Positions 1 to 64,000 of a stretch of 64,000 bases of DNA are shown here, piece by piece. Source of the DNA: Octopus sinensis (Eukaryota); the NCBI RefSeq assembly GCF_006345805.1, contig NC_043016.1, positions 15,004,001-15,068,000 of the forward strand. The letters are read 5' to 3'. A program made the translations under genes and the position numbers. A model generated the notes under the pieces. The model had not been told where the DNA came from. It saw only the letters and a list, made by a program, of their open reading frames with translations, and ran no database searches. How positions within the stretch are numbered: position 1 is the first letter of the stretch; each line of letters opens with the position of its first letter.

Positions 1-283
1 GTTGATGCCAGTGCCCCCTGACTGGCTCCTGTGCTGATGGCACGTAAAAAGCACTATCTGAGTGTGATTGATGCCAGGGCTGCCTGATTAGCTCCTGTGT
101 CAGTGACACATAAAAGGGACCCACTACACTCTTGGAGTGGTTGGTGTTAGGGAGGGCATCCAGCTGTAGAAACCTTGCCAGATCAGATTGGAGTTGGTAC
201 AGCCTCCTGGCTTCCCAGACTTCAGTGAAACCGTCCAACCCATGCCAGCATGGAAAAACGGGCTTTAAACGATGATGATGATA
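1..283 (+). mobile_element. RTE-derived 3' UTR repeat; further copies at about 940-1165, 4655-4840, 16050-16370, 17826-18236 (-), 36780-36975, 50610-50845, 51355-51505 (-), 57530-57750 and 63440-63725
   Basis: Shared ggagtggttgg(c/t)gttaggaagggcatccagctgtagaaac...aacccatgccagcatggaaaa(c/t)ggacgttaaa core ending in (GAT)n. Confidence 0.75.
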
Positions 284-1351
284 TTTCATATGCTGTTAAA
301 AATATGATACTAGATGAACCAAGATAGACAAATCAACCGTCATAATATTTCAATGAATACATTAAAGCATTGTATTCTAATTAGTACCCAACTAATTACA
401 TGATTCTTGAACTCAAATCAAATATCTCCTGTTCTGACTTTATTTTTATTTTTTCAATGTTTTTACTTGTTTCAGTCATTAGACTGTGGCCATGCTGGGG
501 CACTTCCTTGAAGAATTTTTAATCAAACAAACTGAATCCAAGAATTTTTTTCTTTTAAGCCTGAAACTTATTTTATCAGGGAATGTAAATGCACCAACAC
601 CGTTTGTCAAGTGGTGGTGGACACACGCACACACATACATTTATATACAATAGGCTTTGAGTTTCTGCCTACCAAATCCACTCAAATGGTGTTAATCTGA
701 CCAAAACTATAGAAGGTACTTGCCCAAGCTGCCGTGCAGTAGGACTGAACCTGAAACATCATTATTGTTAATAGAAGGGATCTAAATTAAGAGTGATGTG
801 ATCAATACTTTGTTCTAAAGAAAAACCACAACAACCTGTGTGATTGGAATTTTGGATATTAAGAAAGAATCTTTTAATGCATGTATCTCACAAAATGTTT
901 TCAAATAATAGAATAGAAAATTATGTACCCATGTATATATACTGGCATGGATGACATGCAAAAGGCACCTGTGCTGGTGATACATAAAAGGCACCCATTA
1001 CACTCTTGGAGTGGTTGACGTTAGGAGGGACATCCAGCTGTAGAAAACCTGCCAAACCAGACTGGAACCTGGTGCAGCTCTCCAGCTTACCAGTTCCAGT
1101 CAAACTGTCCAACCCATGCCAGCATGGAAAATGGACACTAAATAATGATGATGATGATGATGATATCTGAATAGAAAAGAAAATTATGTATGTCTTATTA
1201 TGTATGTCTAATAATGTATGTCTTATGTATGTCTAATAATGATAATAATGAATTGAATTATGTTAGTGAAATAGCATTTTACTTATTAGCAACATTGACA
1301 GCTTCTTTCTCTGATTTTGGTTCTTATTTCCTGCTTTTTAATGTTTTACAG

Positions 1352-1486
1352 ATTATGGACGAGTTGTGTTTGCCTTTGCTGCGTTTTACTTCATGCAAAC
1401 AAACTATCAGCTAGCAGCTTTCCTTTATCTCCTCAGTGGATTTTTGGATTCATTCGATGGACATGCTGCTCGAGTTTTGAATCAAG
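1352..1486 (+). CDS. CDIPT: Phosphatidylinositol synthase (CDP-diacylglycerol--inositol 3-phosphatidyltransferase), first coding exon visible (probably exon 2)
   Basis: ttttacAG acceptor (1350-1351) and GTaaag donor (1487). The 135 nt, phase 1-1 exon reads YGRVVFAFAAFYFMQTNYQLAAFLYLLSGFLDSFDGHAARVLNQ and carries the DxxDGxxAR half of the CDP-alcohol phosphotransferase motif. Confidence 0.95.
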
Positions 1487-1757
1487 GTAAAGAAATATAT
1501 ATTATCTCCTTTTTTAAGCTGTTTATTTTAGTACATAATTTGAATGTTAAATAGAAATCATTGTTGCATTAATAAAGATTTTCAATTTATTTTTATATCA
1601 TGCATTTTCCGAAAATAGCATCATTAGTTATAGGTTTCCAATGCTTCCGGTCATGAGTTCATTACATTTCCAATGCTGAAAGTCATTAGGAGTGTCCATA
1701 CAAGTTGGATGGAATAGATACTACAAGGTATCTTAAGGTGGCAACTAGTTCTTTATA

Positions 1758-1818
<61 letters not shown>

Positions 1819-1821
<3 letters not shown>

Positions 1822-2190
1822 AGTGGCTGTGTGGTAAGTAGCTTGCTTACCAACCACATGGTTCTGGGTTCAGTCCCACTGCATGGCACCTTGGGCAAGT
1901 GTCTTCTACTATAGCCTCGGGCCGACCAAAACCTTGTGAGTGGATTTGGTAGACAGAAACTGAAAAAAGTCTGTCGTATATGTGTGTGTGTGTTTGTTTG
2001 TCCTCACAACATCGCTTGATAACCGAGGCCGATGTGTTTACGTTCCCGTAACTTAGCGGTTTGGCAAGAGAGACCAATAGAATAAGTACTAGGCTTACAA
2101 AGAATAAGTCTTGGGGTTGATTTGCTCGACTAAATGTGGTGCTCCAGCATGGCCGCAGTCAAAAAACTGAAACAAATAAAAGAAAAGAAA
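1819..2190 (+). mobile_element. tRNA-headed SINE family A; other copies at about 25846-26180, 42472-42892, 54120-54430 and 62423-62790 (+), and 4080-4420, 16790-17150 and 38100-38420 (-)
   Basis: A-box-like ggctgtgtggtaag and B-box-like ggttcagtccc head, an internal TA/TG microsatellite, and a conserved 3' part ending gactgaaacaagtaaaagag. Confidence 0.8.
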
Positions 2191-2195
2191 AGAAC

Positions 2196-2233
<38 letters not shown>

Positions 2234-2283
2234 TTTAGCTATAAGAATTAATCTGCACACAACCAACCAAAATTTACTTTGGT

Positions 2284-2538
2284 CAGTGGTTCCCAACCTG
2301 GATCCCTGTGATTCTTGAGAATCCATATAGGATTTTGTTGTTAAAATTTATCTGCAATTAATCAGTTATCCTTCTACAATACACCAAATATTTTAACACT
2401 TTTTTCTATATAATCCCTAATAATATTTAATTATGAAAATTTAATTGGATTTTTAAAAAATCAAACGGCTAGAAGGGTCTACCTTGGTAAAATAGGAGCC
2501 AAAGGGCTCTGTAGGTAAAAAGTGGTTGAGAGCCACTG
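2284..2538. mobile_element. hAT-like MITE; similar termini at about 5760 and 26532-27218
   Basis: cagtggttcccaacc ... ggttgagagccactg inverted termini. No clear 8-bp target-site duplication was found. Confidence 0.4.
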
Positions 2539-4891
2539 ATTTAAATGCTTATGGGAGAAAATATATGGTCATGTTGCAATACTTATTTCTTTATTGCCCA
2601 CAAGGGGTTGAACATGGAGGGGACAAACAAGGACAGACAAAGAGATTAAGTCGATTACATCGACCCCAGTGCGTAACTGGTACTTAATTTATCGACTTTG
2701 AAATTATGAAAGGCAAAGTCAACTTCAGTGGAATTTGAACTCAGAACGTAACAGCAGACGAAATACCACTAAGCATTTCGCCCGACGTGCTAATATTTCT
2801 GCCAGCTCGCTTCCTTATGTTGCAATACTGTTGTATCAGAACTGGAATGAATATGCAACAGACTTTTCAACCTCACAGTCGTACATGCAAAAACCATTTC
2901 TTTAATCTCAAACATGTTTTAGATTTTCAGCTAACAGTATCTCTTCCAGTTATTAATAACTGTATGTTGTTTAATCTGGCCAGTAATTTTTCCATATTTC
3001 TCCTTCTTACCACTAACACTTGACTGTGAAGAAGTGAATCCTGTTTTGTCTATTGAGACAAATCAGAGACAGGAGTAATGGAATAATGCACTACTTGTAT
3101 CTCTTCAATGAAGCTCATGGCTTTGCTTGACTGATATAAAACATGGTTGGTCCGTCCTTGGCACAGATTTTAACACAACGAGACTCACAAACTTCTTGCT
3201 CAAAACTTTCTATGGATTACACCTTTAATTAATTAATCATGTGGACCTATAGATTTTTCATTACTATATCTATTCATGTTACTCACCCACCCCATAGTCT
3301 CTTACTTCAGCTCTGATGTCCCCAATTTACTGTCACTGTTGTCAATCTTCATTAACTTCTATTATTACTATGGAAGCCTGCCAATTCCTTTAAATCTGCT
3401 CTCCTGTCAACCGATAAAATCAACAGTTTCTTTCAGACATTATGCTTTGCCATTTAAACCAGCCTTATCCAGCTGCAATATCCTGCCTTTTTTTTTAATG
3501 ATCAAATAATCCAAATCCAGTCTTTCACATCTACTCTACAATTTTAATCTAAAAATAAATTATTGAATCATTGAAATGTCAAAGCCAGAAGATAATGCAC
3601 GTTTAAGTGAAAACAGTGTAAATACTGATATATTTCAATCATATCATTGAAATGTCAAAGCTATGAGATAATGCATGATTAACTGGAAGAAAAAATGGGA
3701 ATAAATAAACAATACATTGGAAAGAACAACCAGAATGCTAAAGGGTTAAGGATAAACCTCACCGTACTTAAAACCAATGTCACTCTTATATTGTATGTGA
3801 GAAATATTACATACTTGTTGGTTATCTCGAGTGACTTCCCTTGAAACCTTATTTCGTCATCAATTTTAAAAAGGCAACAAAACGATTTGGCTTCCTCTAG
3901 AAGATAAATGTTTATATAATCCAGATATAAAATAAACTCTGGAATATTTACTATTTCCGTATCTGGCATGATGTAGCTCAATCAATCATTGGCATCTTTG
4001 AAAATATTCTGAATAAAGACATTTGTTTGATTAATAAACTCTCATTTCATGAAAATTTTAAGTATATTTTTTTGATCTTTTACTTGTTATATTCATTAGA
4101 CTGTGGCCATGCTGGGGCACCACCTTGAAGGGTTTAGTCGAACAAATTAACCCCAGCATTTGTCTTCCTTTTTAAGCCTTATATTTATTCTTTTGGTCTC
4201 TTTTGCCAAACTGCTAAGTTACAGGGACATAAACACACCAACACCATTTGCTGAGTAGTGGTGGAGGACATACACAAAGACACACACATAGATATGTTTA
4301 CATATACGATGGGCTTCATTCAGTTTCCGTCTACCAAATCCACTCACAAGGCTTTGGTCAGCCTGGGGCTATAGCAGAAGACACTTGCCCAAGATGCCAC
4401 GCAGTGGGACTGACCCTAGGACCACACTTCTTAACACACAGCTATCTCAGTGTCTATATATGTTGCTTACAATTTTTAGCTTTTTACCTCAATTAATGAT
4501 TTCATAATAATTTTTTTTTGGTTTACATACATTTTTAAAATGTCTTCATTAAAAAAAAAAGAAAAACGCCCAAAAAGGTACTTCATTAAGCTACTTCTCT
4601 TCTAGTGTATCCTTGCTTAACACTTATTTGTATCTTTTATATACATATGTACCTATGACAGTGACACATAAAAAGCATCCATGTCATGTAAAAGGTGATG
4701 GGTGTTAGGAAGGGTATCCAGCCATAGAAACCATGCCAAAACAATTGGAGCCTGATGCATCTCTCCAGCTTGTCAGCTCTGGTCAAACCATCCAACCTAT
4801 GCCATCATGGAAAGCAGACACTAAATAATGATGATGACGCTGACGACATACACACTCACATGCATATATTCTTTCTTTCTTTAAACTTCAG

Positions 4892-5045
4892 GTAGCAAAC
4901 TTGGCGCCATGCTCGACCAACTGATAGACCGATTTACAACAATGTGTCTTATGGCAGCATTGTGTTTCTTCTACCCAAAATACATGCTATTTTTCCAGTT
5001 CAGCATGACAGTTGACATTGTCAGTCACTGGTTTCACTTACAAAG
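4892..5045 (+). CDS. CDIPT: CDIPT/PIS coding exon
   Basis: cttcAG acceptor, GTaagt donor, 154 nt. Reads (G)SKLGAMLDQLIDRFTTMCLMAALCFFYPKYMLFFQFSMTVDIVSHWFHLQ and completes the GxxxDxxxD motif. Phases match the flanking exons. Confidence 0.95.
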
Positions 5046-5899
5046 GTAAGTTGTTTGTTACATTACCACCTTTCTCCATTTGCACTGTCGGTTGATCCTA
5101 TTAATACTGTACACATCTTAAATTCTAATCACTGCCCGTGTATGACTAAGGGCTGATGTACTTGCCTTAAATCTTATTGTAATGGTAGGAGTTTAAAAGT
5201 TACAATTTTCAGTACTCTTATGACTAGGACATTTTTATTCTAATTTGGTGGCGCTCAATCATTTTTTGCCTAAGGATCCCTTTCATTCCTCTTTTGCTCA
5301 GATAGACCTCAATAGTTATTCACTGTGTTTAGAAATATCCTTTCTGTATTTTTATGATTAAATATTATTGGGAATTGTATTAAAACAAATTTAAATATTT
5401 TGTGTATTGCAGAAGTATAAGTAATTTATTGTACATAAATTTTAACAACAAAATCTTCTTATTTCGTTATTGCCCACAAGGGGCTAAACATAGAGGGGAC
5501 AAACAAAGACAGGCAAACGGATTATGTCGATTAAATCGACCCCAGTGTGTAACTGGTACTTAATTTATCGACCCCGAAAGGATGAAAGGCAAAGTCGACC
5601 TTGGCGGAATTTGAACTCAGAACATAGCAGCAGACAAAATACCACTAAGCATTTCGCCCGGCGTGCTAACGATTCTGCCAGCTCGTCGCCATCAATGTTA
5701 ACAACAAAATCTTCTGTGGACCCTCAGGAGTCATGTGGGCCCTAGTTGAGAACCACTGCTTGAATTTGTTGTATAGCTGATTAAGTTAAAGTATTGCAGG
5801 TCCACCCATAGAAAAAGACTGGAGCAATTTCACCAGTTATGTCTCTACTATATCCTGGCTACCCTATTGCAGATCTATGTGATTGGTGTTGAAGTCCTT

Positions 5900-6440
5900 G
5901 GGCACAGTCTGTCAATGAAGTGTCTGTAGTACTTCAGCACAGATTACAATGGAATGGTCTGGTGGTTGGGACAGAAGATAATAGGATCCCTGAGCAATTT
6001 GTGTATGGTGAGTTAGGCCAGAGTAAAACACCAGCACAGAAACTGAGATTAAGGTATGAGATGTGATGACTGTATCAAGAACACACTAGAAAAAATCAGA
6101 ATCTTGGCAAATGAATGGGAAATTTTTTACTGTAGATTGTTTATCATGAAAGAAGGCAGTGCATGGTGGCAGGAAGGAATGTAAATAAAATCATATTAAG
6201 CATGAAAAATTCAAGAGAGATGTTAATTTAGCTTGTTATGACAGTGAACAATCTCGTTTAACTTGAGTGCTGTTGTGTCTAAGTAAAGCAGGTCTTAGAA
6301 GTCTTTAGGGAAACCACATACACACACATGAAAGTTGTTAGCCATTCATTATGCAGCATCTCTACTGGTGGGAAGTATGGAAAAGAATGTGGATCAGGAG
6401 GTGGACTGAAGCATCACATGGAAATTCACCAAAGCAATAT
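5900..6440 (+). mobile_element. Degenerate 3' fragment of a second RTE-like LINE
   Basis: RIPEQFVYGELGQSKTPAQKLRLRY resembles the RTE LYGEL...RYKD segment. It is followed by a decayed C2H2-like KECGSGGGLKHHMEIH. Confidence 0.45.
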
Positions 6441-6779
6441 TGTAACACCTACTGCAAGAGGCGACCATCATTATCACTTTTGTACAAAAATAATGTATCA
6501 AGCAGGACTGTAAAGCCACATCTGAACTGCTCGTGTTTAAAAGAACAATCAAGCAATGGCATTACATGAAATCAAGTTGCAGTCATCATATTTATATAGA
6601 TATATTTATACAACACACGCACGCATGCATGCACTGTTCTTTAACTGATGTTCTTAGTCAAAATTCTGTTCTTATCATTACGATGGGTTTTCCTGTGTGA
6701 CTGAAAGAGACTTTGCTGCTATTTCTGGTAGGTTGAGTAACTGCATAAAAGCTCTCACATTATTGCATATATGTGTTAG

Positions 6780-7400
6780 TAGCCAAGTTACAGGAAGACA
6801 TGGGATGAGGTGGTGAAGCATGACCTTCGAATGTTGGGCCTCACAGAAGCAATGACAAAAGACTGAAACCTCTGAAGATATACTGCGACTAAGAAGACCC
6901 GGCAAATAAAGTGAGTTCACAGCTGTAACCTACACCAGTGTCGTATAACCAGCCCACTCAAAAGTACCTTGGATTGTAGGGTGACATGGCGTGCTTGAGG
7001 AGACCTATTGAGTCAAGTACATCAACATCAAAATCAAATCACAATCAAATGGAAATTGTAGTTGTGATCCCCATGCCGGTGGCACGTAAAAAGCACCATC
7101 CGAACATGGTTGATTCCAGCCTCCTCACCATGACTGGCTCCTGAGCTGGTAGCATGTAAAAGGCAGCATCTGAATGTGGCTGATACCAGCAGCGCTTTGA
7201 CTGACTCCCGTGCTGGTGGCACGTAAAACAGCACCCACTACACTCTCGGAGTGGTTGGCGTTAGGAAGGGCATCCAGCTGTAGAAACATTGCCAGATCAG
7301 ACTGGAGCCTGGTGCAATCTCCTGGCTTCCCAGACTCCAATCAAGCAGTCCAACCCATGCCAGCATGGAAAACGGACGTTAAACAATGATGATGATGATT
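6780..7400 (+). mobile_element. RTE LINE 3' end (ORF end plus 3' UTR plus GAT tail)
   Basis: ggaagacatgggatgaggtggtgaagcatgacc matches 49025-49060 of the long RTE copy. It continues through the gcacgtaaaaagcacc units and ggaagggcatccagctgtagaaac to a (gat)n tail. Confidence 0.75.
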
Positions 7401-8031
7401 TTGTCCAAAATAATAATTTAACATTTCAATAACACAGCCCTTCAATTTTCTGAGTTGAAAATGCATTGAAATGATGTCATTATAGAACATTTTTCAAATT
7501 CCATAAAATGTCATTTCATAAAATCATTGAAATAGTATCTGTTGAATGGATTGATGGACAGATTGCTAGAGAAACACAGTTCTTATTAAAATATTGGCAA
7601 CCAAAGTAAATTCCCAACAGTTAAATAAGGTGTAACCATTCCCCAGTGGAACTTAGTCTGTTATAGAATATAATCTTGTAGGTGTTGGAATGTCAACCAC
7701 GAAATTTTTAGGCCTCTGTGTATTTTAAAGATCACAATGACTGAAAATGATTGATATATCCTTATTTACTTTATGTATACTGTTTATGTTAGTTGGACTG
7801 GTGTTCCCATCTTAATTGTTACTTTCACTATGTTTTGGCTGTCGTATTTAGAACATAAATTAACATGAAATTATGATGAAACATGTTAATTTTGATCACC
7901 TTAAACAGGAAATTTGTATCATAGGTTCAGGGCAGTTTCAGATGGGTTCGTATCAAAAGGGTTAAATATTTTCTTTAAAAGGATTTTTTTTAAATGAAAT
8001 ATTTTCAAGTAAATATTTTCTCTATTTTCAG

Positions 8032-8113
8032 TTCGCTTATGAAAGGTGCTGGTAGCCATAAAGTTCTTGATTTGTCAGCAAATCCAATTCTGCGCCATTA
8101 TTATCACAATAAA
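8032..8113 (+). CDS. CDIPT: CDIPT/PIS coding exon
   Basis: ttttcAG acceptor, GTatgt donor, 82 nt. Reads (S)SLMKGAGSHKVLDLSANPILRHYYHNK, matching the PIS SHKxxDLSxNPxLRxYY segment. Confidence 0.93.
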
Positions 8114-8412
8114 GTATGTTATGCATATTATTTTTTGAAATTTTAACCATGAAGTTTTTCCGTTTCTAATTGATGCTTGTTTCCTGTCCAATTTTCTGTT
8201 AGTTGCTATAAAAAATGCCTGCATTGTCTTTAGATCTTCATCTTGAAATAACCATTTATTCCAGTGCTTTTCTTGCATGTCTTTGTGATATTGTTTCCTA
8301 AAACAGGCATCGCATTTAAGTAGAAGGTTATGGTTGATACAGTTGATCAAATTGATGATGAGAGTTCAATAAGAATTGAAAATCAGTTTAAATCTCTTCA
8401 TTATATTTTGTG

Positions 8413-8730
8413 AAGGCACATGGCTCAGTGGTTAGAGTGTCGGGCTCACAATCACAAGGTAGTGAGTTCGATTCCCTGACAGGCTGTGTGTTGTGTTCTT
8501 AAGCAAGACACTTTATTTCATGTTGCTCCAGTTTAACCATCTGTTGAAATGAGTTGCAACATCACTGGTGCCAAGCTGTATCGGCCCCTTTGCCTTTCCC
8601 TTGGATAAGATCGTTGGCATAGAGAAGGGAGGCTGGTATGCATAGGCAACTGCTGGTTTTCCACTTGTGCCTCAGAGGGTAGCTTTCTAGGTGCAAATCC
8701 CATGGTCATTCATGACCAAAGAGAGCCCAT
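8413..8730 (+). mobile_element. tRNA-headed SINE family D; related copies at about 27340-27660 and 41430-41740 (+), and 34260-34570 and 53215-53660 (-)
   Basis: tggctcagtggttag A-box, gagttcgattccc B-box, then tgtgttcttaagcaagacactttatttc...gctccagt. Confidence 0.7.
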
Positions 8731-9529
8731 AGTTGATAAATTAAATGTAATACTTACCTGGTACTTATTCACTTGGAAGGTTGAAAAGCAAATTTGACCC
8801 ACAAATCAGTTGAGCAAATATTATAACAACTTAACCAAATATGCCAAGCTGATTGCTGGAAATGATCAAAGATTTAGAAATATTAATATTTTACAGTTAA
8901 ACCACTCTTTCCTTAAATGACAAAGCTGTAAACAATAAGATAGGAATTAAAATCTTCATCTAGTCTTTTTTTTCTTTTATTTCAAATCAATATGTCTTCT
9001 TTGCAAGGCTAAGTTAATAACTAGTGGACTATCACTTAATTGTTTAGAAGGTCCTGTGTACTGTTGGTGTTTCCTTGCTTCTTTGGACAAGACAGTTTAC
9101 ATTGCTTTTGGAAATAAATATAAAAAAGGGTTGTGATAGGCAAGCATCTTGTAGAAAAAAATTTGGATTCTTTCTACTTAGTAACTCTGCAAGGCCTGAA
9201 GGACTTGTATTAACAACAATCATAATATAATCCAATGAATTGATATCAAGAAGTTTGGTTGCTGAGGTGAGTGGAAAGAATTTCAATATAGGTTCTTCAA
9301 TCAAATGGAAGCACCTGTATTTGTTGAAGCCATATCTAAAACATTAGAATTTTTCACTCTATTCCAGCAACCAAATTCACTGATATCTACTGATTTGCTT
9401 TCATTTTATACCCATTGTTACAAATGCAGGCTCCCATCTACTTCCTTGAATTGTGATTTCACTTTAGTTTTAAAAAGTCTACATATTTGCCATGTATGAT
9501 GAATACATTTTATTCTGTTTCTCTTTTAG

Positions 9530-9611
9530 ATCATTCTCTTTCTGATGTGTTCAGGCAATGAACTTTTCTACTGCTTGTTGTACGTCAGATATTTCACATC
9601 TGGACCAGCAG
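9530..9611 (+). CDS. CDIPT: CDIPT/PIS coding exon
   Basis: ctttttAG-type acceptor at 9528-9529, GTaata donor, 82 nt. Reads IILFLMCSGNELFYCLLYVRYFTSGPA, containing the PIS GNELFYCLLY motif. Confidence 0.93.
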
Positions 9612-10523
9612 GTAATAAGTTTTAGTGTTACTGTGTAATGTATATTGTAATACTTTCTTAAATTTGGCACCTCTTGCTGACACAATAATTTCTGTGTAAT
9701 CCAACTTTTGAAAAAGATATTTTTTTGTCTTGTTCTTTAGTTTGTAAAAATACTGCCTTAATATTTTTTACTCATCATAAATTTTTAAAAAAATGAATAA
9801 TCTATTGCTTTAAAAAAAATGTATGCTGCCATGATAAATGAACAGGACATATTTTACAAAAAAAACCCATTTTTCTGCATAAAATTGAGAACTGGAATCA
9901 TTTATATTTCAAGAGATTACTTATTTTACTTAACAAATGATTTTTTTTATCAAATGTAATCATGTATTATCCTATAAAGGCTCGTAAACTTAGAAATATA
10001 ATGTCCTACCCTTCCAATCAATAATGATAGATGGTTAAACAGTACATTTTTCTAAAATGGTTTCATTTAAGACTGCTTAAACCATCAAGATGAATTATTA
10101 ATCCTTACACATTATTTTCTCTCTTTGGTTTTTTTCATTCTCTCTCAACCCTTTCTGTCAAAGAATGTAGGCTCGAGACATCAAAGACTTTTCCATCTTT
10201 CCCAAGTGTCAAACTAATTACACCTGCTTGTTGTTCCCTCACCTGTCTTCTTAAATTTGAACTATATATATATATATATTATATATATATATATATGTAA
10301 CCACATGTGGATCATTAGTGATTTTATTTTCCTCCATCTTCCTTTTCTCTTGGACTTTCCTCCCTCTCCTGTTTCTGACAAAGAACTTTGCTCGAAATGG
10401 AATGTTGTGTTTGTTCTTTGTTTTTTTTTTCTTTTTTCTTTTTTTTTTTTTTGGATTAATTATATATATATATATATGTCTTTTGGACAAACCATTCAAC
10501 TGATAACATTTTGCTTCTTTCAG

Positions 10524-10702
10524 TATTTGGAAGTATTGGACTCGTGACTGCATTGCTTTATCCTTGTGGATTGGTTGCTTTCCTGAAGACCATTATAAGC
10601 ATCCTCCAACTTTACAGTGCAATGGCCAATGTTGCTGCTATTGATGTTGCAGACCGTGCTGCCCTCAGGACTTCAGAAAATAATGCAAAGAAAATATCTT
10701 AA
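10524..10702 (+). CDS. CDIPT: CDIPT/PIS last coding exon
   Basis: ctttcAG acceptor. Reads (V)FGSIGLVTALLYPCGLVAFLKTIISILQLYSAMANVAAIDVADRAALRTSENNAKKIS*, similar to the PIS C-terminus (LKxxIS...AAxDxADR). AATAAA hexamers occur downstream, for example near 11635. Confidence 0.92.
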
Positions 10703-11317
10703 GCTTCTGGAAACTGAAATAAATGTATATTGAATAGGTATTTTATGAAAGTTTGATGCACACTCAAAAGTGTGTATGTGAGATATATATATATACATAC
10801 ACACAAACACACACACATATATATATATAAATGTATATAGATATGTTTGTGAATGAATGTGTGTGTGTATATGTATGTATGTATGCATATATATACATAT
10901 TATGAATAGATTCAAATATTTACATACACATTTCATGTGTAGATATATATATATATTTATATATATATATTACATATTTAGTTGATGGTATGCCTCAACA
11001 AAGATCATATGCACTATTGGGGAGCAAAAAAAAAGGATTAAATCTTGTGTGTGTTTGTGTGTGTGTGTGCATGCGTGCGTGCATGCATTTTGAATATTGT
11101 TCTATTATGTCCAGTACTAAGTTTTCTCCCGGCTGGGATTTGAGATTCCATCTGAAGACTGGTCTGCCACCATGAAATGCTGAGTAATGGCCATAATGGT
11201 ACAATAGATCATCTTAATAAAATCTATATTATTCCAAAACAACATTCAGTATTATTGGCTTTGTTTCGACACATTTCCATTTACACCATGAATGCATGCA
11301 TGCATACACACACACAC

Positions 11318-11348
<31 letters not shown>

Positions 11349-14300
11349 CATATATATATATATGATATATATATATATTACATGCACACACTCACACACG
11401 TCTATGTATGATATCAATATGTAATTGAATTTTCAAAGCACTGTACCGTTTTGTAAGAAAATGTTTGAATATTTTTTTTTTATTTGCTTCTGTTAAAACT
11501 ATTTAAATTTAGTTATTTATTTTTATTTTGTGTATTATGTTTTTCACTGGCTTTTGTTGTTAACTAAGCTTTTTCAGTTAATTTGTAAGCTATCATATTT
11601 AAATATTTTGGAGCTTCCAGCTTAAATATACTTCAATAAAGCAAAACTGAAAAAAAAAAAAGAAAAAGAAGAAAAAAATATTGTTACACATCAGTAAACA
11701 CTCCGCCTGATGTCTTCTTCTCCTCACAATGAGATTTATAGTTTCTGAGTTACTTTTTCGTTACATTTAAAATCTCATCTACTCATTCTCAGTCAAATGT
11801 TTAGAATGTGTTTAACTTTATATAGTTTGTTCATTGAACAAAATTTAAAACACACTTCACTAATTGTTATTCAAATTTATTTTTTAATGACCTTTTTTTT
11901 TCTTTTCAATTTTCTTCAGATAATGAGGATATTTACATAGATTAAATTCTTTATGGACCTTGTGGATTTGGTTTTAATTGGATGATACCTAATTAACTTT
12001 TAATTTAAGCAATTCAATCACAATATTTCAAACGAATTGATCAAAGACAGAAATTGAGAAATACTTAAGATTTTTAGTTTTCTTTTTCTTTTAGACTATT
12101 TAATTTAAAAAGAAAAATATTATGTAAAATATTAAATCTGAAGGTTAAAAAACAAAAAAAGCCTTCATGTCTTTGGCTTACCCGTCCACTAGCAGCATTA
12201 ATGTTTTTCAAGAATGAAACTCTTAGAAATCACCTCAAAGTTATAAATGAGCCAAATAATAACTTTACTTTTAAAACTTCACCAGTAAGCTGATTCCTTT
12301 AAATTCATTATTTCTTAATAGAAAAAAAAAATGTAATTAGACATAAAAGTGGGTTAATATCTTGGACATTGTTTATTAGAATATAGTGTGTTTGTTAATT
12401 TAGTTTTTATTAGGCTATTGAATGGAAACTTCCACTCTAGTTATTTCAGTTGGTTTCATGTTTATGATAACAATTATTCCATTTAATTTAATTTTACATA
12501 AGCTTAAGAACTTTTAACGAAGCTACAAGAAATACGGAATAAAATGTTTAACCTGATTTTAGACAGTTTCTTTTACAGTAAATTTTAAAAGAGATCTATA
12601 TTAAAACCATTTGATATTGTAGAACTTCAAAGATTTTTTCGTATGCACATCATTGCAAAATATTTTTGCATTTTCAAAATCTGAATGACTACTCATTATT
12701 GCAAAGAGCAAACCTCTCTCTCTCTCTATCTATCTATCTCACCCTCCCATATTTCGTTACAGAAGCTACTTTTGCAATGAGTGTTCAACATTATCTCAAA
12801 ATGGTTGAAAAAGTAACAAGTAAATAATTATTCCATACTTATATAGCATTTAAAATATTTCCTGTTTGAATTTTTCACATGCATTGCTTGTGGCATTTGG
12901 TATAAGCTCTCATGCGAAACTTCATGTTTAAAAAGAAAAATTATGTAAAAAGAAAAAAAAAACATTGTTATTTTAATACATTCAGGTTTTATTCTACTTT
13001 TAAATAACATGAATTCATGTCTATATTGTCTATAAAGTTCTAAAATAATTGTTCTTGTTATCACTTGAAATCAGGTGTAATTGTTATATAATGGAAGATA
13101 AATAAAATCAATGGCAATAGAATTCGAGGTTTATTCAGTTTTTCTTATGAATCCAGGGAGTGAGAGTGCTGAAGTAAGTACGCTCTGATTTTGGATTGCT
13201 CTGCGACATTCCACCAACATTTGAATAATAATAATTATATTGTTCATTTGTATATCAAAAACAGATAGAAGCTTTGAATTGATAAATGCAATAGCTCTAT
13301 ACAAGAAATTTGAGTGAGTGTGTGCATGTGCATGAAAATATATATACGTGTGAGTATGTGTGTTTGTGTGTGTGTATATATATGTATGTATATATATATA
13401 TGTGTATATATTATCAAGGCAGCTAGGTAGCAGAATCATTCACACCAGATAAAATGCATAGTGGCATTTCTTCCAGTTTAATGTTTTGAGTTCAAATTCT
13501 GCCAAGGTGAACTTAGCCATTCATCTTTTGGGGGTTGATAAAATAAGTACCAATTGAGTACTGAGGTCAATATAATCAACTTGCACCCCTCAAAATTACT
13601 GGCCTTGTGCCAAAAATTAGAAAGGATTATTTTCTAGCTTTACATTCTGAATTCAGGTTCCGTTGAGACCGACTTGACCTTTCATCCCTTAAGAGGGGGT
13701 CAATACAACAAGTACCAGTTAAGCAATGGGGTCAATGCACTCTGCTAGCTCCTCCCCACAAAACATTTCTGGCCTTTCGTGTATAGTAGAAAGGATGATT
13801 ATTATTATTATTAATTTTTTTATTTTTTTTATTTTTAGGCTTTTACAAAGCTAATTTATGTTTTTAACGATGCATTTTCTCTGATTAACAATTGACTGAA
13901 AAGTTAATTATTTTCTAATTATCCTTAAAAAAACCCATTAGTGTTGTTATTTTTGTTTGTTCTTTGTTTTTGTTTCACATCTTTATGATGAATTATTAAA
14001 GAGAAAGAAAGTTCAAGAGATTGACCTACACACATTTAGCTACGGATGGCATCATTCCTCAGATATGTTTGAAATGTATGATAAAGCCAAGTTATTTACA
14101 TTCATATTAAAGAATCTAAACAAAATTGAAGTAATTTGACGAAGTACTTCAAAGCAATTGTTTGTAGAGAAGAAGAGAAAATGCACTTGTGATTTCTTTT
14201 GTTTTTAAATATTTATTTAATGAACCCAAATGACATTTGGAAATTTGAAAGTTTTTATGTGCATTTAAGAATTTTTCATAATGCCTAATATAATGAACCA

Positions 14301-14705
14301 ATTGTGAGGCTAGCCATATTTACATAGTAAATAGACACATATACTTACATAGTATATACATAATGTGTATTTAGTGAGGTTAGATATTGCACTTAGTATC
14401 AGTGATTACAATTTCTTAGAATTTGCCATCTAAATGTTTGAACAAATATCATTTGCTTATATAATAATTAGGCTACCGTGTAAAACCATGACAATAAATA
14501 TCTTTTCCAAGATCAATACTACTTTATTGTTGAATTTTTATGTTTTTTTTTCTTCTTTATTTAAAGCATTATTATAATAATTTATGCACTAAATGAATGA
14601 GTGTGTTTGTGTGTGTGTGTACTTTATTTCTACAGAAAATACAACTTTCCTACAAGGGCCACACATCTGATCAGACAGAAATCCCTATGGCTGGTAGGGT
14701 TTTCT

Positions 14706-14937
14706 GGGCGGTGAGCTGGCAGAAGCGTTAGCATGCAGGGCGAAATGCTTAGCAGTATTTTGTCTGCCGCTACGTTCTGAGTTCAAATTCCGCCGAGGTT
14801 GACTTTGCCTTTCATCCTTTCGGGGTTGATAAATTAAGTACCAGTTATGCACTGGGATCGATGTAATTGACTTAATCCCTTTGTCTGGCCTTGTTTGTCC
14901 CCTCTATGTTTAGCCCCTTGTGGGCAATAACGAAATA
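14706..14937 (+). mobile_element. tRNA-headed SINE family B; other copies at about 30118-30342, 37307-37537 and 52046-52200 (+), and 2580-2810, 5460-5690 and 30845-31070 (-)
   Basis: ggcggcgagctggcagaaacgttag...gagttcaaattcc head and central gcctttcatcctttcggggtcgataaattaagtaccag domain. Variant copies end in gtagaaaggat(tat)n. Confidence 0.8.
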
Positions 14938-16064
14938 TGAAAACCCTATGGCTTGTAATAAAACTGAGTGCACAAAACGAGACTGATTCTACATTGACAG
15001 ACTTAGATTTTTGGGCAGTTTTTCTCCTGGGTGGATGGATATATTATATCACTGTAGATTATATCACAATGTCATCTTGGTCACATCAGTTATTTTTTTT
15101 ATCATTGTATTATTTTTTATCTTTCATTTGCTTCAGTCACTGAATTGTGGCATTGCTCTGAAGGGTTGGACTCAAACAAATCAACCCCAGTACTTATCTT
15201 TTGAAAAGTCCAGTAATTATTTTGCCAAACCACTAAATTACAGGGACATAAACAAACTAACACCAGTTATGGTGGTGAAGGATAAGCACACACAGACGTA
15301 GCTATATATATATCGGGCATGGCTGTTTGGTTAGGAAGCTTGCTTTCTAACTACTTGGTTTCGGGTTCAGTCCCACTGCGTGGCACTTTGGTTAAGTGTC
15401 TTCCACTATAGCCCTGAGCCAACCGGAGCTTTGTGATTGAATTCGGTAGGTGGAAGTTACTGCCGTTTGTGTATAAGTGCGTATAGCTGCTCAGTGCCTC
15501 TCCAAAAGATAGAGAGGGATATATATATATACACACACACACAGATTCCCTTCAGTCATGAATGACTATGGGATTGCCAAACCACTAAATTACAGGGACA
15601 TAAACAAACTAACACCAGTTATGGTGGTGGAGGATAAACACACACAGACGTAGCTATATGTAAACCTGCCTTCATCTTTTGTCTATTTTCATAAAGCTTC
15701 CCGTTATATATATATATATATATACACACACAGATTCCCTTCAGTCATGAATGACTATGGGATTGCACCTAGAAAGTTCCCCTCTGAGGCACAAGTCTGG
15801 GCAAGGCTGCTTATGGAAGACCAGCTATATATATATATATATATATATTGAGGGATTATCACTCTGGACAAAATATTTCGTAAGCTCTCTGGTTTCCAGC
15901 AATGACTCTGACAAAAATAGCATTAATTTTCTTGGGTCATTCAATTTACCTCAGTTGGTCAGTAGACCAATGGAGTAAATCTATCTATAATGACTACTGG
16001 AAACAGCTGTAAGCCAGATTTACTCTAATAAAGGAATTATATGTAACAGACTGGCCCCCATGCC

Positions 16065-16210
16065 GGTGGCACGTAAAAAGCACCATCCGATCGTGGCCGT
16101 TTGCCAGCCTCCCCTGGCCCCCGTGCAGGTGGCACGTAAAAAGCACCATCCGATCGTGGCCGTTTGCCAGCCTCCCCTGGCACCTGTGCAGGTGGCACGT
16201 AAAAGCACCC
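16065..16210 (+). repeat. 63-bp tandem repeat, about 2.3 copies, inside an RTE 3' UTR
   Basis: ggtggcacgtaaaa(a)gcacc recurs at 16065, 16128 and 16191 with nearly identical intervening sequence. Confidence 0.85.
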
Positions 16211-18236
16211 ACTACACTCACGGAGTGGTTGGCGTTAGGAAGGGCATCCAGCTGTAGAAACACTGCCAGATCAGACTGGGCCTGGCACAGCCTCCTGGCT
16301 TCCCAGACCCCAGTTGAACCGTCCAACCCATGCTAGCATGGAAAACAGGTGTTAAACGATGATGATGATGAAACATTATTTTTTTAACTTGTCTCTTATA
16401 TATATATATATATATTTAATGACAGGTTTCCTTCAGTTTCCATCTGCCAAATCCACTCACAAGGCCTTTGTCAGCCTGGTGTTACAGTAGCCCAAAATGC
16501 CATGCAGTGGACCTGAACCAGATCCATGTGGTTGAGAAGCTAACTTCTTCCCACACAGCTACACCTGTGCCTATATTCATGAACTTAGTTATTGGTGCTT
16601 CTGTTTAATTTTAATTTTAATTATAGATACTTTTTACTGTATATAAGTACTTTAGAGAGTTACTGAAATTTTCAGAAGCTTGTTTTCTTCAACTTTGTGA
16701 GGTTGAAAAGCTGCTTTTTTTAATAATGGGACAGTAGAGTGAATTCTTAAAAATGGCTAAGCTTGGCATCTTTTATATTTTACTTGTTGCAACCATTAGA
16801 TTGTGGCCATGCTGGGGCACTGTCTTGAAGGGTTTTAATCAAATAAATCGACCCCAGGACTTATTTATTTTTAAAGCTTGGTGCTTATTGTATCTTTTGC
16901 CAAACCATTAAGTTACAAGGATGTAAACATACCAACACCAGTTGTCAAGTGGTGGGTGGGAACAGACACAAAAATACACATATACTATGGGATTCTTTCA
17001 GTTTCCATCTACCAAATCTATTTGTGAAGCTTTGGTCAGCCCAGGGCTATAGTAGAAGACACTTGCCCAAGGTGCCATGCAGTGGGACTGAACCCAGAAC
17101 CATGTCGCCAGGAAGCAAACTTCTTACCACCCAGTCATGCCAGCACCTATAGGATATATTTGGATAAATAGTAGAGACACCAAGATTAGTTTACTTTGAA
17201 AGGGCTGGGAGAGATTTGAAGAATTTTTTGCTTTTGGTAGCAAAGTGAAGATTGGCCAAGGTAATTTCCTTGTGTATGTGTGTGTGTGAATGCAGGAAAT
17301 TTATTTGCACAACACTGACAAGTCCTTTTAAGGGACTGGGAAGCTTGATTGCTTTTTGGGAGGTCCGGAAACTTGCAGGTTCTGTAATGCACAAATCAAC
17401 TTTTGCTTTCCTGATGATCTCGCAGCAGTAGGCAAATGCCACTCTATTGGTGATGGCAAATGGCTTCTTCAGGTGTTCTTTGCTTCCTCTGCTGCAATAC
17501 AACTTTGAAGGAACTACTTGGAGATTAAGAGATTGTGTAAAAGTTGCGAAGAGTACAAGGATCTTATAAAATGTAGTTATCTTGGACAGATCAGAGAATA
17601 TTTGTATTTTCTGCCCAGGCAGCAATTTTAGGGTAGGAATAATTCGATTACATCAACCCTGGTACTTAATTTATCAACTGAAAGGATGAAGTGCAAAGTT
17701 GACCTTGATGGTATTTGAACTCAGAACACAGTGATAGACAAAATACTGCTGAGCATTTCACCCGGCGTCCTTACGATTCAGCCAGCTCACTGCCTTAATA
17801 AATAATAATAATAATAAGTGGTCTGTCATCATCATCATCATTTAACGTCCGCTTTCCATGCTAGCATGGGTTGAATGGTTCAACTGGGGTCTGGGAAGCC
17901 AGAAGGCTGCACCAGGCCCAGTTTGATCTGCCAATGTTTCTACGGCTGGATGCCCTTCCTAACGCCAACCACTCCATGAGTGCAGTGGGTGCTTTTTACG
18001 TGCCAGACGAGTCTGGCAAACGGCCACGATTGGATGGTGCTTTTTATGTGCCACCAGCACAGGGGCCAGGTGAGACTGGCAACGGCCACGAACAGATGGT
18101 GCTTTTTACGTGCCACTGGCACGAGGCCAGTCGGGGCGGCACTGGCAACGGCCGCCCCGACTGGCCTCGTGCCGGTGGCATGTAAAAAGCACCATCCGTT
18201 CGTGGCCGTTGCCACTGCCGCCCCGACTGGCCTCTG

Positions 18237-21200
18237 TTAATATGAACAAAAAACAAAAGGCAATTAGGTGCCATGAACAAGCCTTGCTAGACAAGAACAA
18301 TGGCAAATGTAAAGCTGTCGGGAAAAGGTCGTTAGAACTTTGGAACCTGCTGGGTATGTTCCAGTTTACAGCAAATGGGATCATGAATCAGATTCGGACT
18401 AGAAGCTTTCTTAATGAGGCCCAGATTCAGATAATCAGGTAAAGCCTCCGTAGTGGTGATAACCTCAAAGAGGATAATGTAGGTGAAGATCAGTGAATGC
18501 ATAGGCAAGGTGAAGGTGGAGTAGAGGAGAGGCCGGCCAATCAATATAACGCAGAAAACCTTGTATGAACTGAGGAAGACTCGAGGATATAATGGTTACC
18601 AAGAACAGAGACCAAACCAGTGAATTTTAAAAGCTTTGACCATAACAATATAAAATGTGCAACCCAAAAGGTTGATGGGATCCTGAAATACATTTTAACA
18701 AAAGATATATTTGAAACAAGGGACTTGATTAGATCCACTTCAATTTTAGTAGGTGAACTGGTTAGAAAGAAAGAGGAAAGCAGGTGGACAGGAGGAGCGA
18801 TGGTGGAAGCGGAGAATTGAAGGCCTTATGAAAACCTTGCGTAAAGATCTGAGTCGTATAGAAGAATGATCCAAATGGCAATGGAAACATGCTAAAAAAA
18901 GGTGTGAGGACATATCTTGAAACAAAATACCAAATAGAAAAGAAAGGGTTCAAAACTGTTATCAAAACCCTAAAACGTGCAGGCAAAAACATTAAAGGTG
19001 CAACACTACACTGATTGCATATCACAGTTCCAGCAAAACAGGTTATTCTCAAATAACCAGAGACAGTTTTTTAAGAGCTTAGGAGGAGATACAGAAGATA
19101 ATATACTTCCTGAAGCAGAGGAAACCTGCAAATTCTGGAATATCTGTGGGCAAGACATTTCCCACAACCACGGTGTCAAGTGGATTTATTCTGTGAGATC
19201 CAAACTCCATCACCCTGAAGCTCAATGACAGGGCCATGTATGTATAACATTGGATGATGTAATTACACGGGTATCAAAACTGCCAAACTGGAAAGCAGCC
19301 AGATGGAATCCAAAGCTACTGGCTCAAGTGGTTTAGGTGAACACACAAATGAATTGTGTTGCAATTAGACAATTGCCTATGGAGTAGATTGTAGAGGGAA
19401 AGACAATATTGTTGATGAAAGATTGGTCAAAGGACAATGAGGTTGGCAATTACTGACCCATTGCTTATCTTAACCTCTTATGGAAAGTATTAACAGGCAT
19501 CCTCGCAGGGAAAATATATATGTTCTTTGAGGAAAACAATCTACTTCCAGTAGAACAAAAGGGACGCTTAAAAGGGCCCAAGGGTACCAAGGACCACCTT
19601 GTGATAGACAAGGTTGTAATAAAGAACTGCAAACGGTACCACAAAAACTGGTGCATGGCCTGAATAGACTTTAAAAAGGTTTACATGTTGCTGCATTCAT
19701 GGATTCTGAAAACATTTGATGTGTGGAATAGCTGAGAATGTTTGCACTGATTAAGAACAACATGCCTGGTTGGAAAACACATCTTTTCTGTATCAACCAG
19801 CACTTATCCAAGGTAACAATTAAAAGAGGTATCTTCCAGGGGGATTTTTGTTCGCTTTTGTTATTTGTTATAGCCTTGATCCCACTTTTTGTAGTTCTAT
19901 GCAAAGTTAATGTGCACTGGACCTTGTCTCAATCAACTTCTCTTTATGGATGATTTAAAACTGTTTGCTAAAGCAGAGCCTTAAATGGAGAGGCTGGTCG
20001 AGACTGAGCAGATGTGCAGCAAGGATATAGGGATGGAATTCAGTATCTCAAAGTGAGTGGGGCTCACTTTGGAACAGGGGAAAATAGCAGATTGTTGGGG
20101 CACGGAATTGCCAAACAGAGAGCAAATGGAAGACCTGGATGATGATGTACCTTGGGATCCTGGAGCTGGACAATATCTTGCACAGAGAAATGAAAGACAA
20201 GGTCACCACTGCATATTTGAAGTGCCTAAAACTTCTCTTGAAATTAAAATTCAACTCAAGGAACCTTTTGACTGCCATCAACATATGGGCTGTTGCTGTA
20301 GTCCGCTATAGTGCACTCATTCTGAAATGGATATGAGCAGAGATAAACCAATTTGATTGCACTACCTGAAAGGCAATGACAATGCATGGTGCCCTCCACC
20401 TGAAGGCGAATGTACACAGGCCCAGCGTGAAGAGGTGTAAAGGTGGACATGACCTGATTGGCGTATGAGAGTGCATCAACAGTGAAAGAAGAAACATGGC
20501 AAGGCATTTGGTAAACAGCAAACAAGACTTGCTAGAGTATGCTGCTAATGCAGAAGGATTTACCAACAATGGATTTGTGAGTGCTAACGAATTCTGATCA
20601 AAAATAGCCAATAAGAAACAAGAAACTCTACTCTGCATGGAATTACATGGTCAGTTCCACCATGAAACTAACAATTTAAAAGACCAGCAAGCATCATGGA
20701 GGTGGCCTTAAAAAGAAGACTGAAAGTTTAATCATTGCTGCCCAGGACCAGGCATTGAATACTAACTCAGTGAAAAGGGATATGTACCACACAAGTGCAA
20801 CAAACCTGTGCAGAATGTATGGGAAGAGGGTTGAAAGCATGACTTACATTGTTAGTGCTTGTGAAAGTCTTGTGCAGAAAGAGTACAAGTGCAGACATGA
20901 CAAGGTAGTGCAGAACCTTCACTGGCTACTATCATGAAAGTCGATTGGAGGTAACGGGTGCTTTGTACCAACAAACTCCAGAAAAGGTAATAACCTTTAG
21001 GAGAGACAAACATGACTACTGAATAATTGATGTAGCAGTGGCAAGAGATCAACAGATTATCATGAAAGAAAGAGAAAAGACTGATAAATATGGAGACCTG
21101 AGAATTGAGATTGCCAAGATGTGACAGCTGGGAGAGTCATGCATAAAGGTCGTTCCTGTTGTCATTGGAGCATGAGTTTCATACTAACCAACCTGAAGAA

Positions 21201-21410
21201 ACAGCTGGGAACTTTAGAAATAACCAACAATCTGGGCGTATTGCAAAAATTGGCATTACTTGGAAGAACTGCACGCATAATGCATAAAGCAGTGTCTGTC
21301 TGAGGTCCTTGTTGTGATTTGACAGACAGTACAAACCCCAACCGGTTGACACAATATCTTCAGTCAACAACATCATCATGATACTGGATGCTGTGCGAAG
21401 TCTTCAATAC
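18237..21410 (+). mobile_element. Degenerate R4/Dong-like non-LTR retrotransposon (RT plus C-terminal restriction-like endonuclease)
   Basis: Frameshifted fragments in order: N-terminal LELWNLLGMFQFTANGIMNQIR; RT IKRGIFQGDFCSLLLFVIALIPL, LLFMDDLKLF and YLGILE; degenerate CCHC knuckle CRMYGKRVESMTYIVSAC...YKCRHDKV; C-terminal KYGDLRIEIAKM and LQKLALLG. Followed by GAT/AAT tracts. Confidence 0.85.
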
Positions 21411-21451
21411 TAATGATGATGATGACGATGACAACAATGACGACGATGATG

Positions 21452-21486
<35 letters not shown>

Positions 21487-21515
21487 GATAATAATAATAA
21501 TAATAATAATAATAA
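21410..21515 (+). repeat. (GAT)/(AAT)n microsatellite; further (AAT)n at about 22071-22123
   Basis: Direct reading. Confidence 0.95.
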
Positions 21516-22071
21516 ATGCCCTGATGCAGTACCAGGCAGTGGCTCTCATGGCTTCTGATCTTAACTGATTGGAAGTGTTATCATGTACATTGTTTTGTCT
21601 TGGTATAAAAGATGGGCTACAGCAAATATTCTGTTCAATACCACAGATTTGCTTGTCAGTTGTTTGACCTTAACCAGTTGAGCATGTCCCTTAGTGGCTG
21701 ACGATATGTGCATCTCTGATCATGAGCAGAAGTAGTGGGGTAGCATCATAGCCATGTGTTGAGAGGGATTCTTTGGGGTTTCAATAGTTCACCTCTGGAA
21801 ACATGGGTGGTTCTTTCAACATCCTTAAACAACCCTTATTCAGGGACCATTTGAGCGGGATGGGCTACTCAACCTGAAGAAAATTCTAACTGGGCCCCAC
21901 CTGCAAGGTCATGTGCTGTTTATCTTGATATGAGATCACCATGTCGCGCACATATGGTTGTGATGCATGTGCCTGGTGTACCTTTATCAGACGGGTAGTC
22001 ATGATGGGTATATTGGGCTTCGTATATTTTACCCCAGTGTCACTTTGATGGCATGAACTGCTCTCTCACTC

Positions 22072-22125
<54 letters not shown>

Positions 22126-24058
22126 CCTTTTCACTAGAGGCACAAGGCCTGAAATTTTGGGGGAGGAGACTTGTCAGTTACAACATCGACCTCTCCACCA
22201 GTGTTTCACTGGTGTTTAATTTATCGACCCCCAAAAGGATGAAAGGCAAAATCAATCTCAGTGGAATTTGAACTTCGAATGTAGCAACAGTACAAAAACT
22301 GCTAAGCATTTTGTCCAGTGTACTAACAATTCTGCCAGCTCACTGCCTTACTACTACAACTATTACTACTACCGCTGCCACCACCACCACCACTGTTACT
22401 ACTACTACTACTACAACTACTACTACTACTACAAATAATAATAATAATGATGATGATGATAATGGTTTCAAGTTTTGAACCAAGGCCAGCAATATAAAGG
22501 GGGAGGGGGTAAGTTGATTACATCAACCCCAGTGTTCAACTGGTATTTACTTTATCAACCCCCAAAAGTATGAAAGGTAAAGTCGACCTCGGCAGAATTT
22601 GAACTCAGAACATACAGACGGACACAATACTGCTATGCATTTCATCCAGCATGCTAACGATTAATGATAATAAAAAACCCTTTCTATTAAAACCACATGA
22701 CCTGAAATTTTGGAGGAGGAAGAGGGGGGGACTAATCAATTACATTGCTCCCCAGTATCTGACTGGTACTTGTCATATCAACCTCGGCTGAATTTGAACC
22801 TTGCACGTATAGCTGGATGAAATGTCGCAAAGCATTTGATCCAGAGGGTTAACGATTGTCAGCTCACTACCTAATTGCAACTATTACTATTACTACTACT
22901 ACTCCTAATAATAATAATCCTTTCTGCAGTGTCTAACTGGTACTTATTTCATCAGCTCTGAAAAGATGAATGGCAAAGTCGACCTCAGCAGAATTTGAAC
23001 TTAGGTGTAAAATGAACAAAATACTGCTAGGTATTTTGGCCAGTGTGCTGGTCTTTAAATTAGAATTAAAATTAAATCATCCAGTACTTATTCTTTCGCA
23101 ATAAAACCAGAACAAATCTTTTCTGCTTGGCAGCCAATTTTCAATCTCTTCAGTTTGAGTTCAGATTTGGTGTAATGATGTAGCTTTATATGCTAATCAA
23201 TGCCATGAAATTCATTTTTACCATGAATCAATAGTTATTAGCCTTTAAAGTTCGCAAATTTTGGGTAATTTTAGCCAATTGTAAGCCACAGATACATTCA
23301 AGCCTGTTTCCATTGTAACAAGCCAAATATGAGAACCTTTTTGTCTGCGAGATAGTATGCGTTGACAAATATATATTCTGTGTGAAAGCATATGTGTCAA
23401 TGCTGGGTTCTGCTGCTTGAGCCCATCTGCTGCTTGTATCCTGGTCGAGAGATGTGCTACAAATAACAACCAAATACATACACATTTTTTTTTTTGCATA
23501 ATCACATGAATTCCCGAGCGTAGAATACAAACTCGGATCCACAAACTCAATAAAATTTTCTGAAAATTCAAAAAAATTTATGAGTTATGAGAGGTTGTAT
23601 GCTGTGCATAAAGCAGTTTGATTTATTTACAGTTTCATATAAAAACACTCCACATACAAAACGACAGCTCCCACATCCTATTTCCTGACTGGGTGAAAAT
23701 TATCAAACTTTAAACCTCTATAACGTTATTTAAAAAAAAATTCTGGAAAAAGTTAAATCTGTTATGAGATTCAGTTTGGAAAACTACATTGATACACCAA
23801 ATTTTAAAAATTTTCAATAAACTTAGAATTTTCCACAGCTCCAGACAAACAAAAAAAGATCCACCAGAACTATTACTTTCGTTTTTCTATCGTTCTTTAT
23901 TTTTTTTTTTTTTAGAAAAAAGCTGCTCAAAGTAATAAAAATTATTTTTGTTAATTAGCATCCTCTTATATACCGGTATATACATAATCAAGTTAACAAA
24001 TCGCAGTGTAAGTTAGTAGTAATGTTTCCATTCAACGCAACATTTGTTTCGTGAAAGA

Positions 24059-24068
24059 ATCACGTGAT
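24059..24068. promoter_or_regulatory. Palindromic E-box ATCACGTGAT about 315 bp upstream of the PEP mutase ATG
   Basis: Perfect 10-bp palindrome with a CACGTG core in the repeat-free upstream region. Function is inferred only. Confidence 0.3.
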
Positions 24069-24382
24069 ATGGACCAAACCAAAAGATATTTTAAAAGGGG
24101 GTGTGTGATACACCGGCTTTTAATTATTAGGTTCCCGTTCTCATTTACTTTATGAAAAATTAATAACATTAATTTTTAAATATCTTTTTAATTCACCCAT
24201 TATTATATTTAGTTTTCCTTATTTTGTTCTGATTGCTTATCATATGTCAATATGTAGCCAAACCAACGCCTAGCCTCTTACTGATATTCTAAAACAAACA
24301 CTAGAGATTTATCAAATATCCGTTTTGCAATTAATATCATCGAAAATAAATTGCAATAGCATTTAGAAAATTCCAAGCAACC

Positions 24383-24437
24383 ATGGCTGCAAAACTTCTG
24401 TCCGTCGTATATACTACTAACCGAACAATTTCCAATG
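24383..24437 (+). CDS. PEPM: PEP mutase exon 1 (start of putative mitochondrial presequence)
   Basis: ccATGGct start context, MAAKLLSVVYTTNRTISN, then a G|GTaaat phase-1 donor in a repeat-poor region with unusually many CpGs. Joins in frame to the 39154 exon. The assignment rests on phase and protein continuity rather than homology. Confidence 0.65.
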
Positions 24438-27400
24438 GTAAATATTTCCGTTTGTAAGAATTAATTGCTAAGATCTTTTTTCTTTTTTTTTGTTGTTTTA
24501 TTTATTCGCGCACCTTCGTGAACAGCACGAAGCTGTCTGTAATGATACGTTTCATAGCCCACAACATATTCATGACGTTGCTAATTGCTAACAATTATAT
24601 TTTTTAAAAATACATACCCACAAAAGGGGATAATAGTTATATAGATATTTCTGTTTTTAACTCAAAACGTAAATTACTATGGTTTCGGTATTGTTTTTGT
24701 GCAATTAGGGTGTATGAAAATGTTATACGCGAATTATCCTTTGTTTCTGAATTAGGTAAAATAGGAAAAGAAGAGAGAGAGAGAGAAAGAAAAAAAAAAG
24801 ACATCTACTTAAAAAACATGAATGTGCGAGAAAACAACAATTAATAAATATCTGTCTTTTGTTCGGTTTGTTTCCGGACTTCTATGGAGTTAGAATATCC
24901 GATAATTCCTTGATAACGTAATAATACTCGTACCGTAGGGTGGATGGGAGGAATTCGAGATTAATTATGGTTTAGAGCTATAAATAATTACAGCTCTTTG
25001 TATGACTATAGCTAAAATTACAGAGCCGTTGACGCTTGATATGCTACAAATAACAGCTCTCAAACCACACTTTTCTCTTTAAAAAAAAAAAACCCAAAAA
25101 ACTAGAAGTTGTCCAATTAGATTTATATTATAAAGACGCGATGGTCGCAGCTAGAAAGCTTAAGTTTGGCGGCCAAACAACACGAATTTAATTATAAATA
25201 ATTGTCAGAACTGTCTAAATGAAAAAATGACACATCGACTGTCGCTAAGTTGAAGATTTAGTGGTACTTTACTCAGCAGTGGAATTATAATTCCTTATAA
25301 GAATAGAGAGTTTAAGACGATTTGAGAGTTATGAGCACGTGGCATATCGATCCAACTCCAGTCCAAACTTTTTAAATTATAATTCCATTCGCACCATTGA
25401 AGACGCTTTCTTAGCAATATTAAATCAATCCCCTATACCAATCCAGAGAGTGTTCCAACCACGACTGTCCAATGGTAATCTACAAATAACATCAGAATAT
25501 AATGCTCCACTTTCACTATGCCAAACTATAGTTAGTTTCATTTCGTTTAGCAACCGGCAAAGTTCATTTTTTTAAAAAATCTATTTTATTTTTTTTTTAT
25601 CATAGACTTGAAGCATTATTATTTTTTTTTGCGTTACTCATTTTCGTTGTAGAATTATTTTACTAGTCTAACTATGTATCTATTATACACGCACACACAC
25701 ATATACGCGTGTGTGTGTGCGTGTAGTGTGTATATGTAAATACACTACACGTATATCAAGAAAACGTCCCCACCCCCAACGATTTCGTTTCAGAAAAATG
25801 GATGGTTTTTAATGAAATTTCTATAAATGGATACGGTACTAGTAGCGTAGTCGTGGCACATTTGGCAAGTGTCTTCTGCTATAGCCCCGGGCCGACCAAA
25901 GCCTTGTGAGTGGATTTGGTAGACGGAAACTGAAAGAAGCCTGTCGTATATATATATATATGTGTGTGTGTGTATGTTTGTGTGTCTGTGTTTGTCCCCC
26001 TAGCATTGCTTGACAACCAATGCTGGTGTGTTTACGTCACCGTCACTTAGCGGTTCGGCAAAAGAGACCGATAGAATAAGTACTGGGCTTACAAAGAATA
26101 AGTCCCGGGGTCGATTTGCTCGACTAAAGGCGGTGCTCCAGCATGGCCGCAGTTAAATGACTGAAACAAGTAAAAGAGTAGGTGGATATCGGGCTCGACT
26201 CAATACTTTGGGTGGAGGGACACCACTGACTTTTGCTGGTCTTGAATAAATTCCATCGGTCATATGTTGAGTTCTGATTGTCAGGAAACATTTAATTCAC
26301 TTAGGCGCGGTCCCAGGAATCTTTCGAAGAGAGGGCACGAGGTCAAAAGGGAATACAATTCCAGGATAAAAGGGTGTAATAACATTATTTAGAAGGGTGC
26401 ACTTCTTTTCTTGGGTGGGGTACGTGCCCCTCAGGCCTCCACTCCCTCCTTGGATCCGCCCCTGCCACTACAGTACCTTTCCACGGATTCCAGTGTTGGA
26501 TAATATAATTAGCAGAATGCTATGGGTGGCTTTGTCTAAATCAGAGGTTCTTCAACCGGGCTCCATATGGCTTTTGGGGGATCTGTATAAGATTTTTGGG
26601 AGTCTTCGCTGGCAAAAAGTAAATTGGGGATCCACAATAGGGTCTGTAAAATGTTTTGATGTAAATGTGTCTATTGCAAGAAACACGTTTCGGTAACTAT
26701 TTCGTAAAGGACCCGTTCGCAAGTTTTTGTTTTCTTTTCCAGGTTCTTTCGCATTCTTTCGATGAACCTCAATCTTCCTCATCTTGATATTTTCACAGAG
26801 AAATATCGGTGGGTCCTTTATCGCAAAAAGCTGTTACGCGGTAGCAAAACGTGCTAGAAATACCAGCCAAATTCTTTCCTTTTCTGTAGAAAGGAGCTGT
26901 ATACGAGTGATTTCGATGTCACATTCGTTGAAAGCATGTGAAATAACCTGGAAAAGAAAAAGAAACCCGCGAAACAAAACTCCCACCACCCTCCCCTTTC
27001 TTTTCCGGGAAAAAGTGGTTTGTGGCAGGTTTGGTGGTCAGATACGTTGAATGCACTCAAAAAAAGTGTAGAAAAAAATTATTTCAAACCGAGGTACGAA
27101 ATATTTATGGAAGTGTGTACAAAATTAGTTTTTAAACATCGAATGGCTGTGGGAGTCCACCAGAATAATATAGTGAACGAAGGGGTCCGCAGATAAAAAA
27201 AAAAATGGTTGTGTCACTGGTCTAAAGCTTGTCGAAGTAAATGACATCTATGTTGTAGCTCCCTAGCTAAGTATACGGAATGCCATCTAAGTGGTGCAGG
27301 GACTGTGATTGACAGTCTCTGTCACCGACGATTTTTCTCGAGGCACCCAGTGGTTAGGACAGCGGACTCGCGGTTTCGATTCCCAGACCGGGCGTTGTGA

Positions 27401-28363
27401 GTGTTTATTGAGTGAAAACATCTAAAGCTCCACGAGGCTCCAGCAGGGGGTATTCGCGAACCCAGCTGTACTCTTTCACCTCAACTTTCACTTTTTCTTC
27501 CTGTTTCTATTGTATCTGTATTTCAGAGGGCCAGACTTGTCACATTCTGTGTCACGCTGAATCTCCCCCAAGAACTACCTTAAGGGTACATGTGTCTGTG
27601 GAGTGCTCAGCCACTTGCACGTTAATTTCACGTCTTCGTAAACGACGGGGTGCCACAATATAATGCTATAATGTCTGTGCGATGGACTCTGCTGTCGACT
27701 GCGATGTGTATGCATCCATTGGCTGTTCGACCAGACAAGACACACTATTCATTGAATTAGTGTGCGAAGAGTCTGAGTATTTCATAGACATAAGTACCCT
27801 TAACGTAATTCTTGGGTAGAATCAACGTGACACGGTGAGGCAAGGCTGTACCTTATATGCACACCCAACACTTATCACCAGTTTGACAAAGTGAAAGTGA
27901 AGCGTTAGCCCAAATTGTCTTCTCTTTTTTTTGAGTAAGTAGGTTGTTGTTTAAAGGGAATATGGTTGCTTCTAGCAACGGTTCGTTGTTGTGTAGCCTC
28001 GGCTGAGTTATATGTCATCCAAATCGGTCAACCGAACGATAAATCACCACATACATAACTGTCTTCCTTGTTAAATAAGGTCACCGTTTAAAACAAAGAC
28101 CATACTACACTACACTGTGACATGCAGGGAAGAGTCTATGGAGTGCAGTGTGTTAATCTGTGAAAGTTGCTCTCACTCCATTATCCAGTTTATTTCGGTG
28201 CACCCGTAATTTATGGTGATGACTACACAGTGGTATATCATTTGCTTTGCCCGTCCTGTGCATTAACCAGTTACCCACTCCCTTAAACATACCTTAAAAT
28301 ACAACAAATCGCGTTCTATTCACCCCGCTAATATCACGTCCTGTTATTGTGTTCGCAGTTGAA

Positions 28364-28905
28364 CTAGGGGGCGGAATTCTCTTTTAAGCACCCCATATGA
28401 CTTCTCATAACTTGGGGGGGGGGGGGATTTTCAGTAAAATTTTGCGAATTTGTCTTCTAAACACGGGAATTCATACAATTGTGAAAAAAAAATTGTATGT
28501 ATGATTTAAGAGCGAGATAGCTAGTGTTTTTGCACATCCCACGACTACCTGATACCTTCCTAGTTTCTTTGCCACTCTGACATGGATTAATGTTTTTCAA
28601 TATATATTCCTTTTCTCCCTATAAATATATTTAATGGAATACTGATGCACTTCAAAGTGGTTCAATGTTGGGATTTAAGCCAAGTATTCGATCTGCCGTA
28701 CTTTAAACTTCGGGAAAAAAAATCGAAAAAGTGGAAATTTTAGGATTCGTGGTTGGAGGGACGCTTTAAAAAAATTTCGTTTTTAATAATCGTCTGAATT
28801 CCCGTGTGAAGAATACAATTTCGCAAAAAATTCCTGAAAATTCCTCAAAATAGAAAAAAGGTTATGAGGGATTATATTGGGTACCTAAACCAGAATTCCG
28901 CCTAA
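28364..28905. mobile_element. MITE/fold-back element with long imperfect inverted arms
   Basis: ggcggaattct / agaattccgcc termini. 28425-28472 is an imperfect reverse complement of 28795-28843. Confidence 0.45.
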
Positions 28906-29819
28906 GTGGGAAAAGTTGACTCAATCAGAGCGCAACAGTTGTCATTTCCCAGCCCTTACTATTCAGTGGTGTGCATCCTAGTAGAGTGTTTGAGACCAGT
29001 GACTCTATTAAAATTGCTGCTATTTCCAAGATATAAACCACCCTGCTTTTATGCTTTGTTCTGGCTAAGAAAGGGATAAATGATTTTTTTTTTTTTAAAG
29101 GTGTTTGTAAGTGTGTGTGAACGGGTTGTTGGACGTGGTTTTTAATGCTGTGACAGAGACTGCAGGCATTACAATTCGGGAAACATCAAACTCATCTTTT
29201 TGCATATCCAAGTGGCTTTACATTCTTGTGTTAATGTTTCGGTGCGTGCGTGTGTATAAATTCTTATGGTGCATAGCGTGCGATTTTTTTATTCTTCGAA
29301 GTTTATTGTGGTTTTGTTACGGAGAGGTAGCGGGGGTACAGGGTAGGATTGATAGATCATGATGAATTTAATGTCTTGTTTGTACACCTTTGTATTTTTT
29401 ACATATTTCGCTCTTATGTTTGCACATTTTTTTTTTTTATGGAGGTTGTGAGGAATTTGTATGTAACTTTTAGTACCTTGTCTTTGGTGTTCTATGTTAT
29501 TTCTTCTGGGAGTTGGTAGAAATCATGTCTTTTGACTTCACATTGATAAATAAAGTACTACTCTATGGAGAACTTTTGGAATAGTTGTCCTCAAAACCCT
29601 TATATCAAGAGGATAAAAAGGAGTAGTGTTTGGGGTTTTTTTAAATGTTTTTTAAAAGTATTTCTCTGTTTCATGCAACACAATTCTGAACAATTCAGAA
29701 CAATTTTCTTCCAAAAATTTCAGTTTTCCCTCTCCCACTTTTACCTTCCCCTTGAGTGTAGGACTTCCAAGGAAGTTGTTCCAAAAATCTGCCCGCTCCT
29801 CCTCCTCCTCAGCACCACC

Positions 29820-29851
<32 letters not shown>

Positions 29852-31559
29852 TGGCAACCTGGAAGAATCGTTAGCATACCTGGCAAAATGCTTCGCAGTA
29901 TTTCGCCTGTCTTGGTTCAAATTCCATTAAGGTTGAATTTTTGAATTTGCCTTTCGTCCTTTCAGGCTTGATATAACATAAGTACCAGTCAAGAACTGAA
30001 CTCAATGAAATCAACTAGCTCCCTCTTTATAGTAGAAGCAGTTATTATTATTATTATTAAAGTGGTAACCAGACAAAATTGTTAGCATGTTGGTCAAAAT
30101 GCTGAGTGGTATTTCTTGGGCGGCGAGCTGGCAGAAACGTTAGCGCGCCGGGCGAAATGCTTAGCAGTATTTCGTCTGCCGCTACGTTCTGAATTCAAAT
30201 TCCGCCAAGGTAGACTTTGCCTTTTATCCTTTCGGGGTCGATTAAATAAGTACCAGCTACGCACTGGCGGTCGATGTAATCGACTTAATCCGTTTGTCTG
30301 TCCTTTCTGTGTTTAGCCCCTTGTGAGTAGTTAAAGAAATAGGTATTTCTTGGGCCTTTTTGTCTTCTGAGTGCAAATGCCACTAAGGTCAAATTTACCT
30401 TTTGATATTCGTAAAATAAGCACTGGTCAAGCACTGAGGTTGATATAATCCACTTGTGACCTCCTCTAAAATTGCTGGCTTTGTGCCGAAAATTATAAAG
30501 AATTATTAAAAAGAAGGAGATGAAGGAATTATTAGTGAGAAGGAGATTGTGAATTTGGTTAATGCAGCAATTTCTGGAGAAATGCAGGAAGATGTGTGTG
30601 TGTGTGTCTAATGTCATCATTGTATGAGACTGTGTATGTTTTGTGTGGAACATGAAAAAGTCATTAAGTTATAGGTTGAAATAATCTTTTCTACTCTAGG
30701 CCTGAAATTTTGGGGGAGGGGCCAGTCAATTAGATTGACCTCAGTGCACAACTGGTACTTAACTTATCAACGTCGAAAGGATGAAAGGCAAAATCGACCT
30801 TGGCAGAGTTTGAACTCAGAACACAAAGACAGATGAAATACCTATTTCGTTACTACCCACAAGGAGCTAAACACAGAGGGCACAAACAAGGACAGACAAA
30901 TGGTCGATTCCATCGACCCCGGTGCATAACTGGTACATAATTTATCAACCCTGAAAGAATGAAAGGCAAAGTCAACCTCGGTGGAATTTGAACTCAGAAC
31001 GTAATGGCAGACGAAATATGGCTACGCATTTCGCCCGGCGTGCTAACGTTTCTGCCAGCTGGCCGCCTTTATTGGCTGAAAAAATGAGTGCAAAATGAGA
31101 GGATGATCCTTGTGGTTCTCCATTGAAGAAATTAGAGGATCTGCAAGTATTGTTCTTGTGCATGGCATCAGCTTGGCTGTCTGACATCTTGTTTACTAAC
31201 CAGACTACCCCCTTAACCCTTTAGCATTTAATCCCACCGTATCTGGCCAAAATATTCTACTTGTTTTATGTTTAAACTGACCACACCTACCTTACAATAT
31301 CATTCTAAAAATATACAATCGCAGCATTGAAATCTTGAAGCTACAAGACAATGCGTGATTAAATCAAGACAATGTAAGTAAATGAACCTTATATTTTACA
31401 AAGAATTCTGAATTCTAAGACATTAGACATTAAGGGAGTGTTCAGTACATTTGCTGTTCTTTTTCTTTCTTTTTTTTTTTTAATGAATGGTGAGCAGAGA
31501 ATGGAGTTGAAGGCTTTGTTAATATTAATAGGAATTAAAACATTGTGTCGTTTTTTTTT

Positions 31560-32700
31560 TGTTTGTTTTTTCCATTATTATAACAACCATGTATTTTTTG
31601 TGTTAAATTTGTTTGTAATGGGTGGCTGAATGTAGCAGTCTGAATCCATATTGTGATTTGGTGAACAGAAAATGTGCGGAAGTGATGTAAAAAGATTAGT
31701 TTTCTTAGAACTTCTGAAAATATGCATAGGAGGGTGATGGGTTTGTGTGATGATACTTGGGCATTTGTTGGACTTTAGAATTGCAACAGTTTTATCCAGC
31801 TTCCAGATTATGGGAATTTAACAATTTTCTAAGCAAAGTGGTGAATTCAGTGACTCCTTCAGGCTGTAGGTATTTAAAGTGTATGGGTGTGATTCAGTCT
31901 GGCCCTGAGGTCTTTGAGATTTTAGGTTTCTCTGTGTCCTTTTCTGTTTCTGTTGAAAGAAGGGAATTTTCCTTTCCCATGAAATATGGGACTTGATGGC
32001 CAGCTATTGTAAAATTTCACTGAGATTTTTACATCTGTTAGCCTGTCCAATTTTTAGTGGTTTATTCTTGTACCACTCCTAACACTTTAGTAGACAAGAA
32101 AGATTGCAGCTCAGTAACGAACAACAGCTTTAATACATCAGACGATCTTGGCCTAATTGTTTGCCAATAGTATTTTAGCTACAATCATTCAATTGTATGG
32201 CTCTGAATGGAAATTTCCATGAGTTTCTCACCAAAACATGGCTGTAAATTGAGATGAATGCCACACATTAGACAGAAGCAGCAGAAGTCCATAAGAAAAC
32301 AAGTTTCTTGGTCACTGCTCAACCCCAGGTTAAAAAGAAATCATTTGTCTACCATGAACACAGAATTTTCTTGCTTCTCACAACATGAAGACACAGATAT
32401 TTTTCCTAGCAAGTATGTAGTCATATCTCTAGTAATAAAGGTTTATCTAGATGCTTCTGGCATACAGCTTACCCTTGGCAGAAGCCTCTGTTTATATTTC
32501 TGTAAATAAATGGTTTCCTTGAAAACATCAAATGAACTTGGTTTTGATATGGTAACAGCACACCCAGAATCAGCCCTACCAATTATTCAACATCCATTTG
32601 ATCAAGTTCCTAAAAGTATCTCTTAAGATCCTTTTTAATGTTACAGCAATTAGCGTTGTTATTAGCATTATTAAGGTAATAATCAAGTATTTATGAAAGG
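31560..32700 (-). mobile_element. Possible highly decayed Penelope-like reverse transcriptase relic
   Basis: Minus-strand LAIKSHISWERKIPFF loosely resembles the PLE RT segment (H)PSIKFTxExE...LPFLD. Many stops; weak evidence. Confidence 0.3.
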
Positions 32701-35700
32701 AATCCAGCAAGTGTGATGCAAAAAATATTGTTGATAGAAAGAGGGAGATAATTCTAAATGAAGTTCTGAAAATTTAACATTCTACTACTATTCCTTGAAT
32801 TTGGTGCCTGACTATTCTTTATTCCATACAAGAATAGTTTTGCTTATAGTATCTCACTAATAGTTTCATTCAACACTTAGCATTATGTGATCTACTATAA
32901 TAGTTTCTAAATAAATTCCATAGATTTTTTGGTTGTTATTTCAGGTAGCTTTGATCTTTATCCAGCAGTGCTATGGAAGAAGCACATCACTTAACTGGCT
33001 TTTAACATTTTTTTTTTTTGAAAATTTCATTGAAATTATATACTTCTAACATGAAAGACTATGACAATTGAAAAAAAATTTTTAATTTATTTTATCCTCA
33101 CTTCTTACAACAATTATAACAACTCTGCCACAAATTTTTTCGAAGCTTTCAAATAGAAAATAAAAGAAAAAAGAAAGAGGAGAAAGAAAATGAAAGTCAC
33201 ACAATGAATTGTATATTTTTCATTTTGAAATATTTCTATTTCAAATTCTTGACTCTAGGATATTTGACAAAATTAATTATTTTGTTCATAACGACATTGG
33301 AATTATGGCATTAACAATCATTTGGAATAAACATTATTATCCAATCTTATCATCTGCATTCAATTTCTTGGATATCAACAAAAAAAATTTTACAAATAAG
33401 CCATTGCATTTGAAAAAAGAAAATTTATAAACGAATCATTATGAATTTTACTAAAATATCTGACATATTTCTATTTTATTTTCCATCTTTCATGTTATTG
33501 TCTTAATTTGATAACAAATTAATTTGATTTAAAAGAAAATGTTTCAGAGCTTTTACTGTCTGAAACAGACTTACTTTCTTTTTCAAAATAAAACAAACGG
33601 TAAATGTTGTCTATTTTGAAATAAAAATTCAGCAGTTCACTATACTTTGTGTTGTTGTGAGAAAATATACATAACGTTTTCATTTTTGGCTTTTTCTGAA
33701 ATTTCTTTTTTTTTTTTTTCACTGTCTCAAAAATGCAAAAGAAGTTAAAAATGAAAAGGTTACAAGGAGGGGGATTTTAAAACTTCAACATCTTTTTTTT
33801 TATGTAGAATGTTGACTTTCGAAAACATAGAAATCTAGAATTCTTGAAAAAAGTTAATAAACAAGTTATAGCCAGATCAGTGATGCGTTTATTCCAAAAC
33901 TCTGCTCATTCTTCATTTTTATTTTGCATTTGAATTTTTCTTTCTAAAGCTGAAGCTTCTTTCTATGTTTGATAAGTAAAACCAAACTAGCACACTAAAT
34001 TCAACTCCTACTTTTTCAATCTACCTTTTGTTGTTCATGTTTCCACCGAGCTGCGTATGTGACTGTGGACTACTATAAGACATGGAGGTTACAAATATTA
34101 AATATAAAAAAAGTCAACAGGGTCCCCATTGACAAATATTGTTCATTTGAAAAAGATGATAGTTTGCTAATCTAGACTCTGACTTTCCTTTTCTACTGGG
34201 GCCATTACAATTGAATTTTATACTCATTGCTAGAAAATGGTTTCAGGCCTGCCACTCCATTGGTTACAGTGATGAGGGTTCCAGTTGATCTGACCAATGG
34301 AACAGCCTGCTCATGAAATTAACATGCAAGTGGCTGAGAACTCCACAGACACACAACATACCCTTAACATAGATCTCAAGAAGATTCAGCATGACACAGA
34401 ATGTGAAAAAGCTGGCCCTTTGAAAAACAGGTGCTACACATTTTTGCCAGCTGAGTGGACTGGAGCAACATGAAATAAAGTGTCTTGCTTAAGGACACAA
34501 CATGCTGATGGGAATCAAACTCACAGCCTTATAATCTTGAGGCAAAGGCCCTTAACCATTTATCCATGTGCACTCACTGGTTTCAGATTTAGGCCTATAA
34601 AAATGATTTCTAACATAGACACAGTTACAATCAATATAATCACCTACACTATTGGACCGGTGCTTATTTACATCAACACCAGAATGAAGAAAGACAAAGA
34701 CAACAACTGAGAAATGTAACTAAATACTTACTACAAAATAAACCCCCCCCCCCGACTCTGCCAATTTTGCCTTGCATCAATCATAATAATCCTTTCTACT
34801 ATAGGCACAAGCCCTGGAATTTGGTGGGTGGGGTGGGGGAATCAATTACATTGACCCCAGTGTGTAACTGACATTTAATCAACCCCGAATGGATGAAAGA
34901 CAAAGACAACCTTGGCGGAATTTGAACTCAAAACATAAAGATGGACAGAATGCTGCTAAGCATTTTGCCTGGTGTGCTAATGATTCTGCCAGCTTGCCTC
35001 CTTGCATCAATTGTAATAATAATAATAAAACTAAATCAGGACAAAATGTGGCATAGGGAGCTTTGATGTGGCAGCTTGACCTCCTAGAATTAGCAGACTA
35101 ATATTCCTCATATCATATCTCTGACTATCTTAAGAGAAAGAAGGATACATTAGACAATGTGGGTCCAGATATTCATTAACCCTTCAGCATTCAGATTAGT
35201 CTGTCAAATGTAATGTTTATTGATTCACATTGTTTTGAATTAATCCTGCCTTATTTCATAGCTTCCAGATTCCAGTTGTATGATTATTTATAGAATGGTA
35301 TTGTAGGGCAGTTCCAAGATAAAAAGGGTAGAATATTTGGGCTGGATATTATCAGTTTAAGCTGACAATATCCAGTTTAATGGATTATGTTCCAGGCTTA
35401 ATATATTTGTTGTATCAGAGTTAAATAACAACAATGCTTAGCCAAAATACTGTCAGTGGGGAAACTGAGAGGGAAATCAAAGCTGGTCTCCAATCTTAAC
35501 TAGAAGATTGCTTGCAATGAGTGATAAAAACTGCAAAAATTTTCAAACATTTGTTGAAATGATTCTTATTAAAATGTATTTGAAAATGCAAAAAGAAAAA
35601 ATTAATTGCACATTGCAAATTGCAAATTGCATTTGGCAATGAGATTACTTGGTGACCTCACTTCTGTAGTGCCATGTAAAAAGCAACCAGTACACTCTGT

Positions 35701-35734
35701 AAAATGGTTGGGATTAGGAAAGGCATTAGGCCTT

Positions 35735-36040
35735 AGAGACCATGTCAAAGCAAGCAGTAGGGCTTGGTGTACTCCTCTGGCTTGCCAGCTCCTGCCAAAC
35801 TGTCCAAGCCATGCTAGCATGGACAGTGGACTTTGGATAATGATGATGATGGTAGTGGTGGTGGTGGTAATGGCAGCAGCAACAGCAGTGGTATTGGTGG
35901 CACTGCTGCTTCCACTCCACCATCCTTATCATCATCCTCCAAAGTCCATTGTCCATGCTAGAATGGCTTGGACAGTTTGGCAGGAGCTGGCAAGCCAGAG
36001 GAGTGTGCCAAGCTCTACAGCCTGCTTTGGCATAGTTTCA
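35735..36040. repeat. About 115-bp inverted repeat pair (tail-to-tail RTE 3' UTR remnants)
   Basis: actcctctggcttgccagctcctgccaaactgtccaagccat (from 35771) is exactly reverse-complemented at about 35963-36004. Confidence 0.85.
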
Positions 36041-39000
36041 TGCGGTGGCATGCAAGCTAACATTCTATGTGCAGTGAACTAAAGCATGAAGAAAAATATT
36101 AAGGAATTAAACTAACAGTTTCCTTTGAATGTAACGATTTACTGAATCGTAATCAAAGAGATAATAAAAATAGCAGCAGAAGGACAGCCATTGAAAGACA
36201 AAGAAGCCACCAGACAGAATGTCTTACAGCATTTAATTATATACTTTTATGTGGAGGTGCAATGGCCCAGTGGTTAGGGAAGCGAACTCACGGTCATTGG
36301 ATTGCAGTTTCGATTAAAAGCAGACTCCAATGGTTTGCTCCAAATGCTGACATGTAAAACATGGTGAACAATTATAAGAAATTGTCACCAATAAACTTAT
36401 TAATGTATGATTTTCTGATTCTGCTCATCACTCACTATATTAACCTCTAACTTCTCCTCCACCTCTTTACCCCCCCCTTATAAAAGTATTCACTCTCTCA
36501 TCCCCCTCCCCTGACCCACTGTCTGTAGCCTCCCTTATACCCACCTTCTTATACCATGACAGTTTGCCCTGGTACTCCACACTACATTCCTGTTATCTCC
36601 TTCACCCATCTATCTTCTCTACAGCAAGACACTTGTACTTGTCCTTCTGTCTTACTTGAACATTTAAACACCTGACATAAAACCATCCATCCCCATCTTC
36701 CTCTCCCAAACACTTCCTCTTTGTAGTAGGAGCTATTTTTCTCTTTTTTTCTCTGTTCTTTTCTGTCTTGCAAATTACATGACAACCTCACTAGTGCTGG
36801 TGCCACATAAAAAGCACCCCGATACTACTTTGTAAAGTGGTTGGCATTAGGAAGGGCATCCAGCCATAATAACCAAGATAAGGATGATAATGGAGCCTGA
36901 TGCAGCCCTACAGCTCACCAGTTCCCTTTCAAATTGTCCAACAGCATGGAAAGTGAACATTAAATAATAATGATGGTGGTAGTGGTGGTGGCGGTGCTGC
37001 TGCTACACATTTTTGAACAGTTCATATTCTTATACTAAAACATTGTTAAATACAGTTAAAGATCATGGCAAAAAATTTGAAGGTTGTTCTTGTTAGTGTT
37101 ATCAGATTTGGTTTGGTTGTACACTGCCAAATAGCTTCAGGGAGATTCAGCATGGCATAGAATGTGACACGGTTGGTCCTTTGAATTATGAATACAACTC
37201 AATTTTGGTAACTGAGTGGACTTGGAGCAATGTGAAGTAATAAAGTGCCTTGCTCAAGGACACAATGCTGCTGTAGATCTGATCTATATTTTTTATTTTA
37301 TATATAAGGCGGCGAGCTGGCAGAAACGTTAGCATGCCAGGCGAAATGCGTAGCCGTATTTCGTCTGCCGTTACGTTCTGGGTTCAAATTCCGCCGTGGT
37401 CGACTTTGCCTTTCATCCTTTCGGGGTTGATAAATTAAGTACCAGCTATGCACTGGGGTTGATGTAATCGATTAATCCGTTTGTCTGTCCTCGTTTGTCC
37501 CCTCTGTGTTTAGCTCCTTGTGGGTAGTAAAGAAATATATATTTTTTATTTTGATAGGACTCCTATCAATTTAGATCAGACGAAAACGTTTATCAAAGAT
37601 AACCTTTAGTCTGTGATAGTAATCCTTAAAATAAGTAGATTCAAGCCCATTGTTAGAGTCTTTGTAGATGAATGATTGTTTTGGGATCAGTTCAAATGTC
37701 CGTGTGTCAGAGCTGTTTGGCATCACGTTTGATCTGATATGGTTGTCTTCTCTAAGTGATGTCTCTTAAATCTCTGTTATGTGAATCATCTTGAATCATT
37801 TTGCTTGATAAGTGAGGCTCTGCTTTTTTTCTTGATGTCATCTCTTTCGTGATGGCTGGCACCTCAGAAATCGAGATGCTGCCCACTAAAATGAAGAGTA
37901 GATGTTTACTTACGTACAGTATTAGGCTTGAACTCATCTATGGATACAAACAGGGATGAAATGTTGATTAAACTACTGAAACTCAGAAACAAGTTAAAAA
38001 CGAAATGTTTTTAAAAGGTTGGGTGAAGGCTTTTGTGGTTTGTCTTTTATCTGATTAAAAAAAAAAACAAAAAAAAAACAATCAAAGAATTTTTTCCCAT
38101 TTCTTTCATCTTTATTTGTTCCAGTCACTGAACTGCAGCCATGCAACAGGTCTGCCTTGAAGGGTTTTAGTCAAAAGAAAGGGATTCCAGAACTTGTTCT
38201 TAAGTCTGGCACTTATTTTGTTGTTTTCTTTTGCTGAACCACTAAGTTATGGGGACATAAACAAACCAACACTGATGTCAAGTAGTGATGAGGAACAAAC
38301 ACAAACAAACAAACAAAAACACAGAGACACACATGACAGGCTTCTTCCAGTTTCCATCTATCAAATCCACTCACACAGCTTGAGCCAGGCCAAAGCTTTA
38401 GTAGAAAACTCTTGCCCATCTTTGAAAAGTACCATGATATCTTTTCTGCTAATAAAGCAATGAGTAAATGTGGTTATTCTTTCAGAGTAACAATTTCCAA
38501 AAGTTGATGACATTGACTAAACTTGTAGCTATGTTGTAAGTTGATTACTGTAGTCTTGTTTAGGATGGCACCAACAATTAATAGAATATCTCTTTTGATA
38601 TTCTATAGAAAAATAGTTGGAGGTTAAGTAAAACAGTGTTAAGAGATTAGCCTTTTAGCATTCAGCTTTGTCTATCAAACATGAAGATTATTTGCCAGTG
38701 CCCCCTGACTGGCTCCTGTACCGGTGGCACATAAAAAACACTACCCAAATGTGAATGATGCCAAGCCCACCTGACCGGTTCCTAAAGTACTGGGGTCAAT
38801 GTAATTGACTATACCCACCCCACAAATTTCAGGCCTTGTCCCTATAATAGAAAAGATTATTTGTAGAACTTTCACTTGTCACCACTTCTCCATTTAACAC
38901 AGAAAATGTGTATGTGTAATATGATTATATACAGAGAGATATGATGTGAGATGATATTATTATTTAGCTTCATCAGAGCGATACCAATAACTTGTTATTA

Positions 39001-39153
39001 GTGCATTGCATCTTATGGCAGAAACAGCTGTAAGCTAATTAAAATTATGACATAATTTCTTATTCCCTTGTCATTTAATTTCTTTTATATATATCTGAAC
39101 TTTTTGAGGTCATCAAATATTTTATCTTATTTTTTGTTATTGTATTTTACTAG

Positions 39154-39221
39154 GATTTAAAGGAGCCTTTTTAAATGGATCTCGATGGATGCATTCAAGT
39201 CAGGAACCAAACAAAGTCAAG
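39154..39221 (+). CDS. PEPM: PEP mutase exon 2
   Basis: Polypyrimidine tract with ttttactAG acceptor and AAG|GTgagc donor; 68 nt, phase 1 to 0. Reads (G)FKGAFLNGSRWMHSSQEPNKVK. Splicing to the next exon gives [12 protein letters not shown], the N-terminal sequence I recall for mussel PEP mutase. Confidence 0.85.
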
Positions 39222-39925
39222 GTGAGCTATCAAAAGAAAAGAACATAAATTGTAATGACCGTCTAGCTATACCATCCCACTTTCTCTCTCTCTCTCTCTC
39301 TCTCTGTGTCTCGTGTGTGTATGCCAGAGAAGCAGTTATATGTATCTTTAAAGTTCTTGAACCAATTCCTGCAATTCTTCATGTGAATAAGTTGGTGAGT
39401 CATTGTTGTTGGCATGATTGGACAAGAAACAGTAACATTCAGCACACACACATTTATTTATTTCTACTACTACTACTACTACTACTACCACCTTCACCAT
39501 CACCATTAGTACTGTGACATGTGTGCTGTTGGTCAGGCTTTGTGATGAAACACTGGACAGATTGTAGTGTCCACTATTGAAACTAGAATTGTTAAGTGGT
39601 ATTCTGTGGAGCCTGTCTGTAATGTATATAGACAGGCAAGCAGGTTGGTCAGGATTTAGATCCTTGAATAACAAATGTTCATTAGGATCACCTCACACTG
39701 AAAGGGTCCAGTGATAATCTCACCATCTGTGTAGTCTGCAGTTGCATTGCAATTTCAAAAGCTCACCTTGTCATCCATAAAAGGTCGCATGTCAGAGGAC
39801 CAACACAAAATGCTTGAACAAAGATGGCACACGGGTTGACTGTTTGCTTTGTCCTCACCACACCCTCGCCACATTTGTTGACTGTAAGATTACATTGAGT
39901 GAACATCTCTCGCTTTTTCTACAAG

Positions 39926-40135
39926 ATGATGTACTCAATAGCAGAAAGATTGAAGATTGTGGAAACATTATTGAGAATTCATTCTGTTTAGCAAGTGTGT
40001 AAAATTTTTGAAGTCAAGTTTGTAGGTAAAGGCTTACCAGCAAAGAGAACGATAAAAGTGTTGGTCAAGAAGTGGCTTGTTACAGGGCCAGTACACAGCA
40101 CCCCAAAACAAAGAGACCCGACACTTCAAATGCCA
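39926..40135 (+). mobile_element. Tc1/mariner-superfamily transposase N-terminal relic
   Basis: MMYSIAERLKIVETLLRIHSV*QVCKIFEVKFVGKGLPAKRTIKVLVKKWLVTGPV resembles the HTH xYSxxERxxIVE...PxxxTIxxLVxKFxxTGSV pattern. Confidence 0.5.
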
Positions 40136-40685
40136 CAAGTTATTCAAGATATCAGCCAAAGGATTACTCAACGTTCAAAGACGTCAACATGTTAATTGGC
40201 ACAGCAGTCTCACATAAGCAAGAGGTCATGCCAATGGGTATAAAGTTGTAGCCATATCATTTCATATGTGTGCAACAATTAAAAGTGAATGACAAGAGCA
40301 AACTACACTGGGTTTTTGAATAGCACGTACAAGGAAATGAAATAACAAAATGACACTTGCAAACAAAGGGTTAGGTGCTTTCTCATGTGTAAATGTATTT
40401 CTATATTCATACTATACTATGGAACCGAGGCTATTTGGCTATTTTTGAGTGTGCCACCCTGAATATATATATATATATAAACGTATGTATATTTTTTCAA
40501 TGTTTACAAATAATACAGAAATAAATAAATAAATAGTTACCAAGGTAGCAAAAATTCACACAAGTACCAAGAATGTAACAGCCTACTTATAAAGGTAGAA
40601 ACTCCAGGTTCAGGTGAAATGTTTTTGTATAGTATACATAAATAAATAAATGGAGTTAAATGCAAGTGTTATTCAAATCTTTTTA

Positions 40686-40773
40686 TTTCCGACATATGTT
40701 TCGAAGAAAACATTGGTATTATTCCAGAAGGAATAAAATGGTGTAAAACAATGCAGTCTTCTCATCAAGGAAA
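40686..40773 (-). ncRNA. Second hammerhead ribozyme motif (C3U variant), antisense copy
   Basis: The reverse complement reads UUUCC-UUGAUGA-GAAGA...UCUUC-GAAA-CAUAUG-UC-GGAAA, with a palindromic stem III ACAUAUGU and a GUC triplet. Confidence 0.55.
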
Positions 40774-41019
40774 AAGAAACCAAAAACATCAATAAGTCTT
40801 TAACATTCTGAATGTTAAAATGTCTTACTGATGTGTTTGATTTCTTTTTTTCTCTGATGAGAAGACTGCATTGTTTTACACCATTTTGAATACAGTTCTA
40901 TATTTAAGAGATGAGGAATTATGTACATTATTTACATATATTGACAAATATCCGTCAAAAGTAAATAATGTACCATTTTGAATGTTAAAATGTCTTACTG
41001 ATGTGTTTAGTTTCTTTTT

Positions 41020-41106
41020 TTTCTCTGATGAGAAGATTGCATTATTTTACACCATTTTAATGGTGTAAAATAATACCAATGTTTTCTTCGAAACATGTGT
41101 CGGAAG
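41020..41106 (+). ncRNA. Type I hammerhead ribozyme motif, sense to the PEP mutase pre-mRNA (intron 2)
   Basis: Stem I UUUCU/GGAAG; CUGAUGA 41025-41031; stem II GAAGA/UCUUC extended by the 14-bp AUUAUUUUACACCA/UGGUGUAAAAUAAU helix; GAAA 41090-41093; short stem III A-CAUGUG-U; GUC triplet 41099-41101. Confidence 0.7.
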
Positions 41107-42416
41107 TAAAAAGACTTGAATAACACCTGCGTTTAATTCCATTTATATATGTATATATATATATAATATTATATATATATAGTTATAGTTAAGGGTAAAG
41201 ACCCTCTTTGCTCATAAATGACCATGGGATTGCACCTAGAAGTTTCCCTCCAAAACACAAGTCTGAACAAGGTTGTTTGTGAAAGACCAGTAGTTGGCCA
41301 TGCATACCAGACCAGCCTCCCCTCTCCACACCACCAATGTTATACAAGGGAAAGGCAAAGGCAGATACAGCTTGGCACCAGTGACGGTTCAAGTCGTTTC
41401 TACAGCTGAGTGTGTGTGTGTGTGTGTGTGAAGACATGTAGCTTAGTGGTTAGGCTATTTGGTTCACAATCATAGGGTCATGAGTTCGATTCCCAGCAGC
41501 ATGTTGTGTCCTTGAGCAAGGCACTTTATTTCATGCTACTCCAGTTCACTCAACTGATAAAAATGAGTTGTACCTGTATTTCAAAGGGCCAGCCTTGTCA
41601 CATTCTGTGTCACGATGAATCTCCCTGAAAAGTATATGAAGGGGTACACTTGTCTGTGGAATGCTCAGCCACTTGCACGTTAATCTCATGAACAAGCTGT
41701 TCTGGGACCTTCATCGTCATCATAAGTGACGGAGTGCCAGTTATATATATATTTATATAAAGATGAGAATGTACATCTGTCTGTGTGAAGCACTAAAACT
41801 TGAGAACTACACAACCAATTTCATTCAAACTTTACACATATCTTACTTAGGGTCCATGTAGTGTCATGGGCCATTGCCTAATGCGAGCCCAGAGCAATCT
41901 CTTATCTCTTCCACTATTTCAGTATTACGTGTCAAAAGTGAAACAATAAAATCTCTCTGTTCTAATGTCAGATACTTTCACTTTAATACCGAAACTATTA
42001 AAGTGAAACTATTATCTCACATACATATACATTCATACATACATGTATGCATGCATGCATCCATCCATCCATCCATCCATACATACATACAAGTGTGTGT
42101 GTCTGTCTGTCTATGAATCTCTAATGAGTGGATTTCCTAGACAGAAACTGAAAGAAATCAATCATGTGTGTATATATGTAAGTGTATGTGTGTGTCTTTG
42201 TGTAAGTGTTTCTCCCTCATCACTGCTTGACAGTTGCTGTTCGTTTATTTACATCCCTATAACTTATTGGTTTCACAAAAATAGACTGATAGAATAAGTA
42301 CCAGGCTTATCAAAATAAAAAAAAAGCAGTGGTTGATTCATTCAACAAAGAATTCTTCAAGGCAGTGATTCATATTTTTATTTGCTCACTCAATTGTATC
42401 TATCAATCTATCTTTC

Positions 42417-42455
<39 letters not shown>

Positions 42456-42627
42456 GTATATTTATAGGTGCAGGAGTGGCTGTGTGGTAAGTAGCTTGCT
42501 TACCAACTACATGGTTCCGGGTTCAGTCCCCAGCATGGCATCTTGGACAAGTGTCTTCTGCTATAGCCTCGGGCCGACCAATGCCTTGTGAGTGGATTTG
42601 GTAGACGGAAACTGAAAGAAGCCTGTC

Positions 42628-42675
<48 letters not shown>

Positions 42676-42906
42676 GTATATGTGTGTGTGTTTGTGTGTC
42701 TGTGTTTGTCCCCCTAGCATTGCTTGACAACCAATGCTGGTGTGTTTACGTCCCTGTCACTTAGCGGTTCGGCAAAAGAGACTGATAGAATAAGTTCTGG
42801 GCTTACAAAGAATAAGTTCCGGGGTTGATTTGCTCGACTAAAGGCGGTGCTCCAGCATGGCCGCAGTCAAATGACTGAAACAAGTAAAAGAGAGTATATA
42901 TATATA

Positions 42907-42943
<37 letters not shown>

Positions 42944-42971
42944 GACATGTATGTATATGTGTATATATATA

Positions 42972-44672
42972 TCTATTATATAAAAGCCAATGTCTTTATG
43001 TGTGTTCGTGTGTTACTTATAGATTCGAAAACTGCTGCACCGATCCTAATGAAGAAGGGTAATGTTGTATGTTTCATACAATTTCATGGACTAAAATTAC
43101 TGAATGAATCCTTATGATATTTGGAACTTAGATTCAATGCATAAAGGTGGATATAATACAATATGTTTGGTTTGAATTTTAGGTGGCTTAAAGGGGGCAG
43201 AACCCCCTATGAAAATTCATAAATTTTCAATGTTGATGAAATTTCAACCATAGGTAATTGACACACATCGAGATGTATTCCCAAAGTTTCTGCTTCTCAT
43301 GAGGATTCTAAGACCCCTTAATTGGAGGCCTTAACCACCAAATTTTAGTAATTTTTTATGATCCAAAACTAGGTCAAAAGTACTGAATGGATCTTTATGA
43401 AATTTGGAAATTATATTCCATGCATAAGGACAGATGTAATGCAGTATATGTCTAAAAGTGAGGGGGCATAAATTAGGCAATAACCCCCATGGAAATTCAT
43501 TTTTGCTGTTAATGAAATTTTAACCATAGATATTAGACACAAATGAAGTAATATTTCTAAAATTTCAACTTATTAGGGGCTTAACCCCTACAATTTAGTC
43601 ATTTTTCCTAAGATAAGTGCAATTGGAAGCTGTAGGTTACCTGAGTATACAAATGGAGTGTTATTTGTAATTCAATGGTACAACACTGTAAGAGTTTGCT
43701 TTGAGATATACATAGATTGTGATTTCTGCAATGTGGTGCATAAATTGTCAAGTAAAGGAGAGGCATCTTTGCCTCCACTGATTCAGTTGCAAAGTGTTAT
43801 TTTGAGTAAAGTTATTTGGCTGCATACCTCCTTTCAGTCTTTTTCTTATGAATGGGTCACACATAGTCCCCATATGGTAACATTGATTTCAAGGCTTTTC
43901 CAGATAAGTGACTGGTCATTGAAAGAGATTTATAGATTGCAACTTTATTCTGTCTGGTTACCTATCAGCATAGTGATCATTGGCAAACTCTAGAGGTGAC
44001 ACTTTCATTTCTCCTTTGCCCTTACGTCACACAGTTGTTAATGTTTATTTCAGTTGGGTCACGCCCTTCCAATTGCTATAGATCCATAATGCATCTTACG
44101 GCTGTGCCTATCACCTTCATAGTGAGGAATCCTACATTGGGGAGTGGTAACAACTAGGATACGGTAGCTGACTGCTTATTGTGATCATTTGTCTTTTGGT
44201 TTCCTGTAGCTTTGCTCTCTTTTACAAACCCAGTGAACATTCATATATTTCCAATTTCAAAGAAATTTGAACAATAGATATGATATAAGACCCAAGTTAA
44301 AAAAGATTCCCAACAATTCAACTTCTCTGGTTAACATTAAGACGCCCCACTCCCTCCACACACACAATAGGGGCCTTAATTCCCACATTTTAGAGCTCTA
44401 TGTGCTCCATTTTTCAGGAGCAAAAACCTTTAAATAGGTTTCATAAGATTTCGATTTTGGATCTGGGCATAAAGATGAGTAGTATGGGATAAATATGTCA
44501 TCATTAGAATTTTTGTTAGGGAGTGTAAAGAAACAACCCTCGCTAAAATTCTTAATCTGCAATTTTGATGACATTTGAATCCTAGCTATTCCAGTTCATT
44601 ACAGAAAATATAAAAGAAAAGTTTAATTCTTCAACTCCATGTGACATGGGCAAAGCTAGGTATCTCTGCTAG
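42972..44672 (+). mobile_element. Non-autonomous Helitron-like element
   Basis: 5' TCTATTATATAAAAG start and 3' gggcaaagctaggtatctctgCTAG end, inserted between A (42971) and T (44673) in TA-rich flanks. Degenerate internal repeats at about 43200 and 43485. Confidence 0.5.
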
Positions 44673-44707
<35 letters not shown>

Positions 44708-44720
44708 TTAGAGACAATAT

Positions 44721-44785
<65 letters not shown>

Positions 44786-44786
<1 letters not shown>

Positions 44787-45657
44787 ACATTGTCTGATTA
44801 ATAAGTATCCAGACTGTTGCCATAGTAATGAAGCTAAAGCACGCAGAGTGAAGCTGGTTGGCACAGATGGACCTTGGACTCTGCTATGTTTTAATGTTCT
44901 AGCTCACTTTTGCTGTTAAAAGCAGTGCTTGGAAGGGAGGTGTGTAGTGTGTGATCATTGCATTGACTATGACAGAAAAATTTGAGCAGAGAATCTGTAT
45001 CAAATTTTGCCAAAAGCCTGATGATACCTGCTCAGAGGCTTACATAAAGTTTTCAAAAAGTTTCCATCATTCTTGACATAATCAAGATCTTGTGCAACTG
45101 GAACTTGAGTGTCTTTTTGGTCAGCTGAAAGCAGTTTTGGCACAAACTTGGCAGACACACATCTCATGCCCAAATCTTCAGTGATAGTGGACTGGACTGA
45201 ACTGAACCATAACTAATTTGCACATCCTCCAATAACTCACGGATGGTAATTCGATGATTTCCCCTCACAGCTGCATGCACATCTGTGATGTTTTTCTCAT
45301 TTCTGCTGGTTGCGGGTCTCCCAGAATTTTTGTCAATATTTGACATTTTTCAGTCATCTAAGAAACATATGAACCACTTATACACTTGTGTGTGGCTCAT
45401 CCACTTTCTACAACTTTGCATAGGCCTCTGAGCAGGTATTGCCATGACCACTTTCTCTGCCATGGTCAATGTGATGATCACACACTACACACCTTCCTTC
45501 CCAGCACTGCCGTAAACAGCGGAAGTGAGCTAGAATGTTAAAACTTATTGTGCATGCACAGCAGAGTTCAAGGTTAATTTGTGTCTAGCGGCTTCACTCT
45601 GTGTGCTTTAGCTTCGTTACTATGGCAACAAACTAAATACTTATTGATCAAACCTCA
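44786..45657. mobile_element. Mariner-derived fold-back element built from two 5' ends
   Basis: Inverted termini taataagtat...tgttgccatagtaa(t/c)gaagctaaagcac. The + arm encodes MTEKFEQRICIKFCQK; the - arm encodes SGRPATSRNEKNITDV...RITIRELLEDVQISYGSVQ...SAKFVPKLLS. Confidence 0.75.
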
Positions 45658-47199
45658 CACACACATACATATATACATATATGTGTATATATATATATTA
45701 TATATATATATATATATAATATATATATATATACAATGACACCAGTAAAAACTCTGGTGTTCTTTATGTCCTAAGCTGTGATCATCACTCATTTACTGCT
45801 TGGGTAAAAAAATCAATAATTTTGGACAAATGCACAAGGGTGTAGCTACTGTTGGTTTGGTTCTTGACCAAATTATATGCTTCATTATTTTTTATCTTCC
45901 ATCTTTTTCTTGTTTCAATCGTTGGACTGTGGCTGGAGTGCTGCCTTGAACAAATCAACTCCAGTACTTAGTATGGTACATATTCTATTTATCAGTCTCT
46001 TTTGCCAAACTGCTAAGTTAAAGAGGCATAAACAAACACTGGTTGTCAAATGGTGGTGTGGACAGACTTACATGCATGCATGCACAGACACAGACACACA
46101 TGCACACACAACTACATGCACATGCATACACAAACATGAATGCGTGCACACAGACATGCACACCTGCACACACACACACACACACCATTACCATCATCAA
46201 CATCTTATCTTGCATTTACGTATGGGACTCTCTTAAGTTACAATTATGTTAGTAAAACAATCCTAAAGGTGCTGATGCTATAGATAAAAGATAATCTCCC
46301 CAAATAACATAATCTATTAATCCACTTGAACTTAGTCATTGTTTTATGAATATACACAATGTATTACAAAGAAAATATATTTAGTGAAAGCCACACAAGT
46401 GCTTGACCTCAACCATTGAATAGCATGGCATCTGCACTTGGTTGTTCTCTTTGTTTTTCTTATGGCAATGAGATTTTATTTGTGAAGTTTAATTCTTAGA
46501 CTGCTGAGTGCAAGGCAAGGATTCCAAATCTCAACCCTTTTGTTAGCATATTTCTGTTGAAATATGCTGCTTTTGTTTTAATTAATTTTGAAAATAACAA
46601 GCAATTTAGTAAAATAACTTTGTCATTTTTAAACTACTGTTTGTAACATAAATTAACATAAATTAACATGAAATTATGATGAAAGATTTTAGGTTGGTTT
46701 GCTGTAAAGCAGAAAGATTATATAATAGAACTAGTAGCAGTTTCAGACAGGTTGGTATGAAAAGGATTAAATCAGTAAATATTTGTTCTGTGCCTTTAGC
46801 GCATTTGCCCTACTTACCTTTTTGACTACTTAACTGTATTGATAGATTACATTTTACCTGCCCTAGTGATCTAATCTCTCAACTTTGTTTGTAAATCACA
46901 TGACTGCTTGCCAACCTACCTTGTAACTGGTTGACTATCTTAGCATCTACTTCAGTCAAGTGAAAGGATATTCACTAATAAAAATAGTTATTCTAAAAAT
47001 TAGTAAATAGGTAAAGTTAAAAAGCCATGACTCATAAAATAGCTTGGGAAAATGGCTGTACTGTTCATTTTTAGTACTTGTGTAAATTGCAAAATTTGAT
47101 GGGTTGGATTAGTTGATAGTATTGGTCTATGTACTTGTTTTGTACTTGATACTTAAAAGATGAATGGTCCAGTTGACCTTGGCTGGAATAAATACTGCA

Positions 47200-49413
47200 T
47201 GACATTTTGTAAGGGTGGTGGTTGCAAGGTGGTTACTCAGGCAGCTCAAAGGGAAGCTAGGGAGCAGGTATACTCAGCCAGGAGTGAAGCAGAAAGGAAG
47301 AAGTTTGCCAATGTCTTACAGCATGAGAACCAGATGCTTGAAGTATTTCCATTTGCAAGACAGTGTGCCAGGGAAAACTGTAATGTTGTGGGAGAGAAGT
47401 GTGTTTGCATGGACGATGGCTCAGTTGCGGTTAGTGACTCTGCAAAGAAAGAGGCTTGGAAGTGTCACTATGAAAGGCTACTAAATGTAGAGAATGCATG
47501 GGAGAAGGAGAGTCTGCTCAATGTAGGTCCAACTGAGGGACAAGCAATCCAAATAGACAGTAACATAGTAGATAAAGCCATGAAGGATATGAAGACTGGG
47601 AAAGCTCTCAGTCCATCAGGAATCACTGCAGAGATGCTTAAAGAATCTGGCAATGTGGGGGTATGGTCTGGTTAGTCATACCCAATGACTGATGTAGCAA
47701 CATCATAGTCAACTGCCACAAAGGTAAAGGTGATGCCTTAGACAGAAATAATTATAGAGGTATCAAACTGTTATCTCAGGTGATGAAAGTAACAGGGAGG
47801 GTCATAGCTCAACTAATTAGGACGAGAGTTAGTCTAGATGAGAGGCAGTTTTGTGTTAGGGAGAAGCACCACTGATGCTATATTTCTAGTATGGCAGCTG
47901 CAGGAGAAGTACTTAGCCAAAGACAAACCTCTGTACTTGACTTTTGTTGACATGAAGAAAACCTTTGACAGGGTCCCCTGATTCCTTATCTGGTGGTCAG
48001 TGCGGAAACTAAGGATAGACAAGTGGCTGGTGAGAGCAGTACAAGCCATGTACAGGGATGCTGTCAGTAAGGTGAGGGTTGGCAACAAGTATAGTGATGA
48101 ATTCAGGGTTCAAGTAAGGGTTCATCAAGGATCAATCTTCAGCTCCCTCCTGTACATCATAGTCCTCCAGGCAATTGCCCCTGGCAGCTCCTCTATACTG
48201 ATGACCTTGTTCTCATAGCCAAATTACTTCCAGAACTAGAGAAGAAGTTTCAAGTGTGAAAGCAAGGCCTAGAATCAAAGGGCCTTAGAGTTAACCTTGC
48301 AAAAACCAAAGTCTTAGTAAGTAGGAAGGCAGACAAATCAGAAATCACGTCTGGTAGATGGCCCTGCTTGACCTGTAGAAAAGATGTAGGTAGAAACTCC
48401 ATAAGATGTACCCACTGTAAGTTTTGGACACACAAGATTTGTAGCAATAAAAGAGGTAAGTTAACAGGGGAAATATTTTTTGTGGGTGAAAGGTGCACAA
48501 GTACAATAAACACGACAAATGTACAGAAAATAGACTCCATCAACTGCCAGCAGGGTAAGCTACAGGTAATTGATAGCTTCTGTTATCTAGGTGACTAAGT
48601 AGGTAGTGGAGGCGGATGTTCCAAGAGTGTAGCTGTGAAAATAAGAATAGGATGGACAAAGTTCAGAGTGCTCCTACCTCTGCTGGTACCAAAGGGCCCC
48701 TTGTTCAGGGTGAAAGGTAGGCTGTATGATGCCTGTATGTGAACAGCCATGTTGCACAGCAGTGAAACATGGGCTGTGACCACTGAGGACATGCATAGGC
48801 TTGAAGAAAATGAAGCTAGTTAGTTTCATTGGATGTGCAATGTCAGTGTGCATGTACAATAGAACATAAGCTTCTTGAGAGAAAAGCTGAGCATAAGAAA
48901 CATCAGATATGGTGTGCGAAAGAGAAGACTGTGCTGGTATGGTCATGTGATGCGTATGGATGAGGACAGCTGTGTGAAGTGCTGATCTCTAACTGTGGAG
49001 GGAACTTGTTGGCGAAGTCAACCCAGGAAGACATAGGATGAGGTGGTGAAGCATGATCTTTGAACGTTGGGCCTCATAGAGTTGATGTTAAAAGCACCTG
49101 TGAATTGTCATGGTCAATGCCGGTGCCAATGCATTTTAGTCGTGGTCATTGTCAGTGCCATGTACATGGCACCCACCATGAATTGTAGTTGTGGTCGTTG
49201 CTGGTGTCATGTAAATGGGACCTGTGCCAGTGGCACATAGAAGTACCCATTATACTCCTGGAGTGGTTGGCATTAGGAAACACATCCTGCTGTAGAAACC
49301 ATACCAAACTCAGATTGGAACCTGGTGCAGCTCTCCCGCTCATGAGCTCCAGTCAAACTGTCTAACCCATGCCAGCATGGAGAGCAGATGTTAAATGATG
49401 ATGATGATGATGA
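47200..49413 (+). mobile_element. Degenerate 5'-truncated RTE-clade LINE with 3' UTR and (GAT)n tail
   Basis: KEAWKCHYERLLN, MKTGKALSPSGITAEMLK, KGKGDALDRNNYRGIKLL, FVDMKKTFDRVP, VHQGSIFSSLL, LLYTDDLVLI and FCYLGD fragments with stops and frameshifts, followed by the abundant 3' UTR ending ...gatgttaaatgatgatgatg. Confidence 0.9.
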
Positions 49414-49494
49414 CGCCATTCCACCAGAGTATCACAATAATAATAATATTAATAATAATAATAATAATGATAATAATAATAACAATAATAATAC

Positions 49495-50560
49495 ATTGTC
49501 AAAAGCTAGGAAGTAGTTGATGATGTATGGAGCCCTCCATCCGAAAGCTGACATCAACCGGCTGCACTTGGGGAGAGACGAGGGTGGAAGAAGCTTAATA
49601 GCAGCAGAGGGATATGTATAGATGAAAAAAGAAAACGTCTAGTAGAGTGTTTACAGAGCAGCACAGAAAAACTGCTAAAGAGAGCGAATAAAGAACAGGG
49701 GATGAAGCACATGATAGGAGAAAAAGACAAGAATGAAATACGAAGAGAGCACATCAGACAAATCAACCCCTGCATGGCTAATTTTAGAGAACCGCCGAAG
49801 AAGTATGTGGAACAAAATTCTGGGCTGGATTAAAATAACGAAAAAAAGAGAAATAGTCTAATTGTAGCAGCCCAAGATCAAGCAATAAAAACAAACCACT
49901 TGAGAAAAAATATATATGGAGAGAATGTATCAGAAAAATGTAGAGCTTGTGGAAATTGGAACGAGAAAGTGGTACACATTGTGGCTGAAAGCACCAAACT
50001 GGCACAGGAAGAATATAAGAAATTGAAGCATGACCAGATTGTAAAAGCTATACTCTGGAAACTGTGCCAGAAATGGAGATTTGAAGCTGGAAACATGATA
50101 CAATCATTGAGTTGAAAGAGTACTGGAGATTTTGTCAGACTTTCCTATTGAAACGGACATGAAGTTAGAAAATAATAGACCAGACTTCATGATTATAGAT
50201 GAGGAAAGGTGAAGTTGTTTACTTATTGACTTGTCATGCCCATTTGATTCCAGGATAATAAAGAAAGAGTAAGAAAACAAAAAAAACACAATCCCTTAAA
50301 ATTTGAAATAAGAAGAATTTGGAGCGTGAGGACAGTAATGGTCATTTCTATAATAATTGGTGCGTTGGGAAGAGTAAGGAAAGATGTAGACAAATGGCTG
50401 AAGGAGATGGAAATAGAATGTTCTGTAGAGCTTCTACAGAAAGTTTGTCTCTTAGGGACAACAAGGATTATCAGGAGAGTTCTAAGCACCTGAAAGACTT
50501 TGGAAAATTTGAGAACACCTAAGGTTACAGGTAAAAACCAAACCTGAGCCAAACCAAAAT
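49495..50560 (+). mobile_element. 5'-truncated R4/Dong-like LINE flanked by (AAT)n on both sides
   Basis: MYGALHPKADINRLHLGRDEGGRSLI, CRACGNWNEKVVHIVAE...YKKLKHDQIV, NNRPDFMII, IIIGALG and LQKVCLLGTTRII fragments. AAT tracts at 49437-49492 and 50558-50577. Confidence 0.85.
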
Positions 50561-52616
50561 AATAATAATAATAATAACCACAACCATGTCTATGCATAAT
50601 ATGGATACTTGTGTCACATAAAAACTCCCTTGTTGGTACCATGATGTAAAAAGCACTCAGTATACTCTGTACATTCTTTTATTGTGGTTGGCATTAGGGA
50701 GGGCATCCAGCCATAGCAATTATGGCAAAACAGGCGAATGGAGCCTGGTGCAACTCTCCAGCTTTCCAGCTGCTGCCAAACTGTTCAACCCATGCCAGCA
50801 TGGAAAACAGATGTTAAACGATCATGATGATGATCATCATGATCACGAAAGCTGATCTGCAGACAGACAGATCCTTACATACTCACACACACATAGATAT
50901 TCAGTGATACTAACACACAAGCAATGACAAAGAGTTACATTCACACCTACCCTCTCAAATATGTTACCTCACATCTACCTCGATAAAACTTTCAACAGTT
51001 CTCTATTTATATTACTGTAAGTTTCCAAATTCACTCATACAACACAGCTGCTGCAATCCTGTTGCTTATTTTCTTGTAAACTTTTCATATCTTTTATCAA
51101 TTTTCTTTTTATTGATTAAGAGTATTGATGACTTATTTTTGTGTGTGTGTGTGTGAAAATTATGTAAATATATTAAAAATTGAAATAATCTGAAACGTTC
51201 ATAACTACATGTTTCTTAGTTTTATTAGGTTACGTGTCAGGTAAAATACAGGTGTGGATGAAAGTTGTGGGGGTTTTGTCTGCAATAAATAAACCAAGAG
51301 GACAAAGTGTATCAAAACGTTTTGTGACCATATTTTGTAATGAAATACAGTATCCATCATCATCATCATCATTTAGCATCCACTTTCCATGCTAGCATGG
51401 GTTGGACGGTTCAACTGGGGTCTGGGAAGCCAGAAGGCTGCACCAGGCCCAGTTAGATCTGGCAATGTTTCTACGGCTGGATGCCCTTCCTAACGCCTTC
51501 CTAACGTCATGTGTTTCAAATAATTTTGGTTACAATCAACAATTTGTTTGGTCTTAGTAGAATAACTAACTTCTTTAATAATCCTTTCTACTGAAGGCAC
51601 AAGTCCTGAAATTTAAGGGGAGGGGGACTAGTTGATTACATCGACCCCAGTGTCTTACTGGTACTTAATTTATTGACCCTGAAAGGACGAAAGGCAGAGT
51701 TGACTTCAGTGGAATTTGAACTCAGAATGTAGTGGCGGGTGAAATACCACAAAGCATTTCATCCAGCAGGTTAACGATTTTGCCAGCTTGCCACCTTTAA
51801 TAATAATAATAATAATAATAATAAATGGTAGTACCATAGACATTCCACAACCCATTTAGTGGTACAGTGTCAACAATAAACATTTCCACACTTGGTAATT
51901 ATATCCTGTTGTATTTTTCATAAGACTTTGGTTAATTTCTTGGAAATCTTATTTCTCCTTTTCAGTTAATTTTTCTCTTCTAGCCTACATTCTCAGTCTA
52001 GCTTGTGCCAAATATTCTTGCCTATCATTATTGTTCATATTGTTAAGGTGGCAAGCTGGCAGAATTGTTAGCACGCCGGGCGAAATGCTTAACAATATTT
52101 CGTCTGGGGTCGACTTAGACTTTCATCCTTTTTTTTAGGGTGGGGGTCGATAATTTAAGCACCAGTTATGCACTGGGGTCGATGAAATCGACTAGCCCCC
52201 TCCATTGTTTATACTGTTCATATTTCTTGATTAATGATTCTTATTCTTTACCTATTAACTCTAGCTTTATTGTTCATCATATGACACCTCCTGACCCCAT
52301 TTCTCACCTTACTTTCATTCCTTTCCTCCAGAATTAATGCCTCTTGTTGTTCCCGATTCTCCTCTCTTTGTTTCTAATTCTTATTTCTTTCTTTTGCCCT
52401 TTTCCTAATCTTTTCTTCTACCTTCTCTGCCTTTCTCACTTCAATTCTCCAAGATCATTGTCCATCACAATACACTAAGCTCTATTTCAGTAATGGAATA
52501 ATTCTGGAAGCACTCAATATTACACACTTGCTGATACCTGTATCCAGGGTGTACCATTACACATCTTTTACAAAGGAAGTTAGGAATGTCTGATGTTCTA
52601 ACTAATCATTCACCTA

Positions 52617-52771
52617 GTAGTAGTAGTAGTAGTAGTAGTAGCAGCAGCAGTAACAGTAGTGGTTATGGTAGTGGTAGTAGTATTAGCAGCAGTAGCAGTA
52701 ACAGTTGTTGTTATGGTAGTGGTAGTAGTAGCAGTAGTAGCAGCAGTAGTAGTAGTAGTAGTAGTAGTAGT

Positions 52772-52803
<32 letters not shown>

Positions 52804-52905
52804 TAGAGCAGCAGCAGTAGTAGTAGTAGTATTAGTAGTAGTAGAGCAGCAGTAGTAGTTGTAGTAGTAGTAGCAGTAGTAGCAGCAGCACTAGTAGTAG
52901 TAGTA
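52617..52905 (+). repeat. Compound (AGT)/(AGC)n microsatellite
   Basis: Direct reading; lies about 130 bp upstream of the PEP mutase exon 3 acceptor. Confidence 0.95.
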
Positions 52906-53035
52906 GAAGAAGAATAAGAAGCTGCCGTTTTTGTTACTTTTCTAGTGAATTCTGTTGATTTGTTGCTAAATTAGTATATTTTTAAAAAGTGGAAATTGAT
53001 TTAATTTGTTGGGTTTTTATTTTCTAATTAAACAG

Positions 53036-53132
53036 AAAACAACACAATTAAAACAGATGCTGCTTTCAAAAGAACTTGAATTCATCATGGAAGGCCACAA
53101 TGGATTGAGTGCTCGAATAGTTCAAGAAACTG
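53036..53132 (+). CDS. PEPM: PEP mutase exon 3
   Basis: aaacAG acceptor, GTaacg donor, 97 nt. Reads [32 protein letters not shown], with the PEP mutase/ICL-family E(A/G)HNGLSA motif. Confidence 0.95.
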
Positions 53133-55004
53133 GTAACGTATATTTTTAATTTGCTGTCGTAATTACTGAGTGGTCTTGGTTATCTCTACTTCAGCAGATT
53201 AAAGTCTAAAGACCCCCCCTTCGGTCATGAATGACCATGGAATTACACCTAGAAAGTTCCCCACCAATGCACAAGTCTAGGCAAGGTTGTTTATCGATGA
53301 ACAGCAGTCACCCATGCATGCCAGCCTCACCTCTCCATGCCATTATATGTATGTAGTGTAAAGGGTAATGACCCGCTTCGGTCATGAATGACCATGGGAT
53401 TGCACCTAGACAGTTCCCCTCCAAAGTACAAATTCAGGCAAAGTTCTTTATGGAAGACCATCAGTTATCCATGCATACCAGCATCCCTTCTCCATGCCAT
53501 TGACCTTATCCAAGAGAAAGACGAAGGCTGACACAGCTTGGCACCAGTGACATCGCAACTCATTTCTACAGCTGAATGAACTAGAGGAATGTGAAATATA
53601 GTGTCTTGCTCAAGAACACAACACACAGCCTGGTCAGGGAATCAAACTCACAACCTCATATTTTATGGCCAGAGTAGAAGAAAATTAAAAGACATTTAAA
53701 GACACGTTCCACTCATCTCAACAATTGTGCCTCAAAACATGGTCAGTTATGCCAGTCATTGCTATCATGGTGAAAATGTGGCTGTGCCACATGTTATATT
53801 TTGGAGAATTCTCTACATTTATAGAGAGATTAAGACTACTTAACTATGTTGATGTTATTGGAACTGACATAAAACGTAAAGTTAAGGACATGGCAAAGTT
53901 AATGGGGTGCTGAGGTTCATGGAAGGGCATAGTAAGATGCATTTTGGCTGTAGCTGTTTCAAGAAGATACATGTGTGTGTGTGTGTGTGTGTGTGTAGTT
54001 TTGAAGTTGTAGAAAACCCTTACATTTGTTGAGTTAAATTTTGGTCAAACTACCCTTTGAAATTAATAATCAATTAAATTAAACAAATTAATAGATAATG
54101 AAATTTTTTTTAAATGCATGGCACCTTGGACAAGTGTCTTCTACTATAGCCTGGAGCCAACCAAAGCCTTGTGAGTGGATTTGGTAGATGGAAACTGAAA
54201 GAAGCCTGTTGTATTTGTGTGTGTCTGTGTGTGTGTTTGTTCCCCCACTATTGCTTGACAACCGATGTTGGTGTGTTTATATCCCCGTAACTTAGTGGTT
54301 CGGCAAAAGAGAATGATAGAATAAGTACTAAGATTACAAAGAATAAGTCTTGGGGTCGATTTGTTCGACTAAAGGCAGTGCTCCAGCATGGCTGCAGTCA
54401 GATGACTGAAACAAATTAAAAGAATAAAGAATTACAAAATTTCGAAAGCAGATTCTTTTTCCAGATAAATGCAAACATGAACTGCAAAAGCGGAAACCAA
54501 TTCTATTGTGCAGACTGCCCCATCTGCAAAGAAAATGCCATTCCTCAGATTAGAAAATCTCTTTGTGAACAGAAAAGAGCATATCAACAGCAGATTAAAC
54601 AAACGGAATTACAGGGGAATTCCATATTGTGACCATTTAGAAATCTGGGGGGGGGGGGACGACAAATTCAGGATTTTCTCATTCTTTAAATGCCCAAGGA
54701 ATAACCCAAAATACAAGAAAGAAATGGAAAAACATTTAATCTGAAAATTTATTCCAAAATTTAACACATCATCAACATCATCATTATCATCATCATCATC
54801 ATCATTTAATGTGTGCTTTCCATGCTGACATGGATTGGACTGACACATAAAACAGATAATTTTATTTATAGAAAAAGAATTTTATCAAAAAAATGTCTTT
54901 TCCAGATGAACCAAACTAACTTCCCACCAGATGTTAATGTTGTAATTGTTGTTGCTGATAGTATAACAAGTCACTGCAAAAAAGATTTTTTTAAACAATT
55001 ACCA

Positions 55005-55322
55005 TGCACACACACATACACACATGTAAATACACATACATATGTAAATTCACACACATACATATGCAAGCACACAGACACACACATATGTAAATACACA
55101 CATACATATGTAAATACACGCATACATATGCAAACACACACATACATATGCAAAATGCACACACATACATATGTAAATACATACACATACATATATAAAT
55201 ACATACATACATATGCAAACACACACACATACACATGCACACACACATACATATGCAAACACACACACATACACATGCAAAACACACACACACACACTTA
55301 CACACACACACACACATGTATA
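55005..55322 (+). repeat. Compound CA/TA microsatellite
   Basis: Repeated acacacatacatatg(c/t)aaa units; explains the long HT/VC ORFs in the track. Confidence 0.9.
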
Positions 55323-55559
55323 TATCTATTATATTTTACTTGTTTTTCAGCAACTGGAGTGCTGCCAGGCGGGAGCACTGCCTGGCTACACACATTGGTG
55401 ACTCTCACCTTACTAACTGCAGACCTATGCATGGCTTGCACACCTCTCGCTAACCATTCATCTATCCCTAGCTTCTGCATTGCCCACCAGATAGAGCAGT
55501 GGGGGAGAGATTTCCAATTATAGGTGGTGGGGCAGAAATGGGTGAGTGCATCTCAAATA

Positions 55560-55880
55560 AGGAAAGGCAGTAGGATTGCTCCTTTCTGAAATAGAGGATA
55601 TGATACAACATTCAAAGGTATTTTGAATCGATGTCAAGCCTTTGTCGCCTTGTTTCCATTTAAGGTAGAGGTGGTCTACATCACTGTTGATGTGGAAATT
55701 ATGTGTACTGGTTAGTAACAACGGCTTGGATCTCATCAAGCATCCAGTCAAGCAGTCGAAATGTTGGATATGATTACTGGCACTGCAAGCACATTGTGGG
55801 CCACTGTTTTACTGAATGCAGAAAGTTCTGAGGTCCAAACTTTCTTTATTCGGCTGTAATATTCTTTGGTGACATGTGTT
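55560..55880 (-). mobile_element. R4/Dong-like LINE fragment
   Basis: Minus-strand LLTSTHNFHINSDVDHLYLKWKQGDKGLTSIQ resembles the post-RT HPxxDxxRLYxxRxxGGRGL segment of the other two copies. Confidence 0.6.
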
Positions 55881-56759
55881 TTGTTACAGGTACCATTGTA
55901 AGATGTGTGTGTGTGTGTGTGAGTGAGTGAGAGAGAGAGAGAGAGACAGCTGTGTAGATGTTTATTGCATCAGAAAAGTTGTTTGCAGTAAGAGATTTGT
56001 GTTGATTCACTTGGAATAACTTGGAATGTTATTAATAAATGTATTGATTTAACACCGCCAAGAAGTAAAGAGTCTTTACTAAGTTGTATTTAATAAATGA
56101 TTCAAGTCAAAAGAAAGCAGGAACATATATTTGTTCTTCAAACATATTTGACTTCTTTTATTATTTTATATTGATCTTAGTCATTGGACTGCTTAAATGC
56201 TGTGGACCATCTCAAACAGTTCACAGTAACATCAACAATAGTTACAATACCCTGAAACAAATGTTGCTATCTCTTCATGGTCCTGTTTTTCTAATTCCCT
56301 AACCCCAAGTCAAACTTTGTTGAACAAACCTATGGTCAAATATGTTTCATCCACATTTGTCTTTTATTTTTTTTTAGGATATTTTTGGGTATATGTAAAA
56401 CTACATTAGATTATATTGTGCCACATACACTATACCTAATTATCGGGAGAACAGGCAGATTGGTTCCATATGTAGACAAGGTGTAGTAGAATTCCCATAT
56501 GGTGTACTCAGTGCAAACTATAGACATATAAGAGGTGTGATGAAATCAATAGAAGATTAATAGAGAATGTGGAATTTGTCTTTGTCAAATGTGCAGGAGC
56601 AATAAATGATAAGAGCACAAAGGAAATGGATGTTCTGAAATGCTGAGGAGTAGTAGATATTTTCTGTAACCTAAGTGAGGAGGATGCTCTGAAAGTATGG
56701 CTGCTAGAATACTAATTGGCTGGAGAAAGTTTAGAGAACTTTTACTTCTGTTGGTAAAG

Positions 56760-57140
56760 AAAGGTCACTCTCTCAGAATTATAGGCAGATTGTATGATGC
56801 TTGTGTAATGAAGAGCAAAGCTACATGTCTGTGATACTTGGGTTGAGAAAGCAGAGAACATGTGAAGGCTTGAAAGAAATGGATGTGCAATGACAGTGTG
56901 CTTAGAGAAAAATAAGGCATAAAAGACATCAGATGTGGTTTGCAGGAGAGAAGACTGGACTGGTGTGATCATGTGATGCAAATGGATGAAGACAGTTGTA
57001 TAAAGAAGTGCAGATCATTAAACATGGAAGGAATTTGTGGAAGAGGGCGACCGAGGAAGATAGACAAAGTGGTGCAAACTGACCTCAAGATGTTGAGCTT
57101 CTCAGAGGAGATTTAAGGCTGAGATGATTAATGTTGTGCT
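56760..57140 (+). mobile_element. RTE LINE C-terminal fragment; a second RT fragment lies on the minus strand at about 55380-55510
   Basis: ggcagattgtatgatgcttgtgta...gcatcagatgtgg...gaagactggactgg parallels 48715-49050. The minus-strand KLGIDEWLARGVQAMHRSAVSKVRV parallels KLRIDKWLVRAVQAMYRDAVSKVRV. Confidence 0.65.
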
Positions 57141-58356
57141 GTGCTTGATAAGACCCATCCATCTCAGTAGAACTGAGGGTCTGTCAAGCCTTCCCCCATA
57201 ACTCATTTTCTGTTTCCTTCACTTTCTTCTACACTGAACTGATGTCCTCTGCATCCAATTCATTCCCCTTTTCAAATCATCTCTCACACTATTTTCACTC
57301 TGTACACTTACCTACACATCCACCTTTTCCCCTCTTTTAACCTATTCTCTCTCATATTCCTGTTGTACCTGGGCCTCACATATCTTTCTCTCTCTCATTT
57401 TCCAGGTAGGCAAGCCCATGCATTCACCTCTTCAGCAAGACATCTGCCCCTCTCCCTCTGTCCCAGTTTCTTATTCCTCCAGTCTATACCCTGCTCACTC
57501 GAGTGGGGGAATCTTACCTTGCAAGTACTTGGTGACCTCAATGGTGCTGGTACCACATAAGAAGCACTCAATACACTCTGGTCAAGTGGTTGACATTAAA
57601 AAGGGCATCTGGCTGCAGAAACCATGCCAAAGAAGATACAGAAGATGGTGGAAACCTCCTGGCTCATCTGTTCTTGTTCAACTATCCAACCCATGCCAGT
57701 ATGGGAAAAGAGATATTAAAGGATAATGATGATGATCATGATGACTTCTATGACGACAGCACTGCCACCACCACTGCCACCTTGGTTGGAATGTCTATGA
57801 TCATTAGTCTGCAAGTCCACTACTGATTTGCACAACTTATCAACGGTTTTCTAATGAAATTCCAAGTTGCTGAAATCACTTTTACTTACATCAGCAGAAC
57901 ATTTATATAATTATGACAATTTTTAATTATAAAATTATATTATGAAACACAATACCAACCATCGAGGCATTTGCTTAATATTCAATAGACCATGTGTGTT
58001 TTTCTTATAGTATTTTGTTAGAGAAATAGTCATTCAGCTACTTTTATACATGTACAATGTCTATATTCCTTGATCAAATGAGCCTTGAGAAGATTATATT
58101 TCACTTATGAGGTCTAATAAGATAGAAACATTCATTGCTGTCTCCCTTGTTTATGAGTGAAGATCAGATTTTCCTCAAAAATAAGTAAATTGAATTTTAT
58201 GTAAAATTAGTTCTTAATTTCTTGGACATGTTTTCCCCCTTCTTTGGGAGCTGACAACAGATGCCATTAGGTTTTTGATTACTTTCTTCAACTAATTTTC
58301 AGTCTATTAAGAATTTATGGTGTATATTTAGTGAATCATGAAAATTACATTAAATC

Positions 58357-59259
58357 TACAAAGTAGTATCAACAAGTTCCCGGACTAGTTATGTTTAATA
58401 AAAAATGACTCATTTTCCTAAGTTTTAACATCATCTTCTTTGAAATAGTCACCTTGTACAGCAATACACCTGTCCCAGCATTCCTGCCAGTTTTAGAATC
58501 TGGCCCAGAAGTCATTTTCCATTTGAAGACCTTCTATATTTTGCTCTGGATTTCAAAAATAGTGTTAAAGTGGTGACCTTTGAGCTTAACTTCATCTTGG
58601 GAAAGAGATGGAAGTTCTACAGGTGCTAAATCTGGCAAATTGGGTGGGTGCAGAAGTGATGCCATGTTGTTTTTGGTGAGAAATTCACAAGTGAGGAGAG
58701 CTTGGTGACAGGATGGCATTGTTATTGTGAAGAATCCAATTCATCACAGATGTTAGGATTGCCTGCACAGCCCCAAATGACAAACAAACAACACCAGCAA
58801 TATCATTGATTCTCCTCTGGCAATCCCATGCACAAGATGATGAATGTTCTCCACATTTCTAAGAGTGATGTCATTGGCAGGTCTTCCTCATCATCTTCCA
58901 GAGATATTCTTCTGCTTTTGAAGTACCAATGCCACTTGAAACATTGCATACAACCCATTGCCTCATCACCATGAGCTTGCCAAAACATACTCAATGTCTT
59001 TGTAGCAGACTCCCCAAGTTTAACACAAAATTTCACATTGGCTCTTTGTTCCAACTTCCTGTCCATAGCACAAATTGCAGACTACAGCAGACATGTGATC
59101 ACAAAATCACAAATTTCAAAGTAAACACAATGATGTCACTCAGCACACCACTGCCTCATGAAGGTCACTGCAAGCTTTCACTGTGCACACAACCAGGTGC
59201 TGTCATCTGTTAGCCTGCTACTGAACTAGTCCGGGAACTTTTTGATATCACATCATATA
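58357..59259 (-). mobile_element. Internally deleted mariner transposon with TIRs
   Basis: TIRs atca(a/c)aaagttcccggactagt at both ends. Minus strand reads MDRKLEQRANVKFCVKLGESATKTLSM at the N-terminus and LLHPPNLPDLAP, a decayed YSPDLAP motif, near the C-terminus. Confidence 0.8.
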
Positions 59260-59596
59260 CTAGCTATATTCTTAATTAACATACAAATACATTAACATTA
59301 TGTTGATTTCAAATTTTGGCACAAGGCCAGCAATTTCAAGAGAGGGAACTAGTTGATTATATCAACCCCGGTTACTGGTACTTATTTTATTAATCCCAAA
59401 AAGATGAAAGGTAAAACCAATCTCAGCAGAATTTGAATTCCATAAAGACAGATGAAAGACCTCTAAGCATTTTATCTGGCAAACTAACAATTCTACCAGC
59501 TAGCCTTCTTGCACTAACATTATATTACGAATGTATAACCTCCTTGTTAACCCTCTTAATTAATATCAACAATATATTACCCTAGCTCAGCTTAAT

Positions 59597-59734
59597 ACAG
59601 TTCTATATTTAAGTGATGAGGAATTATTTACATTATTTACAATTGACGGATATTTGTCCTCATCTTGTTTGTTGCTAACACAACATTTCGGTTGATATAC
59701 CCTCCAGCCTTCATCAGTAACCTGAATAATAATG

Positions 59735-59765
<31 letters not shown>

Positions 59766-59927
59766 TAACAGCAACAACAACGAAGAATACGTTAGGAATG
59801 AGAACCCAGGTTTGAAGTTTCCCCAAGACACCTGATGAAGGCTGGAGGGTATAACAGCAGAAATGTTGTGTGAACAACAAACAAGATGAGGACAGATATC
59901 CGTCAAATGTAAATAATGTAAATAATC
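59597..59927. mobile_element. Penelope-like inverted termini flanking an (AAT)n tract, with minimal hammerhead-like cores
   Basis: 59624-59717 and 59832-59927 are about 93-bp inverted repeats with few mismatches. Both carry CTGATGAAGGCTG...CA(G/A)C(A/C)GAAATGTTGTG. Confidence 0.55.
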
Positions 59928-60617
59928 TAGCTTAGCTTGTTATGAAAATTTCCAGTGCAGTTGCACATTGAAGAAGTTGAGGATCTGAAATGTGTATATA
60001 ATAAAGAATAACATGTGACATTCATTTCATTAAATTTTGATATTGTGTCGCATGTTTAATTGACAAAAGATTTCTCACGGCCAATGCTTTGAAGTGGAGT
60101 GGCTTTAAGAAAAGATATAATAAAACAGTTCTATTAAGATGCAGCTTGCTTTCTTAATTTTAAGAAATAGTTTCAAGAAATATGTGTTTGAAGTCTTAAA
60201 CATGTGAATAGTTGTGCTACACCTGTTTTTTTTTTTTTTCACACTTATTATTTCACCCGTTTTAAATAACAAGCTAATGGAAAAAATCAGTTTAAATAGT
60301 TGTTTGATCTACCAGAAACATCAGCCAAATGTTCAAACCACATCCTACTGTCATAAAAAATTAAAGACACTTTTACTAATATATTCTGTGAAAATATGTT
60401 GGAATGATCATAGCCAGACTGTGATTTGTCATCCCATTGTCCCTAATCAGCACTGACCTTGGGTTAAACAGTACTTTGATCTTTGAAAATTCATTCCAGA
60501 TTTTATTTTCCATGGGTCTTTAAATAAAGTAAATATTTTGAAAGATTAAGTTATTTTATATTAATTAAAAATATTATTTTTGTTTATTGTATGTTTTTTT
60601 TTCTTTCTATTTGTTAG

Positions 60618-60830
60618 GTTTCAAGGGGATTTGGGGCAGTGGGCTTTCAATTTCTGCTCAGCTTGGAGTCCGTGACAGCAACGAGGCATCATGGACCCAA
60701 GTCCTTGATGTTGTAGAATATATGTCAGATGCTACCGATATCCCAATTTTATTAGATGCAGACACAGGCTATGGCAATTTCAATAATGCCCGACGACTTG
60801 TCAAAAAATTGGAAGAGCGAGGCATAGCAG
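60618..60830 (+). CDS. PEPM: PEP mutase exon 4
   Basis: ttgttAG acceptor, GTaaat donor, 213 nt. Reads (G)[70 protein letters not shown], with intact WGSGL, RDS and DADTGYG motifs. Confidence 0.97.
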
Positions 60831-61469
60831 GTAAATAATCAACAAAATACCTTTTTCTAATGACTTCTTATCATTGACAATTGCTATTGTATGATAGTAA
60901 GTTCTTGGAGAATTAAACTTGGGATGTAGTTTTGTTCATATTTGAAACTAATTTATGTTGATAACGACTTGTAAAAGACTTTGAACTATAACTTTTCCCA
61001 TTCCATTGTTAATCTTTTATGATGCATACTTCTGTTGGTGCCACTAATTTTATGTTTGCTTTATCACCAAATGTGTGTCATTTATTTTCATTCATTTATT
61101 TTATTTCAAGAATTTTCAAAGAACCTGACATGTAATTCTTATTTTCACATAAATTGTCTTCTAAAATAAGCAATAGCTAAGATAGTGAAGATTTAGACCC
61201 ACATCAACTGCAACTAGTCCAGCTCCAGATGTAATGTGCAAGATCAAAAGGTAGCACCTGTCGTTTGTCCAGTGTAAGGAATCTTTATCATCCATTTCAG
61301 TTTGTGTCTTGGATGTTCATCCCAATTTAACTGCAATAAAAAATAACCAAATAAAAAAGATATACCAAAGGAACTCCTCAATACAAACGCTCAGTTTTCT
61401 TATGGAAGAAAAATGGAAAAGATTTTGGACACCAAAGTGTGATAATGAACCGTATTTAGTGATACTAAC

Positions 61470-62362
61470 TGCCATGGTTTGGGGATTTAATCTCATTACA
61501 TACCATCTTAAGCAAATGTTTTTGGCCCTTTTGACTTCGCAGGGTCTTGTGAAGGAAATTTAGTAGATGTAAACTGTGTAAAAACATTTTAGCGAGGCAG
61601 TTCCTGTTCTTGGGTTGTAGATGTAATCCAACATCCAGTTTAATGCCAGCATCTGGCCATTGGATACTTGTGAAATTCATTTTGTTGTAAACATTCTTCA
61701 AATCAGTCTTCTCACAGATTATGGCCTCTGTCACGAAATCTCCTATGAGCTGTTTCTCCTTCAACCAAACCATCAACAGCTTCTCCATATTTTCATGGAT
61801 AGATGTCTACTGTTTAGAAATTGTTTTAACACCCTTGACTGGCGTTACAGCCTTTATCGATTCCTCCTGCTTCAGTATGGTGCAAATCATAGAAGTGCTA
61901 CACTCATACTGCTTCGTTGTGTCAACTACACACCTTGATCATGTTTTTTGATAATTTCTTTCTTTAATTCAAAGCTCATTGTCCACTTCTTCGTACCCAC
62001 TGTCCTTCGCACTCACTCTCTACGGACCCATGGTTTCTAAAACAAAGTTTTGCAAAATAACTGCAAGCACAACACTGATGCTTCTGTGGCCTGCAATGAC
62101 TAATTAAGCATTTTAGCACCTGTCTAGCTAACGATCTTTGCACTTGCTAACATGCATCTCTATCGAGCTATAAGACACAGGATGCTGGGCAGATGTCATG
62201 GTGTTCACTGTGGTGTGCGCTATGCCAACAAATGGTGGAGTATCTGAAGCTGGTTTGTAACCCAAATTTTAGTTTGCAACTCAAAGCAAAAAAATTGGCC
62301 AAGAGACAACACGTATCTCAAAAACTCGTTAGTTGGGACACTCGTAAGTCAAGGTACCACTG
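61470..62362 (-). mobile_element. Tigger/pogo-like DNA transposon 5' part (CENP-B-type HTH)
   Basis: Terminal cagtggtaccttgacttacgag on the minus strand. Decayed MGP...ELKKEIIKKH...ICTILKQEESIK...MEKLLMVWLKEKQLIGDFVTEAIICEK. Confidence 0.8.
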
Positions 62363-62973
62363 TGTATTATATATATATATATATAATATATATATATATA
62401 ATATATATATATATATATAAAATGCAAGCAAGGCTGTGTGGTAAGAAGTTTGTTCCCTAACCACATGGTTCTGTGTCCAGCCTCTGGCTAACCGAAGCCT
62501 TGAGAGTGGATCTGATAGATGGAAACTGAAAGAAGCCCATCATATGTGGGGGTGGGTGGCTGGATGTCTTTATGGTTGTATCTGTCCCCCATTATCACTT
62601 GACAACCAATATTGGTTTGTTTATTTCCCTTTAACTCCGTTGTTTGGCAAACAGATGCTGGAATAAGTAGCAGACTTAACTAAGAAAAGTAAGAAATTAG
62701 GGTCAATTTCTTCATCTAATCCCTTCAGGGACGTGCTCCCGCATGGCCACTGTGCAATGACTAAATCAAGTAAAGGATAAAAGATGTTATACTTATATAA
62801 GAAACACTGGACCACTAATTCCGTTCAATCTAACTCACAGTTTATTGAAGGAGTAGTTATTTCTTTCATAATCTTAAGTTAGTTTCATTTTTCTTCACAC
62901 ATTTTACCACATATTTCTTTGTAAAGATAATTGTTTCCACCTACATATTGTTTTTCTTTGTTTGCCTTTACAG

Positions 62974-63074
62974 GTGCTTGTATTGAAGACAAATTATTCC
63001 CTAAAACAAATTCTTTATTAGATGGAAGAGTTCAACCATTGGCAGATATTGAAGAATTTTCTCTTAAGATCAAG
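62974..63074 (+). CDS. PEPM: PEP mutase exon 5 (gene continues beyond the window)
   Basis: tttacAG acceptor, GTattg donor, 101 nt. Reads (G)[33 protein letters not shown] and contains the EDKxxxxxNS motif that separates PEP mutases from other ICL-superfamily enzymes. Confidence 0.97.
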
Positions 63075-63681
63075 GTATTGTTAAGCATTATGAATAACTT
63101 TTATATCTGGTTCTGACTGAAATATTTGGTTTGTGTTAGAATAGTTGTGATGTTTCGGAGTCATTGTGTGTCTCTTTGAACTGATAAAAAGAACATAGAC
63201 TTCAAAAATCTATAAAATAGCTTTATGTAGGAACATCACGAAATAAGCTATGTTATTTCAAGTTTTCGCATTGGAAAGCACTGTGCAATAAATATTCGGG
63301 TGTGGCTATGTGGTAACAGGTTTGCTTCCCAACCACATGGTTCTAGGTTCAGTCTCAAAGCATGGGATTGATCATAAGCAAGTATCTTCAATAATAGCCC
63401 CAGGCTGACTGAAGTGGATTTCGTAGAGTGACCCTAATCTTGTGGGCTCTTGGGTGTTGGTGCCATGTAAAAAGCACCTGTACCAGTGTTATGTAAACGC
63501 ATCCATGATGGTGCTGTGTAAAAACACCCAGTACCCTCTGTAAAGTGTTTGGCGTTAGGAAGGGCATCCAGCTGTAGAGACTATGCCAAAATAAACATGG
63601 AGCTTAGGCAGCTCTTCATCTGACCAGCACCTATCAAACTATCCAACCCATGCCGGCATGAAAAATGGACATTAAATAAGA

Positions 63682-63726
<45 letters not shown>

Positions 63727-63940
63727 CATGTGTGTGTGTGTTTGTCCCCCCATCACCACTTGACAACTGGTGTTGGTTTGTTTATGTCTTGATAACTTAG
63801 AAGTAGCAAACTTTAAAAAATAAGTGCCAGGGTTGAGCCATTTGATTTAACCCTTCAAGGTAGTGCTCCAGAATGGCTGCAATCCAATGAATAAAACAAG
63901 TAAAAAATAAAAGCTAATAAGCAGCCATAGCCACTAACTA

Positions 63941-63978
<38 letters not shown>

Positions 63979-64000
63979 GATGATGATGACGATGACGATG

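Follow-up and report, generated by a model that had tools for sequence, protein, structure and literature searches.

The PEP mutase gene of Octopus sinensis carries, on two small 5' exons, an N-terminal extension that is best read as a cleavable mitochondrial matrix presequence followed by a short linker. This reading is probable; import, the position of the cut, a matrix source of PEP and the co-localization of the later steps are what we infer along with it. The 5' half of the gene lies in the window, the stretch of 64,000 nucleotides analyzed here, and the gene model itself is already known. The comparative result is new: a presequence-like extension and the exon layout behind it are conserved across animals.

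In a six-frame search, MAAKLLSVVYTTNRTISNG lies at 24383-24439 and FKGAFLNGSRWMHSSQEPNK at 39156-39215, on the + strand in both cases. Splicing at GT-AG boundaries and in frame onto exon 3 (53036-53132) reproduces exactly the 41-residue peptide that the original prediction had ascribed to exons 1 and 2. The features of the gene within the window are as follows.

24383..24437, + strand: coding part of exon 1, from Met1 to the first base of Gly19, MAAKLLSVVYTTNRTISN(G); 55 nt
24438..39153, + strand: intron 1, 14,716 nt, with GT...AG boundaries
39154..39221, + strand: exon 2, (G)FKGAFLNGSRWMHSSQEPNKVK, 68 nt; second half of the extension, with the putative processing site and a short linker
39183..39197, + strand: codons of R29-W30-M31-H32-S33, a putative mitochondrial processing peptidase (MPP) site of the R-2/R-3 type; predicted mature N-terminus M31 or H32
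39222..53035, + strand: intron 2, 13,814 nt, with degraded repeats and retroelement-like open reading frames
53036..53132, + strand: exon 3, 97 nt, 32 residues and (G); acceptor aaacag/AAAACA; start of the catalytic core
60618..60830, + strand: exon 4, 213 nt; core residues 74-144, including W79, S81, D93, D120 and D122
62974..63074, + strand: exon 5, 101 nt; core residues 145-178, including E149, K155 and N157

The ATG of exon 1 stands in the context caagcaACCATGG, as ACCATGG; 10 codons upstream, the genomic DNA holds an in-frame stop. The exon ends in phase 1 at the donor AATG/gtaaat. Exon 2 follows a polypyrimidine tract and the acceptor ttttactag/GA and ends in phase 0 at the donor AAG/gtgagc, immediately 5' of the K-T-T-Q codons. 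Joined, exons 1 to 5 give an open frame of 178 residues, identical to RefSeq XP_029648658.1 (Octopus sinensis PEP mutase; P0206), the RefSeq models for this protein being predictions, and 99% identical to the Octopus vulgaris protein. The gene runs past the end of the window, with four further exons in O. vulgaris. Intron 1 is collinear with its O. vulgaris counterpart, with an identity of 92 to 98%, and the introns of the two species are 92 to 99% identical; an estimate of purifying selection from this pair was dropped because the genomes are too close. Open reading frames in intron 2 at ∼47.1 to 50.5 kb show weak Pfam signals. The long open reading frames upstream of the gene and in the introns are repeats, with only subthreshold Pfam matches (Mos1-type HTH_48 and PHD/C1).

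By sequence, the encoded protein is assigned to the PEP mutases of the isocitrate lyase/PEP mutase superfamily (PF13714), with catalysis predicted from this assignment. The partial protein matches PF13714 over residues 52 to 178 with 101.8 bits, against a cut-off of 31.5. A close match is the PEP mutase of Mytilus edulis (PDB 1pym, 1m1b, and 1s2t-w), a biochemically and structurally characterized animal enzyme, to which octopus residues 38 to 178 align at residues 3 to 143 of the 1m1b chain (E = 3.4e-79); the orthologue from Mytilus galloprovincialis (P0129) shows ∼87% identity over the aligned part. The residues which we take to bind Mg2+ and substrate, in mussel numbering W44, S46, D58, D85, D87, E114, K120, N122, R159, and H190, correspond to W79, S81, D93, D120, D122, E149, K155, and N157 within the window and to R194 and H225 beyond it, in XP_029648658.1; they are invariant in an alignment of 35 sequences. 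Bacterial PEP mutases from Anaerolineales, Chloroflexota, and Ignavibacteria (P0081, P0099, and P0113) share 77 to 81% identity with the core over the part encoded in the window and have the same length from KKTTQ to the C terminus, but they lack the extension and the introns and are located in phosphonate gene clusters. These bacterial proteins begin M-x-KKTTQ, at the point where exon 3 starts, so the conserved part of the enzyme starts at KKTTQ; of the KVKKTTQ named in the original prediction, the preceding KV is common to Mytilus only.

Matrix presequences are N-terminal, 10 to 70 residues long, with a basic and a hydrophobic face, rich in Ser and Thr, free of acidic residues, and marked by Arg at position -2 or -3 of the cleavage site (PMC12895284, from which the criteria used here were taken). 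The octopus extension comprises 41 residues before KTTQ, ∼31 of them before the proposed cut. As originally counted, K4, R14, K21, and R29 are the sole charged residues before E36; residues 1 to 35 thus hold four K/R and no D/E, with Ser and Thr together at 20%. The 30 extensions pooled contain 9.3% R, 6.6% K, 0.7% D, 1.7% E, and 14.2% S. On a helical wheel, the basic face points to 350 degrees and the hydrophobic face to 183 degrees, and the helical moment over 31 residues is 1.03, compared to 0.46 ± 0.23 for shuffled sequences (p = 0.0135); these amphipathicity scores, like the hydrophobicity scores given below, are home-made heuristics and not trained predictors. The sequence R29-W-M-H-S-S lies just ahead of the enzyme start, at 39183-39200, as had been noted. 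Its R-x-x-[S/A] pattern occurs in 23 of the 30 extensions, compared to 8.5 in shuffles, and R-x-hydrophobic-[S/A/H] at 5 to 18 residues before KTTQ in 18 of 30 orthologues, compared to 2.9, with none of 5,000 shuffles reaching either count; a motif equivalent to R29-W-M-H-S, with Arg at -2/-3 of the putative site, is found in 26 of 30 (9.1 when shuffled), all of these being tests that ignore the shared ancestry of the sequences. Octopods have His directly behind the proposed cut, most orthologues Ser. Judged by sequence, the extension would thus share with canonical MPP-cleaved presequences its length, its two faces, its richness in Ser and Thr, the lack of acidic residues, and the Arg at -2/-3 of the proposed cut. 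Every sequence-level feature that the original prediction had called typical of matrix presequences was recovered, and these features are conserved across animals.

The fold does not depend on the extension, as both the crystallized mussel enzyme and an AlphaFold2 model indicate. In the model (overall mean pLDDT of 82.8), residues 1 to 35 form a low-confidence coil with pLDDT below 50 and no helix, the first helix spans residues 42 to 51, and residues 41 to 80 score 94 to 98. The mussel protein in 1m1b and 1pym has 295 residues starting at MSTKVKK, which equal residues 35 to 329 of the M. galloprovincialis model; that model carries 34 extra N-terminal residues ending ...VIKRA, directly followed by MSTKVKK. 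The N terminus of the crystallized enzyme is therefore that of the predicted cleavage product (...KRA/MSTKVKK), and the textbook enzyme corresponds to the predicted processed form, with the octopus gene presenting the full precursor.

In orthologue searches, residues 1 to 178 were scored and the C-terminal part of P0001 was appended as an unscored tail. The original prediction had proposed looking for a presequence in other mollusc orthologues, and a presequence-like extension is present in nearly all animal PEP mutases compared: about 30 of them, as well as the Capsaspora protein, show N-terminal extensions of 25 to 60 residues. The length before KTTQ has a bimodal distribution in 165 full-length homologues, with 0 to 8 or ∼25 to 45 residues, and the sequences compared indicate that the extension is specific to eukaryotes. 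The layout of two mini-exons with the same phases is shared by O. sinensis, O. vulgaris, Argonauta hians, M. galloprovincialis, and Nematostella vectensis. Across Octopus, Argonauta, Mytilus, and Nematostella, exon 1 measures 52 to 70 nt and ends in phase 1, and exon 2 measures 50 to 71 nt and ends in phase 0; exon 3 is 97 nt long in all four other gene models. O. vulgaris and Argonauta have nine-exon models, and the layout of the M. galloprovincialis orthologue matches. On these gene models, the two-mini-exon layout is ancestral to cnidarians and bilaterians. The exons described earlier as two remote mini-exons are thus real and annotated, and their remoteness is not peculiar to the signal, reflecting an expansion of introns in octopus: introns 1 and 2 span 14.7 and 13.8 kb in O. 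sinensis, compared to 3.5 and 1.3 kb in Argonauta, and intron 1 measures 1.2 kb in Nematostella.

The extension differs from that of O. sinensis at 1 of 41 residues in O. vulgaris and at 2 of 41 in Octopus bimaculoides. At greater distance, identities for the extension and the core, respectively, are 42 and 93% in Argonauta, 29 and 80% in Mytilus, and 22 and 81% in Nematostella, a fast divergence beside a conserved core that, as a pattern of sequence, would be typical of targeting peptides. The Liolophura model has a short extension of 15 residues, and the arginine motif is absent from the Hydra and Brachionus extension models; these cases may reflect faulty annotation or be genuine exceptions.

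Could exons 1 and 2 be chance frames chained by gene predictors, with the true start near KKTTQ as in bacteria? Such an annotation artifact is hardly credible. The two exons are indeed tiny (55 and 68 nt) and lie 14 to 15 kb from their neighbors, and the extension is missing from older models, for example the 282-residue Nematostella protein P0048. Four genera from cnidarians to cephalopods, however, agree in exon number, sizes, and phases, and RNA-seq assemblies from two relatives, probably other cephalopods, contain the spliced extension with in-frame stops upstream. In exon 3, AAA directly follows the AG acceptor and no ATG is nearby, so that this exon would offer no translation start on its own. 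Between Octopus and Argonauta, exons 1 and 2 show 59% and 56% identity, above the 45 to 52% of the flanking intron, which is the random level, although the excess is modest. If the extension is genuine, it might still serve another purpose, as a disordered regulatory or linker tail or as an ER/secretory or peroxisomal signal. This is very unlikely. The AlphaFold2 disorder of residues 1 to 35 is compatible with a tail, but a regulatory tail should keep its sequence and not just its composition and an Arg motif. Residues 5 to 10 (LLSVVY) are moderately hydrophobic and stand behind a basic residue, as an ER signal might, yet the h-region is weak: the best Kyte-Doolittle means are 1.86, 1.55, and 1.18 over 8, 10, and 12 residues, and Ser, Thr, and Tyr interrupt it. 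An ER signal peptide was rejected for want of an uninterrupted hydrophobic core, as judged by this heuristic and not by SignalP. The hydrophobic core is also absent from the extensions of Nematostella (MLRPTFTRSVVLGRNFVRSLSVRKNSS) and Capsaspora, which retain the basic, hydroxylated character. PEP is not a metabolite of the ER lumen, which likewise counts against this destination, and no conserved PTS2-like nonapeptide was seen across the extensions.

Dual localization, with a real but weak or regulated presequence, is unlikely but has a somewhat better claim. A substantial cytosolic pool would then arise through inefficient import or from an isoform that begins at Met31 and is driven by an alternative promoter in intron 1, and mitochondria would not be the only site of C-P bond formation. 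The R-W-M-H-S motif of exon 2 includes Met31, which is in frame; a Met occupies the equivalent position in many bivalve proteins and in those of Ephemera and Corticium, and the cloning and expression of the mussel enzyme used a 295-residue form that begins with just this Met. O. bimaculoides, by contrast, has Leu at position 31, and L, F, I, or V stands there in cnidarians and others. What appears to be kept here is therefore a hydrophobic residue, in line with position -1 of an R-3 site, rather than an initiation codon; no internal Met is conserved, and Met31 was rejected as an alternative start. RefSeq lists isoforms for several PEP mutase orthologues, but the 90% cluster holds only one isoform of the octopus protein. 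The PEP mutase of Trypanosoma cruzi is reportedly dually localized, and exclusive residence in the matrix is therefore not to be assumed.

The matrix presequence remains the preferred reading. In the mechanism proposed for it, exons 1 and 2 would encode ∼31 to 35 residues of presequence and a short linker, which the phase-0 intron joins to the bacterial-type core starting at KKTTQ. The part encoded by exon 1 would be the receptor-binding, amphipathic segment, and the unfolded precursor would offer this basic N terminus to TOM20/22 and TIM23. The mitochondrial processing peptidase would then cut after R29-W30, and an Icp55-type aminopeptidase may remove one further residue. The mature enzyme of ∼300 residues would be assembled in the matrix and convert matrix PEP to phosphonopyruvate. 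The equilibrium between PEP and phosphonopyruvate lies strongly on the side of PEP, and the decarboxylase is therefore expected in the same compartment as PEP mutase. A bacterial phosphonopyruvate decarboxylase was found at a Gemmatimonadaceae locus (L091:6596-7744; TIGR03297, 373.6 bits). No recognizable animal counterpart was retrieved with this protein as query against 50% representatives and, length gated, against 90% clusters, where the top lists were bacterial and 25 N termini were inspected. A decarboxylase is likewise absent beside PEP mutase on one rotifer-like eukaryotic contig and four bacterial contigs.

A comparable arrangement has been proposed for the mitochondrion-related organelles of rhizarians, in which an organelle-targeted PEP carboxykinase is set ahead of PEP mutase and phosphonopyruvate decarboxylase (10.64898/2026.09.23.753574). 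These hydrogen-producing mitochondria share with the octopus proposal the route from organellar PEP, made by PEP carboxykinase, through PEP mutase to the decarboxylase. They differ in that their hosts are anaerobic protists whose organelles are reduced, with a location that is likewise predicted, whereas the putative octopus-type signal is found in animals that live aerobically and has been conserved throughout Metazoa. A literature search on PEP mutase or the decarboxylase with mitochondria or targeting returned this preprint only and nothing on animals, and a paper on the coral aminoethylphosphonate pathway makes no mention of targeting. The compartmentalization, which the original prediction had not known to be established in animals, was thus already predicted for rhizarians as regards mitochondrial PEP feeding PEP mutase; no paper was found that states it for animals. 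The earlier interpretation, with C-P bond formation in mitochondria, is partly supported: the presequence reading draws on composition, amphipathic pattern, Arg motif, divergence, position outside the fold, and the mussel start, a stronger basis than the original prediction had; the localization itself is still inferred.

A wider proposal is offered tentatively and has somewhat less than an even chance of being right: all phosphonate-making animal lineages would carry out the C-P step and, as thermodynamics would demand, the subsequent decarboxylation in mitochondria on PEP that PEP carboxykinase forms in the organelle; a bacterial-type reading frame would have gained its import signal as two 5' mini-exons before the split of cnidarians and bilaterians, and the 295-residue mussel enzyme would be the processed matrix form. 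The signal would perhaps be older than Metazoa, because the Capsaspora extension is similar.

In molluscs and cnidarians, a large part of the phosphorus can be bound in phosphonates such as 2-aminoethylphosphonate, and to our knowledge hardly anything has been described of the cell biology behind phosphonate synthesis in animals. Were PEP mutase to reside in the matrix, the pathway would tap mitochondrial PEP, formed from oxaloacetate of the TCA cycle via PEP carboxykinase, and not glycolytic PEP. It would then require a matrix decarboxylase, and a phosphonate intermediate or aminoethylphosphonate would have to leave for the ER and Golgi apparatus, the site of phosphonolipid and phosphonoglycan synthesis. 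The mussel enzyme in long use would have to be seen as a processed form, and the gene would illustrate neatly how an enzyme of bacterial type can receive a presequence on 5' exons of its own, an arrangement maintained for over half a billion years.

A six-frame search finds the peptide that precedes the KTTQ core of the Octopus sinensis PEP mutase (residues 1-41, here termed the extension) in two + strand pieces, 24383-24439 and 39156-39215. These pieces lie on the first two exons of the gene in the window:

24383-24437, + strand, exon 1: start context ACCATGG; donor AATG/gtaaat
39154-39221, + strand, exon 2: acceptor tag/GA; donor AAG/gtgagc
53036-53132, + strand, exon 3: acceptor cag/AAA; donor ACTG/gtaacg
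60618-60830, + strand, exon 4: GT-AG on both sides, in frame
62974-63074, + strand, exon 5: GT-AG on both sides, in frame

Joined, the five exons give an open frame of 178 residues, with a genomic in-frame stop 10 codons 5' of the ATG, and the gene extends beyond the window on its 3' side. The crystallised PEP mutase of Mytilus edulis aligns with residues 38-178 at an E value of 3.4e-79, and the window-encoded protein scores 101.8 bits against PF13714 (Pfam). The peptide quoted in the original prediction is exactly the first 41 residues of this spliced frame, and counting residues 1-35 confirms the four basic and zero acidic residues claimed for it.

A protein search with scoring limited to the 178 residues encoded in the window, and an unscored C-terminal tail added to the query, returns the PEP mutase of O. 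vulgaris as the best match (99% identity, 100% coverage). The 90% cluster of this protein includes XP_029648658.1 from O. sinensis, with which the window translation is identical across 178/178 residues, and XP_014769947.1 from O. bimaculoides. Relative to O. sinensis, O. vulgaris carries F24V, and O. bimaculoides carries G19A and M31L inside the extension. The O. vulgaris chromosome OX597829.1 is collinear with the window at 92-99% nucleotide identity. Mini-exons 1 and 2 are already part of the RefSeq model, and the exons themselves are no discovery.

The extension is widespread. Inspection of the N-termini of ∼35 named orthologues from molluscs, cnidarians, sponges, insects, a rotifer, and Capsaspora shows 25 to 60 residues ahead of K-T-T-Q in nearly all of them. 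The length of this region is bimodal among 165 full-length homologues, with either 0 to 8 or about 25 to 45 residues, and M-x-KKTTQ is the start of bacterial proteins with 77-81% core identity. Deposited proteins fitted to genomic loci yielded exact splice models for four other species.

Layout of the 5' exons; in every species, exon 1 ends in phase 1, exon 2 ends in phase 0, and exon 3 has 97 nt
O. sinensis (window): exon 1, 55 nt; exon 2, 68 nt; introns 1 and 2, 14.7 and 13.8 kb
O. vulgaris: exon 1, 55 nt; exon 2, 68 nt; introns 1 and 2, 17.2 and 21.2 kb
Argonauta hians: exon 1, 58 nt; exon 2, 71 nt; introns 1 and 2, 3.5 and 1.3 kb
Mytilus galloprovincialis: exon 1, 70 nt; exon 2, 50 nt; introns 1 and 2, 4.4 and 3.7 kb
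Nematostella vectensis: exon 1, 52 nt; exon 2, 50 nt; introns 1 and 2, 1.2 and 1.1 kb

K-T-T-Q directly follows the end of exon 2 in all five species. The "two remote mini-exons" of the original prediction are thus present, but their remoteness reflects no more than intron expansion in Octopus, and the layout is common to the four other species. The Octopus introns 1 and 2 (24438-39153 and 39222-53035) have 4 to 11 times the length of their counterparts at the Argonauta locus (L006, 1059-4536 and 4608-5877), those of O. vulgaris are longer still than those of the window, and the whole gene occupies ∼67 kb in O. vulgaris versus ∼11 kb in Argonauta. Several repeats and degraded elements occur in the window:

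2-295, 924-1232, 15997-16333, 17865-18182, and 35605-36079, both strands: dispersed repeat with similar open frames (HGLDGSTGVWEARRL...FLQLDALPNANHS), at least five copies, probably a SINE-like or other short interspersed element
39280-39310: (TC)n run 3' of exon 2
47157-50490, + strand, intron 2: degraded retroelement-like series of broken ORFs with sub-threshold PHD/C1 zinc-finger matches
52535-52970: trinucleotide tract with poly-Ser/poly-Val frames, just 5' of exon 3
54990-55340: long CA/TG-rich simple repeat with His-Thr and Cys-Val frames
58806-59081, - strand, intron 3: Mos1/mariner-type HTH_48 fragment (18.9 bits, below cut-off)

The phase-0 intron before exon 3 (53036) coincides exactly with the start of the bacterial frame, M-x-K/KTTQ, and the window-encoded core is 77-81% identical to proteins from Chloroflexota (L014 and L015), Ignavibacteria, and other bacteria (P0081, P0099, and P0113). 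These two features point either to extreme conservation or to the ancient transfer of a bacterial gene that gained its 5' exons later.

Spliced RNA-seq assemblies of two relatives, probably other cephalopods, contain homologous extensions with upstream in-frame stops. In the Logan RNA-seq contigs L009-L012, automatic gene calling began the proteins P0001 and P0208 at an internal Met; an in-frame ATG ∼48 nt upstream restores 16 missed codons and adds MMTFKHFANTFVRRQY to the N-terminus, and the real protein therefore has a 42-residue extension like those of other cephalopods. The N-termini of P0013 (Liolophura), P0048 (Nematostella, 282 residues), and P0046 (Pomacea) are short, missing, or odd compared with those of relatives. 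Since exons 1 and 2 are so small, mis-annotated first exons are a likelier cause than true loss of the extension.

Matrix presequences comprise 10 to 70 residues with basic and hydrophobic faces, are rich in Ser/Thr and free of acidic residues, and are cut following an Arg at position -2 or -3 (PMC12895284). When octopus residues 1-35 are set on a 100-degree helical wheel, the four basic residues all fall within 300-40 degrees, with the hydrophobic resultant at 183 degrees; the helical moment over 31 residues is 1.03, compared with 0.46 ± 0.23 in shuffles (p = 0.0135). The pooled composition of 30 extensions is 9.3% R, 6.6% K, 0.7% D, 1.7% E, and 14.2% S. At 5 to 18 residues ahead of KTTQ, R-x-x-[S/A] occurs in 23 of the 30 extensions (8.5 ± 2.4 when shuffled) and R-x-hydrophobic-[S/A/H] in 18 (2.9 ± 1.6), counts reached by 0 of 5,000 shuffles in either case, which is no true probability because the 30 sequences are related. 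This putative processing motif, R29-W-M-H-S in O. sinensis, lies in exon 2 in all four species with exact models. Extension and core identities to O. sinensis are 42 and 93% for Argonauta, 29 and 80% for Mytilus, 22 and 81% for Nematostella, and 22 and 73% for Capsaspora; outside the motif the extension has almost fully diverged, which marks the motif as a constrained element.

A mitochondrial matrix presequence encoded by octopus exons 1 and 2 thus has good support at the level of sequence: the features proposed originally are present, and the deep conservation of the extension strengthens this reading, which is still a prediction. An ER signal is disfavoured: the best 8-residue hydrophobic window averages just 1.86 on the Kyte-Doolittle scale. 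Initiation at Met31 was also considered. Many bivalves carry Met at this hydrophobic motif position, probably the reason that the mussel cDNA was taken to encode only 295 residues. The residue is Leu in O. bimaculoides and L, F, I, or V in other phyla, and the position is therefore conserved as hydrophobic, not as an initiation codon. The enzyme may still be dually localised by means other than a Met31 start; dual localisation has reportedly been described for the PEP mutase of Trypanosoma cruzi.

The enzyme does not need the extension. When the O. sinensis protein is modelled with AlphaFold2 from a 35-sequence alignment, residues 1-35 lack secondary structure and stay below a pLDDT of 50, and the barrel opens with helix 42-51 at a pLDDT of ∼95. 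The 295-residue mussel protein behind all structures equals the M. galloprovincialis gene model from residue 35 to residue 329, beginning with MSTKVKK immediately after ...VIKRA. This start is the product expected from the predicted cleavage two residues after Arg33. Processing would leave M31, H32, or S33 as the mature N-terminus in octopus and M35 or S36 in Mytilus.

The forward reaction of PEP mutase is thermodynamically unfavourable, and phosphonopyruvate decarboxylase, the next enzyme of the pathway, is therefore needed in the same compartment. A presequence on an animal decarboxylase would accordingly be a strong cross-check. Searches with a genuine bacterial decarboxylase (TIGR03297, 373.6 bits) as the query recovered no animal enzyme among the matches listed. 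At a locus of a Gemmatimonadaceae MAG (L091, 4956-7747), a bacterial PEP mutase carries, as a C-terminal fusion, a nucleotidyltransferase-like domain of ∼250 residues, and the decarboxylase frame (TIGR03297) overlaps the end of the fusion by four bases. At the Chloroflexota loci L014 and L015, by contrast, the partner of PEP mutase is a 2-hydroxyacid dehydrogenase, and no decarboxylase lies close by.

A 2026 preprint on a rhizarian assigns PEP mutase to a mitochondrial compartment (10.64898/2026.09.23.753574). This is the sole mitochondrial placement found; literature searches on the two enzymes in connection with mitochondria or targeting turned up no work on animals, and the coral genome paper describing the animal aminoethylphosphonate pathway is silent on localisation. 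The gene model had been annotated before, the signal is a textbook one, and for the compartment protists offer a predicted precedent. New would be a mitochondrial PEP mutase across animals, the great age of the two-exon presequence module, and the status of the mussel enzyme: if the presequence reading is true, the mussel protein would be reinterpreted as a processed form.

What the first reader, a model, noticed from the sequence alone, without database searches (positions are those of the whole stretch)
24383..63074. Intact, intron-containing PEP mutase: endogenous phosphonate (C-P bond) biosynthesis in a probable cephalopod
Seen: five exons splice with consistent phases into 178 uninterrupted codons with WGSGL, RDS, DADTGYG and [10 protein letters not shown] motifs. 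The 534 coding nt are spread over about 38.7 kb (introns of 14.7, 13.8, 7.5 and 2.1 kb). Known: PEP mutase is the committed first step to phosphonopyruvate and 2-aminoethylphosphonate, and is biochemically characterised in mussel. Inference: this animal makes its own phosphonates rather than relying only on diet or symbionts. The ORF track catches only two of the five exons in frame, so automated annotation may truncate the gene.
Basis: partly seen in the sequence, partly recalled or inferred. Interest (0 to 1): 0.7.

Follow-up and report, generated by a model that had tools for sequence, protein, structure and literature searches.

The report
Octopus PEP mutase gene, first half
The window holds the first five of nine exons of the Octopus sinensis gene for phosphoenolpyruvate mutase, the enzyme that makes carbon-phosphorus bonds; the gene is real and the animal's own, but it is already annotated and the chemistry is long known in molluscs.

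Summary
Five + strand exons (24383-24437, 39154-39221, 53036-53132, 60618-60830, 62974-63074) join through GT..AG introns of 14716, 13814, 7485 and 2143 bp into 534 nt, or 178 open codons.

Residues 38-178 align without gaps to residues 3-143 of the crystallised Mytilus edulis PEP mutase (E 3e-79, 87% identical). All cited motifs and every active-site residue in this half are kept.

Window 14383-64000 is 100% identical to Octopus sinensis chromosome CM016878.1. The 178 codons equal the first 178 residues of RefSeq XP_029648658.1 (330 aa).

- **Extent:** the window holds exons 1-5 of 9. Exons 6-9 lie 1.4-19 kb past the window end and are intact.
- **Annotation:** the fear that automated annotation truncates the gene is refuted.
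- **Endogenous origin:** all eight intron positions are shared with a scallop and four with Nematostella. Animal sequences form one clade. dN/dS against O. bimaculoides is 0.07.
- **Product:** the phosphonolipid ceramide aminoethylphosphonate (CAEP) has been measured in O. vulgaris.

I could not confirm the next pathway enzymes in the octopus genome.

Verdict: correct reading of a known, annotated gene; low novelty.

The parts
24383..24437 (+). Coding exon 1 (codons 1-18 plus 1 nt). Start codon in the context ACCATGG, with an in-frame stop 36 nt upstream. It encodes the start of an N-terminal extension that bacterial PEP mutases lack.
   Evidence: Identical to residues 1-19 of XP_029648658.1.
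24438..39153 (+). Intron 1 (14,716 bp, phase 1, GT..AG), filled with SINE-like interspersed repeats.
   Evidence: The same position and phase occur in O. bimaculoides, Argonauta and Pecten.
39154..39221 (+). Coding exon 2 (codons 19-41). It encodes the rest of the K/R/S/T-rich, acid-poor N-terminal extension, a probable mitochondrial presequence.
39222..53035 (+). Intron 2 (13,814 bp, phase 0). It contains decayed retrotransposon and mariner-like fragments, microsatellites and SINE-like repeats.
   Evidence: The position is shared with Pecten and Nematostella.
53036..53132 (+). Coding exon 3 (codons 42-73 plus 1 nt). The conserved catalytic domain starts here (KTTQLKQML...[15 protein letters not shown]).
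53133..60617 (+). Intron 3 (7,485 bp, phase 1).
   Evidence: The position is shared with Pecten and Nematostella.
60618..60830 (+). Coding exon 4 (codons 74-144). It carries WGSGLS (Mytilus Ser46/Gly47/Leu48), RDS (Asp58) and DADTGYG (Asp85/Asp87, Mg2+ site).
   Evidence: It is 87% identical to Mytilus residues 40-110.
60831..62973 (+). Intron 4 (2,143 bp, phase 1).
   Evidence: The position is shared with Pecten but not Nematostella.
62974..63074 (+). Coding exon 5 (codons 145-178). It carries the PEP-mutase-specific [10 protein letters not shown] motif (Glu114, Lys120, Asn122, Ser123) and the active-site gating loop. It is the last exon inside the window.
   Evidence: The motif definition comes from PMC6697681.
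63075..64000 (+). Start of intron 5 (2,327 bp in the assembly). The gene continues past the window. Exons 6-9 sit at window-equivalent 65402-65519, 77400-77479, 81955-82131 and 82980-83063.
   Evidence: using locus L001 (O. sinensis CM016878.1).

Best explanation
The window (Octopus sinensis chromosome CM016878.1, about 15,004,001-15,068,000) contains exons 1-5 of the animal's own nuclear gene for phosphoenolpyruvate phosphomutase (EC 5.4.2.9; RefSeq protein XP_029648658.1, 330 aa, nine coding exons over 58.7 kb).

By close homology to the crystallised Mytilus enzyme, the protein is an alpha/beta-barrel, Mg2+-dependent enzyme. It moves the phosphoryl group of PEP from oxygen to carbon-3 to give phosphonopyruvate, the only common biological route to a C-P bond. 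The equilibrium lies far towards PEP. Flux therefore needs a coupled phosphonopyruvate decarboxylase and then a transaminase to give 2-aminoethylphosphonate. That compound ends up in ceramide aminoethylphosphonate (CAEP) and glycan modifications, which are abundant in molluscs.

- **Shown here:** the gene structure, its identity, conservation of active-site residues, purifying selection, and vertical descent within animals.
- **Inferred:** catalytic activity in octopus, coupling to downstream enzymes, and mitochondrial import through the 41-residue N-terminal extension encoded by exons 1-2.
For: **Gene model**
- Five GT..AG exons give 178 open codons.
- They are 100% identical to residues 1-178 of XP_029648658.1.
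- Window 14383-64000 matches the O. sinensis assembly over 49,618 bp with no mismatch.
- Exons 6-9 are present downstream, and the full splice translates exactly to the 330-aa protein.

**Family**
- E 3.4e-79, gapless, 87% identical to Mytilus edulis PEP mutase 1M1B residues 3-143.
- PF13714 hit at E 5.8e-29.
- The full-length protein scores 397 bits against a 319.55-bit cut-off for the TIGR02320 equivalog. It falls below the cut-offs for phosphonopyruvate hydrolase, methylisocitrate lyase and CPEP mutase.
- The EDKXXXXXNS motif that separates PEP mutase from the rest of the superfamily (PMC6697681) is present as [10 protein letters not shown].
- Thirteen Mytilus active-site residues are conserved, eleven of them in the window.

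**Endogenous and functional**
- All eight intron positions and phases are identical in O. bimaculoides, Argonauta hians and the scallop Pecten maximus. Four are shared with Nematostella.
- Twenty-four animals plus Capsaspora form one side of a branch against bacteria (SH-aLRT 99). Octopus plus Argonauta has support 100 and sits inside a mollusc group.
- dN/dS for O. sinensis against O. bimaculoides is 0.07.

**Product and pathway**
- 29 CAEP species were measured in O. vulgaris muscle (PMC12335516).
- A transcript in O. maya is annotated as phosphonopyruvate decarboxylase (PMC6522055).
- A coral genome has intron-containing pepM, ppd and aepT (PMC3640398).
Against: - No enzyme assay or expression data for this octopus gene were available. 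No transcript contig encoding exactly the Octopus protein was on record.
- I could not show a phosphonopyruvate decarboxylase or AEP transaminase gene in the O. sinensis genome. My one search from a bacterial seed returned only bacterial or unnamed hits.
- The window alone carries only 54% of the CDS. It lacks Arg159 and His190 and the C-terminal swapped helix.
- The mitochondrial presequence is inferred from composition and conservation only.
Confidence: 0.92

Rival explanations
1. The locus is a decaying or unexpressed relic (pseudogene), and octopus phosphonolipids come from diet or microbes.
For: No direct expression evidence was obtained here. The introns are very large and full of repeats.
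Against: All nine exons are open with canonical splice sites. dN/dS is 0.07 between two Octopus species, with 19 of 24 differences synonymous. Exon structure is identical in four cephalopod and bivalve genomes. All active-site residues are kept.
Confidence: 0.03
2. The sequence is bacterial or symbiont contamination, or a recent horizontal transfer, rather than an old animal gene.
For: Bacterial PEP mutases of the same subfamily are unusually similar. They are 60-71% identical over the full length and up to 80% over the N-terminal half (P0081 on a dense bacterial contig).
Against: There are eight spliceosomal introns inside a 33-Mb chromosome scaffold surrounded by octopus repeats. Intron positions are shared with scallop and sea anemone. 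Holozoan sequences form a single clade. A eukaryote-type N-terminal extension is absent from bacteria.
Confidence: 0.01
3. The protein belongs to the PEP mutase/isocitrate lyase superfamily but does a different job in vivo. Examples are phosphonopyruvate hydrolase, methylisocitrate lyase, or running in the favoured reverse direction to salvage dietary phosphonopyruvate or phosphonoalanine.
For: The superfamily is functionally diverse, and the N-terminal half also hits these families weakly. The equilibrium of the mutase reaction favours PEP (established knowledge; Bowman et al. 1988, cited in PMC6697681).
Against: It is 80% identical over 295 residues to the biochemically characterised Mytilus mutase. 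It passes only the PEP-mutase equivalog cut-off. It has the mutase-specific EDKXXXXXNS motif. CAEP is abundant in octopus.
Confidence: 0.04

Closest known systems
Octopus sinensis phosphoenolpyruvate phosphomutase, RefSeq XP_029648658.1. Orthologues: O. vulgaris CAI9734832.1, O. bimaculoides XP_014769947.1, Argonauta hians.
   Same: It is the same gene. Residues 1-178 are 100% identical, and the genomic DNA is 100% identical over 49.6 kb. There is 1 difference from O. vulgaris and 3 from O. bimaculoides in this part.
   Different: Nothing differs. The window simply stops after exon 5 of 9.
Mytilus edulis PEP mutase (PDB 1PYM, 1M1B, 1S2T-1S2W), the structurally and kinetically characterised animal enzyme.
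   Same: It is 87% identical over the window part and 80% over all 295 residues, without gaps. All listed active-site residues and the gating-loop motif are kept. The scallop Pecten maximus, another bivalve, has the same nine-exon gene structure.
   Different: The octopus protein, like the genome-predicted M. galloprovincialis protein, has an extra N-terminal extension of about 35-41 residues that is absent from the crystallised 295-aa construct. The octopus introns are about 4 times longer in total than the scallop's.
Cnidarian AEP pathway genes (Acropora digitifera pepM with 7 introns, ppd, aepT; Shoguchi et al. 2013, PMC3640398) and Nematostella PEP mutase.
   Same: This is also an intron-containing nuclear PEP mutase in an animal genome. 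Four intron positions and phases are shared with octopus.
   Different: Nematostella has six introns in a 4.9-kb gene, whereas octopus has eight in 58.7 kb. The full three-gene pathway was shown for the coral but not, here, for octopus.
Bacterial PepM/AepX of AEP gene clusters (pepM-ppd-aepZ operons, for example in Oceanobacillus, Bacillus, Cyclobacteriaceae).
   Same: They belong to the same subfamily, 60-71% identical, with the same motifs. Neighbouring genes are Ppd (TIGR03297) and AEP transaminase (TIGR03301), which shows the expected pathway partners.
   Different: They are intronless, sit in operons and have no N-terminal extension. They fall on the other side of the tree from the animal sequences.

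Membership tests
PEP mutase (EC 5.4.2.9; NCBIfam TIGR02320) within the PEP mutase/isocitrate lyase superfamily | Superfamily fold signature (Pfam PF13714 PEP_mutase) | tested here: met
   The score is 101.8 bits against a 31.5-bit cut-off, E 5.8e-29, for the 178-aa window product.
PEP mutase (EC 5.4.2.9; NCBIfam TIGR02320) within the PEP mutase/isocitrate lyase superfamily | EDKXXXXXNS motif that distinguishes true PEP mutases from other superfamily members (PMC6697681) | tested here: met
   [10 protein letters not shown] is encoded at 62985-63014 in exon 5.
PEP mutase (EC 5.4.2.9; NCBIfam TIGR02320) within the PEP mutase/isocitrate lyase superfamily | Mg2+ and substrate-binding residues of the Mytilus enzyme: Ser46, Gly47, Leu48, Asp58, Asp85, Asp87, Glu114, Lys120, Asn122, Ser123, Arg159, His190. 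The residue list comes from my knowledge of the Mytilus structure papers. | tested here: met
   All are identical in octopus. Those up to Ser123 are in the window. Arg159 and His190 are in exons 6-7 outside it.
PEP mutase (EC 5.4.2.9; NCBIfam TIGR02320) within the PEP mutase/isocitrate lyase superfamily | Whole-protein score above the curated equivalog cut-off (319.55 bits) and below the cut-offs of sister families | tested here: met
   The full-length protein from this locus scores 397.4 bits. Sister families stay below their cut-offs: phosphonopyruvate hydrolase 227.5 against 374.4, PrpB 142.5 against 354.4. The window half alone scores 179.6 bits, which is below the cut-off only because it is half a protein.
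PEP mutase (EC 5.4.2.9; NCBIfam TIGR02320) within the PEP mutase/isocitrate lyase superfamily | Catalysis of PEP to phosphonopyruvate | not testable with these tools
   This needs a recombinant enzyme assay. It is inferred from 80% identity to the characterised Mytilus enzyme.
2-aminoethylphosphonate biosynthetic pathway (PepM, Ppd, AEP transaminase) | Phosphonopyruvate decarboxylase (TIGR03297) and AEP transaminase (TIGR03301) encoded in the same genome to pull the unfavourable mutase equilibrium | tested here: inconclusive
   Neither is in the window or within 10 kb of the gene. A database search from a bacterial Ppd seed listed no named animal protein among the best 120. The literature reports an O. 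maya transcript annotated as phosphonopyruvate decarboxylase and the whole pathway in a coral.
2-aminoethylphosphonate biosynthetic pathway (PepM, Ppd, AEP transaminase) | Phosphonate end product present in the organism | not testable with these tools
   Literature only: 29 CAEP and 6 N-methyl-CAEP species in O. vulgaris arm muscle (PMC12335516). Cephalopods are listed among CAEP-containing animals (PMC9174665).

The most novel reading that the evidence does not exclude
The 27-49-residue extension is basic, hydroxyl-rich and almost free of acidic residues. In octopus, exons 1-2 encode it. It is present in nearly all animal and Capsaspora PEP mutases and absent from bacterial ones. It may be a mitochondrial import signal. 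C-P bond formation in animals would then happen in mitochondria, drawing on mitochondrial PEP, rather than in the cytosol. The crystallised 295-aa Mytilus construct would correspond roughly to the mature form.
Probability: 0.5. Interest if true: 0.3.

Novelty: already known. Interest (0 to 1): 0.12.

Why it matters
It confirms from raw sequence that an octopus carries its own conserved, selectively constrained gene for the committed step of phosphonate synthesis. That fits the abundant phosphonosphingolipid CAEP in cephalopod membranes.

None of this is new. The gene is in RefSeq for three Octopus species. Animal PEP mutase was purified and crystallised from mussel in the 1990s, and genomic AEP pathways were described for corals in 2013.

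Two modest points add something. First, the nine-exon structure has been fixed since before bivalves and cephalopods split, and half of its introns date to the cnidarian-bilaterian ancestor. Second, holozoan enzymes share a presequence-like N-terminal extension whose role has not been tested.

Tried and rejected
1. **First homologue search.** Searching with the 178-aa product missed the octopus proteins, because the tool only considers candidates up to 1.75 times the query length. I repeated it with the window product padded at the C-terminus by the tail of hit P0001. This only widened the length filter; scoring was restricted to residues 1-178. That search found the Octopus and Argonauta proteins.
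2. **Looking for a phosphonopyruvate decarboxylase in octopus.**
   - The bacterial contig carrying P0081 has no Ppd. Its pepM neighbours are a 2-hydroxyacid dehydrogenase and an ATP-grasp enzyme.
   - The metagenome contigs carrying P0005 and P0033 are eukaryote-like, with KAP exons next door and no Ppd.
   - I took a Ppd from a bacterial pepM-ppd cluster and used it as a query, with a length trick to disfavour bacterial proteins. It returned only bacterial or unnamed proteins.
   - Cluster look-ups gave no organism names. This was a dead end, and the question stays open.
3. **Other scans.** Rfam and tRNA scans of the window found nothing. Pfam on intronic ORFs gave only sub-threshold hits: HTH_48 of Mos1 transposase and a PHD finger.
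4. **dS saturation.** dS against Argonauta and Pecten is saturated, so only the O. sinensis versus O. bimaculoides ratio is usable.
5. **Rejected readings.** I considered and rejected a pseudogene, contamination or horizontal transfer, and another superfamily activity (see rivals).
Full report
**1. The observation**

I rebuilt the proposed gene model from the raw sequence. Five + strand exons are present at 24383-24437, 39154-39221, 53036-53132, 60618-60830 and 62974-63074. Their lengths are 55, 68, 97, 213 and 101 nt.

Each exon except the first follows an AG, and each is followed by GT. The phases are consistent. The joined 534 nt translate into 178 codons without a stop.

The motifs WGSG, RDS, DADTG, EDKLFPK and KTNS are in the stated exons. 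The start codon sits in the context ACCATGG. An in-frame stop lies 36 nt upstream, with no intervening ATG.

With the default 60-aa ORF list only exons 4 and 5 lie in listed ORFs. At 40 aa exon 3 appears too.

**2. What the product is**

The 178-aa product matches the Mytilus edulis PEP mutase chains (1M1B, 1PYM and others) at E 3.4e-79. Residues 38-178 align without a gap to residues 3-143 of the 295-aa enzyme, at 87% identity.

Pfam gives PF13714 at E 5.8e-29. In NCBIfam the best model is the PEP-mutase equivalog TIGR02320, at 179.6 bits for this half-protein.

Rice et al. (PMC6697681) use the EDKXXXXXNS motif to separate true PEP mutases from the rest of the isocitrate-lyase superfamily. 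It is present as [10 protein letters not shown].

From the Mytilus structural literature I know the active-site residues as Ser46, Gly47, Leu48, Asp58, Asp85, Asp87, Glu114, Lys120, Asn122 and Ser123. All are identical in the window product.

**3. Where the window comes from, and the whole gene**

A first database search missed the source species because of the tool's length filter. A second search scored only residues 1-178. It found a 330-aa cluster annotated 'phosphoenolpyruvate phosphomutase' from three species:
- Octopus vulgaris (CAI9734832.1)
- O. bimaculoides (XP_014769947.1)
- O. sinensis (XP_029648658.1)

The window product is identical to the first 178 residues of the O. sinensis protein. 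It differs at one residue from O. vulgaris and at three from O. bimaculoides.

I fetched the O. sinensis locus (L001: GCA_006345805.1, CM016878.1 15,018,383-15,097,063). Window 14383-64000 equals L001 1-49618 with 0 mismatches in 49,618 bp. The window is therefore O. sinensis DNA.

No part of residues 179-330 is encoded in the window. In L001 exons 6-9 lie at window-equivalent 65402-65519, 77400-77479, 81955-82131 and 82980-83063. All have canonical splice sites.

The nine-exon splice (993 nt over 58,681 bp) translates exactly to XP_029648658.1. The full-length protein scores 397.4 bits against the 319.55-bit TIGR02320 cut-off. It stays below the cut-offs of phosphonopyruvate hydrolase, methylisocitrate lyase and CPEP mutase. 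Arg159 and His190 are conserved in the downstream exons.

The gene is therefore intact, although the window alone could not show it. Automated annotation did not truncate it.

**4. Is it the animal's own, functional gene?**

Four lines of evidence say yes.

(a) Context. The gene has eight spliceosomal introns and sits on a 33-Mb chromosome scaffold. The introns are packed with at least three families of 200-350-bp interspersed repeats that recur throughout the window and the flanking locus.

(b) Intron positions. I derived exact exon models for four other species:

| Species | Gene span |
|---|---|
| O. bimaculoides | 71 kb |
| Argonauta hians | 11 kb |
| Pecten maximus (scallop) | 15 kb |
| Nematostella vectensis | 4.9 kb |

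All eight octopus introns fall at the same alignment column and phase in the other two cephalopods and in the scallop. Four of them (after octopus codons 41, 73, 244 and 303) are also shared with Nematostella.

(c) Phylogeny. The tree held 24 animals, Capsaspora and 17 prokaryotic (16 bacterial, 1 archaeal) sequences. The holozoan sequences form one side of a branch (SH-aLRT 99). Octopus plus Argonauta has support 100 and sits within a bivalve and chiton group.

(d) Selection. O. sinensis and O. bimaculoides differ at 24 CDS nucleotides but only 5 amino acids. This gives dN 0.0065, dS 0.093 and dN/dS 0.07.

Together these exclude contamination and recent horizontal transfer. They make a pseudogene very unlikely.

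**5. How it most likely works**

This follows from homology to the Mytilus enzyme and from established knowledge. The protein is a Mg2+-dependent alpha/beta-barrel enzyme. It transfers the phosphoryl group of PEP intramolecularly to C3, giving phosphonopyruvate. The loop carrying Lys120, Asn122 and Ser123 closes over the active site.

The equilibrium strongly favours PEP (Bowman et al. 1988, cited in PMC6697681). Net synthesis therefore needs phosphonopyruvate decarboxylase, followed by a transaminase, to give 2-aminoethylphosphonate. The bacterial relatives illustrate these partners, with pepM followed by TIGR03297 Ppd and TIGR03301 AEP transaminase genes.

In octopus the end product is documented. 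29 CAEP and 6 N-methyl-CAEP species were measured in O. vulgaris arm muscle (PMC12335516). Cephalopods are listed among CAEP-containing animals (PMC9174665).

For the second step, the only octopus evidence I found is a transcript annotated 'phosphonopyruvate decarboxylase' in an O. maya transcriptome (PMC6522055). My own attempt to find the octopus gene failed. That link in the chain remains inferred.

**6. The N-terminal extension**

Exons 1-2 encode 41 residues with no counterpart in bacterial enzymes or in the crystallised 295-aa Mytilus construct. The segment has 6 Lys/Arg, 8 Ser/Thr and one acidic residue.

Extensions of 27-49 residues with the same composition occur in nearly all animal PEP mutases and in Capsaspora. 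The genome-predicted Mytilus galloprovincialis protein has one too. A bacterial homologue starts 3 residues before the conserved KTTQLK.

This looks like a mitochondrial presequence. That is an inference from composition only. From memory, unverified here, a dual localisation was reported for the Trypanosoma cruzi enzyme.

**7. Comparison with what is known, and novelty**

- The gene is already in RefSeq and GenBank for three Octopus species and Argonauta. PEP mutase is annotated in many molluscs, cnidarians, sponges, rotifers and several insect orders.
- The animal enzyme was characterised and crystallised from mussel.
- A coral genome paper described intron-containing pepM, ppd and aepT in 2013 (PMC3640398).
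- Phosphonates in marine invertebrates have been known since the 1960s (PMC3266647).

The finding is therefore a correct reading of an already known gene. What is mildly informative is the deep conservation of the nine-exon structure, the roughly 12-fold range of gene size at constant exon structure, and the untested presequence.

**8. Verdict**

- Observation: confirmed.
- Interpretation: supported, with two corrections. Only exons 1-5 of 9 are in the window, and the annotation is not truncated.
- Novelty: already known.
- Interest: low.

Noticed in passing
window 2575-2816, 5456-5690, 14707-14938, 30119-30351, 30836-31069, 37304-37544 (family A); 16-286, 961-1160, 7069-7398, 16049-16371, 17826-18132, 49205-49413, 63495-63700 (family B); 1786-2183, 4065-4424, 16769-17100, 25854-26178, 38101-38418, 42533-42891, 54115-54431 (family C): At least three families of 200-350-bp interspersed, SINE-like repeats occur on both strands at 70-90% identity. 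They fill the introns and the upstream region and largely explain the very long introns. Family B copies contain a 62-63-bp internal tandem duplication.
   Followed up: partly
window 47160-48600 (+), 44950-45480 (-), 58534-59066 (-): Decayed transposable-element coding remnants lie inside introns 2 and 3. One is a broken reverse-transcriptase-like reading frame (motif ...YLTFVDMKKTFDRVP). Two are mariner/Mos1-like transposase fragments; the copy at 58534-59066 gives the only Pfam hit (HTH_48, E 0.0015, below threshold).
   Followed up: partly
window 52615-52906 and 55012-55294: A (TAG)n-rich microsatellite of about 98 copies ends 130 bp upstream of exon 3. An imperfect 20-22-bp ACACATAC-type array lies in intron 3.
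   Followed up: no
window 35736-36039 and 40625-41166: Two stretches match their own reverse complement (79% over 311 bp, 75% over 560 bp). They are palindromic or inverted-repeat elements inside introns 1 and 2.
   Followed up: no
L001, L089, L090, L003, L002: The exon structure is the same but gene size differs widely: O. bimaculoides 71 kb, O. sinensis 58.7 kb, Pecten 15 kb, Argonauta 11 kb, Nematostella 4.9 kb (six introns). Intron expansion appears specific to Octopus and is not seen in the other octopod, Argonauta.
   Followed up: partly
proteins P0121-P0206 (N-termini); window exons 1-2: Nearly all holozoan PEP mutases carry a 27-49-residue basic, Ser/Thr-rich, acid-poor N-terminal extension that bacterial ones lack. 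The classic 295-aa Mytilus construct starts at an internal Met of the genome-predicted 329-aa protein.
   Followed up: partly
L004 (Anaerolineales MAG contig DASUOQ010000463.1) and L005-L084: Bacterial PEP mutases of this subfamily are remarkably close to the animal ones: 60-71% over the full length, and P0081 80% over the N-terminal half. On L004 pepM is flanked by a 2-hydroxyacid dehydrogenase and an ATP-grasp ligase instead of Ppd. That suggests a non-AEP phosphonate pathway there.
   Followed up: partly
JGI sample 3300059473 contigs carrying P0005 and P0033; Logan contigs L085-L088 carrying P0123: Intronless full-length PEP mutase ORFs, 84-87% identical to octopus, sit next to split kinesin-associated-protein (KAP) exons on eukaryote-like metagenome contigs. 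A 325-aa relative with the same type of N-terminal extension occurs as 1.4-1.5-kb uninterrupted, transcript-like contigs in 19 assemblies of one sequencing project. The organisms are unknown.
   Followed up: no
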